Positions 1-64,000 of a stretch of DNA of 64,000 nt are shown in pieces. Under the pieces are notes generated by a model, which was given only the letters and a program-made list of their open reading frames with translations, had not been told where the DNA came from and made no database searches. Location of the stretch: positions 1 through 64,000 of IMG/VR virus record IMGVR_UViG_3300043086_000064, one strand, 5' to 3'. Made by a program: the position numbers and the translations under genes. The DNA comes from a virus (Duplodnaviria; Caudoviricetes). Numbering within the stretch: position 1 is the first letter of the stretch; the number at the start of each line of letters is the position of its first letter.

Positions 1-10
1 AAAGAGGAGT

Positions 11-754
11 CTACTCGAAAGTAAACTCCTCGTCCCAAATAATCTTTTCTTCTTTTCCGTCCCAACACATAGTTCCATTTACCAAAGTAAGGCCGGTCAT
101 TTCTCTAAATTTGTCCATAACAGTAATTTTATAATCCTTTCTGCGAATAGGCATTTGAGTTTCATGCTCGTCTAATAAGTCAACAGCTAAATCATTAAAC
201 TCTTCTCTTGTCTTAGGCGTATAATATTTTTTAATAAGTTCGTTTCTTAACTTCTCTTCTTCTACTGTCATTAAACGTGGCATATCCGTTTCTTTATCTT
301 TAACGCCTTGAATGCGTTTTGAGTGGCCTTTTGTGCCTTTTGTCACAGTGCGGCCATTGCCCCACCATTCTTGACGATAACTGCAGATTTTTCTTGTTAA
401 CGTATCTTCTTTATATTCCCATAAGAAAGCATAATCAGCGTCATTGCAGTGCTCACCCATAAAATCTCTTAATAGATAAACGGAAGTAGAATATCCATCT
501 GGTTGACTGGTCCATCTTTCGGCAATTGCTTTACAGGCGGCGTCCATCTTGCTTTTTCTTGGAATATACTCAGACATATAAATTTCAAGAACTTCAATGC
601 CGCCGCGCTTCTCTTTAAAAGCACAATACTCTTCGAGTTGCGTCAAGTAGGCGGTTCCTTTTCTTTTCCTTTGGTTATAAGAAGTTAAAGCCACTCCAAA
701 CCAATCTGCAATCTCTTGACTTTTCATTTCTCCTAAATGTAATTGTGGTCTCAT
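11..754 (-). CDS. Putative DNA-binding protein, paralog 1 of 3 (N-terminal HTH-like region)
   Basis: 247-aa ORF with AAGGAG RBS; shares EIAxWFG, LEEYCxF, G-x-x-G and R-x-x-T-x-x-E...L-x-x-KYY motifs with the ORFs at 1413 and 2751. Confidence 0.6.
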   Translation of the reverse strand: MRPQLHLGEMKSQEIADWFGVALTSYNQRKRKGTAYLTQLEEYCAFKEKRGGIEVLEIYMSEYIPRKSKMDAACKAIAERWTSQPDGYSTSVYLLRDFMGEHCNDADYAFLWEYKEDTLTRKICSYRQEWWGNGRTVTKGTKGHSKRIQGVKDKETDMPRLMTVEEEKLRNELIKKYYTPKTREEFNDLAVDLLDEHETQMPIRRKDYKITVMDKFREMTGLTLVNGTMCWDGKEEKIIWDEEFTFE

Positions 755-851
755 TGTCTCGCTCCTTTCTGACCATCTTAAAAGAAACTCCTTATCATAG
801 AATCGGCAGCTAATACCACCTTTTATTTTTTAAACATGGAGTTCCTCTTCG

Positions 852-922
852 GCAGAAATATTATCACTTTTTCCGGTACATATAATATATATATGTGGGG
901 GATTTTATGATAATATTTCTGC
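852..922. repeat. Nested inverted repeat upstream of paralog 1
   Basis: GCAGAAATATTATCA (852-866) / TGATAATATTTCTGC (908-922) is a perfect 15-bp IR; inner ACATATA/TATATGT (878-896) shares the same centre. Confidence 0.9.
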
Positions 923-1412
923 GTGAGATGATAAACATTTAAGTAAAAATTACCATCTATTATCTACTCAAAACAACAGAAAGAAAATTTGAAATTTTTG
1001 ACCGCGGCAACCTTTTTGTGTCTTTAAAGATAGTACATGGCCAAAGCGTTTTTCCATATTTTTTCTAATCCTTTAGGTTCGAAAAGACGTGGAATTGACG
1101 CGGAAAATTTTAAACATGTCAAGCTGCCGATCGGTTACTTGACAAGGAATTTTTTGTTTTTGTCAAGCTGAGAAATTTTCATTTGACTTTTTGAAACGAA
1201 ATTTTTTGAATGAGTTTTTTGAAACGGTTTTTCTGAGCCGTTTGTATCGGATTGGGGAGAAATTTATATTTAGGTTTGCGATTATTAGGTTGACAATAGT
1301 GAGGCCGATCGGGCAGACACATTTATCATACTTGGAGAAAAAACGTGGAGAAGGTGTCCTAGACTCTCACAAAGGTACCCTTACTATATTCGCATAAAAA
1401 AAATGGAGGAGA

Positions 1413-2192
1413 CTAATCCTCCTCCATAAAGAACGCATTCCCGCTCTCATATTCTACACATTTAATTCCTCTAATCAAATATTCTCCATTCATCAACGTC
1501 CCATTAAACGCTCTTCTAAACGTTTCATAATTATCCTTCCTTTCCTCCTTATCTAACTTTTCCTTCTTCTCTTTCGCCGCTTCTGCACTCATCTCTCCCT
1601 CTTTAACAAGAGAATCTAAGAGAGCTTGCTGTTTCACATTCTCATCAGACCTTGAGTAATATTTATGTAACAATTCTATACATCTTTTATTCTCAGCTTC
1701 TGTAAAAGGTCTTGCCTTACCACCTCTTGATACACAAAACACATATTCTGATGTTCCAATTTTTCCTCTTTTGTTTGTTAACCCATCACCAAACAAATAA
1801 TTTCTAGCATTGCGACCTTGTTTCTCCCAAGTGTTTAAAGAAATGTTTGTGCTTGCAAAATTTTCTTCTGCGGCTCTTGATGCTTCTGCGATACTTCCAA
1901 TATGCTCTTGTTTTTCTTTAAAGAATACTGGAAGGAAGTCTAACATGATGAAATATGCGGGACTTGCTTTGCGGCTTAATGTAAGGTACATTGTGCTGCC
2001 GTAGATTCTTTTTATGTTTACGCCTACATATTTTCCGTTTTCTTTTACTCTGTCAAATTCACAATAGGAAGATAATTCGGTAAGAAACTTTGTGGTTTGT
2101 TTTCTAATTCCATTTGCTGTTGTTCTTCCTCCTTTCCATGCTGCTAATTCTTCATAGGTCATAAGACCAAAATGTAAAGTTGGTTTATCCAT
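1413..2192 (-). CDS. Putative DNA-binding protein, paralog 2 of 3
   Basis: 259-aa ORF with AGGAG RBS; EELAAWKG, LSSYCEF, RGKIG, RPFTEAE...LLHKYY motifs shared with neighbours. Confidence 0.6.
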   Translation of the reverse strand: MDKPTLHFGLMTYEELAAWKGGRTTANGIRKQTTKFLTELSSYCEFDRVKENGKYVGVNIKRIYGSTMYLTLSRKASPAYFIMLDFLPVFFKEKQEHIGSIAEASRAAEENFASTNISLNTWEKQGRNARNYLFGDGLTNKRGKIGTSEYVFCVSRGGKARPFTEAENKRCIELLHKYYSRSDENVKQQALLDSLVKEGEMSAEAAKEKKEKLDKEERKDNYETFRRAFNGTLMNGEYLIRGIKCVEYESGNAFFMEED

Positions 2193-2267
2193 ATTTTTTC
2201 TCTCCTTTCTTTACATTATTATATGAAAAATAAATGGATAAAATTAAAAATCTTATCCAAAAAAATC

Positions 2268-2324
2268 TTATCCTGTGAACTGTACGCCTTAGAATATATA
2301 TAAAACGTACAGTTCACTGGATAA
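2268..2324. repeat. Inverted repeat upstream of paralog 2
   Basis: TTATCCTGTGAACTGTACG / CGTACAGTTCACTGGATAA (19 bp, 1 mismatch) around an ATATATAT-containing spacer. Confidence 0.9.
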
Positions 2325-2390
2325 AATTTCCTAACCATGGGGCGCTTGCGCGCCGCCATGGAAACAATAGAAGAAAAAGAGAAGCATAGG

Positions 2391-2490
2391 GTGGGCGCAT
2401 AGTGAACACTCAAACGCAGCGAGCAACAGCGAGCAAGTTTGAGTGTGAACGTTGTGAACACTCGTCCGCTGAGCGGACACACACCTCAAC
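2391..2490. repeat. 100-bp exact direct repeat, copy 1 (copy 2 at 3756-3855)
   Basis: GTGGGCGCATAG...CACACACCTCAAC identical at both sites; internal hairpins CACTCAAAC/GTTTGAGTG and GTCCGC/GCGGAC. Confidence 0.95.
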
Positions 2491-2585
2491 TGTTTAGCCT
2501 TCGGCTTCACAGACAATAGAGAAATAATTAACACTTGGGCGGCGCCTATTTTGCATCTTCATGCATTAACCATCAGACAGCTAGT

Positions 2586-2640
2586 TTGTTCCTTTTTTTT
2601 TAAACCTATATATTAACAGTCTTTAAAAAAAAAGGAACAA
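2586..2640. repeat. TTGTTCC-type inverted repeat downstream of paralog 3
   Basis: TTGTTCC-T9-AAA / TTT-A9-GGAACAA is a perfect 19-bp IR; spacer begins CCTATAT. Confidence 0.9.
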
Positions 2641-2750
2641 ATTCGCTCCTTTAACAATAGTTCATTTAGCAGCTTTATATATAAAAAAGTGATAACATAT
2701 CACTTTTCATTATTATATCAAAATTTTCATTCATACTGGTAGGGGAAGCC

Positions 2751-3515
2751 TTAACTTCCCCTCTCAGCGAGCGCAGCCGAACAAAACTCTTCCCACACAG
2801 CTCTCTCACATTTCATCGCCCAATCAACAGGCTTCCCATCTAATCTTTCACTCAACTTCTCCAACGCATAAAAATATTCCGCCAACTTTTTATCCGCCGC
2901 ATTTAACAACTTATTAGCTTCATCTTTACAAATTTTCCCCGCGGCGTATTGAGAAACAACCTCAACCTCCTCTTTCTTCTCTTGTAAACTTTGTTCCTTT
3001 CTACAAGAGTAAAAGAACTCCAAATCTGCTTCGCTAACCGGCTCCCATTCTTCCCCATTATAAAAACAAAGAACCTTTTCTCTTGTGCCTAATCTTCCTA
3101 TTGTTCCAACTTTTCTTGCAGTTTTTGCGATTCCCCATTGTTCCTTCATGCTTATATATATGTAATTTAATTGAGTTCTTTCACCAATAGTCAGTTGAGA
3201 AGAGAAGGCTTTATCTGCTTTCATTCTTTTTAACATTGTTGTTCCCTTAGAACACTTTGTTTTAGAACCTAATGTGTATTCTTCAACCTTTTTGTTAATC
3301 AACTCCATATTCTTTGATTTTTTCTTTTCGTATGTGAGGCCTGCGGCCTCTACGTAGGTAATGTTAATTTTCCCGTCTGGAAGTTCTTCAAAGTCACAAT
3401 ATTCTTTGAGCAATTCCAGTTTCTCTTGTTTTCTTTTTCTAAAAGTTGGTTCTTTGATACCGAACCACTCAGCCAACTCTTTGTTGGTTGTAATACCTGG
3501 TTGTAATTCAATCAT
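2751..3515 (-). CDS. Putative DNA-binding protein, paralog 3 of 3
   Basis: 254-aa ORF; KELAEWFG, LKEYCDF, GRLG motifs shared with paralogs 1 and 2. Confidence 0.6.
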   Translation of the reverse strand: MIELQPGITTNKELAEWFGIKEPTFRKRKQEKLELLKEYCDFEELPDGKINITYVEAAGLTYEKKKSKNMELINKKVEEYTLGSKTKCSKGTTMLKRMKADKAFSSQLTIGERTQLNYIYISMKEQWGIAKTARKVGTIGRLGTREKVLCFYNGEEWEPVSEADLEFFYSCRKEQSLQEKKEEVEVVSQYAAGKICKDEANKLLNAADKKLAEYFYALEKLSERLDGKPVDWAMKCERAVWEEFCSAALAERGS

Positions 3516-3542
3516 TTTAGTTATCCTTTCTAGCTGCTGTCG

Positions 3543-3597
3543 TTGTTCCTTTTTTTGTGTAACCTATATTTTAATGTTTACACAAAAAAAGGAACAA
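3543..3597. repeat. TTGTTCC-type inverted repeat upstream of paralog 3
   Basis: TTGTTCC-T7-GTGTAA / TTACAC-A7-GGAACAA is a perfect 20-bp IR; spacer begins CCTATAT. Confidence 0.9.
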
Positions 3598-3755
3598 GAT
3601 TGGCTGCTTATTATATCAAAAGGAACACTTTGTTCCTTTTCAATATTATATCAAAATTTTCATTTTCTTCCAAGATAAAAATGTCCACTCAACTAAATTA
3701 AAATTGACTGGGGCTTCGCCGCCAGTCAACAATAGAGAAAAGAAAGGCGCATAGA

Positions 3756-3855
3756 GTGGGCGCATAGTGAACACTCAAACGCAGCGAGCAACAGCGAGCA
3801 AGTTTGAGTGTGAACGTTGTGAACACTCGTCCGCTGAGCGGACACACACCTCAAC
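3756..3855. repeat. 100-bp exact direct repeat, copy 2
   Basis: Identical to 2391-2490; followed, like copy 1, by CGGCGCCTATTTTGCATCTTCAT-x-CATTAACCATCA. Confidence 0.95.
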
Positions 3856-4139
3856 AAGAGAAGAATAAAAAGAAGAAGAAATAAATATACGCGCGGCGCC
3901 TATTTTGCATCTTCATACATTAACCATCACACCTCTAATTTAGTCACTTTTTTTATAAACCCAGTTAAAAAGTGTGAGACCTTCGGCCTCACAAACAATA
4001 GAGAATAAACAAATAATGCGGGACCCTCTCAGCAGCATCCATGTTTTAACACGAACGAAGTGAGTGAGGTCCCGCACACGATGAACCTAAGAGTAGTCTC
4101 AGGACAGTTTAGTTAGGAGGTTGCAGAGAGTTGACACAA

Positions 4140-4700
4140 CTATGTTGTGTCTGCTCTCGCAATACCGACTTCTAAACTGTCCGGCTCATCATACCAAGTA
4201 AAGTATCCCTCATTACACATATCTTCAAGAACACACTGCACTGCAATTCCTGAATATTGAGGAAATTCTCTCTCCAAATAATTAGAAGGATACTCCAACA
4301 AATGTTTCTTCTTAATAAAAATTTTCTTATGATAGCTCAACTCTTGTTTAATTTCCTTCAAATAATAAGGATTCATGTGAACATGTTTGTGCCCGGCCAA
4401 ATCCTCATCAACTCTCCACATTTCAGGGTGAGCTATTGAATAAACGATGGTTCCATCAATTCTTTTCTCATAATTGATAACCTTACCAAGAATCAACTCC
4501 ACAAAAGATTCACTATACTCCAACAACGCATTTTGCGCATTAGGTCTTGAATCCATAAACTGTTCGGCTGTTTCCTCCATAATATTATACACAAGAGTAT
4601 GATAAATGGGAACGTAACCTTTCACGAATATGGTTCCACCTTGCCTAATGAACGATAACATAATCTCATTTTTGCGGGACTTATTCGCTTCCATAAACAT
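4140..4700 (-). CDS. Hypothetical protein
   Basis: 186-aa ORF with AGGAG RBS; no motif recognised. Confidence 0.6.
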   Translation of the reverse strand: MFMEANKSRKNEIMLSFIRQGGTIFVKGYVPIYHTLVYNIMEETAEQFMDSRPNAQNALLEYSESFVELILGKVINYEKRIDGTIVYSIAHPEMWRVDEDLAGHKHVHMNPYYLKEIKQELSYHKKIFIKKKHLLEYPSNYLEREFPQYSGIAVQCVLEDMCNEGYFTWYDEPDSLEVGIARADTT

Positions 4701-4931
4701 TCTCCTTTGAGACTCTGAAAGAAAAGTGCAGTTTTCTTTTTGTTCTCAGACATACATAAAAAAAGGAAGGCATTTTGCCCCCCTTTTGACCAATCATTTT
4801 TTTCAAATGTTTTAATTTTCATATAACAATGCGGGCACAGCATCTTTTTTGCTTCCTTAAGGATAGTCCCCGCATTCATTCATTTTTTCTTTTGTTCAAG
4901 TACTTGTTACGAAGGGTATGAGCAAAGCGAA

Positions 4932-5210
4932 TTACCCGTAGTACAAGTACACCTTTCCCGAATTTTTATCCCAAACTGCGTTTTCTGAGATAAGTATATC
5001 TTTTCCCATCTTTTCGTAATCCATATACATACAAATCCATGCGGGAATGTTGTCTAGTAGACAATTATCATCACAGTACGCAATTCCAAAATCCGCAAAA
5101 GTCCAACAGTTTGTGTAAACGTAAAGTTCACCATTCTCATATCTTTCCAACCATTCTTCTTCTGTTGAACCCATCTCATCAACCAAAAATTCCAAATCTC
5201 TTTTAAGCAT
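4932..5210 (-). CDS. ArdA-like anti-restriction C-terminal-domain protein
   Basis: Acidic 92 aa with YMDYEKMGKDI, resembling the ArdA YxDYE-x-x-x-RD motif; SD lies inside a 19-bp element. Confidence 0.45.
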   Translation of the reverse strand: MLKRDLEFLVDEMGSTEEEWLERYENGELYVYTNCWTFADFGIAYCDDNCLLDNIPAWICMYMDYEKMGKDILISENAVWDKNSGKVYLYYG

Positions 5211-5252
5211 GCGGCGCCTCCTTTGCGTCGTTTTGTGTGAACCTTAAATGTT

Positions 5253-5447
5253 CTAAATTTCGAGTACGAACATTAGAGCACAAGTGTAAAGTACTGCCCA
5301 GAAACCTACAACAGGGATAACTACATGCAAATTTTTCCCTTTTTCGATGGAAGAGAGACCGCTCAAAGCGTTCTCATACATCAAACTTCCATAAATAACA
5401 AATACGATAACTTTAACTAAAATTTCTAAAACTTTTAACATAATCAA
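5253..5447 (-). CDS. Small two-TM membrane protein
   Basis: 64 aa with two hydrophobic stretches; AGGA RBS. Confidence 0.55.
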   Translation of the reverse strand: MIMLKVLEILVKVIVFVIYGSLMYENALSGLSSIEKGKNLHVVIPVVGFWAVLYTCALMFVLEI

Positions 5448-5477
5448 TTTTCCTTCCTTTGCGGCGCCTCCTTGGCG

Positions 5478-5719
5478 TCAATCATTCAACTCATCTTCGT
5501 GAGCATAATACCATTTCCAATACTCATTAGTTGGAGCAGCAGTGATTCCTTCGTTCAGAAGCTCAACTTGTCTTTTAAGTTTCTCATTCTCTTGTCTTAA
5601 TTTTTCATTTTCCTTGTCTAAAAGATTTGATTTATCTCTTTTAGAGAAGCAATAGTACCAAACAATTCACCAATAACAGTGCAACTATAAGCACTCATCT
5701 CCAAATAATTATCAATCAT
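5478..5719 (-). pseudogene. Frameshifted small coiled-coil ORF
   Basis: ATG at 5719 directly follows a 19-bp element with SD; frame stops after 35 codons (CTA AAA GAG...TAG); the -1 frame continues DKENEKLRQENEKLKRQVELL to TGA at 5478. Confidence 0.5.
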
Positions 5720-5846
5720 GCGGCGACCCCCTCGTGTCTTTATGTATTAACACTTTTTGTTTCCTTTCTTATTACATATATATTATACAATAAATTTTTA
5801 AAAAAAGAAATGCGGCGACCATCTTAACCGCCGCATTATGTTTCAT

Positions 5847-6101
5847 TTACAACACCACCGACGAGGCGCCGTACATCTTTGATAATACAAAAATAACAAC
5901 ACAAACATCTGTAAATAATAAGAACATAGATATGAGCATCCAAATTAGTTGTTTTCTATTGTTTCCTTCATCTTCATATTCTTTTGAAATAAACATGGCG
6001 AGTGCGGTTGGTAAGAAGAATAAAAAAGCTCCAAACTCTCCTAATAGAATAAGAAAAAGAGCTTTAGCAATCTGAAAAAATTCAGTCATCAGACTCTCCA
6101 A
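5847..6101 (-). CDS. Small two-TM membrane protein
   Basis: 84 aa with two hydrophobic segments; overlaps the end of the upstream gene. Confidence 0.55.
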   Translation of the reverse strand: MESLMTEFFQIAKALFLILLGEFGAFLFFLPTALAMFISKEYEDEGNNRKQLIWMLISMFLLFTDVCVVIFVLSKMYGASSVVL

Positions 6102-7053
6102 TTAACTCTTTCAATAAACCAGGCCAATCTTCAAATTCATTTAATGATTCCTTTACCTTTCGTACTAATTTACCAAATTCATATTTTTTTAATCTTAATT
6201 CATAATTTTCATCATTGATACGAGAAAACTCTTCATCTCTCCATTCACAATACTCTACCAGCCCGGCAATATCTTTCCTTAAACCCTCATATAAATGTGT
6301 AATCTCTCTCATTCCCTCTTGAAATGTTCTAGGATAATATGTGCCTTCAGCCTCTTCATCATCGTGAGTAATATCTAAGTGCATTCTCTTTCTAAATTCC
6401 TCAAGTTGTTTACACATCTCATCTATCTGATAACGCAACACCTTTTCCGTATTTTTCAAGTCCAAATTTTCTTCAACCAAATTATCATTCTCATACTGCA
6501 TTAAACTCATCGTATCAAGAGCTTCATCTAAATGATGGTCTGTTTCAACCAAATCTTCCATCAAAATTTCATTCTTATTTTTTACAAACTTTAATTCCTC
6601 TTTTAATTTTGAAGTCGCATCTCTTTCTGCACACAACATATTGTAATACTCAATGTTTAAATCCTCAAGGTCATACGTTTCATCTTCCAATTCTCTATTA
6701 GCCTTTTTTAATCTTTCACATTCATCTTTCATTTTAAGCAGCTCATCATTTCTTTTAATCAACTGATTATAAAGACTCTCATTCTCAGCTTCAGTGGCAT
6801 CTAATTCCCTTTGCAATTCAGACTTAATCTTCAAAAGATTCAGATTCTGATTATTCAAATCTTCAGCAAGAGCCTTATATCTATCCAACTCTTTCAGCTT
6901 CTCCTCCAAATCTTTAATTTCTGTATTAGCAGCTCTTAAATCCTCTAAATATCCCTGACTTTGTTTTCTAAGGACACTATTAGACTTTTCCAACTCATCT
7001 TTCTCATCAATAATAGCGTTAAAAACTTCCATCTCCATAAAAACTTTACTCAT
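6082..7053 (-). CDS. Acidic coiled-coil protein
   Basis: 323 aa with heptad L/E-N-x-x-L repeats; ATG directly after the 19-bp element carrying GAGGAGG. Confidence 0.7.
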   Translation of the reverse strand: MSKVFMEMEVFNAIIDEKDELEKSNSVLRKQSQGYLEDLRAANTEIKDLEEKLKELDRYKALAEDLNNQNLNLLKIKSELQRELDATEAENESLYNQLIKRNDELLKMKDECERLKKANRELEDETYDLEDLNIEYYNMLCAERDATSKLKEELKFVKNKNEILMEDLVETDHHLDEALDTMSLMQYENDNLVEENLDLKNTEKVLRYQIDEMCKQLEEFRKRMHLDITHDDEEAEGTYYPRTFQEGMREITHLYEGLRKDIAGLVEYCEWRDEEFSRINDENYELRLKKYEFGKLVRKVKESLNEFEDWPGLLKELIGESDD

Positions 7054-7094
7054 GCGGCAACCTCCTCGTGGCCTAATACATGCTTTCCCGCGCT

Positions 7095-7352
7095 TTAAAA
7101 AGGTTTGGTCAGATAATCATAGCTATCTGCCTTCTTCTTATATTTACGAACCAATTCTCTCAACTGTTCATTCTCTTGTTTCAATTCTCTAACATCTTCT
7201 TCTAAGTTATTATAGTTAATGAACAGCTTCAACAACTTCTCTTGAAAGTCCTTTTTCTCATCAAAAGAAAGAGAAACACACTTCTCGTTAACATCATTAA
7301 ACAAGTCAATAATCACAGAATATCTTTCTTCAACACTTCGTTTCTCTTTCAT
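7095..7352 (-). CDS. Small coiled-coil protein (start revised to 7352)
   Basis: ATG AAA GAG follows a 19-bp element with AAGGAGG; ELKQENEQLR motif. Confidence 0.6.
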   Translation of the reverse strand: MKEKRSVEERYSVIIDLFNDVNEKCVSLSFDEKKDFQEKLLKLFINYNNLEEDVRELKQENEQLRELVRKYKKKADSYDYLTKPF

Positions 7353-7409
7353 GCGGGGCCTCCTTAGCATCTTCATCAATCATCCAGACGGAAACCAACC
7401 AGTTCCCGC

Positions 7410-7769
7410 CTAATAAATTCCATGGCGGCTTTTAAAGTCATCGTTCAAAAAGCTGACATCAATTCTTAATTGAACATTCTCTTTTATTAAGCCTTCAACT
7501 TCTTTCTCCAGCTCTGCAACTCTCTTTTCCAACTTCTTCTTCTCTTGTTTATTATCAATCTTTCTAGGAAATTTATTTTCAATCTCCTCAACCATTATAA
7601 AGTTTGCTTGAGGGCCGCTCATACAGTCTCCAACGTATCTGCCAGGAAAGAAATGCTCCCACAGTTCATTTAAAGCCTCTTGAGCATTAGCGGTAGGAAT
7701 ATCCTTACCAGGACAAAAGGTTTCTTTCAATCTTTTTCTTAATTCTTCTCTTGTCTCATTTCTTTTCAT
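7410..7769 (-). CDS. Hypothetical protein with C-terminal coiled coil
   Basis: 119 aa; VEGLIKENVQLR. Confidence 0.6.
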   Translation of the reverse strand: MKRNETREELRKRLKETFCPGKDIPTANAQEALNELWEHFFPGRYVGDCMSGPQANFIMVEEIENKFPRKIDNKQEKKKLEKRVAELEKEVEGLIKENVQLRIDVSFLNDDFKSRHGIY

Positions 7770-7878
7770 TTCTTAATCTTTCTCTCCTTCTTCTCTCTTG
7801 CCATTCAAACACTTTATAAAAGTTAGAACCGCCAACCAAAACAATAACCATAGCAACTGCGACACAAAAGTATTCCAT
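7756..7878 (-). CDS. 40-aa single-TM peptide not in the ORF track
   Basis: MEYFCVAVAMVIVLVGGSNFYKVFEWQERRRRERLRNEKK; start overlaps the upstream stop (TAATG), preceded by GGAG. Confidence 0.45.
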   Translation of the reverse strand: MEYFCVAVAMVIVLVGGSNFYKVFEWQERRRRERLRNEKK

Positions 7879-8219
7879 TATTCTTCCTCTCCAATTCCAA
7901 TAGTATCACAATAATTATCATAGTAACTGTAACATGCTTCAGGGCTTCTCTTGCCATAAAGTCTGCCATTCAGTTCAGTAATCAAATCTTCTTGAGCATT
8001 GATTTTATTTACATAATCATCAATGATGCCATTCAGCTCCTCAATTTTCTTTTCAGCTTCAATTCTGCGCTGTTGCTCTTCCTTTTGAGCCTGCATCCAT
8101 CTATTTGCTTCTCTTTCAGCTTCATTTTTATCATAACGAGTAAGCAAGAGAGCTTCAATCAACTGTTCATATTCTTCCAAGTTATCAAGGTCAATAGTGT
8201 ACCAAAAGTTATTTTCCAT
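7878..8219 (-). CDS. Acidic coiled-coil hypothetical protein
   Basis: 113 aa, first gene after the promoter at 8239. Confidence 0.65.
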   Translation of the reverse strand: MENNFWYTIDLDNLEEYEQLIEALLLTRYDKNEAEREANRWMQAQKEEQQRRIEAEKKIEELNGIIDDYVNKINAQEDLITELNGRLYGKRSPEACYSYYDNYCDTIGIGEEE

Positions 8220-8300
8220 CTTTTTATCCTTTCCTTATTTACATATATATTATAACAAAATTTTTAATTATTATATAGGCGGCGCCTGGGTTGCCGCCTG

Positions 8301-8606
8301 TTATTCAACCACATAAACAATGCCTTTATCACCATCATAATACATAGCAATATCTCCCTTATCAATCAGCCATCTTGCATATCCTTCATAATCAACAAAA
8401 GGCATAATCTCTCCAGCAACGCCTCCCCAGTTTCTAAGATAATATTCACAACCAAACTGAACCAAATTATCAAATTCATATTTAACAACTTCAAAGTCTG
8501 TCAGAAAGCACTCCAAATCTGTATCAAGCTGTCGAGCAAGAGAGTTACAAATATTTTCAGTTAAAGTGCGTGGGTCAATTCCGTCAGTATATTTGCATTG
8601 TTTCAT
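8301..8606 (-). CDS. ArdA-like anti-restriction C-terminal-domain protein, paralog of 4932-5210
   Basis: Acidic; FVDYEGYARWL...YYDGDKGIVYVV parallels YMDYEKMGKDI...VWDKNSGKVYLY; own promoter at 8627. Confidence 0.45.
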   Translation of the reverse strand: MKQCKYTDGIDPRTLTENICNSLARQLDTDLECFLTDFEVVKYEFDNLVQFGCEYYLRNWGGVAGEIMPFVDYEGYARWLIDKGDIAMYYDGDKGIVYVVE

Positions 8607-8722
8607 ATTTTTTTACCTCTTTCTTATTACATATATATTATAATATAAATTTTAATTTTAATACAGGCGGCGACTGCTTTGCCGCCTGATGTTCAGTACA
8701 TTATTCTGCCAACAAGGTCCCG

Positions 8723-9019
8723 CTAATCAAACCAGTCTTCTTGGCTCATACGCAGATTCTCAATCTCTTGTCTTAAGGCTTCGTTCTCATTCTCCAACTC
8801 TTGCACTCTGTCAATCTGATTGTCAAGTTCAGCACAAGTTTCCTTGTATTGATGTTGCAAGTCCTCATAGGCTTCATTCAATTCATCACTGTTTAATTCA
8901 ACTAAAGTAATAGCCTGTCTAACATCATCTAATCTCTTTTGAATTTCTTCAACATGCTCTGCTGTTAAAAGATAGGCACCCATCAATTCATTATACTTTT
9001 CTCTATCACTCTTAAACAT
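8723..9019 (-). CDS. Acidic coiled-coil protein (start revised to 9019)
   Basis: GAGAGG RBS and promoter at 9040; ELENENEALRQEIENLR. Confidence 0.65.
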   Translation of the reverse strand: MFKSDREKYNELMGAYLLTAEHVEEIQKRLDDVRQAITLVELNSDELNEAYEDLQHQYKETCAELDNQIDRVQELENENEALRQEIENLRMSQEDWFD

Positions 9020-9110
9020 TTTTAAGTCCTCTCTTTCATTTACATATATATTATAATATAAAATAATAAAAAAATAAATGCGGCGACCATCTCGGCCACC
9101 GCATAAAAGA

Positions 9111-9320
9111 TTATTCATACTCTTGAAACATTTCTTCCAGAATATCTTGAGGGATTCTTTCTTTCTTCAAAGACTTATCCCCCGAATAAAATGTGATGCT
9201 TTGTTGGTCCTCTGGATTACCAAATACGATTGTATAACTTTGTTTCAGTCTTTTGTTTTCTTCTCTTAAAGCTCTATTCGCTTCCAACAGTTCCTCAATT
9301 AAACGTTGTTGATTCATCAT
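9111..9320 (-). CDS. Small coiled-coil protein
   Basis: 69 aa; EANRALREENKRLK; GGAGG RBS. Confidence 0.55.
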   Translation of the reverse strand: MMNQQRLIEELLEANRALREENKRLKQSYTIVFGNPEDQQSITFYSGDKSLKKERIPQDILEEMFQEYE

Positions 9321-9480
9321 TCTCCTCCATCAAGGTGCCGTGCAGGGTTCCTTTAATAAACTTGGTTAAAGCGTCAACTTTAGCTTGCAACATCAAATTT
9401 TCTTTTTCTAACCTTTTAATCTTTTCATCTTTTGTTTCACCATAAGTTCCTAACAAAATGTCAATATCAACCTTATTCAT
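9295..9480 (-). CDS. Small coiled-coil protein (probable start 9480)
   Basis: IKRLEKENLMLQAKVDAL; GGAG upstream of ATG 9480. Confidence 0.5.
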   Translation of the reverse strand: MNKVDIDILLGTYGETKDEKIKRLEKENLMLQAKVDALTKFIKGTLHGTLMEENDESTTFN

Positions 9481-9985
9481 AACGCTCCATTCTCTGTTTA
9501 ATACGTGTCTCAAACTCTACCCTATTGTCTTTCACATATTGTTCCATAAATTGAACACGCTTCTCATCAATATAAGACCAATAATCCCTGTATTCAACAA
9601 TATATGTTGGACTAAGCATATTATCCTCCACAAAGGAAAACTTCTTCTCTTTATTCAACTGAATTAAAGCCTGGTAAATATACATCTTAGAATCTATTAG
9701 TTTATCTTCTGTTGATTTGGGATAAATACCAGCTTCATATGCTGCATCAGCAAAACTGTGAAGGAAATCATCTTCTACGCCCCATGAATTTTGAATTTCC
9801 ATTTTTCTAAAAGACTGTCCTAAATTATTGGTAACTAACCATTGAGGGTTTTCGTTAAACTGTTCTATAATGTATCTCTTAGTTAAAGCAACGCCAACCT
9901 TTTCAACTTGTTTATACCAATCTTCTTCTGTTTTCTTTTGTTCTTTTCCCACATGAATTTTAATTGTTTTGTCCAGAGGATTCAT
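9473..9985 (-). CDS. Hypothetical protein
   Basis: 170-aa ORF with AGGAG RBS. Confidence 0.6.
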   Translation of the reverse strand: MNPLDKTIKIHVGKEQKKTEEDWYKQVEKVGVALTKRYIIEQFNENPQWLVTNNLGQSFRKMEIQNSWGVEDDFLHSFADAAYEAGIYPKSTEDKLIDSKMYIYQALIQLNKEKKFSFVEDNMLSPTYIVEYRDYWSYIDEKRVQFMEQYVKDNRVEFETRIKQRMERYE

Positions 9986-10043
9986 ATTCTATTCTTCTCC
10001 TAAAAGTTTACTTTTAATATCATCTTTTCCTTGAGCTTCTATC

Positions 10044-10475
10044 TCAGCCTGCATGGCTTTCGCTTGCTCTATCATTTCCGCCACTCTCTTCTGAAAGAAG
10101 GACATCTTTTTCGTCTCTTTCTGTTCCTGATTCTCTGTTGTCGTCTGTGTCTGTTTCTCTTCCATCTTCTTCTCCTTTTTCTAATGGTCTAAAAATAAGA
10201 TAAGCTCCTCCGTGGTCATATGTCTCCTCCACACGAATCCTACCTTCTTTTTCAAGTTCTTCTAAGGCAACTCCAACCTTCACTCTGACTGTCATAGCAG
10301 ATAAACCTAAATAAGTTTTACCTAATTTAAACAATAAATCCCAAGTCTTTCCGTCTAAAACAAGACAGTCATCTTCTTCTAACAATTCTAGCAAAGTTAA
10401 TTCAAGAGCAGACTTCATATCCATACTCTTGAATCTTCTCAGTAAGGCAACTTGATTCACGCACCAATCCTCCAC
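10044..10475 (-). CDS. Hypothetical protein, possible winged-helix core
   Basis: 143 aa; LGKTYLGLSAMTVRVKVGVALEELEKEGRIRV resembles a wHTH. Confidence 0.4.
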   Translation of the reverse strand: MEDWCVNQVALLRRFKSMDMKSALELTLLELLEEDDCLVLDGKTWDLLFKLGKTYLGLSAMTVRVKVGVALEELEKEGRIRVEETYDHGGAYLIFRPLEKGEEDGRETDTDDNRESGTERDEKDVLLSEESGGNDRASESHAG

Positions 10476-10729
10476 TCAACTTTAGTGTAAACTGAAATTG
10501 GAATAATTTCTTTAACTTCAACTTCCACTTCTAAGTCATGCTCCTCTCTTTCAATTCTATAAACATAACCAATATAAGTCGCATTTGTCATAGAATCAAT
10601 AGGAAGCAATTCACGAATAAGCTGTTTAACAGCCCTGTCAATGTTGTAGTGAAACTCGTCTGAATCAAAGTCTTTAATTTCTTCCGCATCCAAATCTGGG
10701 GTAACATCAGCAACATAACATACAGTCAT
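10457..10729 (-). CDS. Hypothetical protein
   Basis: 90 aa, acidic, AAGGAG RBS. Confidence 0.6.
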   Translation of the reverse strand: MTVCYVADVTPDLDAEEIKDFDSDEFHYNIDRAVKQLIRELLPIDSMTNATYIGYVYRIEREEHDLEVEVEVKEIIPISVYTKVEWRIGA

Positions 10730-10745
10730 AATTTTTCTCCTTTAT

Positions 10746-10937
10746 TTATTCCTTCTCTTGCTCTCTGAGAAGTTTAAATTCATTTTTCTCTGGTTTTACT
10801 TCTTCTTTACCCAACAAACCAAAAGGAGATTTGTAATAGGAGCAACTTCCATCTTCCCCTATTTCAGCAATAGGGTTGATACACCAAGTTTCTCGTCTGA
10901 ATGGGCAACTTGTTTCTGCACAATAGATAATGCTCAT
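10746..10937 (-). CDS. Small Cys-rich protein (DUF1540-like C-x4-C-x6/7-C pattern)
   Basis: YCAETSCPFRRETWCINP...GSC; same pattern as 16252-16554; own promoter at 10951. Confidence 0.5.
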   Translation of the reverse strand: MSIIYCAETSCPFRRETWCINPIAEIGEDGSCSYYKSPFGLLGKEEVKPEKNEFKLLREQEKE

Positions 10938-11175
10938 TTATCTTTCCTCCTTACATATATATTATATAATAATTTTTATTTCTTTTCCATGCGGCGCCCT
11001 GTTCGCTGCCGATGAGGTCCCGCATACTAAAAAAGTCTCTCCGGCTGTTTGAGAGACTCTTTAAAGAAATGGCAATTATTATAGAAGATTCCTTTTTAGA
11101 TGATGAATAAAGGTTTTTGCAAGTGGGTAGGTTTATAGTGGATTTTCTTCTTTGCCTTTCTTCATATTTATTTTA

Positions 11176-11772
11176 TCAAAAATTTTTTGAATTGTCAAAA
11201 TATATTGTCCAAATTCTGGAAAAATCTTTATAGAATCTCCAAGGGGCGCGAACAGATTTGCAAATAGAAATCAACTCTTTTCTATTAAACCCTTTTGGAG
11301 GCTTTTGTCTTAAAACGATAATTTTAAGAAGCTCGTCGTAAGAATACATCTTTTCTTTTGTTCCATTGTTTAACATAAAGAAGTCTGAACCAACCAATTC
11401 AACAGTATATGGGGAAAGGAAATGGTTCATTTCATCTCCTCGGTAGAACTGATAAGAAACGCCCTCTTTTAACTCTTTTGCATTGAGAGCTTCTTGTAGT
11501 GGCTCAACATAAACACCATAATAAACTTTAAGACTTTTAATCAAATCTCTCATACAATCTAACTCACTAAAATCAAATAAAGAGCTGTGATTATTAAGAC
11601 TAAAGGCGCATTTATCGCGCCATAAATCAATCTCAATAACTTTTTCAGCAGTTCCGTCTGGTGGGGTGAATGTAAATTTTAGGTCATCAATTTTTTCAAT
11701 CTTACATTCCGCAAGAGGATAGTCAATAGATTGGTTAATCATAGCTCCTAAAACTTCATTTGTAATAATCAT
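11176..11772 (-). CDS. Hypothetical protein
   Basis: 198 aa, translationally coupled to the SprT-like gene (GGAGG RBS). Confidence 0.6.
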   Translation of the reverse strand: MIITNEVLGAMINQSIDYPLAECKIEKIDDLKFTFTPPDGTAEKVIEIDLWRDKCAFSLNNHSSLFDFSELDCMRDLIKSLKVYYGVYVEPLQEALNAKELKEGVSYQFYRGDEMNHFLSPYTVELVGSDFFMLNNGTKEKMYSYDELLKIIVLRQKPPKGFNRKELISICKSVRAPWRFYKDFSRIWTIYFDNSKNF

Positions 11773-11773
11773 A

Positions 11774-12271
11774 TCATTTGCCTCCTTTGATTATTTCAAA
11801 CCCTTCATGTTTACATTTTGGGCACATGTAATCTTCAGGGTTTTTGACAGATTTAGTTAAACGTGTAAAACCATATAAACCGCCACATTCTGGACAACGC
11901 AGAACGTGTTTATAATATTTTAAAGGAATGTGCAAATCTTTAATGTTTGCTGTTGTGCTAATGCCTAAGTCATAATGTTTATTAACCTGATTAGCCAGAT
12001 AGCGCCATTCTCCAGTGTGTCCTTCTCCTGGACAAACTGCATGAAGAATTTCATGGATACCAACATGGTCTAAAGAGGATTCTGGGGTGTTCTCATCAAG
12101 CATCATATCAGAAATTTGAATTTCAAATTCACCATTTTCATAGATACATTTGCCAAAACATTTTCTCAGTCTTTTGTTAACACTCCATGTAATCTTATCT
12201 TCTGGGCAAACAATACCAATTTCAAACAACATATCATACCACTTTCCGATGTAGTTATTCAAATTTCTCAT
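11774..12271 (-). CDS. SprT-like zinc metalloprotease with C-terminal Zn ribbon
   Basis: HEILHA (HExxH), GHxGEW, CPEC...CPKC. Confidence 0.85.
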   Translation of the reverse strand: MRNLNNYIGKWYDMLFEIGIVCPEDKITWSVNKRLRKCFGKCIYENGEFEIQISDMMLDENTPESSLDHVGIHEILHAVCPGEGHTGEWRYLANQVNKHYDLGISTTANIKDLHIPLKYYKHVLRCPECGGLYGFTRLTKSVKNPEDYMCPKCKHEGFEIIKGGK

Positions 12272-12370
12272 ATCTATAACCTCTTTCCCTTTTTACATTT
12301 ATATTATAACAAAAATTTATTATAAAATACATGCGGCAACCTCTTTACCGCCGACAAGGTCCCGCACATA

Positions 12371-12403
12371 AGAAAAGAGAAGTGAAATTCACTTCTCTTT
12401 TCC
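12371..12403. terminator. Rho-independent (probably bidirectional) terminator
   Basis: GAAAAGAGAAGTG-AAATT-CACTTCTCTTTTC hairpin just after the 12430 stop. Confidence 0.7.
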
Positions 12404-12429
12404 GGAAAGGAGGATAACTTTTATTTCGT

Positions 12430-12789
12430 CTACACAGAGTAAACTGTGCTTTTCTTCTTTTCAATCATTGTTAAACTTTTCTTAACAGTACCATCTTTAA
12501 CCATTGGAGAAATCAGAGAAGTGATTTTCTGTGGGGAAAGGGAGGCAAGTTCTTCAGCTCGTTCTTGGATACCAGTTCGTGACAATGGTTCACCAGCATC
12601 TTGAAGCACTGTAAGAATTACTCCGCGAAGTGTTGCATCATGTTCTTTTTTCTCTTTACGTTTTGCAGATTCGTTAGAGGATTTACGACTCAATACATCA
12701 AGTTCAGTTTGAATTTTAGCAACCAGTTCATCATTAGCATTTACTTCTTCCATATTCAGCAGCATTTCATACATTTCAACTTTTGTCAT
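12430..12789 (-). CDS. Small winged-helix DNA-binding protein (phage nucleoid-associated-like)
   Basis: VILTVLQDAGEPLSRTGI...SPQKITSLISPMVKDGTVKK; same architecture as 55352-55738; own promoter and terminator. Confidence 0.6.
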   Translation of the reverse strand: MTKVEMYEMLLNMEEVNANDELVAKIQTELDVLSRKSSNESAKRKEKKEHDATLRGVILTVLQDAGEPLSRTGIQERAEELASLSPQKITSLISPMVKDGTVKKSLTMIEKKKSTVYSV

Positions 12790-12856
12790 TTTTCTTACCT
12801 CTTGTTTTTCTTTCTTTTTCTTTTTACATATATATTATAATATAAATTTTTTATTT

Positions 12857-13327
12857 TTACCAGTAATATCTTTCAGTATTCACACTGATGTAAACTTTTT
12901 TAGTTCTCCAACCACATTCAACTTCAATAGCGTCATCATCAAGTAATTCTTCAAACACTTCTTCAAATTTCTCTTTTGTCCAACCGTGTTTTTCAGTCAT
13001 AACTTTTTTTAAGGAATCCAAGTCATCAAGCTCTCCTTCAGCATCATTCTCATCAATCTTATTGGCCTCAAAGAACAATAATCCTTTATCTCCACCAAAG
13101 ATTGGAAGGTTGTCAAAATCATTAAAGTACTTTTCATAGATAGCGGGGTCAATGCAACTAAAGTGTACACCATCAATAGTTTCTTCTCCAGGTTCATACA
13201 TAAAGTCGTCAACAATTTCTTTTATTTCTTCTGAATTTTCTGCTTTACTAATTAACTCCTTAATAATCTGAGCCTGTTCAACATCATCGAAAATAACTGC
13301 CATATACTGTGGGTAGTAGCCTAACAT
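12857..13327 (-). CDS. Acidic hypothetical protein
   Basis: 156 aa, D/E-rich, own promoter at 13352. Confidence 0.65.
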   Translation of the reverse strand: MLGYYPQYMAVIFDDVEQAQIIKELISKAENSEEIKEIVDDFMYEPGEETIDGVHFSCIDPAIYEKYFNDFDNLPIFGGDKGLLFFEANKIDENDAEGELDDLDSLKKVMTEKHGWTKEKFEEVFEELLDDDAIEVECGWRTKKVYISVNTERYYW

Positions 13328-13399
13328 TTTTTATTCCTTCTTTCTTTCTTTTTACATATATATTATAACTTAAATTTTTTAATTTTTAAAGTTTCCGAT

Positions 13400-13669
13400 T
13401 TAATAAACCACTAAGTACCAAGGTTCGCTTCTGTAAAGTCTAATTCTTTCCATGTCACACAGGGCGTCTAAGGCGTCCCATATAACAAGAGTGTCTAGTT
13501 CTTTGTCTGTCATGTTTTGAACAAGAGGAAACAAATCTTTTCTTGTAAAGTCTGTTAGCGACTCAATTTGAATAGATTCTTTCTCCGTTATCTCAACAAT
13601 CCTTTTTAATACTGCGTGTGTAATATCACACACTTCTTGAAAATCTTTAGGTTCTAAATAAATACTCAA
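13400..13669 (-). CDS. Hypothetical protein, related to 13672-13962
   Basis: 89 aa; DKELDTLVIWDALDAL parallels MSDKEVWDTLGEL. Confidence 0.55.
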   Translation of the reverse strand: MSIYLEPKDFQEVCDITHAVLKRIVEITEKESIQIESLTDFTRKDLFPLVQNMTDKELDTLVIWDALDALCDMERIRLYRSEPWYLVVY

Positions 13670-13671
13670 TT

Positions 13672-13962
13672 CTATCCCTCCAATGGTAAAGGTCTTACAA
13701 TTTGAATGTAATAATGTTCAGCTTCTTCATCATAGCCTACCACAATTACATCTTGAAGAATTAGCTCACCAAGAGTATCCCAAACTTCTTTATCAGACAT
13801 CTCCATTCCTTCATACAATTTTTCCAACTTCTGTGAAGCTCTATCAGAAACAAGAGTGAAAGTGTAATTAACTATATCCTCTGTAATAATTAGAGCTTCT
13901 GAATACCGCTGCGAAAGTTCCTCAATAGCTTGATATACGGCTAAAGTTTTCCAAATGTTCAT
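13672..13962 (-). CDS. Hypothetical protein
   Basis: 96 aa, GAGG RBS, promoter at 13982. Confidence 0.6.
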   Translation of the reverse strand: MNIWKTLAVYQAIEELSQRYSEALIITEDIVNYTFTLVSDRASQKLEKLYEGMEMSDKEVWDTLGELILQDVIVVGYDEEAEHYYIQIVRPLPLEG

Positions 13963-14080
13963 ATTTATTACCTCTTTCCTTTTGCATATATATTATAATA
14001 TAAATTTTTTAAAAATTAAATGAGGCGGGAACTGCTTCGCAGCTTTACGTTTTATTCAAACAACCGCCAAGGAGGTGCCG

Positions 14081-14509
14081 CTAGAATAAATAAGTATCAT
14101 CTGGAAAATCAAAGGAAGAATCATAAAGATAATAAATCAGGTCGTCTTTTGTGATTGTGGAGCAAGGGTGAATTTTACTTAACATCTCTTGTTCACCATA
14201 AGTGAATACCATTCCAGCAAAAAGTTCTTCGTCACTCAATCCATGGTTATTGAAAATTTCTTCTTCGTCCATATAGCCGCTTTGAACACAAAAGTTGACA
14301 ACATCATCAAGGAGATAATAGAAAGGTGACATTTCTACGCTATCACTAACGTAAACTTCATAGCTTTTCTTATTATCTATTGTAATTTTAGTTTTAATTA
14401 AAACAACTTCCATAACAGAGGAGTTTGCATCTTTTTTGAAGCGGAAGTCATAAATTCTATGGAAATTATTAGGGGCTAATTCATGGTAAAGTTTTTTTGT
14501 TTTAATCAT
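14081..14509 (-). CDS. Hypothetical protein
   Basis: 142 aa, GAGG RBS, promoter at 14529. Confidence 0.6.
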   Translation of the reverse strand: MIKTKKLYHELAPNNFHRIYDFRFKKDANSSVMEVVLIKTKITIDNKKSYEVYVSDSVEMSPFYYLLDDVVNFCVQSGYMDEEEIFNNHGLSDEELFAGMVFTYGEQEMLSKIHPCSTITKDDLIYYLYDSSFDFPDDTYLF

Positions 14510-14579
14510 AATATATACCTCTTTCTTTTTACATATATATTATAATATAAATTTTTAAAATAATAAAAGCTGCGGGACC

Positions 14580-15065
14580 TTACTCGCAGCTTTCAACTTC
14601 CTCCATGTTAATAACTTCAATACTCTTAAATCCTTCATTATAATAAGGCACTTCAAGGTCATAATAGTCCATTTCAAGATTATGTGGAAGAGCCTGCTCA
14701 TCTCTCATAGCGTTTTTCTTTAAACAGTTTTCAAGGGTATCATTAAAGAAAACCGCATTGACTTCAATATCCTGTTCATTCATACGAGAGCAGAAAGTTT
14801 TACGTCTTTCTTTTTTAATGTTTGTTGCATCATAGATAGCCAATCTATCTTTCTCTTTTGTCTTTGTGCTATTTAAGAAATTTTCAATTTGCTCATGCAC
14901 TTTTGCAAATACTTGGTCATCTGTCATATTGTAAAACTCATTCTCAACATCTTTATTGGAAAAAATTTTACAGTCCTTATTTTTTTCTTTTTCTTTTAAC
15001 TCATTCGCATAGGTAGTTTTTCCCACCCCTGGAACGCCAATTAACATAACACATTCTTTTTTCAT
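14580..15065 (-). CDS. P-loop kinase, AAA_33 / polynucleotide-kinase-like
   Basis: Walker A GVPGVGKT; DATN-x4-RR typical of the PNK-like kinase module. Confidence 0.85.
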   Translation of the reverse strand: MKKECVMLIGVPGVGKTTYANELKEKEKNKDCKIFSNKDVENEFYNMTDDQVFAKVHEQIENFLNSTKTKEKDRLAIYDATNIKKERRKTFCSRMNEQDIEVNAVFFNDTLENCLKKNAMRDEQALPHNLEMDYYDLEVPYYNEGFKSIEVINMEEVESCE

Positions 15066-15080
15066 TCTTATCTTCCTTTC

Positions 15081-15338
15081 TTATATGCGCAGCACCATAC
15101 AAATAACACCAATTAAAAAAACAACAAAGCAGATAATAACACCGCTTTCCCAATATTCAACCCAATCATCAATAGGTTGAACAATTTGAGTTGCACAGCA
15201 TATAATATCGCCAATATAGCCTAAAACTAAAAGACCAGCCAGGATAGCAACACCTACGAGGCTAATTTGAATCATTGATACGTAAAACATAATTCCAATT
15301 CTTGTTCCTGGGGGGTTCCTCCGCCGCGATAAGGACAC
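15081..15338 (-). CDS. Small membrane protein (start uncertain)
   Basis: Two hydrophobic segments. Confidence 0.45.
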   Translation of the reverse strand: MSLSRRRNPPGTRIGIMFYVSMIQISLVGVAILAGLLVLGYIGDIICCATQIVQPIDDWVEYWESGVIICFVVFLIGVICMVLRI

Positions 15339-15383
15339 CCCCTCTACTTTCCTTTCTTCTTATAACATTATAACATAAATTTT

Positions 15384-15629
15384 TTATTTTTTAAACTGTA
15401 CGCATACAAAATAGCCGACACAGCCGACCACTATACAAACAATAGCAACAACGGCTGTAAACGCCCAGACGTTATAGAACCAAGTCGGATAGGTCAATTC
15501 CGGCCTCGCATAATAAGCAACCTCTAGGATAACAGACATGGCAAAAACAACGATTGAGGTAGCCAAACTCAAGAACCCGCAATCTGCAATCAGAATCAAA
15601 ACGCGAGTCAAAACATTTTTGTCTAACAT
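15384..15629 (-). CDS. Small two-TM membrane protein
   Basis: 81 aa, hydrophobic, GGGGAG RBS. Confidence 0.55.
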   Translation of the reverse strand: MLDKNVLTRVLILIADCGFLSLATSIVVFAMSVILEVAYYARPELTYPTWFYNVWAFTAVVAIVCIVVGCVGYFVCVQFKK

Positions 15630-15646
15630 AAATATTCTCCCCTACT

Positions 15647-15943
15647 TTAAAGCAAGCAGATGCTCCTAGCTAAGTCAGCTAAAACAACATCACGGCGAAA
15701 ATCTTCCAGAGGTGTTTCAGGCTTAATCTCCAGAAGTTGCAGAATTATTTCAACATCACTATGCTCAATAGCATAATCCTGTTGTAACCTAGTTATATCA
15801 TTTGTTTCATATCCTTCTTTAGCTAAAGTTAATAACTCTATGCCTAGTTTACACGCCTGAATTTCCCTCTCTTGAGTTCTCTCCATTTTGTCCACAACAG
15901 AACAATATAATTTATTAACATTTAACATTTTTAATTTCCTCAT
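15647..15943 (-). CDS. Hypothetical protein
   Basis: 98 aa downstream of TTGTAA-17-TATAAT. Confidence 0.55.
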   Translation of the reverse strand: MRKLKMLNVNKLYCSVVDKMERTQEREIQACKLGIELLTLAKEGYETNDITRLQQDYAIEHSDVEIILQLLEIKPETPLEDFRRDVVLADLARSICLL

Positions 15944-16022
15944 TTCCTAAATAATTATACTAAAAAATTTCAAAATTTACAATATAAAGGCGGGACCTCG
16001 CTCGCCGCCTAATGGTTCCCGC

Positions 16023-16343
16023 CTATCTCCACATGAGAACAATTCCACAAAGCTCTCCCGTGTCTTCTTTTACTCTTATTATTTTAAACGCTTCTCTTGG
16101 CTCTTCTTCTTCCAGTACGCTTGTAATCCATTCTTCTCTCTCTTGATTATCCTTACAAATTTTCACACTTGTAACTTTACAATCTGGCCCAGGAAGCCAT
16201 TTATCGTTATCTAATTCAGCTTCTGTAAGAACTAAATCATATTCATAAGTATCAGCCTTCGTTTTCAGATAATTCTGAAACATCAGATAAATCAGTGCTG
16301 CTATCTCCGCTATTGCTACTGCCCAAATCGCCAAATTCAACAT
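16023..16343 (-). CDS. Hypothetical protein with N-terminal TM anchor
   Basis: 106 aa; GAGG RBS. Confidence 0.55.
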   Translation of the reverse strand: MLNLAIWAVAIAEIAALIYLMFQNYLKTKADTYEYDLVLTEAELDNDKWLPGPDCKVTSVKICKDNQEREEWITSVLEEEEPREAFKIIRVKEDTGELCGIVLMWR

Positions 16344-16554
16344 GAACCTCTACCTCCTTCTCAGTTACTAGCTCTCCATCTAAAACTAACTCAATCTCTT
16401 TTCCAATCTTTTTAATACCTTCTTCATCTACATGTCTTGGTCTACCGTCTGGTCTAAAAATAACGTCACACATAGCCGCTTCATTGATTACAGGCAAAGG
16501 ATTTCCACATTGTTTATCATAATTCCACGGACACTTCCCATTTCTACAAATCAT
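16252..16554 (-). CDS. Small Cys-rich protein, related to 10746-10937
   Basis: CRNGKCPWNYDKQCGNP...MC; start overlaps the upstream stop. Confidence 0.5.
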   Translation of the reverse strand: MICRNGKCPWNYDKQCGNPLPVINEAAMCDVIFRPDGRPRHVDEEGIKKIGKEIELVLDGELVTEKEVEVHVEFGDLGSSNSGDSSTDLSDVSELSENEG

Positions 16555-16934
16555 TAAAATACCCCCCTACACAATAGAAGAATATCTTCGTCTAAGGCTG
16601 CTCTCTCCAATTCTTTTTTAATTTTGTGATAAATTAACACATCATTCTCTTTAAAAATGTGAAAAGACATCAGATTAAACTGAAAATCAACAACAGTCCC
16701 AGAAGATTGTGCAATCATTCTAAGAAGAGGTTCTTCATAGGTTTTAACACAATGGTTGTATAACGGCCTGTTAGCTTGAATAAAATCAATCTTGTCATTC
16801 TTTCCTACCTTAGTTGCAAGGTTTGGCACATCAATCATTTCTACATCAAAATTTTCATTCTTTAATTCTTTTGGACTTACACTCTTAACCATCTCTTTAA
16901 CAAAAGTGTTGATAATATCAGTGGCAGTGTTCAT
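16554..16934 (-). CDS. Hypothetical protein
   Basis: 126 aa, AGGAGG RBS, promoter at 16962. Confidence 0.6.
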   Translation of the reverse strand: MNTATDIINTFVKEMVKSVSPKELKNENFDVEMIDVPNLATKVGKNDKIDFIQANRPLYNHCVKTYEEPLLRMIAQSSGTVVDFQFNLMSFHIFKENDVLIYHKIKKELERAALDEDILLLCRGVF

Positions 16935-17046
16935 ATAGCCATTCCTCCTATTTATATAAATATTATACCTTAATTTTTAATAAAAGTACATGCGGCAACC
17001 TTTTCGCAGCCGACGAGGTCCCGCCTAAAAAAGAAGGGGAGAAAGT

Positions 17047-17430
17047 TTACACTTCCTCCGTAGAATTTTCTTTGATAATCTCTCTTAATGTTTTCAAAGC
17101 ATTGTCGATTGATTCATCTAAATAATTGATAATTTCCTCTTGATTGATAACTGTACTTAACTCTGGATAATCAGTGTAAAGCTGTTGAATAACTTGAGCA
17201 CGTTTCAAAGCTCCGGCCTTGGCCACATCTTGATAATCTTCCTCGGCCTGTTTAACATAATTCAACATAATCTCATTGATTTTAGCTTTGATAATCTCAA
17301 TCTTTTGCTCTTTTGATTTGTTCATAAAAACATAAATCTGTTTAATAATTTCTGCAATCAAAATTAAATCAATAACCAAAGTCAGCCAGTTGTCTTTCAA
17401 CCACATTAAAATGTTAATAGCAGATTTCAC
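17047..17430 (-). CDS. Holin, LL-H (superfamily VI)-like
   Basis: One N-terminal TM followed by AEEDY...GALKRAQV...IDNAL, as in LL-H-type holins. Confidence 0.6.
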   Translation of the reverse strand: MKSAINILMWLKDNWLTLVIDLILIAEIIKQIYVFMNKSKEQKIEIIKAKINEIMLNYVKQAEEDYQDVAKAGALKRAQVIQQLYTDYPELSTVINQEEIINYLDESIDNALKTLREIIKENSTEEV

Positions 17431-18017
17431 CCTAAGCTCTCCTTTCCGTCCCCTGATATTTCAGCAGGCTCTTGCATAGGCTCTTGTCTATTTTCTTCCT
17501 CATACTTCTTCATGGCTAAATCATAAGTGATTCCATTCACGGTATTTTCTTTTGCTGATTTTAAACAATATACAGCATAGCCAATCGTTTCAGCAATCAC
17601 AGCGCCAATCAGTGAGTTAATAGGAGAAAAGTCAGTAGTCATTCCCATTAGTTGAGAAATTTCAATACTTTTCATAACAGCGTAACAAGCAAAAACTTCA
17701 ATAGCTACGCAGTTAATGAACAGAAAAGTAATCAACTTCTTTGAAGTTGTCATCTTTTTTGTCTTACCTTTTCTTTTAAAATTTTTCTTATCCTCTTTCA
17801 ATGCTTGCTCTTGTTCAAGAACAGATTTTTCGTAGGCCCAGAGTTTGGTCTCCTTCTCTACTTTCTCTTTTCTATCTTTCATCATCATTTTTGTAATACA
17901 CCAAAAAGAGAGACTAAGCTCTCTTCTTTTCTTCCTTTCTTCGTTTAAGGTCTTTGATACCTTGTTCCCAAATATCTTGAGTTTCACAAATAGCGTCATC
18001 GAGTTTGATAATCTCAT
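17427..18017 (-). CDS. Two-TM membrane protein next to the holin (true start probably near 17888)
   Basis: SKKLITFLFINCVAIEVF...YCLKSAKEN; the annotated N-terminus overlaps the upstream gene. Confidence 0.55.
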   Translation of the reverse strand: MRLSNSMTLFVKLKIFGNKVSKTLNEERKKRRELSLSFWCITKMMMKDRKEKVEKETKLWAYEKSVLEQEQALKEDKKNFKRKGKTKKMTTSKKLITFLFINCVAIEVFACYAVMKSIEISQLMGMTTDFSPINSLIGAVIAETIGYAVYCLKSAKENTVNGITYDLAMKKYEEENRQEPMQEPAEISGDGKESLG

Positions 18018-18381
18018 TTTCCCATTTGCCTACTTCAGCAGAAGCTCTGGCAACTTCCTTGCTTGTAATTTTATAAATTGACCAGTTAAGTTCTGGATTG
18101 GTGGCAAAAACAGATTCGCTATGGCACCCCCAAAAAACTTCTTCACAAGTATTCCAAACGGATTTATACTTCTCTTTTGCAATCAACAGGCGTCTTTTAG
18201 CATATTTTCGTCTAGCTCTTAGTTCTGCAAGGCGGCACCCCTGAAAGCGGCTAAAATCATCTTCTGGTGAGCATTTAGCTGTTCCTGTAAACTCTCCATA
18301 CTCGTTGTGGATTGTTACAGTAGAAACTCCAGTTTTAGCGTCAACAGTGCAGTTGTTCATTTTCATTCTTTTTTTACTCAT
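17914..18381 (-). CDS. Phage hypothetical protein
   Basis: GTAKCSPEDDFSRFQGCRLAELRA, recalled as a G-x-A-x-C-x-P-x-D-x-F phage motif. Confidence 0.6.
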   Translation of the reverse strand: MSKKRMKMNNCTVDAKTGVSTVTIHNEYGEFTGTAKCSPEDDFSRFQGCRLAELRARRKYAKRRLLIAKEKYKSVWNTCEEVFWGCHSESVFATNPELNWSIYKITSKEVARASAEVGKWENEIIKLDDAICETQDIWEQGIKDLKRRKEEKKRA

Positions 18382-18404
18382 ATATGATTTACCTTTCTAT
18401 TTGT

Positions 18405-18683
18405 TTACTTATCTAATTCAGGATAGCAACAGTCGTCTTGCCCTTCAAAATAATATTTCTTTAATTTATCTACACCAATATGTTGAATTGCGGCGATAGC
18501 TTCTTCTCTTGTATCAAAATAGCAGAAGCAACCAGGATTGTTGTAGTATGAAAAACTTGGTAAAATTTCACAATCACCAATTCCAACAGACATTGTTAAA
18601 TAATAGTTTGCTGCTGCCGGATAAAACTCTGCTCTTGCCCCACATTCAAGAATCAATCTCCAAACGATTTTATTTCTGTCCAT
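18405..18683 (-). CDS. Phage hypothetical protein
   Basis: YFDTREEAIAAIQHIG motif; AAGGAG RBS. Confidence 0.6.
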   Translation of the reverse strand: MDRNKIVWRLILECGARAEFYPAAANYYLTMSVGIGDCEILPSFSYYNNPGCFCYFDTREEAIAAIQHIGVDKLKKYYFEGQDDCCYPELDK

Positions 18684-18746
18684 ATCTTTCTCCTTCTCTG
18701 GAATAGAATTTGTTTCATCTAAATTTCTTTGATTTGCCCAGCCTCT

Positions 18747-19040
18747 TCAAGCATCAACCTTATGCTGATTTAAGAATTGTCTAAATGGCTGCTTTCTTAA
18801 TCCTTCTTCTGAAAAGTTTCCTCCTTCAAACTCAACTCTAAAATCTTCATAATTATAGTTAGACCAGTCGTTAACCTCAACAGAATTAACTTCTCTTTTG
18901 CAGTGAATACAATAAAGTTTCTTTAAGTGGCCTGTTTCTCTTTTTTTATTTGATTTTCTGAAGATAGGGAGAGTTTCATTCCCGCAGCAAGTACAATAGA
19001 ATTTAGATTGTTCAACAGTTTTTTTATGAGCCATAACCAA
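18747..19040 (-). CDS. Ribosomal protein bL33-like zinc-ribbon protein with C-terminal extension
   Basis: CTCCG...RK...RETGHLKKLYCIHC...E matches the CxxC...LKKxCxxC layout of Zn-binding bL33. Confidence 0.55.
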   Translation of the reverse strand: MVMAHKKTVEQSKFYCTCCGNETLPIFRKSNKKRETGHLKKLYCIHCKREVNSVEVNDWSNYNYEDFRVEFEGGNFSEEGLRKQPFRQFLNQHKVDA

Positions 19041-19442
19041 TTACCCCTTTCTGTTATTTTTCTCACTCACAATATTTGAAATAGTTCTCTTTAATTTGTA
19101 ATCAGAATCAAACATATACTTTTTTAATACTCCGTCAATAAGTGCTTTATCAACAGCACTAAGATTAGGCATGTTATAATAAGGCGCAGCCGGAATGTTG
19201 CCGCTTCCATAAGGAATAAATCTGTTCCAGACGCTTGGAATCATTGGGCCATAATCTTTTAGCACAAAAGCGTCCTTAAAGCATGATTGATTTAACACAT
19301 TTCCAAACTCGCTCTTGATTAACCACAAAAGTCGCTGTAACTTTAAAGCACTAATATGACAATGATTTTTGTTACAATAGTCAATTACATATTGAGAAAT
19401 TTCAAATACATCATATACTTGTCCTTGATAAACAGTAATCAT
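19041..19442 (-). CDS. Panacea (DUF4065/SocA/GepA-like) antitoxin-domain protein
   Basis: ISQYVIDY...ISALKLQRLLW...F...YGP-x-x-P-x-V pattern. Confidence 0.75.
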   Translation of the reverse strand: MITVYQGQVYDVFEISQYVIDYCNKNHCHISALKLQRLLWLIKSEFGNVLNQSCFKDAFVLKDYGPMIPSVWNRFIPYGSGNIPAAPYYNMPNLSAVDKALIDGVLKKYMFDSDYKLKRTISNIVSEKNNRKG

Positions 19443-19512
19443 TTTTAATTCCTTTCCTTATTTACATATATATTATAATATAATTTTTTATTTTAGTACA
19501 TGCGGGAACCGC

Positions 19513-20238
19513 TTAGCAGCTCCTGTGCATGACCAAAGTCAGAATTAAATCTTCTGATTCACTATATAAAGATTCATCGACTGTATCATTTGGATTTTGA
19601 GATTTTCTTTCTAAGATAATTTCTCTCATTTGCTTAAAAGTTTCTTCATTCAGCTCGATACCGTGCTGTTCTGCATATTCAAGAGGACAAAAGAAATCTC
19701 TCATCTCTTTGTCTAAGCAGTCTTTCAATTCTTTATTTGCTAATCTCATTCCAACATATTGATAAGCGAATTGGGTTCTTTTAAATTTCTTATTTTTCTT
19801 TTGATTTAAACCCATTCCACAAACGCTCAAAGCATCTGCCCAAGGAGCATGTTCTGCCATTTTATATTTCAAGAGATGTCTGAATAAAGAAATTTCTTCT
19901 GAATAGCGAGCATTGAGAAAAACAGATTTTGAATAAAGAATTTCTAAAATATTAAATGTTCCTCTTAACATTCCTTCATAAACAGTCACCACGTCTTTAA
20001 CAACAGTGTGTTCACCATTTGGAAGTACATATTCTTTGCTGATACGGCCTCTACCAAACATATAATCTTTGGTATTTGGAATAACAATAGTAACAGAATC
20101 AACATCTGAATTTTCATCATCAATTCCATAGTTTTGACTACCAATTAGACAAACAGCTAAGATAGCTTTGTCTGGGTAATAATTTTTAATAAACTGATAA
20201 TGCTGATAAATGCTTTGTTTAACTTTATAATCATTCAT
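19513..20238 (-). CDS. Pol-beta superfamily nucleotidyltransferase, RlaP/PF10127-like
   Basis: GSQNYGIDDENSDVD (GS-x2-YG-x5-SDxD) and N-I-L-E-I-L-Y-S. Confidence 0.8.
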   Translation of the reverse strand: MNDYKVKQSIYQHYQFIKNYYPDKAILAVCLIGSQNYGIDDENSDVDSVTIVIPNTKDYMFGRGRISKEYVLPNGEHTVVKDVVTVYEGMLRGTFNILEILYSKSVFLNARYSEEISLFRHLLKYKMAEHAPWADALSVCGMGLNQKKNKKFKRTQFAYQYVGMRLANKELKDCLDKEMRDFFCPLEYAEQHGIELNEETFKQMREIILERKSQNPNDTVDESLYSESEDLILTLVMHRSC

Positions 20239-20448
20239 ATTTTACATCTCTCTTTCTTTTTACACTCATATTATAACTTAAATTTTAAAAGTTTTCCATG
20301 CGGCGCCTCCTTAGCCTCCGATGTGTTGATATATAAAGATGCAAGGTGGTTGCCGCGGACAATACCCTTTAAATTGCAATTCTCACTTTTGTTTTAGAAA
20401 GAGAATAGGAAGAGGAATACTTTCTATTATAGAAAGGAGAAAAGACTA

Positions 20449-20736
20449 ATGGCAACAATCAACGGAAGAATTGGCCAAGTATGCGGCCCACTTCCCGCCG
20501 GAATTGACCTCTTGACAGACGAAGGCGCTATTGGCGAATTTACCCCAGAAACTTCAAAACCAATTTTGAAGAAGCTGGGTATTCAGACGACACCAATGAC
20601 CAAGGTAAAAATCAATGACGTTGAAATCACTATTGGTAAAACCGGCATGTATGAGCTTGACAATGTGGTACTTGTTAAAAGTCTGGTCTTTCCTTCTGGC
20701 GCAGACGCTTCCACACTGGTGGATTTCGTCTACTAG
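20449..20736 (+). CDS. Putative virion protein
   Basis: First gene of the plus-strand module; AAAGGAG RBS; IGKTGMYELD. Confidence 0.55.
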   Translation: MATINGRIGQVCGPLPAGIDLLTDEGAIGEFTPETSKPILKKLGIQTTPMTKVKINDVEITIGKTGMYELDNVVLVKSLVFPSGADASTLVDFVY

Positions 20737-20748
20737 GAGGTATAATAT

Positions 20749-21165
20749 ATGGCTAGCTTTTATGGAACTTTCATGGGCCTCAGTGGAAGCGGAGATGGCA
20801 CTAGCGATTACAACCAACTTCTAAATGTTCCTATCAAAAATGTAACGGGGACAGAAGATGTTCCTATTCTTTTAGCAGCGTTAGAGCCAGGCTCTTACAA
20901 TCTTAACGGCTACTTCAGATGTGGTAACAATACTGACGTCGAGGTAGCCCAAAATACTTTAGTGAAGGTTCTTATTGACTCTGAAATAAATCAGAAATTG
21001 ATTAAGTATGATTCTTTTGAATCTGATACTTATTATATCAATATTGGCGCAGTTGTCAATAATACGAACGTTTCATTAGAGAAAATTATATTTAATAGCA
21101 GTGAATCTGGAGGAGGCGGAGGCGTCTCTGACACTGCAAAAGAGGTAGAACTCTTTACGTTTTAG
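20749..21165 (+). CDS. Putative virion/fibre-associated protein
   Basis: DYNQLLNVP motif also seen in 41034; AGGAGG RBS. Confidence 0.55.
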   Translation: MASFYGTFMGLSGSGDGTSDYNQLLNVPIKNVTGTEDVPILLAALEPGSYNLNGYFRCGNNTDVEVAQNTLVKVLIDSEINQKLIKYDSFESDTYYINIGAVVNNTNVSLEKIIFNSSESGGGGGVSDTAKEVELFTF

Positions 21166-21185
21166 CTTGAAAGGAGAAAAATCTA

Positions 21186-22157
21186 ATGGCGAATGTAAAA
21201 TTCTATTCTGGAGAGAAAGACAAAATTTCTTCCGCTATTGAGAGTAACAAAATCCAGGCGGGTGGCGTTATCTTCACTAGCGATACAGATGAACTTATTA
21301 TCGTTAATGATAATAATGAAGAACGCATTATCAAGTCTAAATCTCAAAAGCCTTACACTCTGTTGGGAACAAGCGTTGGTGCTTTAAATGCAGGTGACAC
21401 TATCCCAGCTGGTATTAGCATTGATGAATTATTGACAATGCTGACTCAAAAACGAATTGCCGCAACTTACAAAGCTCCTACTGTTACAATCGCTACGGTA
21501 GCTGGCGGAAACACTTCCGGCAATTATGAAGTTGGTACGCAGATTACTTACAAGAAACAGGCAAACTTCACACAGAATGATGGTGGTGCTGCTACAACTT
21601 ACACTTTTAACTATAATGGTACACCTATTGATAGCACATACGTAACAGGAAATCAGGTGGAATACACTAAAGTTCTTGAAACCAATAGTCGTATTGGTGT
21701 TTCTGTTGCTTATGGTGACGGCCCAGTTAAAAAAGACAACTTCGGAGATGACTCCCCTGAAGGTCAGATTAAAGCTGGTACAGTAACAGCCTATGACGCT
21801 TATTATAACGCATACCGTAAAGGTTTCTATAATACAGGTCTTGGTGATTTGCCAGAATTTACTTCTGCATCCATCAGAGCTTCCCAGTCTTGGGCATTAG
21901 GTACAATTAAAGGAACAACAAAAACTATCACTTTGAACGAAGGACAGCAGTATGTGTACTTCGCAGTTCCTACAAGCTCTCCGGCTACAAAAGTTATGTA
22001 TGTTGAAACAAACGACACTGGTTTGTTAGGAAACTTCGACCAGACAACAGTAAATGTTGAAGGCGCTAATAACTACACAGCTGCTGAATACATCGTTTAC
22101 TCTTACCGCCTGGCAGTTCCCGCAGCTGCTACAATGACTTTCCAAGTCACATTTTAA
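21186..22157 (+). CDS. Putative virion appendage protein with Ig-like beta domains
   Basis: T/G/Y-rich beta-strand sequence; C-terminal YVYFAVP...YIVY resembles the 41034 C-terminus. Confidence 0.55.
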   Translation: MANVKFYSGEKDKISSAIESNKIQAGGVIFTSDTDELIIVNDNNEERIIKSKSQKPYTLLGTSVGALNAGDTIPAGISIDELLTMLTQKRIAATYKAPTVTIATVAGGNTSGNYEVGTQITYKKQANFTQNDGGAATTYTFNYNGTPIDSTYVTGNQVEYTKVLETNSRIGVSVAYGDGPVKKDNFGDDSPEGQIKAGTVTAYDAYYNAYRKGFYNTGLGDLPEFTSASIRASQSWALGTIKGTTKTITLNEGQQYVYFAVPTSSPATKVMYVETNDTGLLGNFDQTTVNVEGANNYTAAEYIVYSYRLAVPAAATMTFQVTF

Positions 22158-22176
22158 TTAAGGGAGGAAATAAGAA

Positions 22177-23535
22177 ATGGCATACGAATCTAAAAATTTA
22201 CTCGTTGCAGTAAAAGCGTTCGCGCGTGGACAGGCTCTTCCTCTTGATAAAGATGAAGTTTGGGGTAGCCTAGACGAAGCGAAAGTATATGCGGCATCTC
22301 CTACCGCTTATGCTGGTCAAACAATTAAAGTATTAGAAGATGGAGAATATAAATCTTACGTATTGAATGGTGAAGCTGGTGCTTATGAACTTAAACCAGT
22401 TGGAAGCGTTCAACAGGAAGATTTGAAAGAATATGTTCAGTATGTAGATGTACTTCCAGTTGCTAACCCTGTTGAGGGTGTAGTTTACTTCAGAAATAGT
22501 GATGAAGCAGCTTACCTGTATCACAATGGGGAGTATGTTGAAGTATTCTCTAAAGATACTGTTGAAACAGTAAAAACATTAAAAACAACAGCAATCACAA
22601 CTGACGGTGGAACAATTACAGGCTCTTTAATTTTATCGAAGGTTCCTGTTGCAGATGGTGAGGCTGTTAATAAAGGTTATGTTGATGGACTGATTGGTAA
22701 TCTTACTTCCTCAGCTCCAGGACTTGTTGGCGGCGACGACCATCCGATGCCTACTTCTGGCTACAAAGCTGGTCAGACTTGGAGAGTTGTTGAAGCCGGA
22801 ACTTATGCTGGTGAAGTTTGCGAAGTTGGCGACCTGATTATCTGTACTAAAGATTATGTTGCTGGCGAAGATGCTTCCGGTCACTTCATGGTTGTTCAGG
22901 CCAACATTGATGGCGCTGTAACTGGTCCAGATACTGCTACAAACCTTTCTATTGCTGTATTTGATGGTACAACAGGAAATAAAATTAAAGATGGCGGCAT
23001 CTCGGTTAGCTCCCTGAATGATGCTATCGCTAAGGCGCACACTCACGAGAATAAAGATATTCTTGACAGCTTTAAAAATACGCAGACAGAAATCTTGACT
23101 GCTGCTGCAAACACTGCCCAGGAAAAAGCCGAAGCAGCTGCCGCAGGTAAAGCTGACGCTGATAGTGTTTATACTAAAGCTGAGATTGATGGTAAAGTAA
23201 CTACTATTACAAATAATCTGGATACTAAAGCAAGCACAGAAACTGTAAATCAGATTAAAACAGATTTAGAAACAGCTTTAAGTACTAAAGTTACTGTTGG
23301 TGATGTTTACACTAAAGATGAAGTTAATACAAATATTTCTACGGCTAAGACTGAAGCTATTACTGAATCAAAGGAGTACGCAGACACTCAGACTGCCGCA
23401 TTAAAGAAGACCTTAACAGACTATGTTGACACTAGCGTTGGTAGCGGCGGAACAGATGCCGCCAAAGCTATTGAAGAAGCTAAGGCTGAGATGCAAGCAT
23501 ACACAGATGATGCCCTTAAATTAAACACGTTCTAA
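22177..23535 (+). CDS. Putative fibre protein
   Basis: RGQALPLD...YAGQTI N-terminus, AVNKGYVD fibre motif, YTKxE repeats. Confidence 0.6.
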   Translation: MAYESKNLLVAVKAFARGQALPLDKDEVWGSLDEAKVYAASPTAYAGQTIKVLEDGEYKSYVLNGEAGAYELKPVGSVQQEDLKEYVQYVDVLPVANPVEGVVYFRNSDEAAYLYHNGEYVEVFSKDTVETVKTLKTTAITTDGGTITGSLILSKVPVADGEAVNKGYVDGLIGNLTSSAPGLVGGDDHPMPTSGYKAGQTWRVVEAGTYAGEVCEVGDLIICTKDYVAGEDASGHFMVVQANIDGAVTGPDTATNLSIAVFDGTTGNKIKDGGISVSSLNDAIAKAHTHENKDILDSFKNTQTEILTAAANTAQEKAEAAAAGKADADSVYTKAEIDGKVTTITNNLDTKASTETVNQIKTDLETALSTKVTVGDVYTKDEVNTNISTAKTEAITESKEYADTQTAALKKTLTDYVDTSVGSGGTDAAKAIEEAKAEMQAYTDDALKLNTF

Positions 23536-23550
23536 TGAGGAGGAAGAGTA

Positions 23551-23964
23551 ATGGCCACACCAATACTTAAATTTTATCAAACAACCGAAGAAAGACTTGA
23601 CCTTCTGCCGGTTAGTGATGGTCAGTTAATCTTCGTGACGGACGGTCGGTTCATTGCTCTTGATACAGGTGGTTCCCGCACCACCTTTAAACAGATTATT
23701 TGTCTTTCTACTGAGGAGCAGCGAACTGGTTTAACAACCCCATTAACAGGGTTTTATTTTATTCAAGAAACCAATACTCTATGGCGTTATGAGGAACGTT
23801 GGTATAGATTGACTTACCCACCAAAAGAAGAAGTTTCATTCTCTGATGAATTGCCAGACGTTGGAGAAACAAACAAGCTATATGTGTGGGACGGCCAGTT
23901 GTATCAATGGCTTGGAAACGCATACGTCCCGCTTTGTGCTACGATGTGGGAAACTTTTAAATAA
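23551..23964 (+). CDS. Fibre-associated small protein
   Basis: LPVSDGQLIFVTD anchor motif shared with 25557, 35901 and 37248; LPDVGETNKLY. Confidence 0.55.
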   Translation: MATPILKFYQTTEERLDLLPVSDGQLIFVTDGRFIALDTGGSRTTFKQIICLSTEEQRTGLTTPLTGFYFIQETNTLWRYEERWYRLTYPPKEEVSFSDELPDVGETNKLYVWDGQLYQWLGNAYVPLCATMWETFK

Positions 23965-23983
23965 TGTAAAGGAGACATGAAAA

Positions 23984-25432
23984 ATGGCTGAAATTACAAG
24001 ACTTAAATCGGCAGTTAACTTTTTAAAGGGGACTAAAGCTCAATATAATGCTTTAACTTCTGCTCAGAAAAATGAAAATACTTTTTATTACCTGTCCGAT
24101 GCAAACGAATTATATTTAGGAACTATTAAACTCTCCAACCTTGACGATGCTGCAGATGCAATGGCCAAAGCTGGTGTCAACGAACAAGAAATTACAAAAA
24201 TTAAAGCAACTTTATCTACGTTAACTGGAGATGGCGCTGGTGATTCTATTCAGGGTATGATTGACACTGCTGCTTCCAATATCAATAGCAAAATTGGTGA
24301 TTTAGCAGATCTTACCACTGAGGCAAAAGGAACTTTAGTTGCAGCAATTAACGAAGTCGAAGCTGACGCTAAAAATGCTTTAGATGCAAGTATTGTTAGC
24401 GTTAGAAAAGCAAGTGCTGCTCAAGCTGGTTATTCTGCAACTTACTATGTTACACAAAATGGTGTTGATGTCGGAGCCGCCATCAATATTCCTAAAGATA
24501 TGGTAGTTAGCTCTGGTGAAGTTGTAAAGAATCCAAGTGGTCAGGCAGCTGGTACGTATATTCTTTTGACATTAGCAAATGCCACTAATGATAAATTATA
24601 TATCAATGTTGAAGATTTGGTTGATATTTACACTGGTGGAAACTCTACTTATATTACTACTAGTGTTAACAGCAACAATCAGCTTATCGCAACACTTAAA
24701 TCAAGCTCTATTGATGAAGCTGCTTTGGCAGATAGCGCCGTAACTACAAATAAAATTAAAGCGGCTAATGTTACTAAAGATAAATTAGAAACTTCTGTTC
24801 AAACTAGCTTAGGATATGCTGACGTTGCTGTTAAAAGCATCACTACTGGCACTAATACCAGTGGAGCTTCTACAATCACATATACAAATGTTAAAGGTGG
24901 CACAACAACAGTTGAACTTGCCGGCCTTGGGGATTTGGCTTATGTAAACAAACAAACTATTGATAGCCAGATTTCTAGCACTGAAACAACTTTAAAAGGT
25001 CTTATTGACGCAAATAGTAAAGATATTGAGACAAATGCTACTGATATTACAACTTTAAACAACAAAGTTGATAGTCAAAAGACTACTTTAGAAAAAGCTA
25101 TCAGTGCAGCGGAAACAAACGCAAATAGTTATACTGATACAGCAATTTCTAATGCGTCTGGAAACTATGCAACAGCAGCTCAAGGTAAAAAGGCTGATAG
25201 TGCAGTACAGCCAGAAAACATTACATCTGGCGCCACTAAAGGTACTATTAAAGTTAATTCAACAGAAGTAGCTGTAACTGGCCTTCAAGATGCAGCTTAT
25301 GTAACGGTACAATCTTTAACTAATACAGCTTCTGGCCTTGCTACGGCAGCTCAAGAAGCAGCTATCGCCTCAGCTAATCAATATACAGAAGATGCTCTCA
25401 ACACTTACCTTGTTTGGGGAAGCATCGCCTAG
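23984..25432 (+). CDS. Putative head/tail fibre protein
   Basis: GTKAQYNAL...NTFYY; IGDLADLTT...LVAAINE; INIPKDMVV; AATAAQGKKADSA. Confidence 0.6.
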   Translation: MAEITRLKSAVNFLKGTKAQYNALTSAQKNENTFYYLSDANELYLGTIKLSNLDDAADAMAKAGVNEQEITKIKATLSTLTGDGAGDSIQGMIDTAASNINSKIGDLADLTTEAKGTLVAAINEVEADAKNALDASIVSVRKASAAQAGYSATYYVTQNGVDVGAAINIPKDMVVSSGEVVKNPSGQAAGTYILLTLANATNDKLYINVEDLVDIYTGGNSTYITTSVNSNNQLIATLKSSSIDEAALADSAVTTNKIKAANVTKDKLETSVQTSLGYADVAVKSITTGTNTSGASTITYTNVKGGTTTVELAGLGDLAYVNKQTIDSQISSTETTLKGLIDANSKDIETNATDITTLNNKVDSQKTTLEKAISAAETNANSYTDTAISNASGNYATAAQGKKADSAVQPENITSGATKGTIKVNSTEVAVTGLQDAAYVTVQSLTNTASGLATAAQEAAIASANQYTEDALNTYLVWGSIA

Positions 25433-25499
25433 TATCTGTTTGGTGAATTTTACTAAATAAGCAGCTCTTATTTTTGAAATATATCGAAGAAATGAGAGT

Positions 25500-25533
25500 A
25501 AGGGAATCTCATTTGCGAGATTCCCTTTTTTCT
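25500..25533 (+). terminator. Rho-independent terminator
   Basis: AAGGGAATCTC-ATTTGC-GAGATTCCCTT followed by a T-run. Confidence 0.75.
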
Positions 25534-25556
25534 TTTATGTATAAAGGAGGAAAGAG

Positions 25557-28298
25557 ATGGCAATAGCTAATGTACCAGAAGTGCATTTTAAACCAGTTAA
25601 ATGCACTAAAGCAAAATTAAACTCTCAACCTCTTCAAGAGGGAATAGTTTACTTTTGTACTGATAGTCAAGAGTTGTATATTGACGCAACAGTCGATAGC
25701 ACTCTAAAAAGAATTTTAATTGCCAACAATTATGAATTGCCAAATGCAACCTCCACTACTCTTGGTGGAATTAAAGTTGGCGATAATATTACTTTAGAGA
25801 ATGGACAAATTTCTCTAAAAACAAAGAATGTAACTGACGCTCTTGGATATACTCCATTACAATACCAAAACCTTGCTGAGCTTTCTTCTTCAGCCACCTC
25901 TAATACTGCAACGGTGAAATTGGTAGATGGAAGTAAGACTACGAATATTAAAGTTACAGGCGGAGGCTTGATTGGTGTTGCTGAAGGAAACAGTAATGAA
26001 ATTAAGATTACAACAACAGCAACAGAAAATGAAGCTAGTACTACTACTCCATTGATGGCGGGAACCGCTTCGGTGGGAAAAGAGGCTGGTTACGCACGCG
26101 GCGACCATGTGCATCCAGCTCAGGTTAATATTACGGGGAATGCTGCGACGGCTGATTTAGCAGAACAGGCCAATAAAGTTTATATCTCTTCTGAAAGCCC
26201 TTCAACAGCCACAAAATATGACCTTTTATGGGACTCAACCGAAACGACTTCTGGAAGAAGATCTTTAAAGAAAAGTGTTAATTCAGATTGTAGAATCGAA
26301 TCCGTAACTGGAACAGCCTCATCAGAGGGGTGGACTCGAATCAATTTAGGAAACGCTCTCGCCACTGGAACAGAAAAAAACTCTACTGGAAAAATTGTTT
26401 TGTACAATGCTTCTGGACACATGGAGCAAATTCTTCCAAATGGAACTTCGGTATCAACAACAATCAATTTGCCTTCAACCTCTGGAAATTTAGTCGTAAC
26501 AAGCCAAGCAGGAGGGTCTTTGTCAGTAAAGGGGAGGACAGTAACGCTTAAGAATGTAAATGGCGCAACCCTCAACTCAATCGAAACACAAGACACAACT
26601 TACTCAACCGCAGATTCCACCAAGCTAGGCCTGGTAAAAATTGGCTACACTCAAAACGAAAAAAATTACCCAGTTCAACTTTCAGACGACAAAATGTATG
26701 TCAACATACCTTGGATTGATGCCGAAGCAACAACTTCTGCAAAAGGCTTGATGAGTTCAACAGACAAAACTAAACTGGACGGAATTGCTGAAGGAGCAAA
26801 TAAATATGTTCTTCCATCAGCAACCTCAACAGCACTAGGTGGAGTTAAGAATGGAAGTTCTGTAACAAATTCAAGTGGATATGAGCCAACACCAATCATC
26901 AATGATGTTCCATATTACAAAGTTTATACGAGCTTAAAGAATCCAACTTCTTTAACAATTCAAACAAATGGAACAACACAAGCAACGTATGATGGTTCGG
27001 CAGCAAAAAGTGTGAACATTACCTATGACAGCGTAGGAGCTGCCGCAAAAACTCATACACACAATGCGAGCGACATCAGTGTAGGAACTCTCGCTTTAGA
27101 CAGACTCCCTACAATTCCAGATTCAAAATTGGCTACTATTGATGCTTCTAAGTTGACAGGAACAATTAGCGCTGAGCTTTTACCAGGTTCTTATGACGAG
27201 GTTCAAGAATACGATACTAAAGACAGCTTCCCAAAAGAAGGCTCTTCTGCAAGCATTTATATTGACTCCAAAACCAATCTCATTTATCGTTGGACTGGAA
27301 CACAATACATTGAAATCTCTGCGAGCTTAGCTTTGGGGAATACAGAATCGACAGCGTATCGTGGCGACTTAGGAGCTGCCGCATATGAGCACGCGGTAGC
27401 CAACAAAGGAATCGCTTTAACCTCTGGTCTTTATAAAATTGAAACCAATAGTGAAGGACATGTTAAAACGGGAACTTCTGTTGTTAAAGCTGACATCACA
27501 GCTTTGGGAATCCCAGCTCAAGATACCACATATAGCATAGCTACAAGCAACTCCGGCTTAACTTTATCAGGAACAACTTTCTCTCACTCAAATATTTTGA
27601 GTGCAAAAGGAACTGCTTCTGGAACAGCAACAAGCACTCTTAAATACGGTGGAACCTTTAATATTCCTGTTGTCAATTATGACATCAATGGTCACATTAC
27701 AAGTGCGGGCACAACAACTTTAACTATGCCAAGTGAAGTTCACTATCAGGCGGTGATGAGAGCCGGAAATTCTTCTAGCACTAGTAATGATGCAACGACG
27801 AATGGTAACACATATATTAAGACTGTTGAAACTTTAGATGGGTCAGCTTTAAAAGCGTCCTCTTTAAAAGTGGTTGGTTCTGGTTTAACAACAGTTACAA
27901 GTGATTCTTCTGGAACAGTAACAATTTCTTCTGATGTTCCTGACGAATTAAAACTTTATCAGTTCCCAAAAACGTTAAAAATTAGCAGCACAACATGGAC
28001 TGATACAGGAATTGCGGGAACCTCTTTGCCGACAGGTACATACGCCATTCGTGTTAGTGGAACTATTGGTTCAACAAGTGACGAAGCCTGGTCCGGTGTA
28101 ATGAGTTGGTATTCTGGAAAATGTACTGCGAATGCGGGTGAGGAAGTTATTCTTCACAATGCTGGTTCTTCAGATAGCGAGCAAGATGTTTATATTCAAA
28201 CTACCAGAACGTCTGGAGGATATATGTCACTTCAAATTTCTGGCAACTTCTCAAAAGATAGCAACGCTATAACATTCTCATTTAGACGTCTTATTTAA
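25557..28298 (+). CDS. Tail fibre protein
   Basis: LPxAT(S/T)xxLGG(I/V)K, YARGDHVHP, GLMSSTDKTKLDGI, HTHNASDI and YRGDLG fibre motifs. Confidence 0.75.
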   Translation: MAIANVPEVHFKPVKCTKAKLNSQPLQEGIVYFCTDSQELYIDATVDSTLKRILIANNYELPNATSTTLGGIKVGDNITLENGQISLKTKNVTDALGYTPLQYQNLAELSSSATSNTATVKLVDGSKTTNIKVTGGGLIGVAEGNSNEIKITTTATENEASTTTPLMAGTASVGKEAGYARGDHVHPAQVNITGNAATADLAEQANKVYISSESPSTATKYDLLWDSTETTSGRRSLKKSVNSDCRIESVTGTASSEGWTRINLGNALATGTEKNSTGKIVLYNASGHMEQILPNGTSVSTTINLPSTSGNLVVTSQAGGSLSVKGRTVTLKNVNGATLNSIETQDTTYSTADSTKLGLVKIGYTQNEKNYPVQLSDDKMYVNIPWIDAEATTSAKGLMSSTDKTKLDGIAEGANKYVLPSATSTALGGVKNGSSVTNSSGYEPTPIINDVPYYKVYTSLKNPTSLTIQTNGTTQATYDGSAAKSVNITYDSVGAAAKTHTHNASDISVGTLALDRLPTIPDSKLATIDASKLTGTISAELLPGSYDEVQEYDTKDSFPKEGSSASIYIDSKTNLIYRWTGTQYIEISASLALGNTESTAYRGDLGAAAYEHAVANKGIALTSGLYKIETNSEGHVKTGTSVVKADITALGIPAQDTTYSIATSNSGLTLSGTTFSHSNILSAKGTASGTATSTLKYGGTFNIPVVNYDINGHITSAGTTTLTMPSEVHYQAVMRAGNSSSTSNDATTNGNTYIKTVETLDGSALKASSLKVVGSGLTTVTSDSSGTVTISSDVPDELKLYQFPKTLKISSTTWTDTGIAGTSLPTGTYAIRVSGTIGSTSDEAWSGVMSWYSGKCTANAGEEVILHNAGSSDSEQDVYIQTTRTSGGYMSLQISGNFSKDSNAITFSFRRLI

Positions 28299-28312
28299 TA
28301 AGGAGGAGCAAA

Positions 28313-31300
28313 ATGGCACTAAGAATAAAAGAGACTTTACAAGGTCGTGTTTCTAATGCTGATGTGGCAGATAAACTGTCGCAAGGAAAAGGCTCTGCTT
28401 CTCAGCCTGTTTACGTTGATAGCACTGGTACGGTTCAACCTATTACCGGTGTTATCAGCAATACGGCAGCGGCGGCCCAAAAGACAACAGGGACATTGAC
28501 TCTTAAAACAAAAGGAGAAACTGATTCTTCTACCGCTGAAAAAGTGGTTTTTAACGGCTCATCTGATGTTGCAGCCACTATTACTTATAGTGATGTAGGA
28601 GCGTCTCCTGCAAGTCACAACCATGATGGAACGTATTTTAGAACTGATAGTAATGTAGAAATTAAAAATAATCAAACCAGATGGAGTGGAGGAAGAAAAT
28701 GGAATGAAACACCTCTTCATTTTAAAGATTCTTCTAATGGAACAACTCTTTCAGAAGGTGGTTATCACCCTTTAATAGGACTTTCTTCACTTGACGGAAG
28801 TGTTGTAAACTTCGGTGGATATAAAAATGATGTTGGTTTCTATGGATACACAGCCACTTCAGACCCTGATGTTAATATTTACACATGGAAATTTACAGCA
28901 GATGCAAGTTCTGGAGATATTTCAAGCAGTAACAGAATTTCCGCTCCAGTGTTTGAAGGATTAGCAACAAGGTCTAATGGTTTATATACAGGAACTACGA
29001 ACAAAAATGCTACTGCAATCAATGCGGGAACCGCTAAGCTGCCGACATATTTCAACAATGGTGTTCCGGTAGCAACAGATGAAACATTAGATGTTAGTGT
29101 TACTGGTAATGCGGACACTGCTTCTAAATTCCTTAACAGCGTAAATATTGCGATTGAAGGAAGCGTAACAGGTTCCGCAGAGTTTGATGGTTCTAAAGAC
29201 ATTAAGATTACAACAGATACAACACATAACCATGATGACCTATATGTTTTAAAAGCTGGTGGTAGTGAAGTTTATGGAACCACAACTTTCATGGAAATTT
29301 TAAAATTGGGTTCTCATTCTACAAGCCAAGTCAACGTCAAAGGTTCAGGAAAAATTTTGGTTAATGATGTTCGTTCTGCTACAATCGTACCAACAGATAT
29401 AGCAAATGGTGTTAACTATTTCTTCTCTAGTACAGATATGCCAACAAATAATTTTTATGGTTTAATGCACATGTCTGGTTGGAGCGGTTCGAATTACCTT
29501 TCCTGGCAGCTAGCAGGCCCCGCAAATAATGGTTCAAGTGGGGATTTGTATTATAGAGATGGAAAAGGTTCTGGTTGGAATGACTGGAGAAAAGTTTTAG
29601 ACGCTGGCAACTACAATAGCTATGCACCTACTCTTGACGGAAAAAACGCCAAGGGAACATGGGGTATCAGCATCAGCGGCAACGCCGCCACATCTTCTGT
29701 ATCTGATTCATTATCAGAAGACATTAGTATTGCTCTTGACGGAAACGTTAAAGGAACAGTAGGAGCAATCAATTCTGGAAGTAACGCTGTCATCGACGCG
29801 AATATGCAGTGGGTTGTATATGATGAGGGGGGTGATAGTGGAGGAAACTCCAATCCCATAGACCCTGATACTCCTGTCACATATAGTGATAAACTGATGA
29901 AGGGCTCTATGCTCAACATGGCAATCCCAAATGCTGTAACAGCAATAGCGTTTACAAGCACTGTTCCTTCTGATTATACTGACAATAATTTTATTGACTT
30001 ATCTGAAGCTCAAGATTATGGTGTTGTTGGTTGGTTAGATGGAACGACATTTAAAATTGCTCAAAGAAAAGGTAATAAGATTTACGCAAATGAAGATATG
30101 AGTTTGATGTGCTATAATAAACCTATCACATCTTTCACTCTTAGCTCAACAGGCCTATTAGTTATGACAAATACTACTAGCGTTAAGCAAATGTTTGCGG
30201 GAACCGCGTTGGCGTCTTTTGACTTTAACCTTTTCAATTTGACAGAATCTACTTCTAAAATTTATAATTATGAGAGTATGTTTGAAGGCTGTACCAAGCT
30301 GAAAACTGTTACTTTTAGATATAATTTCTTAAAGAGTACCGCATATAAAGATGGAAGTTATTATGCGATAAATTTAAAGAATATGTTTAAAACATGTTCT
30401 CTCTTGACTACTTTAACAAACTTTAAAACATATTTTATTTTAAACTCAACTTTAGCAACCACAACAACACTTGACACCTCTGGAATGTTCTACTCTTGTT
30501 CTTCTTTAAAGAGCATTGATTTTTCAAGTGTTTCAACTGTATCTATGATTACAGATATGAGTGATATGTTTAATGGTTGTAGCTCTTTAAGACGAATTTT
30601 CTCTGACAATGATATTGAAGAAACAACTTTAGATAATGTTTACAAAGCTAACACATTCTTAAATTGTACTGCTTTAAGAGGAAATGATTGTCCATATAGC
30701 ACACAGCACACATCTGGAAGTTACTTGTGTCAAACAGGATATGTTACAAAACAAACTTATAAGGTTTATCTGTTCGCCGATTCGGATTTAGATGTGACAG
30801 GTATGGACCTGACAACCAAATCTCTTTGGTTGGACCAATCTTCATTCTTAAGCGACACCTCTGTTACCGCTTCTATCAGCTTACCAACAACTAAAACTGG
30901 ACAAATTTGGACGGTTTCAAATCTTGAGCTAGATGGCTTAGAAGCTACTGGTAATGCTAGTACTGGTGTTTGGAAATTATATTTCTATTTAGATAAAGAT
31001 ATTAACGATGCTACTGTTCACCTTGAAGCAAAAGAAACGAGTGGCGATTCGGGTAGTACAGAAGGCGGCGGAGGAAGTTCCGCAGTCATTAACACTTATA
31101 TCGATGAGAGTAAGATTAGCCAGGTTGTTGGAACAGATATAACTTCTGTTGTTTTTACTGATACATATGATACAAGTGCAACAGGAGCAACAGATGTTTC
31201 TGATGATAATGATGGTACAGCTTATGCTTGGACTAGTGGAACGACTGTTTATATTGCTCCAGTTAATAGCTCATATAGGTTAAAAGCAAAATCTTTGTTT

Positions 31301-34300
31301 GATGAAGTTTTCTCTTACAAAACTTCTCTTACATCAGTTGATTTTGGCTCTCTTGACACTTCTGAAGTTACAAGCATGGCATTTTTATTTGAAGGTTGCT
31401 TAAGCCTTCAAACAGTTAAGATGGACAATTTTGATACCACAAATTTAACGAACATATATGGGATGTTCTTCTTTTGCTTAAATTTAACTACTCTTGACTT
31501 AAGTAGTTGGACTTTCTACAATATTGTAAATAACACAATGGCATTTGCTTATTGTAGTGCATTAACTACAATTTATGTAAAATCAGAAGTTTGGGTTACT
31601 CCTTCAAGTTATACAAGCACATTCCATAACTGTACTTCATTAGTATCTCCAACCAAGAGTTATGATGCAAATGACATTGAGGGTATCTATATGCGAACTG
31701 CAAATGGTTATTTAACTCCTAAAGATGGTAATACTGGCGGCAATGACGGTAGCGGCGATATTGAGTATGATACTGATGATGAGCCTTATGTTATGAGGAA
31801 TTTTGGTCTTGAGATGGTTTTTGGTCTTGTTGATGACGATTATGAGCTTCCAATCTCTGATATTGTAGGCACAGTTAACTATGTCAAATTTACAACATCT
31901 ATTTCAAATGAGGCTGCCACAATAGACTTTTCTGAAGCGCAAGACAATAGTGTTTTAGGTTGGCTAGAGACTGATACTGATAGTGTCACAACTCTTTATT
32001 TAGCACCGAGAGAGGGAAATATTATTAAAGCACCAAAAGATTGCTCCTATCTCTTTGCGCCTTTTGCTGAGACCCTTCGTGGCGTAGATTTTTCCTCTGG
32101 AATTTTCGATTCTTCTCAAACTTACTCGATGATGGGTTTGTTCTTTGGTTGTTCAAATTTAGAAGGTTTTTCTTTTAAAGGGTTAAATACTTCCAATGTT
32201 ACAAATTTCAGCTATATGTTCTTTTATGTCGGAGTTGGAGTTGATGCTCCAGACAATATTGTAATAGATTTTGAAGGTTTCTCAACTGGCACGGCAACTA
32301 CTTGGAATCAGTATATTATAGACCTTAATTCAAAAATAAGTGAAATAGATTTTGGTGAAGAGTCTGAAGAAAATATAAGTAATTATCTTGACATTTATTT
32401 TGTAAGAAAGAGAGAAACTTTAAACAATGGATATGACGGCTTAATTCTTTATGATGGAATGTTCATGTATTGCTTGGCAATCGAACTTAAAAATTTCAAT
32501 AATTTTACTATTCCTAAAGACTCTTCAATTCTTTATTCTTTTGGCTCTGCTTGGGGAGGAAACTTCGCAGACCAGATATTTGGAAGCGGAGACGGTTCTT
32601 TGGCGGGTGGTGGAACTTTTCTCTATGCCGCATTTTTATCCTCTATTGATTTAACAGGTATAGAAAGTTTGAAAAATGTTGTGGGAATGGCCTATTGTTT
32701 CTGTTATTGTTGGCGTTTAAGAACAATTTATGGTGCAGTTGATTTAGCCTCCACCGTTAACTACAACAATTTTTCTCGTGAAGAAGAATACGCTATTATT
32801 TTTCTAAGTTCTTATTTGCAAGGAGCAATTCTTTTCGACGAGGATAAAATGGATATTTCATATCTTTCTTTTGACGGATATTTAACCAACCCTAACGATA
32901 AAACTCCAGTATATATCTCTATGATACAATGTCAAAGTTTATTTGATGAGTATGTTAAAGAAATCATTTTCGTTGATGATATTCCGGCGGAGACAATTGC
33001 TGGAAATTACATAAAATCTGCTAATATTGCTGAAGATGGGGCGGGAAACGCTGTTGGCTGGACTGCTTATTATCCAGGAAGCACTACCTTTAAGTCTGTG
33101 TATTTTGCACCTTCCTCTAGAGCCTTTTATTTAAAAGCTCCTATGAGTATGTCAGGATTCTTTTACAAGAGCAGTTTATCTCTCCGCTTAGAAAAAATTG
33201 ATATGGGTCATCTTGACACTTCTGATACAACAAATTTTTCTAGGTTATTTTGTAGTTTATCCAATTTAATAGACCTTGATGTATCAAATTTAAATACATC
33301 AAAAGTTACAACGATAGAAAGTACTTTTTATGATTGTAAAAAACTAGAAACGTTAGACCTAACTAATTGGGATTTTTCATCGGTCGATACTGTTACAAGC
33401 GCTTTTGGAAGTTGTAGTTCATTAAAAACGATTTATGTTTCTTCTGATTTTTCAGCTCCTTCTTTGCCAACAACACAAAGTTCAGTATTCTATAATTGTA
33501 CAAATTTATCTTCACCAACAATGTCATACTCTTCTTCTTATACAAATTCTACATATTTCAGCATCACAAAAGGTTACTTAACTCCTGTGGACACCTCAGG
33601 GATTGCCGCCATTGGTGAGCATTCGCATGAAATTTCGTCGATGATAAATATGGTTGAAATGTATAATAATAAGGGAGAAAAATGGGATTCATTTATCAAT
33701 AACGAGAATGAGCTTCCTACAAAACTTATCTTCACAAAAACAATTCCACCAGAAGATGCTAATTGTTTTGACCTTTCAGCAAATTCAGACAAAAGTGTAC
33801 TGTGTTGGATTGTTAATGAAAATGAACAAAGATATATTTATGTTGCGGAGAAAAATGGTGGTATCATAGAAGCTCCAGAAGACATGGGTTATTTCTTTTC
33901 TGTGTTTGATGGAGTCGGTCTTTATAGCTCACCGTCTATAATCAGTATAGAAATCGAAGAAGAATCTCTTAACACTTCATCTGTAATAAACATGGGGGCA
34001 GCTTGTCAAAGTTTGTCAGAGTTAAAAGAATTTACCTTTAAAAACTTAGACACCTCTAGTGTTTGTAGCTTTATAGGAATGTTTTTAGCTTGTAACAATC
34101 TTGAAAAAATAGACTTTGAAAATTTCACTGTTGGAAATGGGTCATTGTATTCTTCCTATAAAGAAAAACTTGTTCCGAAAGGAACTGAGCGAGTTTACAC
34201 TATGGCATTAAATATCTTCAACTCAATAAATGATTTTTGTAGTGAAATATATACCGAGGAACAACTAATAGCTATATTTGGGCAGACCAAAGCATATACT

Positions 34301-35809
34301 GATGAACAGATAGAAGCGATGGCCAAAGAGGCAGTTGTTGAAGGTTTCTATCCATACTATTTAATTTCTGGCGATAAAACTTATTTACCAGAAACAATTC
34401 CTGACTATAATTTTATTCTTTTTGACGGAATGTTCTGCAACTGCACTAGCCTTACCGAACTAGTAAATGTAGAAAATTTTAAAATTGGCTCCAATACTTC
34501 TATAAGATATTCTCTTGGAAGTCCTTATGGACTTTATTATGCTGAAGATTGTTGTCTCGGTCTCTTTGAAGAGTGTTCTTCATTAAAAGAAATTAGCTTG
34601 CCTAATGTCGATTTCCGTTATGTCATTGGCTGCTATAATTTATTTAAAGGTTGCACAAGCCTAGAAAAAATTTATACAGACCATGACTGGTCACTCTCTT
34701 ATACCTATGAGCCTATTGGTTATACAGAATATGGAATATTGCCAGACACATTCCCTGGAGTAACAGAAGAGAATAACTATCCTGGCTACTTATCTTTTGA
34801 AGACCATTTGACAAGTATTTATCCATTCATGGTAAACCCTTTTTTGGCCGACTTGTCCGAAGATGTTATTAAAATCTTGTGGGGCGCAGTATCTATAACA
34901 TTTGCTTCCTCAATACCAACAGATAAAGATTTAATAGACCTCTCTCTTAATCAAGACGGCAGAGTAGTTGGATGGCTTTCCTCTGATGATGTTCTTACAA
35001 TTTGCACAAACGAAAAAAAGATTAAGGCTCCTCAAAATATGTTTTACTTTGGCTATCGATTCAACAGTCTTGAGTCAATAGACTTCTCTTCTGGTCTTTT
35101 TGACACCTCAGATACTTATAGCATGGCATTAGCTTTTTATGCTAGTGGGTTAACATCATTTTCTTTTGCAAAATTAGATACGAGAAATGTAACTGATTTT
35201 ACTCTTATGTTCCTTTCGTCCGTCTTCTTGGTTTCAGTAGATATTAAAGACATTGAAAGTCCTTCGGCTACAAGCTGGGATAGATATGTAAAATTCTTGA
35301 AAGAACTAGACGACGAAAATCATTCTAGGCATAGCTGGTCTTCTTTTCTTCCAGCTTATCGTGAAACTTTAAATGAGCATATCTCTGGCACAAAAGGGTA
35401 TGTCTTCTTTGATGGAATGTTTGCTGCATGTACGGAGCTAGAAAAAATAGTTGCATTTCCAATATATTACAATGAGAATGTTAAAATATCTTTAGGGTCT
35501 TCTGATGGACAGTCTAGATTTCCTAACCATAGTGGAGTATTTTGCAAGTGTTCCACTTTAACAACAGCAAATCTTAATGACTGGAACAGCTTTAAAAATG
35601 TTACTGGATATAATAAACTATTCCGACAATGCAAGACTTTAACAACAATTACAGCTACTGTTGACTTATATTCAACCTATGAGGGCGAACTTCCAACGGC
35701 CGTATTCTACGATTGCTCTGCTCTTGTCGGCAACGGAGCAGCATACTCCTCTTCCAAAGTTGATGGAGACGCTTTATCTTTCGATTATTACTTAACAAAG
35801 GTAACATGA
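28313..35809 (+). CDS. 2498-aa chimera: tail-fibre N-terminus fused to multiple DUF285/BspA-type LRR modules
   Basis: N-terminal fibre motifs (SASQPVY, IAIEGSVTGSAEFDGS, WNDWRKVLD); repeated DLSxxQDxxVxGW...APxD units followed by LDTSxVTxMxxxFxxCxxL repeats. Confidence 0.75.
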   Translation: MALRIKETLQGRVSNADVADKLSQGKGSASQPVYVDSTGTVQPITGVISNTAAAAQKTTGTLTLKTKGETDSSTAEKVVFNGSSDVAATITYSDVGASPASHNHDGTYFRTDSNVEIKNNQTRWSGGRKWNETPLHFKDSSNGTTLSEGGYHPLIGLSSLDGSVVNFGGYKNDVGFYGYTATSDPDVNIYTWKFTADASSGDISSSNRISAPVFEGLATRSNGLYTGTTNKNATAINAGTAKLPTYFNNGVPVATDETLDVSVTGNADTASKFLNSVNIAIEGSVTGSAEFDGSKDIKITTDTTHNHDDLYVLKAGGSEVYGTTTFMEILKLGSHSTSQVNVKGSGKILVNDVRSATIVPTDIANGVNYFFSSTDMPTNNFYGLMHMSGWSGSNYLSWQLAGPANNGSSGDLYYRDGKGSGWNDWRKVLDAGNYNSYAPTLDGKNAKGTWGISISGNAATSSVSDSLSEDISIALDGNVKGTVGAINSGSNAVIDANMQWVVYDEGGDSGGNSNPIDPDTPVTYSDKLMKGSMLNMAIPNAVTAIAFTSTVPSDYTDNNFIDLSEAQDYGVVGWLDGTTFKIAQRKGNKIYANEDMSLMCYNKPITSFTLSSTGLLVMTNTTSVKQMFAGTALASFDFNLFNLTESTSKIYNYESMFEGCTKLKTVTFRYNFLKSTAYKDGSYYAINLKNMFKTCSLLTTLTNFKTYFILNSTLATTTTLDTSGMFYSCSSLKSIDFSSVSTVSMITDMSDMFNGCSSLRRIFSDNDIEETTLDNVYKANTFLNCTALRGNDCPYSTQHTSGSYLCQTGYVTKQTYKVYLFADSDLDVTGMDLTTKSLWLDQSSFLSDTSVTASISLPTTKTGQIWTVSNLELDGLEATGNASTGVWKLYFYLDKDINDATVHLEAKETSGDSGSTEGGGGSSAVINTYIDESKISQVVGTDITSVVFTDTYDTSATGATDVSDDNDGTAYAWTSGTTVYIAPVNSSYRLKAKSLFDEVFSYKTSLTSVDFGSLDTSEVTSMAFLFEGCLSLQTVKMDNFDTTNLTNIYGMFFFCLNLTTLDLSSWTFYNIVNNTMAFAYCSALTTIYVKSEVWVTPSSYTSTFHNCTSLVSPTKSYDANDIEGIYMRTANGYLTPKDGNTGGNDGSGDIEYDTDDEPYVMRNFGLEMVFGLVDDDYELPISDIVGTVNYVKFTTSISNEAATIDFSEAQDNSVLGWLETDTDSVTTLYLAPREGNIIKAPKDCSYLFAPFAETLRGVDFSSGIFDSSQTYSMMGLFFGCSNLEGFSFKGLNTSNVTNFSYMFFYVGVGVDAPDNIVIDFEGFSTGTATTWNQYIIDLNSKISEIDFGEESEENISNYLDIYFVRKRETLNNGYDGLILYDGMFMYCLAIELKNFNNFTIPKDSSILYSFGSAWGGNFADQIFGSGDGSLAGGGTFLYAAFLSSIDLTGIESLKNVVGMAYCFCYCWRLRTIYGAVDLASTVNYNNFSREEEYAIIFLSSYLQGAILFDEDKMDISYLSFDGYLTNPNDKTPVYISMIQCQSLFDEYVKEIIFVDDIPAETIAGNYIKSANIAEDGAGNAVGWTAYYPGSTTFKSVYFAPSSRAFYLKAPMSMSGFFYKSSLSLRLEKIDMGHLDTSDTTNFSRLFCSLSNLIDLDVSNLNTSKVTTIESTFYDCKKLETLDLTNWDFSSVDTVTSAFGSCSSLKTIYVSSDFSAPSLPTTQSSVFYNCTNLSSPTMSYSSSYTNSTYFSITKGYLTPVDTSGIAAIGEHSHEISSMINMVEMYNNKGEKWDSFINNENELPTKLIFTKTIPPEDANCFDLSANSDKSVLCWIVNENEQRYIYVAEKNGGIIEAPEDMGYFFSVFDGVGLYSSPSIISIEIEEESLNTSSVINMGAACQSLSELKEFTFKNLDTSSVCSFIGMFLACNNLEKIDFENFTVGNGSLYSSYKEKLVPKGTERVYTMALNIFNSINDFCSEIYTEEQLIAIFGQTKAYTDEQIEAMAKEAVVEGFYPYYLISGDKTYLPETIPDYNFILFDGMFCNCTSLTELVNVENFKIGSNTSIRYSLGSPYGLYYAEDCCLGLFEECSSLKEISLPNVDFRYVIGCYNLFKGCTSLEKIYTDHDWSLSYTYEPIGYTEYGILPDTFPGVTEENNYPGYLSFEDHLTSIYPFMVNPFLADLSEDVIKILWGAVSITFASSIPTDKDLIDLSLNQDGRVVGWLSSDDVLTICTNEKKIKAPQNMFYFGYRFNSLESIDFSSGLFDTSDTYSMALAFYASGLTSFSFAKLDTRNVTDFTLMFLSSVFLVSVDIKDIESPSATSWDRYVKFLKELDDENHSRHSWSSFLPAYRETLNEHISGTKGYVFFDGMFAACTELEKIVAFPIYYNENVKISLGSSDGQSRFPNHSGVFCKCSTLTTANLNDWNSFKNVTGYNKLFRQCKTLTTITATVDLYSTYEGELPTAVFYDCSALVGNGAAYSSSKVDGDALSFDYYLTKVT

Positions 35810-35900
35810 CTCGTACTTTAATACAATTCTTTAAGAAGCAAAAGCGTAAAACTTTTGCTTCTTATTATTCATTTATTTATAGAACAAAAGGAGAAAAGAA

Positions 35901-37214
35901 ATGGCAAATTATAAAACTTTTTCACCTATTCTTACAACACAAACTAAACTTGACGATGGAGAAATTGCCATCAAAGAAGGTCAGTTGATTGTAACAAGAG
36001 ATGGGGGAGGTATTTATTACGATACCGCTTCAGATAGAGTCCTTGTTAGTAAAGATGACACAAAACTTGATGCCACATCTGGTGTTGCTTATTCTTCGCT
36101 AAGAGTAAAACCTAACATCATAAGCAGTCCATCTGGCAGCTTTTATCCTCTCTTTGCAGCTTCAACTGCAACTCACATTATTCCAACAGAAATAAGAAAT
36201 TCTTGCTCTTTTTATGAGGGAAGTAATACAAGTAACTTTATTCTAGGAAACAGTACCGCAACAACAGCAACCGCTGGGCGTAAAGGCCAGTTGGAAATAT
36301 ATGGAACAGGTACTGGTTCAACTAAAATTACTCCTGGAAACACAAGCTCTGATACGAATACTTTAACTCTGCCTGCAACAACGGGAACACTCGCAACACA
36401 AGAAACAATGGCGGCGACCTACTTGCCGCTTACTGGAGGAACCTTAAGTGGGAGCGTTATTGTGGGTGATGCAACAGCAACTACTGAATATCAGTTAGGC
36501 GCACAATCTACTGCGGGTAAAATTTATATATATTCAAATCCTTCTAGTGGTAATAGAGGTGTGTGGGATATTGGCATACAAGATTATCTTTTAAAAATAG
36601 ATTCATCTAACAATGTTCATTATCAGGGTGGTAGTTTTCACACTAATCTCTGGGTTGATGGAAATATTGCAAATGGTGGAACTTTAAACGTTGCGGGAAC
36701 CTCTTTACTGCAATACGGGTCGCACAATAAAACGAGCATGCCTGGAACCTCTGGCACTTGGGGATATGTAAACTTTATGCAAATCCAAGTAAATGGAACT
36801 TATTGCAATAAACCTATTGTCTTTAATGTTCATCAAAGAGGACGCCCAACACGTAGAATTGAAATGCGTTTTAAAAATACGCAAAATTCAACAGACCACA
36901 CTCTTGAACAATTTGATGAAATGAACCTGTGGGATAGTTGTGGCATCTACGCGACGCAATCTTCCGGTGTGGTAAATTTATATGCGAGCAAAAGTGAATC
37001 CTATGACACTATCAGCGTCAGTGATTTAGCTTACGACTGGGGGTATATGAATTTAACTATCAAATACCCAGGAACCTTAACAACTTCTACTGTTAGTGGT
37101 TGGTCAGAAGCAGCTTGTTGGAAGAAGAACAATATCCCAACAATCTATTACGGCACTTCAACACCAAGTTCAAGTACCGGTAAGAACGGTGACATCTACG
37201 TAGTTTACTCATAA
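35901..37214 (+). CDS. Tail fibre / receptor-binding protein, paralog A
   Basis: N-terminal ~175 aa homologous to 37248; YLPLTGGT; C-terminal YYGTSTPSSSTGKNGDIYVVYS. Confidence 0.7.
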   Translation: MANYKTFSPILTTQTKLDDGEIAIKEGQLIVTRDGGGIYYDTASDRVLVSKDDTKLDATSGVAYSSLRVKPNIISSPSGSFYPLFAASTATHIIPTEIRNSCSFYEGSNTSNFILGNSTATTATAGRKGQLEIYGTGTGSTKITPGNTSSDTNTLTLPATTGTLATQETMAATYLPLTGGTLSGSVIVGDATATTEYQLGAQSTAGKIYIYSNPSSGNRGVWDIGIQDYLLKIDSSNNVHYQGGSFHTNLWVDGNIANGGTLNVAGTSLLQYGSHNKTSMPGTSGTWGYVNFMQIQVNGTYCNKPIVFNVHQRGRPTRRIEMRFKNTQNSTDHTLEQFDEMNLWDSCGIYATQSSGVVNLYASKSESYDTISVSDLAYDWGYMNLTIKYPGTLTTSTVSGWSEAACWKKNNIPTIYYGTSTPSSSTGKNGDIYVVYS

Positions 37215-37247
37215 AATTCAATAAAAAGCAAGTGGGAGGTTTTTTAT

Positions 37248-38558
37248 ATGAAATACAAAACTTTTTCTCCTGTCTTAACCACAACAAGAGATATGGAAGA
37301 CGGCGTCGTACCTATTGTTGATGGGCAACTTGTTGTTGCAAAAGATGGTGGAGGAATTTTCTATGATGATGGGAGTAAAAGGACTCTTGTCAGTAATTCT
37401 GAATACTCTAATACCATTAACTCATTACAAATAAATGAAGATGGATTTTTCTATCCTCTCTTTACAAATGAAGATGGGGATTATATAACTCCTAAACAAT
37501 TAAGAGATGCTTGCACTCTTTTTAATAAAGACGATACAAGCACTCTTATATTAGGAGACAACAACCTTAGAAAAGGTCAATTACAAATATATGGAGCCAA
37601 TTCAGGCTCAACAAAAATTATTTCTACCAAAGAAGATTCAACCATAAACACTTTAAAATTGCCAATAACATCAGGAACCTTAACAACAGAGGAAGAGATG
37701 GCGGCGACCTACTTGCCGCTTACTGGTGGTGGCATCAATGGAAGCCTTTGGGTTAGAGATAATATCAGCACAAATGGAAATGTGTATATAGGCACTTCTA
37801 ATGGAACTACACAGTCTACTGTTGGTGTCAATTCTTCTGCGGGAGAGTTTGCTTTACACTCAAATCCGGCTAATGGTATGCGAGGAATTTGGGATTCTAG
37901 GTCTAGTAATTATTTGGCTTACTTTGACACAAGCAATAATCTTTATTATTCTGGAGGAACCTTTACTTCTAATCTTTATGTTGGAGATAAATATAAGTCA
38001 ACAGAATCAGATGTAGGCGTAAACTCAACTGTTGGTAGAATGTATATGTACTCAAATCCCGATTCAGGCTGGAGGGGTATTTGGGACGACACAATGAACA
38101 GTTACATTTTCAGGGTGAACGCAGGAGGCAATGTGAATTACGCAGGCGGTATCTTCCAAGGAGACATAGAGATTCCTTATAAAGCGTCCACTAGAGGCAG
38201 CGAAGCTCCGACAGTTCCCGTATCTATGGCTGTTACTATTGACTCAACGAACGACTTATCAACATATAAAACTGTATTAGGAACGGCCAATATAGGAGGC
38301 TCTTGGAATCATATAATTAGCACAAGACATAGAAATGGTGCCGGAGATGGTAGTAGTTATGGCCTATATATTAGAACTTTGGTAGACGGCAGCGATGGTT
38401 TAAGATGGCAAGCTCAAAGTGGAGGAGTCTGGAAAGGTGAAAAAAGGATTCTCGATTCTTCCAACTGGGGAGATTATGCTTCAAAAACTTATTATGGCAC
38501 TTCCGCTCCAAGCTCTAGTGTGGGAAAAAATGGAGATACTTATATAGTATATTCTTAA
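37248..38558 (+). CDS. Tail fibre / receptor-binding protein, paralog B
   Basis: Same N- and C-termini as 35901 with a divergent middle; internal SNP-x-x-G-x-RGIWD repeat present twice. Confidence 0.7.
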   Translation: MKYKTFSPVLTTTRDMEDGVVPIVDGQLVVAKDGGGIFYDDGSKRTLVSNSEYSNTINSLQINEDGFFYPLFTNEDGDYITPKQLRDACTLFNKDDTSTLILGDNNLRKGQLQIYGANSGSTKIISTKEDSTINTLKLPITSGTLTTEEEMAATYLPLTGGGINGSLWVRDNISTNGNVYIGTSNGTTQSTVGVNSSAGEFALHSNPANGMRGIWDSRSSNYLAYFDTSNNLYYSGGTFTSNLYVGDKYKSTESDVGVNSTVGRMYMYSNPDSGWRGIWDDTMNSYIFRVNAGGNVNYAGGIFQGDIEIPYKASTRGSEAPTVPVSMAVTIDSTNDLSTYKTVLGTANIGGSWNHIISTRHRNGAGDGSSYGLYIRTLVDGSDGLRWQAQSGGVWKGEKRILDSSNWGDYASKTYYGTSAPSSSVGKNGDTYIVYS

Positions 38559-38628
38559 TTAAATTCTTCTAATCTCTCTTAAAAGAAAGAGGTAATGCAA
38601 GTGGGTCAATCAAGAGAGATAAATAACT

Positions 38629-38650
38629 AAGGGGAGCTTCCGACCCCCTT
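38629..38650 (+). terminator. Possible terminator hairpin
   Basis: AAGGGG-AGCTTCCGAC-CCCCTT between tail genes. Confidence 0.4.
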
Positions 38651-38677
38651 GGCTCTCCTTTAGTCAAAGGAGAAGAT

Positions 38678-39508
38678 ATGGCTTATGGTTCAGTAACATG
38701 GACTGAAACAACAGTAGCTTCAGCAACAGGATATTCAATAATCGTAAAGCATGGCTACGCTCAGAATCCAAACACGAACAAATCTTACCGCTATGTGGCG
38801 TGGATGAAAGTATCCTCCATCAAAAGCGGATATTCAATGTACAATCAAACGGGCGGCGCCCAGGCCGGCATCCAAACGAGGAATAGTGTATTCGGCCCAG
38901 AATCTTGGAAATTCACAATTTCTAGTTTAGGCTCTGCGACCTATGACCCTGGAGACGCAAAATCTTCAGAATTTTCTCACGATGCCGACGGCAGCGCAAC
39001 TGACCCTCCTGGAGTTGGTTGGTATTTTAACCACGGCCTTTCAAGCGTATCAGGTTTTCCAAGTTACACCGTAACATCTTGGCAATATTTTACACCAACT
39101 ATGCCGACACTAAGCAGGTCCCGCCCCGCATGTAATGCAACTATAACTGACATAACAGGAACAACCTGTAAAATAAATTTTTCTGGCACGTGTAGCAGTT
39201 ATAATTCTCTTTCTGAATACTGTTATAGAATAAATAGCGGTAGTGATGTCTATACAACATCTACTTCTGTAACGGTAACGGGATTATCGCCAAACACCTC
39301 ATATACTATGCACACATGGGTAAAGGATAATTGGGGTTGGTGGTCACCAGATAAAACAATTTCTATTACAACAAAAGGAACTCCTTATGTAAAAGTTAAT
39401 GGAAGTTGGAAAAGAGGAACTGATACCTATATCAAAGTTTCAGGCTCTTGGAAAAAAGCTACGGCTGTTTATATAAAAGTAAATGGAGCTTGGAAACTTT
39501 CTAATTAA
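38678..39508 (+). CDS. Virion protein with fibronectin-III-like domain, paralog A
   Basis: SVTVTGLSPNTSYTMHTWVKD (FN3); C-terminal YVKVNGSWK repeats. Confidence 0.7.
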   Translation: MAYGSVTWTETTVASATGYSIIVKHGYAQNPNTNKSYRYVAWMKVSSIKSGYSMYNQTGGAQAGIQTRNSVFGPESWKFTISSLGSATYDPGDAKSSEFSHDADGSATDPPGVGWYFNHGLSSVSGFPSYTVTSWQYFTPTMPTLSRSRPACNATITDITGTTCKINFSGTCSSYNSLSEYCYRINSGSDVYTTSTSVTVTGLSPNTSYTMHTWVKDNWGWWSPDKTISITTKGTPYVKVNGSWKRGTDTYIKVSGSWKKATAVYIKVNGAWKLSN

Positions 39509-39578
39509 ACAAGGAGACCTCTAGCTTTTTTCTTCTCCTTGTTTCTTTTGTTTTAAAGAGAAAAGGAGAAAAAAAGAA

Positions 39579-40457
39579 ATGGCTTATGGAGCAGTACAAT
39601 GGACTGAAACAACAGTAGCTTCTGGTACTGGGTTTTCTATTGTTGTTAAACATGGTTATTCTCAAAATCCAAACACGAACAAATCTTACCGCTATGTGGC
39701 GTGGATGAAAGTAAAAGCAAACAGCTCTTTATACTCAATCTGGAATCAAACTGGTAGCGCTCAAGCTGGTATCCGAACAAGAGATTCTGTGTTTGGCCCA
39801 GAGTCTTGGAGCTTCTATGTTCAAAAAGGAAGCTATGACACTTACGACCCTGGAGACGCAAAGTCTTCAGAGTTCTCTCATAACGCTGATGGCAGCGTCA
39901 CAGATCCACCTGGTGTAGGATGGTATCTCAACCACAATATTTCAGATGGGTATAATGGTTATAAATCATCATATTGGCCAAGTTATACCATGACAAGTTG
40001 GCAATATTTTACACCAACTCTTCCAGCATTATCGAGAACACAGCCAGTAAGCACGTCAACAGTCTCGTCAATATCTCACTCTACTTGTACTTTAAATTTT
40101 TCTGGTACATGTAGCAGCTATAATTCTATTAGTCAATACAAATATAGAATCAATAGTGAAAGTGATGTTTATACGACATCTACAAGTGTAAATCTTACCG
40201 GTCTCAGCGCAGGTACTTCATATACAATTCACACATGGGTTAAAGACAACTGGGGTTGGTGGTCTCAAGATAAAACTCTAACATTCGCCACCTTAACTTC
40301 TGGAAGTTCAACAACCACAACTAACGGTTGGCCCATGATTAAGGTTAATGGTATTTGGAGAAATGTTACAACACCTTATATCAAAGTGAGCGGCGCCCAG
40401 AAGGCGGCGACAAAAGTATATGTAAAAGTCGGAGGAACTTGGAAGGCTTGTAAGTAG
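39579..40457 (+). CDS. Virion protein with fibronectin-III-like domain, paralog B
   Basis: Colinear homolog of 38678; LTGLSAGTSYTIHTWVKD. Confidence 0.7.
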   Translation: MAYGAVQWTETTVASGTGFSIVVKHGYSQNPNTNKSYRYVAWMKVKANSSLYSIWNQTGSAQAGIRTRDSVFGPESWSFYVQKGSYDTYDPGDAKSSEFSHNADGSVTDPPGVGWYLNHNISDGYNGYKSSYWPSYTMTSWQYFTPTLPALSRTQPVSTSTVSSISHSTCTLNFSGTCSSYNSISQYKYRINSESDVYTTSTSVNLTGLSAGTSYTIHTWVKDNWGWWSQDKTLTFATLTSGSSTTTTNGWPMIKVNGIWRNVTTPYIKVSGAQKAATKVYVKVGGTWKACK

Positions 40458-40526
40458 GCGGCAACCTGTTTGCAGCTTTATATATCAAACATTACGCGGA
40501 ATCTAAGATGGTTCCCGCACTCCAAT

Positions 40527-40562
40527 GAGGGGTATCCTATATGGGTACCCCTCTCTTTTTTG
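40527..40562 (+). terminator. Rho-independent terminator
   Basis: GAGGGGTA-TCCTATATGGG-TACCCCTC followed by a T-run. Confidence 0.7.
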
Positions 40563-40626
40563 GTTATTCTAAAGTAACTTCCAACATTTTATTTTCTTTT
40601 TTCAAGACAGAAAGGAGAGAACCTAT

Positions 40627-41037
40627 ATGCGAATCGTATATCAAGAAAATCAGAAACTCCGCATTATTGACACATCTAAAGATTTAAGTGTTACAAGTTT
40701 TTTCTTTCCAAAAGGTATGGAAGGAACTTTTTATTGCAGAGTTAATGATGAATTGCTTAAATTAACTAAGGTTGATGAAGATAAAAATTATGATTGGTAC
40801 GGTGTCTCTTTAGATAATTATATTGGTGTTGAAAATGGAGAAGTTTCTGTTTCTATTGTTATTTTCAAAGGAGACAGTGTAATCTTTTCTGACGTGGAAA
40901 AAGTTGAAATGACTTTTGATTCGTATAAAGAAGCTCAAAAACTCTCTCTATTAGAAAAAACCGTTGCTCAAATTAAAGAATTAACGCAACTTAACATTGA
41001 TATATATGAATCAATTAGGGAGGTTACCGGCAAATGA
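40627..41037 (+). CDS. Putative baseplate/tail-associated protein
   Basis: 136 aa, AAGGAG RBS, coupled to 41034. Confidence 0.5.
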   Translation: MRIVYQENQKLRIIDTSKDLSVTSFFFPKGMEGTFYCRVNDELLKLTKVDEDKNYDWYGVSLDNYIGVENGEVSVSIVIFKGDSVIFSDVEKVEMTFDSYKEAQKLSLLEKTVAQIKELTQLNIDIYESIREVTGK

Positions 41038-42632
41038 TAACAACCGTAGAAGATTTTAAGAAGAAACTTGAAGAGATTGAAAAGAATCCTGGGAATGGTC
41101 AAATTGCTATTGAAATGATTAACGCTGACACCGAGTCAAAGTTTCTTATTGATGCAAATAGTCGTACAATTAAGATTCCTACACAGTTTGAAGATGCTGC
41201 GGCAATTTGTCGTGACCACGATTCTGAAACAATTTATTTTGAAATTGACCAATATTTTGATGATGTTGACTTATATCAAAAGTCTTGTATTATTCAGTAT
41301 GTAAACGCAAATGGAGGACAATATGTTTTTCCTGTAACAGACAAATATTTAACTGGAAAAGGAAAAATTATTTTTGCGTGGGATTTAAACAATAATGCTA
41401 CCGCATACGCTGGACAAGTTAGATTCTCTGTAAGATTCTACACTTTAAAGAATGGTGTTTACACATATAACTGGAGTACAAAACCGGCCACAATCAATAT
41501 TGGTGAAGGCTTGTATATTACAGACTCTGGTGAAACTTTACCAAATGGTGATGACATTACTCAGTTGGTAGAAAAAATCAATGGTATCTATATGAACGGA
41601 GATTTAAGCTCTGGAACAAAGAACTATAATGATTTAAGTAACCGACCAATGATTAACGGCGTTCTGCTTGAAGGAGATTTGCCTCCTGAAGCTTTTGATT
41701 TGAAGGCTACTATTGATGAGGATAAAGTTGTTACTTGGGATAAGGTTGATAAACAGCTTAGTGATTTATCTAATAACCCTATTGCTAATAGCGCTGTTAA
41801 TGGAATGTTTGCAACTCAAACTTCACAAATTCAGGAATTAGCTGATAGTATTGTAGAAATCAATTCCAAATTTGAAAATCTTACTTTTGTTCCTCTTGAG
41901 GTAACAAGATTCTTAAATAAACCTATTCCAAATTCCGGCAATTACACTGGAGATTATGCTAAAGAAACTTTTGTTCGTTGTAAAACAAATATCAAAGAAA
42001 TGTATTTTGATATTGCTTTAAACAAAAATGTTTCAAATTCTATTTTTATTAGCAATAGCGAAAATGATTATATCTGGGAAAAGGTTTTTAAAGAGTGGGC
42101 GCTTACATCAGATGGTGTTGGTAGAAGCTATCCAGTTTCTTCAAACGGAAGCACGATTACTCTTTCTTCCCCTGGCACAATCACTTTTAAAGCTGAAATT
42201 TCAGACGCTTATTCTTCTGCGAGTGCAGAAACAAAAATGACTTTCTGCAACTTGTTCTATTGGGGTTCAAAGCCATTAACTGATTTAAACGCTTCAACGG
42301 AATCGGTAGTATCTGATTTTATTAGCGACTTAGGTAATGAACAATTATCTCCAAGTGCAGATGGTCTTATTTGTACTACCTCTTGTGGGAAAGAAGAATA
42401 TATTTATTTAGCCGTTCCAAAAGAAAGATTGGGATATGATGGAACAAACATTGATATTTCAGTTGGAGGCTTTATAGGCGGCTTTGAAAAATTAAATGCA
42501 GATGGACAGTATTTTAAAGTGAAAAATACTGTTAAGGTCGAAAATAAAACTTATACGTACGAATATGACGTTTATCGTTCATTAAACCCAAATTTGGGAA
42601 GTACAACAATGACATTAAGTGAAAGGGGGTAA
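41034..42632 (+). CDS. BppU-like baseplate/tail-associated protein
   Basis: DANSRTIKIP, DHDSETIYFEIDQYFDDVDL, AGQVRFSVRF as in BppU N-terminal domains; NYNDLSNRPMING. Confidence 0.6.
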   Translation: MITTVEDFKKKLEEIEKNPGNGQIAIEMINADTESKFLIDANSRTIKIPTQFEDAAAICRDHDSETIYFEIDQYFDDVDLYQKSCIIQYVNANGGQYVFPVTDKYLTGKGKIIFAWDLNNNATAYAGQVRFSVRFYTLKNGVYTYNWSTKPATINIGEGLYITDSGETLPNGDDITQLVEKINGIYMNGDLSSGTKNYNDLSNRPMINGVLLEGDLPPEAFDLKATIDEDKVVTWDKVDKQLSDLSNNPIANSAVNGMFATQTSQIQELADSIVEINSKFENLTFVPLEVTRFLNKPIPNSGNYTGDYAKETFVRCKTNIKEMYFDIALNKNVSNSIFISNSENDYIWEKVFKEWALTSDGVGRSYPVSSNGSTITLSSPGTITFKAEISDAYSSASAETKMTFCNLFYWGSKPLTDLNASTESVVSDFISDLGNEQLSPSADGLICTTSCGKEEYIYLAVPKERLGYDGTNIDISVGGFIGGFEKLNADGQYFKVKNTVKVENKTYTYEYDVYRSLNPNLGSTTMTLSERG

Positions 42633-42636
42633 ATGA

Positions 42637-45600
42637 GTGGCTAAGTTAAATAATTTTAAAGGTGGCGTAGAGTTAATCTCTGGTATTTCACCTAAGAATA
42701 ATAATGATTTTGCTCTAGTTGATGCGCATTATGTTCAAGTTGAAGACAAAGAAAAGCCTGACAAAAGGCTTGATGAAAAGTTGTCTGAATTGACAACAGC
42801 AGTTAAAAACAACGAAGGCGTTGAAAAACTAAAAGAAACCGTTGATGAAAATAGTGGAAGACTTGATGAATTAGAAGTCGCTGTTAATGGTACGCCTAGC
42901 GAGACGAATCCAGACGTTACAGAAGGCGGCGCCGCAAAAAACGCCGCAAAGGCTTTAGAATTGGCAACTACGATTAAAAACGCCTTTGTCGGACAAGATT
43001 TTACAGAAAATAGTATCGACCTCTCTAAAATAGGAAATTATAGCAGAATTTGGTATAAAGAAGACAATAGTACCTTATATATGTACGACCCTTCCTACCT
43101 TCCTGATGAAGATACAGCTTTTGACCCTAATGAATACCCAAAATGGAGCGGCAACGTGAAAGACGCCATGAGCTCTACTGTTATCTCAGGTGGTGGCGGA
43201 GGAGGTTCCGCATCAGCTTCTCGTGTACGATTAAAAAGAGTTGGAAGCTCTACGATTACTGTTAAAAAAGGAGACCCTGTTGTTTTAACTATTAACTATG
43301 CTTCAGTACCACAAAGTGCTACTGGAGACGATGTTGAAACTCTTGGTATCCCAGCAACCGCAAAAGTTTTTGTGAATAAAGTTTTACAAACAACCGTTTC
43401 TTTTATTGAGGGTGACAACAATGTTGACATTACTCAATATATTGGAAATGGAACTTCAACAGTTTCCGTTACAGTAACAAATGAAGAAGGTGTTAGTGCA
43501 AGTATCTACTATACTGTTGTTGCAGTTGAATTAACACTTACATCTAACTTCTCCGATGCTCTTGCTCAAAAAACAACAGCATACATTTCTGTAACTCCAA
43601 CTGGAAACGTTACTAAAACCTTACATGTTATTATTGATGGCAAAGAATCCACTACAAATATTGGAACATCTAATACATCTACTACTGTTAGTGTATCTCC
43701 GAACGGACATGGAGTAAGAACAGTTAAAATATACGTATCTGCAACCTTAGATGGTGGAATTGAGTTGGAAAGTAACGCCCTCTACTATGAAATTATGTTC
43801 ATTACAGATAGCGGTACATCAACTTTGATTAGAAGCAATTATGATGGAACTCCATTACAACAGTACACAACTTATGTTTTCAAGTATAGTGTATATAACC
43901 CTAAAACTTCGACTTCTTTAACTACTATTAGTATTGATGACGGGGAAACAGTAGAAGTTAAATCTGAAGTAAATGCTGATAGGTCAGAACAAACTTTCTC
44001 TTACAAGCCAATGGAAGCAAATGAGAATTTGACTTTAATTATTGAGTCTGGTGGAACGAGAAAAGAAATTCCTTTCACTGTTGAAGCATTTGCTGACGCT
44101 GATAAAATTAAACCTATCACTGGTGTAGAATTAGCTTTTGATTTCTCTCCAGAGAGTAGAACGAATAATGACGTTAATAAAGATGTTTATGAATACAATG
44201 GCTATAAGGCCACATTCTCTGATGGTTTTGACTGGGTTAATGGTGGTTGGTTAGTAGATGAGAATAATATAGATTATCTTTGCATTAAAGCGGGAGATAC
44301 TCTTACTATTGACTATCCTTTATTTGGAGATGACCCAAGAGACAAAGGGAAGAACTTTAAAGTAATTTTTAAAGCTGTTAACTGTAAAAAGTTTGATGCT
44401 CAGGTTATGTCCTGTCTCGCTGAAGCTAATCAAGATACCGAAGTAACGGAAGAGGTTACTACCACTGACCCTAACACAGGCGAAGAAGTAACAACACCAG
44501 TAAAGAAGTTAGTGCGCTTTAAAGCCGGTATTCAATTAACCGCACAAAGTGGTGACCTATATCCTGGTAGCTATAAACCTATTGAAGCTCCTTATTTGGA
44601 AGATGAGCTTTTAGAACTTGAATATAATATTCAAAGCAAGAGTGAGACCAGAGAAATTGTGTCTTATCTTAGCGCGGACCCTGTTTGCTGCCGAATATAT
44701 GATGAAAACGCGGATATGGAACAAACCAGTTATGGAACCGGAAAGGCCCTCCCTGTGGTTTTTGGTTCTGAAGATTGTGATGTTCATCTCTATCGCTTTA
44801 AAGTATATACTCGTTCTCTTTCAATGGAAGAAACATTACAGAACTTCTATGGTGATTCTCTAACCGCAGAAGATATGTCAGCTCGTTATAATAGAAACCA
44901 GATTCTTAATGATGATGGAGAACTTGATTATAACAAAATTGCTACCATGTATCCTGAAATGAGAATTATTCTTATTGAGTGTCCTGTATTTACAAACGGA
45001 AAGTCAAACACCGTTAAAGGTTGTACGGTACAGCAGATTATGGGTAATGGTGACCCTGTTCACAACTGGACTGCAACTGGAGTGTCTTTAAAAGGTCAGG
45101 GTACCTCTTCGGACGCGTATGGAGATTCCGCACGTAACCTTGATATTAAATGCTCTGATGGTTTTGATTATGTTGAAAATGGAGAAACTAAACATTCAAA
45201 AACTTATGCTATGACAGATGATAGTGTAGGTGTAAATTATTTCAATATGAAGGTCAATGTTGCTTCTTCTGAAAACGCAAACAACTCTCGCTTGGCTGAA
45301 AGATATAACCAGTATCAGCCTTTCATTAGACAAGCAAGAAAAGACAATCCAAAAGTACGCGACACAATGGAGTTTCACCCATGCATAATTTTTATTAAAG
45401 AAACTGGTATCGACTCAACAGGCGCCGCAGTAACACCATTAGAAGTTCCAGCTGATGGTAAGTATCATTTCTATGCTGCCGGAGATTTTGGAAACTCTAA
45501 GAAAAATGCTAAGGCGTTTGGTATGACAGACGACCCTCTTGAATGTATTATTGAATTTTCTAACAACACTTTTCCTCAATGTTTATTCAAAAAAGGTACA

Positions 45601-48600
45601 GATGAAATAGGAATAGAAGATTTTAAATTTGACGCAAAAAATGGAGTGGAAGCAGACAGTTTCTGGGCCGGAAAGGTATTTGAGTTCCGCTATCCAGATG
45701 TCAAAGATTTTACTTGCGTAACCGAATCATCTGACTCTTTTGAAACAGAAGAAGATTATCAGGCCTATGTTACACAGCAAGAGAGCAATAAAGCCTATGT
45801 GAATACAATGGTTAGCAATTTTAGAAAAGTTTGGGAATGGACTGAATCAACTAACCAACAAACAGCAACAAATAATATTCTTACTAGTCCTTTTATTTAT
45901 AATGGAGTAAAATACACAAAAGACACTGTTGAGTATAGAAAAGCCAAATTCACTGCCGAAGTTGGCGACTATTATGTTAAAGATTCTTTAGTATTCCATT
46001 ATCTCTTCACTGAACGTTTCATTATGATTGATAACCGCGCTAAGAATACATTTATTCACTACAATGTAGATGGAGATAGTACGGTAAAAGGCCGTTGGGA
46101 TTTTGTTTTCAACTATGACAATGATACAGCTTTAGGTTGCGATAACTCTGGTTACTTAACAATTCCTTATGGTTCAGAAGACACTGATAGAATGTCGGCA
46201 AATGGTGACTACTATTTTAATGGTTGGCAGAGTGGACTCTGGTGTAATGTAAGAGATTGCTTAAATTCTGAATTAAGAACTATGGCGACTGATCTTTCCG
46301 AATGTTGGAGAGGCGCAAATGTTATTCAATTTTTTAATGACTATCAAGACATTAAGCCAGAAGTTCTTGAAATGAAAGACATGTGGAAAAAATACCTTAG
46401 ACCAGCAGAGGGTTATACTAGACCGAATGGTGAAGCTGTTCAAACAACAGAGTTTATTGAGCGTTTAAATGGAAAGAAGAAATATCAAAGAGCAAGATTT
46501 GAAACATATCAAGACGCATACTTCTCTTCCAAATATGCTACCCCTACGGCAGTACAAGATAGTATCACAGGTCGTTTTACTTCTAATATTGGTAGTTCAA
46601 CTGTCCCATTTGGAGAATACTTTACACTAACGCCTTACTCTGACCTATATGTTTCTATGTATTTTGATGGTATCGTTGAAAGAGTAAGAGCAAAAGCCGG
46701 CGTTCCTACAAAAATTTATCTGCAACAAGGTAACGAATATCAAGATAAAAACTATACAATTCGTTCCGCTTCAATGCTTCAAGACCTTGGAGACTTGTCT
46801 CCTTTCTATCTCTATTCAACAGGTTTCGGACCAGGCAAGAGAATCCAGAAATTATTGTTAGGAAATGAAAAAGAAGGATATTTCAATAGTAAGTTTGACC
46901 AATTAAGTGTCGGTTCTACGAATACTCTTTTAGAGGAAATTGACTTACGCGGATGTGCTATGACATCTAATCCAGCTGTTGACGTATCTATGATTCCTAG
47001 TTTAAAGAGAATTTATACTAAAGATTCTGGTGTTTCTTCTATCGCCTTTGCTAATGGAGCTATGCTTGAATTAGCTGATATTAACAATGTTAACGGCTTA
47101 ACCCTAAGAAACTTATATTATTTAAGCGACGAAAATTTAAAAATGGATAGCTATGAAAATTTACAGCGTTTAATCTATGAAAACTGTCCAAATTTAAATG
47201 AGCTTAATATGATTAAAAATGCTCCAAACCTCAATCGTGTTCGTTTAGTTGATGTTAACTGGACTGATGATGAAGATGAAAAAGATGCGCGCGGCGCCTT
47301 GGAAGACACTTCCTTGCTTAACCGTTTGGTTGCCATTGGTGGTATTAACGAAAATGGTATCAATACAACTAATTCAGTTTTAACAGGAAAAATCCAAGTT
47401 CATTCAACAATCCTTCCTTCTGAAATGAGAGCTTATCAAAAAGCGTGGAACGCAGGCTTCGATGAAAATTCAGAAAGTCCTTTAATAATTACTGGTACTG
47501 GTATAGGCGCTGAAATTGAGGTTGTTTTCCGCGGAGCTAATAAAGAAGTGCTTTATAGCGAATATGTGGAAGAAGGAAACTTAGCTCCTGACCCATTAGA
47601 AAAAGGATATATTAAAACGCCTACAAAGGCTTCTGATGATATGTATGACTACACTTTTAACAAGTGGAGTATTGATATTGCGACAACACCTATTATGACC
47701 AATAATCCATCTATTGTTAATGGTCAATTATTTGTTGACGCAGAATTTACCACAGCTTTAAGAACATTCACTGTTATTTGGAAACAAGGCACAGCTAGTA
47801 ATAGTGAAGTTATGGTTTCAACAACAGTCACTTATGGAGATGAGGCTGTTTATGAAGATGTTTATAAAGCAAAGAAAAACGTAAAAATTCCTGAATATCC
47901 TACAAAAGCAGATAGTCTTGCAAGTGGCAGCTCTACGGTTATGAGAACATATCTCTTTAAAAATTGGGACAAATCAACAGGCTGCGTAACTCAAGATATG
48001 ACAGTCTATCCAGTTTTTGAAGAAGGCGTTTTCGGAGGTTTTAATGTTGAACCTGATTACAGCGAGATGAGCGCCGCAGACGTTTCTGTATGGGCTAAAA
48101 ACTTTGAGTTAAACGAAGACCGAGAGGTTGGCGGAACTAAAACTGATTCAGACTCTAGCACATATTTCTTCCCAGCGGGCACAAAAGTTAATGTTCAATT
48201 TGGCTACATGCCAGATTTTAATGGTTCGACAAATGATACAGTGGGCAAAGTCACTTCTGAGGTAATTGTAGGTGAAGGCTCTAATTATAATTACTCCTCT
48301 CCTATTGTCTTAGATGGAAACACTGTTGTTGAAATTCCTGAAGTTCAATTATTAAAAGAGGACAAAGATTTTGTTTTGGCTTTAGACTTTAGCTCTGGAT
48401 ATAAAAAATATACTAGTGCAACCAGTGACGACCAAATTTATAATACAATTATGTCTATTGCCGGAGACCTTGGACAAAGCAGCTTCGACGCCATGGAAAC
48501 AAGAATTGTTCTTACACAAAATACTGCTCCTAAATTCCAAATTGGTTCCAATATAACTGAAAACTCGCTTTCTGAATTTGTCCCTAGTGTAACACCTTAC

Positions 48601-49662
48601 AACAATAATGCTTCTATTAACAAATATTATTACAATCCAAGACAAATAGTTGTAATAAGACATACAAAAGGTCAACAAGGTTTAACTATCTATTACAAAA
48701 AACGTTCTAATCCTTCTACTGGTATGTGGAGTGAAGACTATAAAGTGGTTTCTGAAGTTATAAACTTTGGAGTTTCAACTTTACCACCTTCTGGAAGTCT
48801 TACAACTAGCTCTGGTCTCATTTTTGGAGCAAGAAAAAGAAAAAGTACTGGTGCTTATTATGCAAAAGGACAGGGCAAAATAAATTATTGTAAAGTATGG
48901 TATGGCGACTTAGGTGACACAGAGTGTAAAAAAATTGCTAGTTGGATTTATGAAAAACGAGAATTTGCTGTTGGTAGCGGAAGAGCTTATTCAACTATCA
49001 CTGGCAATAAAACAACTTTTACTTTTATTGACACTGGAATGTTAGATATTCTTAAAACATATCATACTTCCTCTAGTAATCGTGGTGGTTTCAAGTATTC
49101 TTTAATAAGAGAATACCTAAATGGTACTGTGTATAATGCTATGTCTAATACTTGGAGAAGTATTATTAAATTAGTTAATGTTTCTTCAATTAAAGGCGGC
49201 GCCAGTGATTATCAGTCGATAGAAGAATCCATTCCTGGAACGCTCTTCCCTGGAGACACAAATACCAGAGATGCTGACGGCTTGCTGCCAGGCAGCGCCA
49301 CAATTCCAAGTCAAAATTACATCTTCTTACCTAGTTACGCCGAGGTTGCTCAATCAGACGCCTACAATAGTTATAATAATGAACTTCCTGGAGGAGACAC
49401 AACAAAATATTTTGTTGCTTACACAGACGCAAAATCAAGAATAAAAACGATAGAAACCTATGTCTCTCCATCGGACCAACTCACACCAATGCCTTGGCCT
49501 TGGTTAACAAGGAGTCCTGCTCCTATGGGAAATCAAAGAGGGGTAGGTAACGTAAACTACTTGGGAGAAATTAGTTCTTCTACAACTTCTTGGACTTCCG
49601 AAGATTCTCGTTATGACATTTCTCAAACTCCTTTGGGCGTTTCTATTTGCTTTACTGTATAG
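42637..49662 (+). CDS. 2341-aa multidomain virion protein: Ig-like, LamG-like, CotH-kinase-like, LRR, InlB-B-like repeats, DUF6273-like C-terminus
   Basis: IDNRAKN...YDNDTALGCDNSG (CotH-like); LEEIDLRGC/LKRIY LRRs; YTFNKW/YLFKNWD repeats; IFLPSYAEV...WLTRSP. Confidence 0.65.
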   Translation: MAKLNNFKGGVELISGISPKNNNDFALVDAHYVQVEDKEKPDKRLDEKLSELTTAVKNNEGVEKLKETVDENSGRLDELEVAVNGTPSETNPDVTEGGAAKNAAKALELATTIKNAFVGQDFTENSIDLSKIGNYSRIWYKEDNSTLYMYDPSYLPDEDTAFDPNEYPKWSGNVKDAMSSTVISGGGGGGSASASRVRLKRVGSSTITVKKGDPVVLTINYASVPQSATGDDVETLGIPATAKVFVNKVLQTTVSFIEGDNNVDITQYIGNGTSTVSVTVTNEEGVSASIYYTVVAVELTLTSNFSDALAQKTTAYISVTPTGNVTKTLHVIIDGKESTTNIGTSNTSTTVSVSPNGHGVRTVKIYVSATLDGGIELESNALYYEIMFITDSGTSTLIRSNYDGTPLQQYTTYVFKYSVYNPKTSTSLTTISIDDGETVEVKSEVNADRSEQTFSYKPMEANENLTLIIESGGTRKEIPFTVEAFADADKIKPITGVELAFDFSPESRTNNDVNKDVYEYNGYKATFSDGFDWVNGGWLVDENNIDYLCIKAGDTLTIDYPLFGDDPRDKGKNFKVIFKAVNCKKFDAQVMSCLAEANQDTEVTEEVTTTDPNTGEEVTTPVKKLVRFKAGIQLTAQSGDLYPGSYKPIEAPYLEDELLELEYNIQSKSETREIVSYLSADPVCCRIYDENADMEQTSYGTGKALPVVFGSEDCDVHLYRFKVYTRSLSMEETLQNFYGDSLTAEDMSARYNRNQILNDDGELDYNKIATMYPEMRIILIECPVFTNGKSNTVKGCTVQQIMGNGDPVHNWTATGVSLKGQGTSSDAYGDSARNLDIKCSDGFDYVENGETKHSKTYAMTDDSVGVNYFNMKVNVASSENANNSRLAERYNQYQPFIRQARKDNPKVRDTMEFHPCIIFIKETGIDSTGAAVTPLEVPADGKYHFYAAGDFGNSKKNAKAFGMTDDPLECIIEFSNNTFPQCLFKKGTDEIGIEDFKFDAKNGVEADSFWAGKVFEFRYPDVKDFTCVTESSDSFETEEDYQAYVTQQESNKAYVNTMVSNFRKVWEWTESTNQQTATNNILTSPFIYNGVKYTKDTVEYRKAKFTAEVGDYYVKDSLVFHYLFTERFIMIDNRAKNTFIHYNVDGDSTVKGRWDFVFNYDNDTALGCDNSGYLTIPYGSEDTDRMSANGDYYFNGWQSGLWCNVRDCLNSELRTMATDLSECWRGANVIQFFNDYQDIKPEVLEMKDMWKKYLRPAEGYTRPNGEAVQTTEFIERLNGKKKYQRARFETYQDAYFSSKYATPTAVQDSITGRFTSNIGSSTVPFGEYFTLTPYSDLYVSMYFDGIVERVRAKAGVPTKIYLQQGNEYQDKNYTIRSASMLQDLGDLSPFYLYSTGFGPGKRIQKLLLGNEKEGYFNSKFDQLSVGSTNTLLEEIDLRGCAMTSNPAVDVSMIPSLKRIYTKDSGVSSIAFANGAMLELADINNVNGLTLRNLYYLSDENLKMDSYENLQRLIYENCPNLNELNMIKNAPNLNRVRLVDVNWTDDEDEKDARGALEDTSLLNRLVAIGGINENGINTTNSVLTGKIQVHSTILPSEMRAYQKAWNAGFDENSESPLIITGTGIGAEIEVVFRGANKEVLYSEYVEEGNLAPDPLEKGYIKTPTKASDDMYDYTFNKWSIDIATTPIMTNNPSIVNGQLFVDAEFTTALRTFTVIWKQGTASNSEVMVSTTVTYGDEAVYEDVYKAKKNVKIPEYPTKADSLASGSSTVMRTYLFKNWDKSTGCVTQDMTVYPVFEEGVFGGFNVEPDYSEMSAADVSVWAKNFELNEDREVGGTKTDSDSSTYFFPAGTKVNVQFGYMPDFNGSTNDTVGKVTSEVIVGEGSNYNYSSPIVLDGNTVVEIPEVQLLKEDKDFVLALDFSSGYKKYTSATSDDQIYNTIMSIAGDLGQSSFDAMETRIVLTQNTAPKFQIGSNITENSLSEFVPSVTPYNNNASINKYYYNPRQIVVIRHTKGQQGLTIYYKKRSNPSTGMWSEDYKVVSEVINFGVSTLPPSGSLTTSSGLIFGARKRKSTGAYYAKGQGKINYCKVWYGDLGDTECKKIASWIYEKREFAVGSGRAYSTITGNKTTFTFIDTGMLDILKTYHTSSSNRGGFKYSLIREYLNGTVYNAMSNTWRSIIKLVNVSSIKGGASDYQSIEESIPGTLFPGDTNTRDADGLLPGSATIPSQNYIFLPSYAEVAQSDAYNSYNNELPGGDTTKYFVAYTDAKSRIKTIETYVSPSDQLTPMPWPWLTRSPAPMGNQRGVGNVNYLGEISSSTTSWTSEDSRYDISQTPLGVSICFTV

Positions 49663-49672
49663 GAGATAAAAA

Positions 49673-49969
49673 ATGTTTTACTATAAGACTGTTATTGATA
49701 ATACAACGTATTATTTTAATGAAAATGCTTTTTGCGCTTACAATAGCACTCTACAACGCTATATTCTTTGCAGTGTTCAATACGCCCAAGATGTTGTGGT
49801 AAATGATAAAATTTATAGGGTTGACTGGTTATTCCCTGAAACGGGGCCAGATGCTGGAACGCATCAAACAATTCAAATTCAACAAACCACAAAAGAAGAA
49901 TATGACGCTTGGAGAGAAACACTTCAAGAGCAAAAACTAAAAGAAATGAGAGAGATTAGCGAAAGCTAG
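49673..49969 (+). CDS. Small tail-associated protein
   Basis: 98 aa, AGGAG RBS, last gene of the module. Confidence 0.55.
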   Translation: MFYYKTVIDNTTYYFNENAFCAYNSTLQRYILCSVQYAQDVVVNDKIYRVDWLFPETGPDAGTHQTIQIQQTTKEEYDAWRETLQEQKLKEMREISES

Positions 49970-49984
49970 TCTCTCTTTTTTTTT
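49948..49984 (+). terminator. Rho-independent terminator
   Basis: GAGAGA-TTAGC-GAAA-GCTAG-TCTCTC followed by a T-run. Confidence 0.75.
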
Positions 49985-50060
49985 ATGCTTGTGCGGGACC
50001 TCGTTGGTGGAGTAATGGGTAGTGTAAAAATCTGCAAACAAGGTGCCGCACAGGTATAAA

Positions 50061-50262
50061 AAAAGAGAGAAGCCTCCCCATTTGACTTCTCTGCTTTTGT
50101 TTTGCTAACCATGAAACATTATATATAAACTGAAAGGCTTGCATTGGAATAAGAGGTGTAGTGAGTGATTTTATTTTTGGAAGAGTGGTTAGCAAAACTT
50201 ACCAATTAGATGCAGCTGCACATCTTACGATTAACTGGCATAGCTTCAGAGTTGTCTGGCGA
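50061..50262 (-). ncRNA. Candidate structured small RNA B
   Basis: TATAAT near 50267 on the minus strand; hairpin AGATG/CATCT within CCAGTT/AATTGG; 12-bp stem TTTTGCTAACCA/TGGTTAGCAAAA; ends at a GAGAAG/CTTCTC hairpin plus T-run. Confidence 0.4.
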
Positions 50263-50339
50263 TAATATTATACTCCTCTCTCTTTCGAGTTGCCTATTGC
50301 TACGCTTTAACACTTCTTCTCTATACAAACCTTTTTAAT

Positions 50340-50560
50340 TTTTAATTACTATTGTTCTCCTTTCAATGAAGACACAACCGAAAGAGGTTAAAAGTTGCGC
50401 CCTCATTGAAAGGAGAACGTTCATTCATTTAGTGTGAACCAAGGGACACCGCGTGGAGGCGAATGAGCTATCCCTCAAACTTAGGGGATAAACCCCTAGG
50501 CCGAAAGGAGGATGTTAACATCCAAAAAAACAAAACCGATTAGAGATTATCTCTAACTTC
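50340..50560 (-). ncRNA. Candidate structured small RNA A
   Basis: Minus-strand TATAAT near 50567; no convincing ORF; 15-bp stem TTCTCCTTTCAATGA/TCATTGAAAGGAGAA, TAGGGG/CCCCTA, GGATGT/ACATCC and UUCG-type loops. Confidence 0.45.
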
Positions 50561-50583
50561 TCTTGTATTATATCAAAAATTTT

Positions 50584-50961
50584 TTAAACTTGCAAATTTT
50601 TAATGAAATATTGACCAGGAACTTTTCTTGTAAATTCATTAGCTACACTAGCCATACTCATATCTTCTTTAGGGACAAACAATACAAAGCAATCCTCTTG
50701 TTTTACTTCGTATTTAGGAACTTTAACCAATCCTTTTGAGGTAGCTTTCATTTCTTCTCCTACAACAGTTTTACTGTAAATACCCATATCAAAAACATAA
50801 TGATTTAATCCCTCATGGCGCTCAATCTGACGAACATAATATTCATAATCTTTTCCATCTACTGTCCAAGTATGCTGCTCTAAATCTATAACAACTTCAT
50901 TCCAAACTCTTGTCACCTTGTTCAATCTACGCTGAAGTTTTTTCAATTTTGCATCTCTCAT
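50584..50961 (-). CDS. Hypothetical protein, tandem paralog of 51008 (start revised to 50961)
   Basis: MRDAKLKKLQR and EMKATSKGLVKVPKYE versus MRDKKLRKIQR and EMKSSPKGYVKVPKCE. Confidence 0.65.
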   Translation of the reverse strand: MRDAKLKKLQRRLNKVTRVWNEVVIDLEQHTWTVDGKDYEYYVRQIERHEGLNHYVFDMGIYSKTVVGEEMKATSKGLVKVPKYEVKQEDCFVLFVPKEDMSMASVANEFTRKVPGQYFIKNLQV

Positions 50962-51007
50962 TTTCTTTTCTCCTTTATTCATTTACACATATATTATACT
51001 AAAAATT

Positions 51008-51475
51008 TTATTTCTTTTCCACTTCAAACTCTGGGAATCTCTGTTTAGCCTCTACATAATTGCCATTATCATCATAAATAGGGGCATACAATAAACTCAA
51101 GACTTCTTTAATTTCAGGAATAAATGAAGTGTCTAAATTATCAAAAGTACCTTCAATCTCTGATGGAGTAAACAACTCCCAACGGTGAATAAATTCTTCT
51201 TCACACTTAGGAACTTTCACATATCCTTTTGGACTGCTTTTCATCTCAAACCCACCAATAGGGTGACTTTCATACAAGTCAATAGTAAAGCCATAAGCAG
51301 TTGGAGCTACATATATGGCAGCAGCCTCTTCGTCACACCAAGTAACATTCTTAATAGTATATCTTTCAGTTTGTTTCAAATAAAAATTCTCCTGTATATT
51401 TTTCAATTCCTTATTAACGTTCTTTATTTTTCTGTTAATTTTCCTTTGTATTTTTCTTAATTTTTTATCTCGCAT
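51008..51475 (-). CDS. Hypothetical protein, tandem paralog of 50584
   Basis: 155 aa; AGAGG RBS. Confidence 0.65.
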   Translation of the reverse strand: MRDKKLRKIQRKINRKIKNVNKELKNIQENFYLKQTERYTIKNVTWCDEEAAAIYVAPTAYGFTIDLYESHPIGGFEMKSSPKGYVKVPKCEEEFIHRWELFTPSEIEGTFDNLDTSFIPEIKEVLSLLYAPIYDDNGNYVEAKQRFPEFEVEKK

Positions 51476-51488
51476 ATCTTTCCTCTTT

Positions 51489-52562
51489 CTAATCTGGATA
51501 ATTCGTTTTTAAAAGACGTTTATATGTTTCCTCATTAGGTCGACCAAAGGCAAGCGCAGAAAACCAGCGGGGCTCAGTTAGCTGCATTTGTTTTACCCAC
51601 ATAGCGTACTCTTTTTTAGATTCATTTGGGCGGCTTTCAAGGTGCCGCTCACACTCATCACGAGCCTTTAAAAGTTCCTCATATAAATTTTTTAAATAAT
51701 CAACAGTGGAAACTAATTGTGGTCGATATAGAAGAAGCTCATCAACATCATTGTTTATTACTCGTTCAATTACCAAATCTTTACTAACCTCTTGTGTAGC
51801 CATCTTATGAACAGCAACATACGCAGGGTCTTTTACTTTTACTCTCTTGTTATTTTTATCCTTAACAATAAAGCCTTCATGTTCAACAGTGTCAGTCTTA
51901 TTTAATTCTTTGGCTGCGGCGATTACATCGTCTAGGTTGCTTAAAGAATAATACTTAGGTTTTTCAACATTTAAATTTCTGTCATACTCTTCTCCTGTTG
52001 CATTGTCTCGACAAGAGAGATGATATAATTTAGGCTTGTCATAGTGAACAACAACTTGCGTCTTAGGAGATACTAATTCAAATAGGTATGTGCAAAAAGG
52101 AGACATCAAATCCATTCGGATTCCACTGTTAGCTAACGCTTCTTTTATCTGTTGTGTAAATAACTCATCAGCATGAAACATTCCTTGAGTAGCAAATCGC
52201 CATTCTCCATAATAATAGGCTTTAATTAAGGAGCCATCAATCTTCTCTTGCACCTTTGCAGTTTTCCAATCAATAGCATCTGCATTAGACTCACCATAAT
52301 TAAAGAATTTATCAAAAGGCCGACAAACAAAAGCCATGTATTTTAAGTTAACAATGTGTCCGCGGCACTCTTTTTGCAGCGGAATAGACCAATCTAAGCG
52401 AGCCACAGAACCATCATCATTTACTTTTGTTTTGAGCATATTATATTTAAACAGTGCTAAGTCGCCTTCAAACTTAACATCAATAAACATATTAGCCATA
52501 TCTTCTTTTAACTGTTCTTTTGTGGTATAGTTATCTTTTAACCAGTTCAGCAGCTCACTCAT
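51489..52562 (-). CDS. ATP-dependent RNA ligase, T4 Rnl1-like
   Basis: RPFDKFFN, motif I EKIDGSLI, FELVSP, EGFIV, RVKVK. Confidence 0.9.
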   Translation of the reverse strand: MSELLNWLKDNYTTKEQLKEDMANMFIDVKFEGDLALFKYNMLKTKVNDDGSVARLDWSIPLQKECRGHIVNLKYMAFVCRPFDKFFNYGESNADAIDWKTAKVQEKIDGSLIKAYYYGEWRFATQGMFHADELFTQQIKEALANSGIRMDLMSPFCTYLFELVSPKTQVVVHYDKPKLYHLSCRDNATGEEYDRNLNVEKPKYYSLSNLDDVIAAAKELNKTDTVEHEGFIVKDKNNKRVKVKDPAYVAVHKMATQEVSKDLVIERVINNDVDELLLYRPQLVSTVDYLKNLYEELLKARDECERHLESRPNESKKEYAMWVKQMQLTEPRWFSALAFGRPNEETYKRLLKTNYPD

Positions 52563-52577
52563 ATTGACCTCTCTTTC

Positions 52578-52823
52578 TTAATATTGTGCTAAAATTTCTT
52601 TTATCTCATTATCTAATTCAAATATATCGTCCCAATATACTCGTATAAATTCATTAGCAGTTCTGTAATAATCAATCAACTCTCCTAACTCAATCTCTTT
52701 TGTTTCATAATCATGGAATACTAATCTTTTAAGTTTAAGCGTTCCATCATCTGTCTCATCAACAGCATACAATGTTACAGAGCCAGGGTTAATGTTTTTG
52801 ATTCTTACTAAAGTTTCGTACAT
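52578..52823 (-). CDS. Hypothetical protein
   Basis: 81 aa after TTGGAA-17-TATAAT. Confidence 0.55.
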   Translation of the reverse strand: MYETLVRIKNINPGSVTLYAVDETDDGTLKLKRLVFHDYETKEIELGELIDYYRTANEFIRVYWDDIFELDNEIKEILAQY

Positions 52824-52906
52824 AAATTATTTTCCTCGTTTCTTTTTACATGATTATTATAAAATAAAATTTTTAAAATTCCAAGTAGCCGATTTCTTAT
52901 ATCAAT

Positions 52907-52955
52907 TATGTGAATTATGTGATTTGTTATAAAATATGTGAAATTATGTGAAATT
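52907..52955. repeat. Four TATGTGA direct repeats at the strand-divergence point
   Basis: TATGTGA at 52907, 52916, 52935 and 52945. Confidence 0.75.
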
Positions 52956-53070
52956 AAATAAACTGACTTGACAAGACTAAAATTTTTGATAAGATATAGG
53001 AGTAGGAATCATGTGAAACACTTTATTTCTTGAAGGAAAAATATATAATATATATAGGGGGTATTCGGGT

Positions 53071-53244
53071 TTGAAAGACATTTTTACAAGAGAAGAGTTT
53101 GAAAAGATTAGAGAGAAGACAAGGGGCGAAGGCTGCGTAACACATACTCTTCTAGGAAATAAAAAAGTTAAACCTTTGTCTTTAAATAAATTAGATAAGA
53201 ACACTAAATTTAGATGTTCTTTATCTGATATTATAATTAAATAA
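53071..53244 (+). CDS. 57-aa basic mini-protein (TTG start), not in the ORF track
   Basis: GGGGG SD; C-terminal 33 aa match 53261-53413 at 19 positions. Confidence 0.6.
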   Translation: MKDIFTREEFEKIREKTRGEGCVTHTLLGNKKVKPLSLNKLDKNTKFRCSLSDIIIK

Positions 53245-53260
53245 TAAAAGGAGTCAATAT

Positions 53261-53413
53261 ATGGAAACTATAAAAGCTGTTAAAAATAATAAATTAGAAA
53301 CTCCTAAGTGGCATACTTTAATAGACAATAATAAAACAAAACCTATATCTTTAAAGAAATTAAATAAGAATAATAAATATCATGGTAGTTTATCTAACTT
53401 GACAATTAAATAA
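53261..53413 (+). CDS. 50-aa basic mini-protein, not in the ORF track
   Basis: AAGGAG SD; tandem paralog of 53071-53244. Confidence 0.6.
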   Translation: METIKAVKNNKLETPKWHTLIDNNKTKPISLKKLNKNNKYHGSLSNLTIK

Positions 53414-53820
53414 ATTTTTATTATTCTTTATATAAAGATAAACAATAGTAAGAGTAATATTTATATATGTAATTTATATATTAAATAATAATATATATAA
53501 TAATATACAATATATTTATATTACTCTTTTTATTTTTATTTATATCCATATTATATAAGACTCTTAAAAATATTAAACATCTTCTCTTCTCCAGGGCGGC
53601 AACCATTCGGAAGCGCAGAGGTTCCCGCACAGGGGAGTAGTAGGTTGAATTGAAATTAAAAATAATTTATAATATTATTAGTACATAAATAAAACGTTTC
53701 CCAAAAATATTATTTCTGAGAGCTTCTTAATTGTTTCATCTATTGTGTTTCCGAGGACTTACATGATAAAAATAAAAATTTATTATATAATTATTATGTA
53801 AAAAGAAAGAGGTAAAAAAC

Positions 53821-54519
53821 ATGGAATACAACAAAGAATTAGTAAGTAAAATTGATAGCTACTGCACATACCCATTTGCTTTTGATATTTATGAAGATGA
53901 AGAAGAAATGTGGTGGGATTTTCAGATTAGAGCAGAGAAAGATTTTCATGCTTCTGTTTCAAGAGGAATCTCTAAATGTTGCTTTGCTTTTGATGATTTA
54001 GACTATGTTGTTAAAAAAGGTTTTGATGGCTATATTGGCTATGAAGAATGTTGGGAGTATGATGAAGATGAGGACGAAGACAATCGAGAATCTTATCTGC
54101 GTGAATATTATAACGACTCTTGTAACATAGAATATGAATTATACTTAGATTTTTGTAAAGATGGCATTGGAAAATTCTTCGCTGAAACTCTTAGAGATGG
54201 CGATGTTTATATTCAAGAGAAAGTTATTCCATTAGATGAAGTTGAGGATAATAACTGGGACGCAGAATATGATGCTCTTTCGAGCGCTGAAAAAGATTAT
54301 TATAAAAATTTAGGTTATAATTATGGCATGGCTTACTCTTGGTTGTATGCAGCTTGCAAATGCTATGGTTATGAAGAAACAGAAAACTTCCTGGAAAAAG
54401 CTGAAAATGACTATGATTTTGATATTCTTTCAGATATGCACAATGGCAACTATGGATACAGAGCATCTGATAACACTCCATGTATCTTAGACTTTAGCGG
54501 CTATCCTGATGAAGATTAA
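53821..54519 (+). CDS. Protein-kinase-like-fold protein
   Basis: RGISK loop, YVVKK, EYELY, YIQEKV, catalytic DMHNGN, ILDFSG. Confidence 0.7.
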   Translation: MEYNKELVSKIDSYCTYPFAFDIYEDEEEMWWDFQIRAEKDFHASVSRGISKCCFAFDDLDYVVKKGFDGYIGYEECWEYDEDEDEDNRESYLREYYNDSCNIEYELYLDFCKDGIGKFFAETLRDGDVYIQEKVIPLDEVEDNNWDAEYDALSSAEKDYYKNLGYNYGMAYSWLYAACKCYGYEETENFLEKAENDYDFDILSDMHNGNYGYRASDNTPCILDFSGYPDED

Positions 54520-54588
54520 AAATCGGCTACTAGAAATTCTAAAAAATAAATAGTATAATTTTCATGTAAGTTAGAAAGGAAGCCACTT

Positions 54589-54813
54589 ATGAAATACATC
54601 AAATACGTCATTGGAGATTCAAGAAAACAATATTCAATTTATAAAGGTTTTGATGATACCACAAGAGAAGTAGATATTATCAACAAATTTGAATACTTAA
54701 AAGCAGACTACTACATTTCTAATTGGGATTGTGAAAAAGAAGATTTAGATTCTATCTCTTGTTTCTTTCATTTGACAACAGATGAATATTTCTTAAGAGA
54801 AGAATATGAGTAA
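54589..54813 (+). CDS. Hypothetical protein
   Basis: 74 aa, own promoter (TAGAAA-17-TATAAT). Confidence 0.55.
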   Translation: MKYIKYVIGDSRKQYSIYKGFDDTTREVDIINKFEYLKADYYISNWDCEKEDLDSISCFFHLTTDEYFLREEYE

Positions 54814-54947
54814 TGTTTGAATATATTTTAAAAGTAAATGGAGATGAGAAAAGAGGCGTTATTTGTGCGGGAAGTTTTCACATAGCCGTCAGAAACATTC
54901 TAGCAACTTTTGGGGAAGTAGAAGAATTAACTATAAGAAAGAGGTAA
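54813..54947 (+). CDS. 44-aa hypothetical protein, not in the ORF track
   Basis: TAATG coupling to the upstream gene; its end supplies the GAGG SD of the next gene. Confidence 0.45.
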   Translation: MFEYILKVNGDEKRGVICAGSFHIAVRNILATFGEVEELTIRKR

Positions 54948-54950
54948 AAT

Positions 54951-55178
54951 ATGATTACACCAATGATGTGCAGAGTCTTTGAGATTGAGGAAAAAACAAA
55001 AGAAATGGAAGTGTTGTTAAAAAGAGAGCTTGATGGAGTATTTTTTGACAGCGAAACTGAAGCCTACTATTGGCTTAGAAATGCACATGTTGTCTTTGAA
55101 GATTATGTAGGAGACATCATGCCTGAATCACTTGCGCGGGAACTCTCTCGCCACGCATCTTATCATGTGATAAAGTAA
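54951..55178 (+). CDS. Hypothetical protein
   Basis: 75 aa; GAGG RBS. Confidence 0.55.
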   Translation: MITPMMCRVFEIEEKTKEMEVLLKRELDGVFFDSETEAYYWLRNAHVVFEDYVGDIMPESLARELSRHASYHVIK

Positions 55179-55351
55179 CCTAATGATTATACCACGGAAA
55201 AAATTTAAAAAATTATTTGCAAATTAAAAAATTCCGTGTTATAATATATATGTAATTAAGGAAACGAGAAAGGCTTGCCAGTTGGCTGTTTCCTGAATAA
55301 GAGAAAAGAAAAGAAAAAGAAGAATTGGCTAGAGAAAAAGGAGAAAATAAA

Positions 55352-55738
55352 ATGAGAATCACTAACACTGAAGTATTGAACACAATTAAGGACGTATTCG
55401 CTAACATTGAAGGCGTAGAAGAAGACATGGCTGCAGCCGTTGAAGAGTACTGCAACACTCAGCTTAACTCTATCGTTAAGAAAGCTAACAACGCTAAAGA
55501 ACGTAACGCTCACAAAGAACCAAAAGAAGACACTCTGAAAGCTCAGGTTCTGGAAGTTCTGCCAACTGACTTTGTTGAAATGGAAGTTATTCTTAGTGCA
55601 TTGGCTGCTCAGGGCCTCGAAGTTACTAAGAGTCAGGTTGCTTCCCGTATTGGTAAACTGATTAAAGAAGGTCTGGCAGTTAAAGAAGTTACTCGCTCTG
55701 CTAAAACTCAGGTTACTACTTACAAGAAAGTAGCCTAA
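55352..55738 (+). CDS. Small winged-helix DNA-binding protein, related to 12430-12789 (start revised to 55352)
   Basis: QVLEVL...VTKSQVASRIGKLIKEGLAVK; AAGGAG RBS; near-consensus promoter at 55217; CTG/AAC/ACT/CGT-rich codons. Confidence 0.65.
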   Translation: MRITNTEVLNTIKDVFANIEGVEEDMAAAVEEYCNTQLNSIVKKANNAKERNAHKEPKEDTLKAQVLEVLPTDFVEMEVILSALAAQGLEVTKSQVASRIGKLIKEGLAVKEVTRSAKTQVTTYKKVA

Positions 55739-55744
55739 TTCATC

Positions 55745-55773
55745 AAGGGGAATTTACTTCCCCTTGTTTTTTT
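55745..55773 (+). terminator. Rho-independent terminator
   Basis: AAGGGGAA-TTTAC-TTCCCCTT followed by a T-run. Confidence 0.75.
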
Positions 55774-55811
55774 ATATTTTTTATTTTATAATATATATAG
55801 GAGGCTTAAAT

Positions 55812-56624
55812 ATGAAGTACACAGTAAGATACTATCCGAATGGAAAATACAATAGTGAAGCAGAGGAGATTTTAATTTTATATGATAGATTTGCAAAGAC
55901 TGACAGAGATGACTTTGAAGATTTTTGTGAAGAGCATAAGCATCAAAGAGTGTTGATTCTGATAGATGGCGAGAAGGATGCTGTCGCCGCGCAGAAAAAT
56001 TTAAATAAAATCAATAGATTAAGAGTTGAGAATGTTATGTTTCTATTGAATGTTTTAGAAGAAAGTTCTGCGGAATTGATGAAAGAATTAAAGCTGCCAT
56101 ATGGTCACTCTGTCCAAATAAATGACTTTCTCACTCTTGATTTGGTTTTAGCAAGAGAACCAAAAAGGATTATTATTGGTGGAGAGCTTCAATTTAGCGC
56201 TTTTGCTGTGAAAAGGATGTGCGGCGCCTGTGAGGTTGCAATCAGACCTACTCCATCTGTTAGAGGTGAAAAAGTTTGGACTTATGACTTTCTATTGCCA
56301 GAAGCTCTAAATGGAGAATATATCGAGCAGGCTTGTGATATTATTGATTTGTCATATATCACAGATTCTCGAATGGAAACATATTATCATATTTATAAAG
56401 ACAATAAGAATTGGATTGGAAAACTAAGCGAATTATTTCCACAAGTTGAATTAAGTGATGATTTTATGTTAAGATTTTTAGAGGGAAAATTTAATGACGC
56501 TAGACTTAGTTGTGCACTACGATGCCTAAGAAATAGACATTGTAAATTATGTGAAAATTGTGTAGAGTTAGCAAAAACTTTGGAAGAGATGGAGGACGAA
56601 ATGTATGGCAGCAAAAGGAAGTAA
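55812..56624 (+). CDS. Hypothetical protein with C-terminal Cys cluster, possibly U32-peptidase-like (start revised to 55812)
   Basis: GGAGG RBS before MKYTV; CALRCLRNRHCKLCENC. Confidence 0.4.
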   Translation: MKYTVRYYPNGKYNSEAEEILILYDRFAKTDRDDFEDFCEEHKHQRVLILIDGEKDAVAAQKNLNKINRLRVENVMFLLNVLEESSAELMKELKLPYGHSVQINDFLTLDLVLAREPKRIIIGGELQFSAFAVKRMCGACEVAIRPTPSVRGEKVWTYDFLLPEALNGEYIEQACDIIDLSYITDSRMETYYHIYKDNKNWIGKLSELFPQVELSDDFMLRFLEGKFNDARLSCALRCLRNRHCKLCENCVELAKTLEEMEDEMYGSKRK

Positions 56625-56907
56625 AGAAAAAGATATTGTAACAAATAAAATTTTAGAAACATTCAATAGTTCTTTTGTTTATTCTGATAAAACTATTAGG
56701 ATTCCAGTGTTTGTTGATGGTGACATTTCAGAAGTTAAAGTTGCTCTTACTGTTGTTAAGACTCCAGTTGGTCAATACAACGCCTTAGATGGAGGAATTA
56801 TTGGTCTTGAAGGTGTAACTCAAAAGGGGAATGGGGATACAACTACTCAACCAACACAACAGGAGATTGATTATCTTTATCATTATTTAAAGCTCTTAGA
56901 TATGTAG
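56605..56907 (+). CDS. Phage hypothetical protein, paralog of 57186
   Basis: MAAKGSKEK...IRIPV...VKVALT versus MAVRGAEEK...LRIPV...LKVQIT. Confidence 0.65.
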   Translation: MAAKGSKEKDIVTNKILETFNSSFVYSDKTIRIPVFVDGDISEVKVALTVVKTPVGQYNALDGGIIGLEGVTQKGNGDTTTQPTQQEIDYLYHYLKLLDM

Positions 56908-56916
56908 GAGGTATAT

Positions 56917-57120
56917 ATGGAAAAATTATATAGAATTATTGTCTTTTTCCCAGAAATTTTACAGTCTGAAATTTTTTATTTCCATGATGGTGAAGTTGAA
57001 TATGTCTTAGCCCAGTTGCGGCACCAGTTGGCGGAGAGTGAGTTTTACTACGATATTCTTTCTATTGAGTTAATTGATGGTAGTTACGATGCAGAACCAC
57101 ACATAGAGGAAATATTTTAA
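56917..57120 (+). CDS. Small acidic hypothetical protein
   Basis: 67 aa, AGGAGG RBS. Confidence 0.55.
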   Translation: MEKLYRIIVFFPEILQSEIFYFHDGEVEYVLAQLRHQLAESEFYYDILSIELIDGSYDAEPHIEEIF

Positions 57121-57185
57121 ATACTCGATTTTTTAAAAATTTTATTTTATAATATATATGTAATTAGAAAAGAGGAAAAATAAAT

Positions 57186-57443
57186 ATGGCTGTTAGAGGT
57201 GCAGAAGAAAAAAGTAAAGTATTTAATGATATAAAAGAATTGTTTAGAGGTTCATTTTGGGAGACTGAGGGCAAAATCCTCAGAATCCCTGTTAATGGAA
57301 TTGAATTGAAGGTTCAGATTACTGCGGCCAAGGATAATCTAAAAGGACACGAAGAGGTTCCCGCAGACCTTTCAGAATTGACTCTTGATGAGTTGGATTC
57401 GTTGATGGAGTATTTGAAAGAGAACGGTAATTGGGTTCTGTAA
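57186..57443 (+). CDS. Phage hypothetical protein, paralog of 56605
   Basis: 85 aa, own promoter near 57148. Confidence 0.65.
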   Translation: MAVRGAEEKSKVFNDIKELFRGSFWETEGKILRIPVNGIELKVQITAAKDNLKGHEEVPADLSELTLDELDSLMEYLKENGNWVL

Positions 57444-57455
57444 AAGGAGAAGCGT

Positions 57456-57719
57456 ATGAGATACTTTAAAACTGAAAGATGGAAAAATGGAAATAGATGG
57501 TACGTGCATGATGTTGGTACACCATGGTATTATCCAATTAGAATTTTAGGTATTACTCCTGTTGATTTTGTAAAACTTTTGGAAGATAAATACAATGCAG
57601 AAGTAAAATGGAATCGCACTTTCCTTCTGTTTGGTTTTGAAGAAGAAAAAGACGCTGCTGCTTTTCAAGAAATGATTAACAAAGAAGCTAAAAAGAAAGG
57701 TGTTAAGGTGAACGTATAA
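57456..57719 (+). CDS. Hypothetical protein
   Basis: 87 aa, AAGGAG RBS. Confidence 0.6.
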   Translation: MRYFKTERWKNGNRWYVHDVGTPWYYPIRILGITPVDFVKLLEDKYNAEVKWNRTFLLFGFEEEKDAAAFQEMINKEAKKKGVKVNV

Positions 57720-57973
57720 TGAATGTTTTTTTATTTACATATAAAGTTACTTACTATGACTCTATTGAGGACGACTACGGAAAAGCTAAAGGTGTTGTTG
57801 TTGCAGAAGATTATAAAGATGCAATTTCAAAATTAGAGTGTATGTATGGTGAGTTTCAAGGGGGTGGAGATGATTTTATTAAAGATTTAAGCCTCCATTA
57901 TTATCAGAATGAATACAATGATGGAACTGGTGTTTATCCAGATTTAAAACTACCGGAGGACGAAGACGAATGA
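57719..57973 (+). CDS. Small acidic hypothetical protein
   Basis: 84 aa, TAATG coupling. Confidence 0.6.
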   Translation: MNVFLFTYKVTYYDSIEDDYGKAKGVVVAEDYKDAISKLECMYGEFQGGGDDFIKDLSLHYYQNEYNDGTGVYPDLKLPEDEDE

Positions 57974-58686
57974 TATATTGTATCGCAGATGTCCACGGCT
58001 GCTATTCCTTGTTTAGACAAGCTGTGGACTATCTTAAAGAGGGTGATAAACTTTATGTTTTAGGCGACATTTTAGACAGAGGCCCGCACGGAATTAAAAT
58101 TTTAAGAGATATTATGAAAGATGAGAGAATTGAGCTTATCATGGGAAACCATGAGTTAATTTTCTTAGATGCTATTGATGAAGAACAAGGTCTTGATGAT
58201 ATGAATTTGTCTTTACAAACTTTGTTTATGAACGGTGGCGAAAAAACCTTAATTGAATTTAGAACATTTAACACAATAGAGCAGAAGAAAATGAAAGAAT
58301 ACTTGAAAAACTTGGAATATTGTAGTATTATTAGTTTAGAAAATAAAAACATTTTTTTGGCTCACGACAACTGGCCTTATCCATTAACCTTCAAGAGAGA
58401 AAACTTATTTTGGCGCACTGAAAAGTGTGATGTTTGTTGGAATCGGATAAAGAAAGATGATATTGTGTGGTCAGAAGAAGTCGATGATTGGTATCAAATT
58501 CATGGACATACTCCTGTGGGAACGAAATATTTTCCATCAATAGAAGACTATCCTGTTAATTATGCTGATGGGCACATGTGGAATATTGATTTGGCTACGC
58601 CTGAAACAGGATTGCTTGCTTTATTTAATGTTAGTAAAATGAAAGTGGAGAAAATTTTCAATGATTTATCGAACAACAGAGGGTAA
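57970..58686 (+). CDS. Calcineurin-like metallophosphoesterase (PphA/NinI-type Ser/Thr phosphatase family)
   Basis: DVHG, GDILDRG, GNHE, HGHTP. Confidence 0.9.
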   Translation: MIYCIADVHGCYSLFRQAVDYLKEGDKLYVLGDILDRGPHGIKILRDIMKDERIELIMGNHELIFLDAIDEEQGLDDMNLSLQTLFMNGGEKTLIEFRTFNTIEQKKMKEYLKNLEYCSIISLENKNIFLAHDNWPYPLTFKRENLFWRTEKCDVCWNRIKKDDIVWSEEVDDWYQIHGHTPVGTKYFPSIEDYPVNYADGHMWNIDLATPETGLLALFNVSKMKVEKIFNDLSNNRG

Positions 58687-58951
58687 AGAAATTTTTAGAA
58701 ACCCAAATTTAACAGATGAAGAATTTTTCAAAGAAACAGTTGCGCGGGAATTGGGTGGCGACTTCTTGGATTTATGGGAAGAGTTGCAAAGCCCTATTGC
58801 TTGCGATAATTATGAACTTGTTGCTGATGAATTACAGCAAGAGTTATGTTATGTAGGAGATGAATTAGAGGAAATTATTCGCGTCTGCAAAGACGCTCGT
58901 GTTAAAAAACTTTTACATTCTTTAGTTGTTGATATTAGTAACTTCTTTTGA
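58661..58951 (+). CDS. Acidic hypothetical protein
   Basis: 96 aa, GGAG RBS. Confidence 0.55.
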   Translation: MIYRTTEGKEIFRNPNLTDEEFFKETVARELGGDFLDLWEELQSPIACDNYELVADELQQELCYVGDELEEIIRVCKDARVKKLLHSLVVDISNFF

Positions 58952-59078
58952 TTTTTAAAAAATTTTTTGTTATAATTTATATGTAAAAACCAATCCCTAT
59001 TAAATGCAACAAGGAAAAAAGGTGAGGGCATGAGCTTCAATACCAAAAGAAAGAGAAGTTCATGGTTGCAGCCAATAT

Positions 59079-59152
59079 TGGGGTGTAGTCAAGCGGTAAG
59101 ACAGTAGACTTTGACTCTACGATCGTTGGTCCGAATCCAGCCACCCCAGCCA
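59079..59152 (+). tRNA. trnQ: tRNA-Gln (anticodon TTG)
   Basis: Acceptor TGGGGTG/CACCCCA-G-CCA, D-stem GTC/GAC, anticodon stem GTAGA/TCTAC with loop CTTTGAC, T-arm GTTGG-TCCGAAT-CCAGC; CCA encoded. Confidence 0.95.
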
Positions 59153-59157
59153 TTTAT

Positions 59158-64000: not shown

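Follow-up and report, generated by a model that had tools for sequence, protein, structure and literature searches.

A long polar DNA element repeated through an SPbeta-like gut phage genome: candidate binding sites for a phage-encoded regulator

An 82.3-kb genome fragment (G000) of a gut-type, SPbeta-like phage of Bacillota carries numerous copies of a long asymmetric sequence element, about one per kb, some of which stand at a fixed distance from early-type promoters and most of which lie inside genes. The best reading of these copies, which we hold with about even confidence on the strength of the sequence, is that they are polar binding sites of a regulator encoded by the phage. On this view the site would be bound, in a direction-sensitive manner, by a sequence-specific protein whose gene most likely belongs to the phage lineage. 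Unless stated otherwise, coordinates are those of the window, the whole 64,000-nucleotide stretch analyzed here (positions 1 to 64,000 of IMGVR_UViG_3300043086_000064); G000 is longer than the window, and about a quarter of the genome lies outside G000 itself.

A matrix derived from the genome recovered 91 copies of the element in the 82-kb G000 at a score of at least 13.5, against 2.3 in Markov-3 shuffles. The element is an asymmetric double-stranded DNA site of ~34 bp with three parts: 1) a strong box A, GCGG plus five further bases, at positions 1-9; 2) box B, GCNKC, at positions 15-19; and 3) a weak box C at positions 24-34, roughly symmetric about position 29. The GG at positions 3-4 occurs in 90 of the 91 copies and the GC at positions 15-16 in 61, and 2 of 128 informative positions are changed in strains that differ at 8-16% of G/C positions. 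Literature searches recovered no description of this motif. The preliminary description of this DNA had taken single 19-mers for half-sites; this does not hold, as each single 19-mer is itself pseudo-symmetric, and unpaired copies contain both box B (GCNGC) and the third patch at +25 to +33 (C at +33 in 34 of 75 unpaired sites, chi2 40).

Convergent copies are arranged in pairs of quantised span. The five 33-bp double sites initially described, at 10991..11023 (common box B at 11005-11009), 12333..12365, 15990..16022, 16992..17024 and 53596..53628, were all confirmed: in each, 19-mers on the plus and the minus strand overlap by 5 bp, with the cores as given, and the sites lie far beyond chance. 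That account was incomplete in missing a second class, no less frequent than the first. Nor do the two arms of a site mirror each other. The second class includes 57-bp double sites at 7353..7409, 8667..8723, 14025..14081, 20300..20356 and 49993..50049, and 58-bp sites at 4018..4075 and, beyond the window, inside the ligase gene at 69493-69550 of G000; the 19-mers of these pairs do not overlap. Self-overlapping 19-bp sites that score on both strands occur at 8279..8297, 36411-36429 and 37701-37719, and the left copy of the site at 8667 is likewise self-overlapping over 19 bp. The spans in G000 are thus 19 (four times), 33 (five), 57 (five) and 58 (two), with every other span occurring once, so that the expected non-random spacing of inverted pairs was borne out genome-wide. 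Random placement gave a multiplicity of at least 3 in 16 of 20,000 trials, and, given 14 close pairs, a single span was used at least five times by chance in 10 of 200,000. The spans recur elsewhere (33, 32 and 57 in the related contig G001; 57 in L053), bringing the 33-bp class to 6, including one in G001, and the 57/58-bp class to 9, comprising seven in G000, one in G001 and one just past the left end of the window.

When a matrix is built from unpaired sites alone, self-compatibility peaks most strongly at 19 and 33 and, above 48, at 58/57; further peaks predicted at 46-47 are unused by real pairs. This suggests that wherever both orientations are needed at one spot, two sites would overlap at those offsets at which their sequence demands agree, with a common box B giving the 33-bp sites, a common box C the 57-bp sites and full self-overlap the 19-bp sites. 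The "bivalent" operators of phage P1 are likewise overlapping inverted operators, and the use of an asymmetric C1 site either singly or as two overlapping opposite copies is the nearest analogue of the 33-bp geometry.

The 14+5+14 layout is real and, with inverted arms around a short center and ~33 bp overall, recalls loxP, dif and FRT. The 33-mers had accordingly been proposed as places where DNA is nicked or recombined site-specifically, with crossover in the 5 bp of the core and the single copies as half-sites, a reading that we now consider quite improbable. Tyrosine-recombinase sites have a 6-8 bp overlap that matches between partners but is otherwise unconstrained in sequence, are few in number and have a cognate recombinase. 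Here, in contrast, sites are many and the supposed 5-bp core is the element's own recognition box B, conserved as GCNGC (match 3.6/4 in the 33-mers, 3.05/4 in other copies) and present in single copies too, with 3 of 15 core pairs identical and hence compatible. The frequent 57/58-bp pairs have no such overlap, and 55 of the 91 copies (about 60%) lie within ORFs. No match to PF00589 (tyrosine recombinase) was found in G000, G001, G003, G006 or G007, where the missing quarter of this genome and a diverged or dead integrase fold could escape the profile, and PF07508 (large serine recombinase) had no match either in G000, in G001 or in those near-complete relatives that were covered. Strain comparisons offer the recombination reading some support: in a diverged strain a 249-nt insertion at the 16992 site is bracketed by a duplication of 16991-17010, which holds the left 19-mer of that site, and other strain joints fall near the copies at 3893, 4075 and 14025. 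However, the breakpoint of this insertion is defined only to within 20 bp, as it would be after homologous exchange between repeats, strains ~92% identical are collinear across three 33-mers, and the core-centered inversion or excision junctions anticipated at the outset did not appear in assembled contigs of 4 runs, a weak test as contigs drop rare variants. Because the core is box B, cores are mostly incompatible and neither a recombinase nor a core-centered junction was found, the 33-mers are very probably not loxP-like crossover sites; they are most likely docking sites for a phage protein rather than sites of DNA cutting. Of the original alternatives, a recombination site or a site for a dimeric protein, that of a DNA-binding protein is the part retained as the best reading.

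The pairs could also be RNA hairpins, terminators or processing sites belonging to promoter-terminator cassettes spread by recombination, which we regard as hardly likely at all. Pairs in the small-gene arm do lie past the end of a gene and ahead of the promoter that comes next, and the 23-bp variant pairs at 5812..5834 and 9080-9102, each trailed by a minus-strand T-run, may double as terminators. Cassette gain and loss is seen as well, and the T4-type PeSLs (PMC2839356) offer a precedent in which strong sigma70-like promoters of a variable small-gene region are immediately preceded by a repeat that is a point of such exchange. PeSLs, however, are genuine terminator stem-loops and occur in variable regions only, whereas the present element is genome-wide, mostly single and intragenic, lacks covariation and has no Rfam match. 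The arms are less alike within a site than between sites (3.7 versus 5.3 of 10 non-GCGG positions identical), and the real 33-mers fold less stably than re-paired arms (-13.2 versus -16.2 kcal/mol) and have no U-runs. The sites do not behave as RNA hairpins, as the earlier account required.

In the small-gene arm (5.7-20.3 kb) the element is locked to early-type promoters of the sigma-A type: it stands exactly 24 bp upstream of the -10 box in nine promoters, 27 in two and 30 in one. The distance of 24 bp separates the GCGG end of the 33-bp sites at 10991, 12333 and 16992 from -10 boxes at 10961-10966 and 12303-12308 (both minus strand) and 16962-16967; it recurs at the 57-bp sites at 8667 (box 8637-8642) and 20300 (box 20270-20275, at a switch between minus- and plus-strand gene blocks), the self-overlapping site at 8279 (box 8249-8254), the single plus-strand copy at 19502..19520 (box 19472-19477) and the 23-bp variant at 5812 (box 5782-5787), with the same layout at 9080. 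The 57-bp site at 14025 (box 13992-13997) and the single copy at 14572 stand 27 bp from their boxes, and the 33-bp site at 15990 stands 30 bp upstream of a minus-strand box at 15954-15959. Other copies have different surroundings. The 33-bp site at 53596 occupies a non-coding gap between divergently transcribed blocks with no fixed -10 box distance, and the 57-bp site at 49993 lies where plus- and minus-strand blocks converge. The 57-bp site at 7353 fills an intergenic gap, its left copy overlapping the SD and abutting the ATG of a minus-strand gene; similarly, among the single plus-strand copies found by matrix scan at 5211, 5461, 5720 and 7054 (5211..7072), those at 5211, 5720 and 7054 contain a minus-strand SD and end directly before the ATG. 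Promoter-proximal copies score higher (26.8 versus 21.6 bits), and a TTG at -35 is found in 0 of 9 element promoters versus 9 of 16 motif-free ones (p=0.008); relatives have retained a TTG-type -35 at their promoters, which carry no element. In nine promoters the site thus lies against a weak -35, always 24 bp from the -10 box, which is the layout of a class II activator site. Since the box-A end adjoins a degraded -35 position, a protein bound there most likely contacts RNA polymerase; we favor class II-like activation, with repression being possible.

The element might instead be the promoter of a phage-encoded alternative sigma-like factor, serving transcription or primer synthesis, though we judge this improbable. 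In sigma54 promoters (-24/-12) GG and GC lie ten bases apart, and the element shows this spacing (90/91 and 61/91) within a tripartite, polar 34-bp footprint. In bacteria sigma54 is reported to bind many intragenic sites (PMC3844500, PMC7657599). Against this, the remaining sigma54 signature is lacking, with T before the GG in 0 of 91 copies, TTGC in 14 and the CAC after GG in 7, and half of the copies point against genes. Searches for a sigma54 domain gave no Sigma54_DBD match over the cut-off, and a conserved 380-aa HTH/zinc-ribbon protein encoded upstream of the terminase had no fold match, sigma-like or otherwise.

Outside the small-gene arm, to which orientation bias is confined, dispersed single copies run from 20400 to 64000 and on to 82.3 kb in G000, mostly in genes, equally on both strands and evenly spaced on each. 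Copies within plus-strand genes comprise 24 plus and 25 minus, showing no link to transcription direction. Spacing per strand is regular, with a mean gap of ~2 kb and a CV of 0.58-0.62 against 0.72-0.76 when orientation labels are shuffled (p 0.005-0.012 in G000 at two lower cut-offs, p 0.0003-0.11 in G001; weaker at stricter cut-offs), and orientations alternate beyond chance (36 versus 28, p 0.03). We count it against the regulator reading that intragenic copies ignore transcription direction yet are regular strand by strand, which a purely transcriptional role does not explain. In the favored reading, these evenly spaced genic copies would mark the remaining genome, one way and the other, for that same regulator.

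The same features supply the main rival, which is possible but rather doubtful: a polar signal for replication or end-processing, in the form of primosome or primase loading once per Okazaki-fragment length on either strand, or else a stop signal, like Chi, at which a translocating nuclease-helicase would halt, with head-to-head pairs beside AT-rich promoters as bidirectional start points. It is consistent with the separate regularity of each strand, the alternation, the indifference to transcription and the fact that the phage encodes a primase, helicases, RecJ and gyrase of its own. The Chi words of B. subtilis and S. aureus have GCGG as their core, and the Chi sites of Bacillota AddAB, along with primase recognition words, resemble the element in being polar, intragenic and over-represented. 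The primase and Chi words described so far, however, have lengths of 3-8 nt, far shorter than a tripartite 34-mer, and have neither pair geometry nor promoter linkage; this reading also leaves unexplained the exact 24-bp distance to the -10 boxes and the lost TTG. No clear strand-specific compositional footprint or skew was seen downstream of sites (|z|<=2.2), and the regularity fades at stricter cut-offs. Near-even coverage of the genome (largest gap 2.8 kb at the lower cut-off) would likewise suit a virion-packaged or early protein acting in DNA entry, packaging or condensation, a reading that we hold to be very unlikely: DNA enters and is packaged in one direction, yet the marks fall equally on the two strands, and the promoter spacing again goes unexplained.

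The long element is restricted to this lineage. Its 19-mer is absent from ~130 related-phage loci (encoding a 755-aa protein, capsid, baseplate or DnaE) except in strains with at least 92% capsid identity; other repeated dyads in these loci were tRNAs, group I introns and terminators. A scan of IMG/VR with the 33-bp pattern returned 20 GC-rich chance matches and one real contig, G001, and a promoter-plus-motif pattern gave three matches, all without the element. The remaining quarter of the genome was searched for and not found. The motif is not enriched in 401 Bacillota genomes, which have 0-4 per genome, equal to a reversed control, versus 15 in 82 kb here. Relatives without the long element nevertheless show 3-5-fold enrichment of the GCGG core on both strands, with z 5-10 in most after synonymous shuffling, which favors the replication reading, but their GCGG is not evenly spaced.

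Long asymmetric sites read by a monomer are known for the cluster A repressor (PMC9283540), SroF/MrpR of SPbeta (PMC10516654; 10.1101/2025.11.27.690993) and C1 of P1 (PMC8546580). The stoperators of cluster A phages (L5, TipsytheTRex) resemble the element in being numerous, asymmetric and polar and in standing at promoters and at the starts of genes, and a two-domain monomer can read them, but they are 13 bp, number about 20 or more, are mostly intergenic and are oriented with transcription, whereas the element spans 19-34 bp at ~1 per kb, is 60% intragenic with strands equal, forms fixed head-to-head pairs and comes with no integrase found; a lysogeny repressor would therefore have no obvious job. 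SPbeta shares the broad phage architecture (YorF, AAA_24, YorH, DnaB, RecJ and the DnaE module) and a long, 24-26 bp site read by a monomer at distant promoters; its MrpR/YopR/SroF system, however, has about ten sites, all at promoters, and an integrase-fold prophage repressor. The C1 operators belong to a temperate plasmid phage and are 22 AT-rich, asymmetric 17-mers, promoter-restricted, far fewer and without sequence similarity to the element. Within the present genome no binder was identified among about eight small winged-helix-like ORFs, none of which is tied to the site (with about a quarter of the genome outside the fragment), and no C5 methyltransferase was matched. A left-end paralogue family with predicted tandem winged-helix-like domains (pLDDT 90; best Z 7.7) was rejected as the binder, since inverted repeats of its own accompany it and a relative that lacks the element also has this family.

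Known genome-wide phage motifs, namely stoperators, SPBRE and P1 operators, follow transcription or sit at promoters. A single site that is both fixed next to the -35 of one promoter class and distributed evenly along either strand of coding DNA points to a protein through which early transcription would be coupled to some process at the DNA level. As a speculation that we think unlikely, a large gut phage family would mark its DNA with GCGG on both strands, and in this lineage the short mark would have given way to a long polar site, evenly spaced, whose reader, a phage protein, drives early promoters and either directs replication priming or protects DNA from end-processing, a self-marking system with no described counterpart. 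The family-wide GCGG enrichment provides a short-to-long series of specificity in an abundant family of uncultured gut phages, and the motif can serve directly as bait in the search for its protein.

Iterated matrix searches recovered 91 copies of the 19-mer against 2.3 expected, the pattern (22 bits) being GCGG, S R M C, a stretch of six weak positions and GCNKC (box B). Convergent pairs of copies span 19 bp (four cases), 33 bp (five), 57 bp (five) or 58 bp (two), a quantisation beyond chance, contrary to the random spacing of inverted pairs that would have refuted the preliminary description. The five 33-bp stretches which it had catalogued (10991-11023, 12333-12365, 15990-16022, 16992-17024 and 53596-53628) exist as described, but the catalogue was incomplete, having overlooked the 57/58-bp class. 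In reverse, the right end of the pseudo-symmetric 19-mer resembles its left end, and the 5 bp common to the arms of the 33-mers are the 19-mer's own box B. These 5 bp fit GCNGC better in the 33-mers than in other copies because the shared box must suit both strands. The unpaired copies, formerly regarded as half-sites, have box B and also, at +25 to +33, an extra weak patch with rough symmetry around +29 (box C), which argues against that status. The best opposite-strand overlaps predicted by the matrix of unpaired copies are 19 and 33, followed by 22, 46-47 and 58/57, and those in actual use are 19, 23, 33 and 57/58, with 46-47 unused. Together with the patch, these predictions indicate that the 33-bp site is two complete sites with box B in common, and the 57-bp site two sites with box C in common; protein-protein contact between paired sites may add to this geometry but is not needed for it. 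A near-identical structured repeat of ~100-130 bp at 2391-2490 and 3756-3855 is followed each time by a copy of the 19-mer.

The 5-bp core had been proposed as a crossover or nick region, a proposal that the comparisons disfavour. Core pairs are identical in just 3 of 15, searches of G000 (the contig containing the window), G001 (a second contig with the element) and near-complete relatives yielded no tyrosine or large serine recombinase, and same-strain contigs, like those of ~92% identical strains, are collinear across the 33-mers, with no core-centred joint. Recombination or nicking at the element is hence quite improbable. In one ~92% identical strain, 249 nt are inserted at the 16992 site, flanked by two direct copies of its left 19-mer (window 16991-17010). 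This insertion shows cassette turnover at the repeat and is not evidence of a cut at the core; its breakpoints lie at the identical place in three freshwater runs. That the pairs act only as RNA hairpins is the least probable reading of all, given that arms are more alike between sites than within one, that re-paired arms form more stable folds than the real 33-mers do and that the latter have no U-runs.

Copies are spaced more evenly than random (CV 0.60 versus about 0.9, p 0.0004; 1 of 308 control 6-mers has an equally low CV), and each strand is regular by itself at an interval of ~2 kb. When the orientation labels are permuted and the positions kept, the CV goes up (p 0.005-0.012 for G000 at the two lower cut-offs, 0.0003-0.11 for G001), and among the several cut-offs used this regularity is weaker at the stricter ones. 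Within ORFs lie 55 of the 91 copies, strand preference is absent in plus-strand blocks, and 2 of 128 informative positions changed between strains versus a background of 8-16%, a conservation that coding constraint partly explains. Strand-blind placement, per-strand regularity and conservation point to a polar signal that is required in both directions and not tied to transcription. The main rival reading, though an unlikely one, is a replication or end-processing signal, and a role in entry or packaging is very improbable.

Nine promoters of the minus-strand small-gene arm have the element upstream of TATAAT with its GCGG end at a distance of exactly 24 bp; the distance is 27 bp in two others and 30 bp in one, and sixteen further promoters are without the element. 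TTG at -35 occurs in none of the nine versus 9 of the 16 element-free promoters (p 0.008), and promoters of relatives keep TTG-type -35 boxes and carry no element. Of the five 33-mers, four are promoter-linked in this way, and four further copies overlap an SD, ending at ATG. In class II activation the site adjoins a weak -35 in a fixed phase, and the element resembles class II activator sites in this respect; repression at these promoters is a possible alternative. That the element is itself a sigma-like promoter is improbable. Before a paralogue gene of one relative, the -35 of a promoter has, 3 bp upstream of it, an inverted repeat of 43 bp whose arms carry GCGG (L214:11526-11568).

Candidate binders include several small winged-helix-like ORFs. 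Four tandem left-end paralogues of 247-260 aa (window 11-3515 and L053:12735-13517), with a predicted tandem winged-helix-like fold, belong to a large, uncharacterised family with 383 representatives; a long inverted repeat, different at each, lies before three of them. We rejected them as the binder, since they come with repeats of their own and are also present in a relative that lacks the element. A search for a match to the conserved 380-aa HTH/zinc-ribbon protein gave none.

G000 (82.4 kb, 35% GC) encodes gyrase, NAD ligase, YorF, AAA_24, YorH, DnaB, primase, RecJ and the start of DnaE, an SPbeta-like replication module. G001 (31 kb) carries head and tail genes and one 33-bp, one 32-bp and one 57-bp opposite-strand pair; equal GC, complementary gene content and joint presence in sample 3300035506 indicate that it is probably the same virus species, not an independent lineage. 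A longer G000 assembly has an extra 57-bp pair 66 bp from the contig end. Relatives are gut and rumen phages of 130-165 kb, found as whole contigs within unrelated, mostly Bacillota, MAGs. GATC is nearly missing from both strands of G000 (16 versus 397 expected), an avoidance differing strongly between relatives. The 30-kb plus-strand block at 20449-49969, which codes for tail-fibre-like proteins and very large ones (2498 and 2341 aa), is mostly missing from the relatives G003, G006 and G007; its 2341-aa product has a 30% match in the G005 lineage, which is otherwise distant. DnaB (G000 73315-75417; L050/L056) falls ~90 aa short of its counterparts in relatives, and a GIY-YIG gene and an ORF of 104 aa come after it, which suggests a helicase split by an intron or homing-endonuclease insertion. 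A scattered RNA-repair-like set (AAA_33 kinase, RlaP nucleotidyltransferase, T4 Rnl1-type ligase, metallophosphoesterase) with an adjoining tRNA-Gln occupies window 14580-15065, 19513-20238, 51489-52562, 57970-58686 and 59079-59152. The gene at 7410-7769, a weak match to Pfam Tad8 (anti-defence), abuts with its end the 57-bp site 7353-7409.

The long element is confined to strains with at least 92% capsid identity and shows no enrichment across 401 Bacillota genomes. GCGG/CCGC is enriched 3-5-fold on both strands in most family members (G003, G006, G007, loci L064-L180), is the top 4-mer in relatives after synonymous-codon shuffling, is flat in a few (L137, L150, L151) and is depleted in the G005 group. 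G003 has 28 GCGG-N3-CCGC pairs, to which alanine codon runs may contribute; the most frequent forms agree with the element over its first nine bases. The coding GCGG excess in G000 (212 versus 141) roughly equals the count of elements inside genes. The element works like stoperators and SPBRE but departs from both in defining features, and like P1 C1 operators, with no sequence in common. It is reasonable, though unproven, that the specificity of a phage factor shifted from a short to a long word. On balance, and with our confidence evenly divided, we favour polar binding sites of a putative phage-encoded regulator, which would act at early-type promoters and whose sites would also mark the genome.
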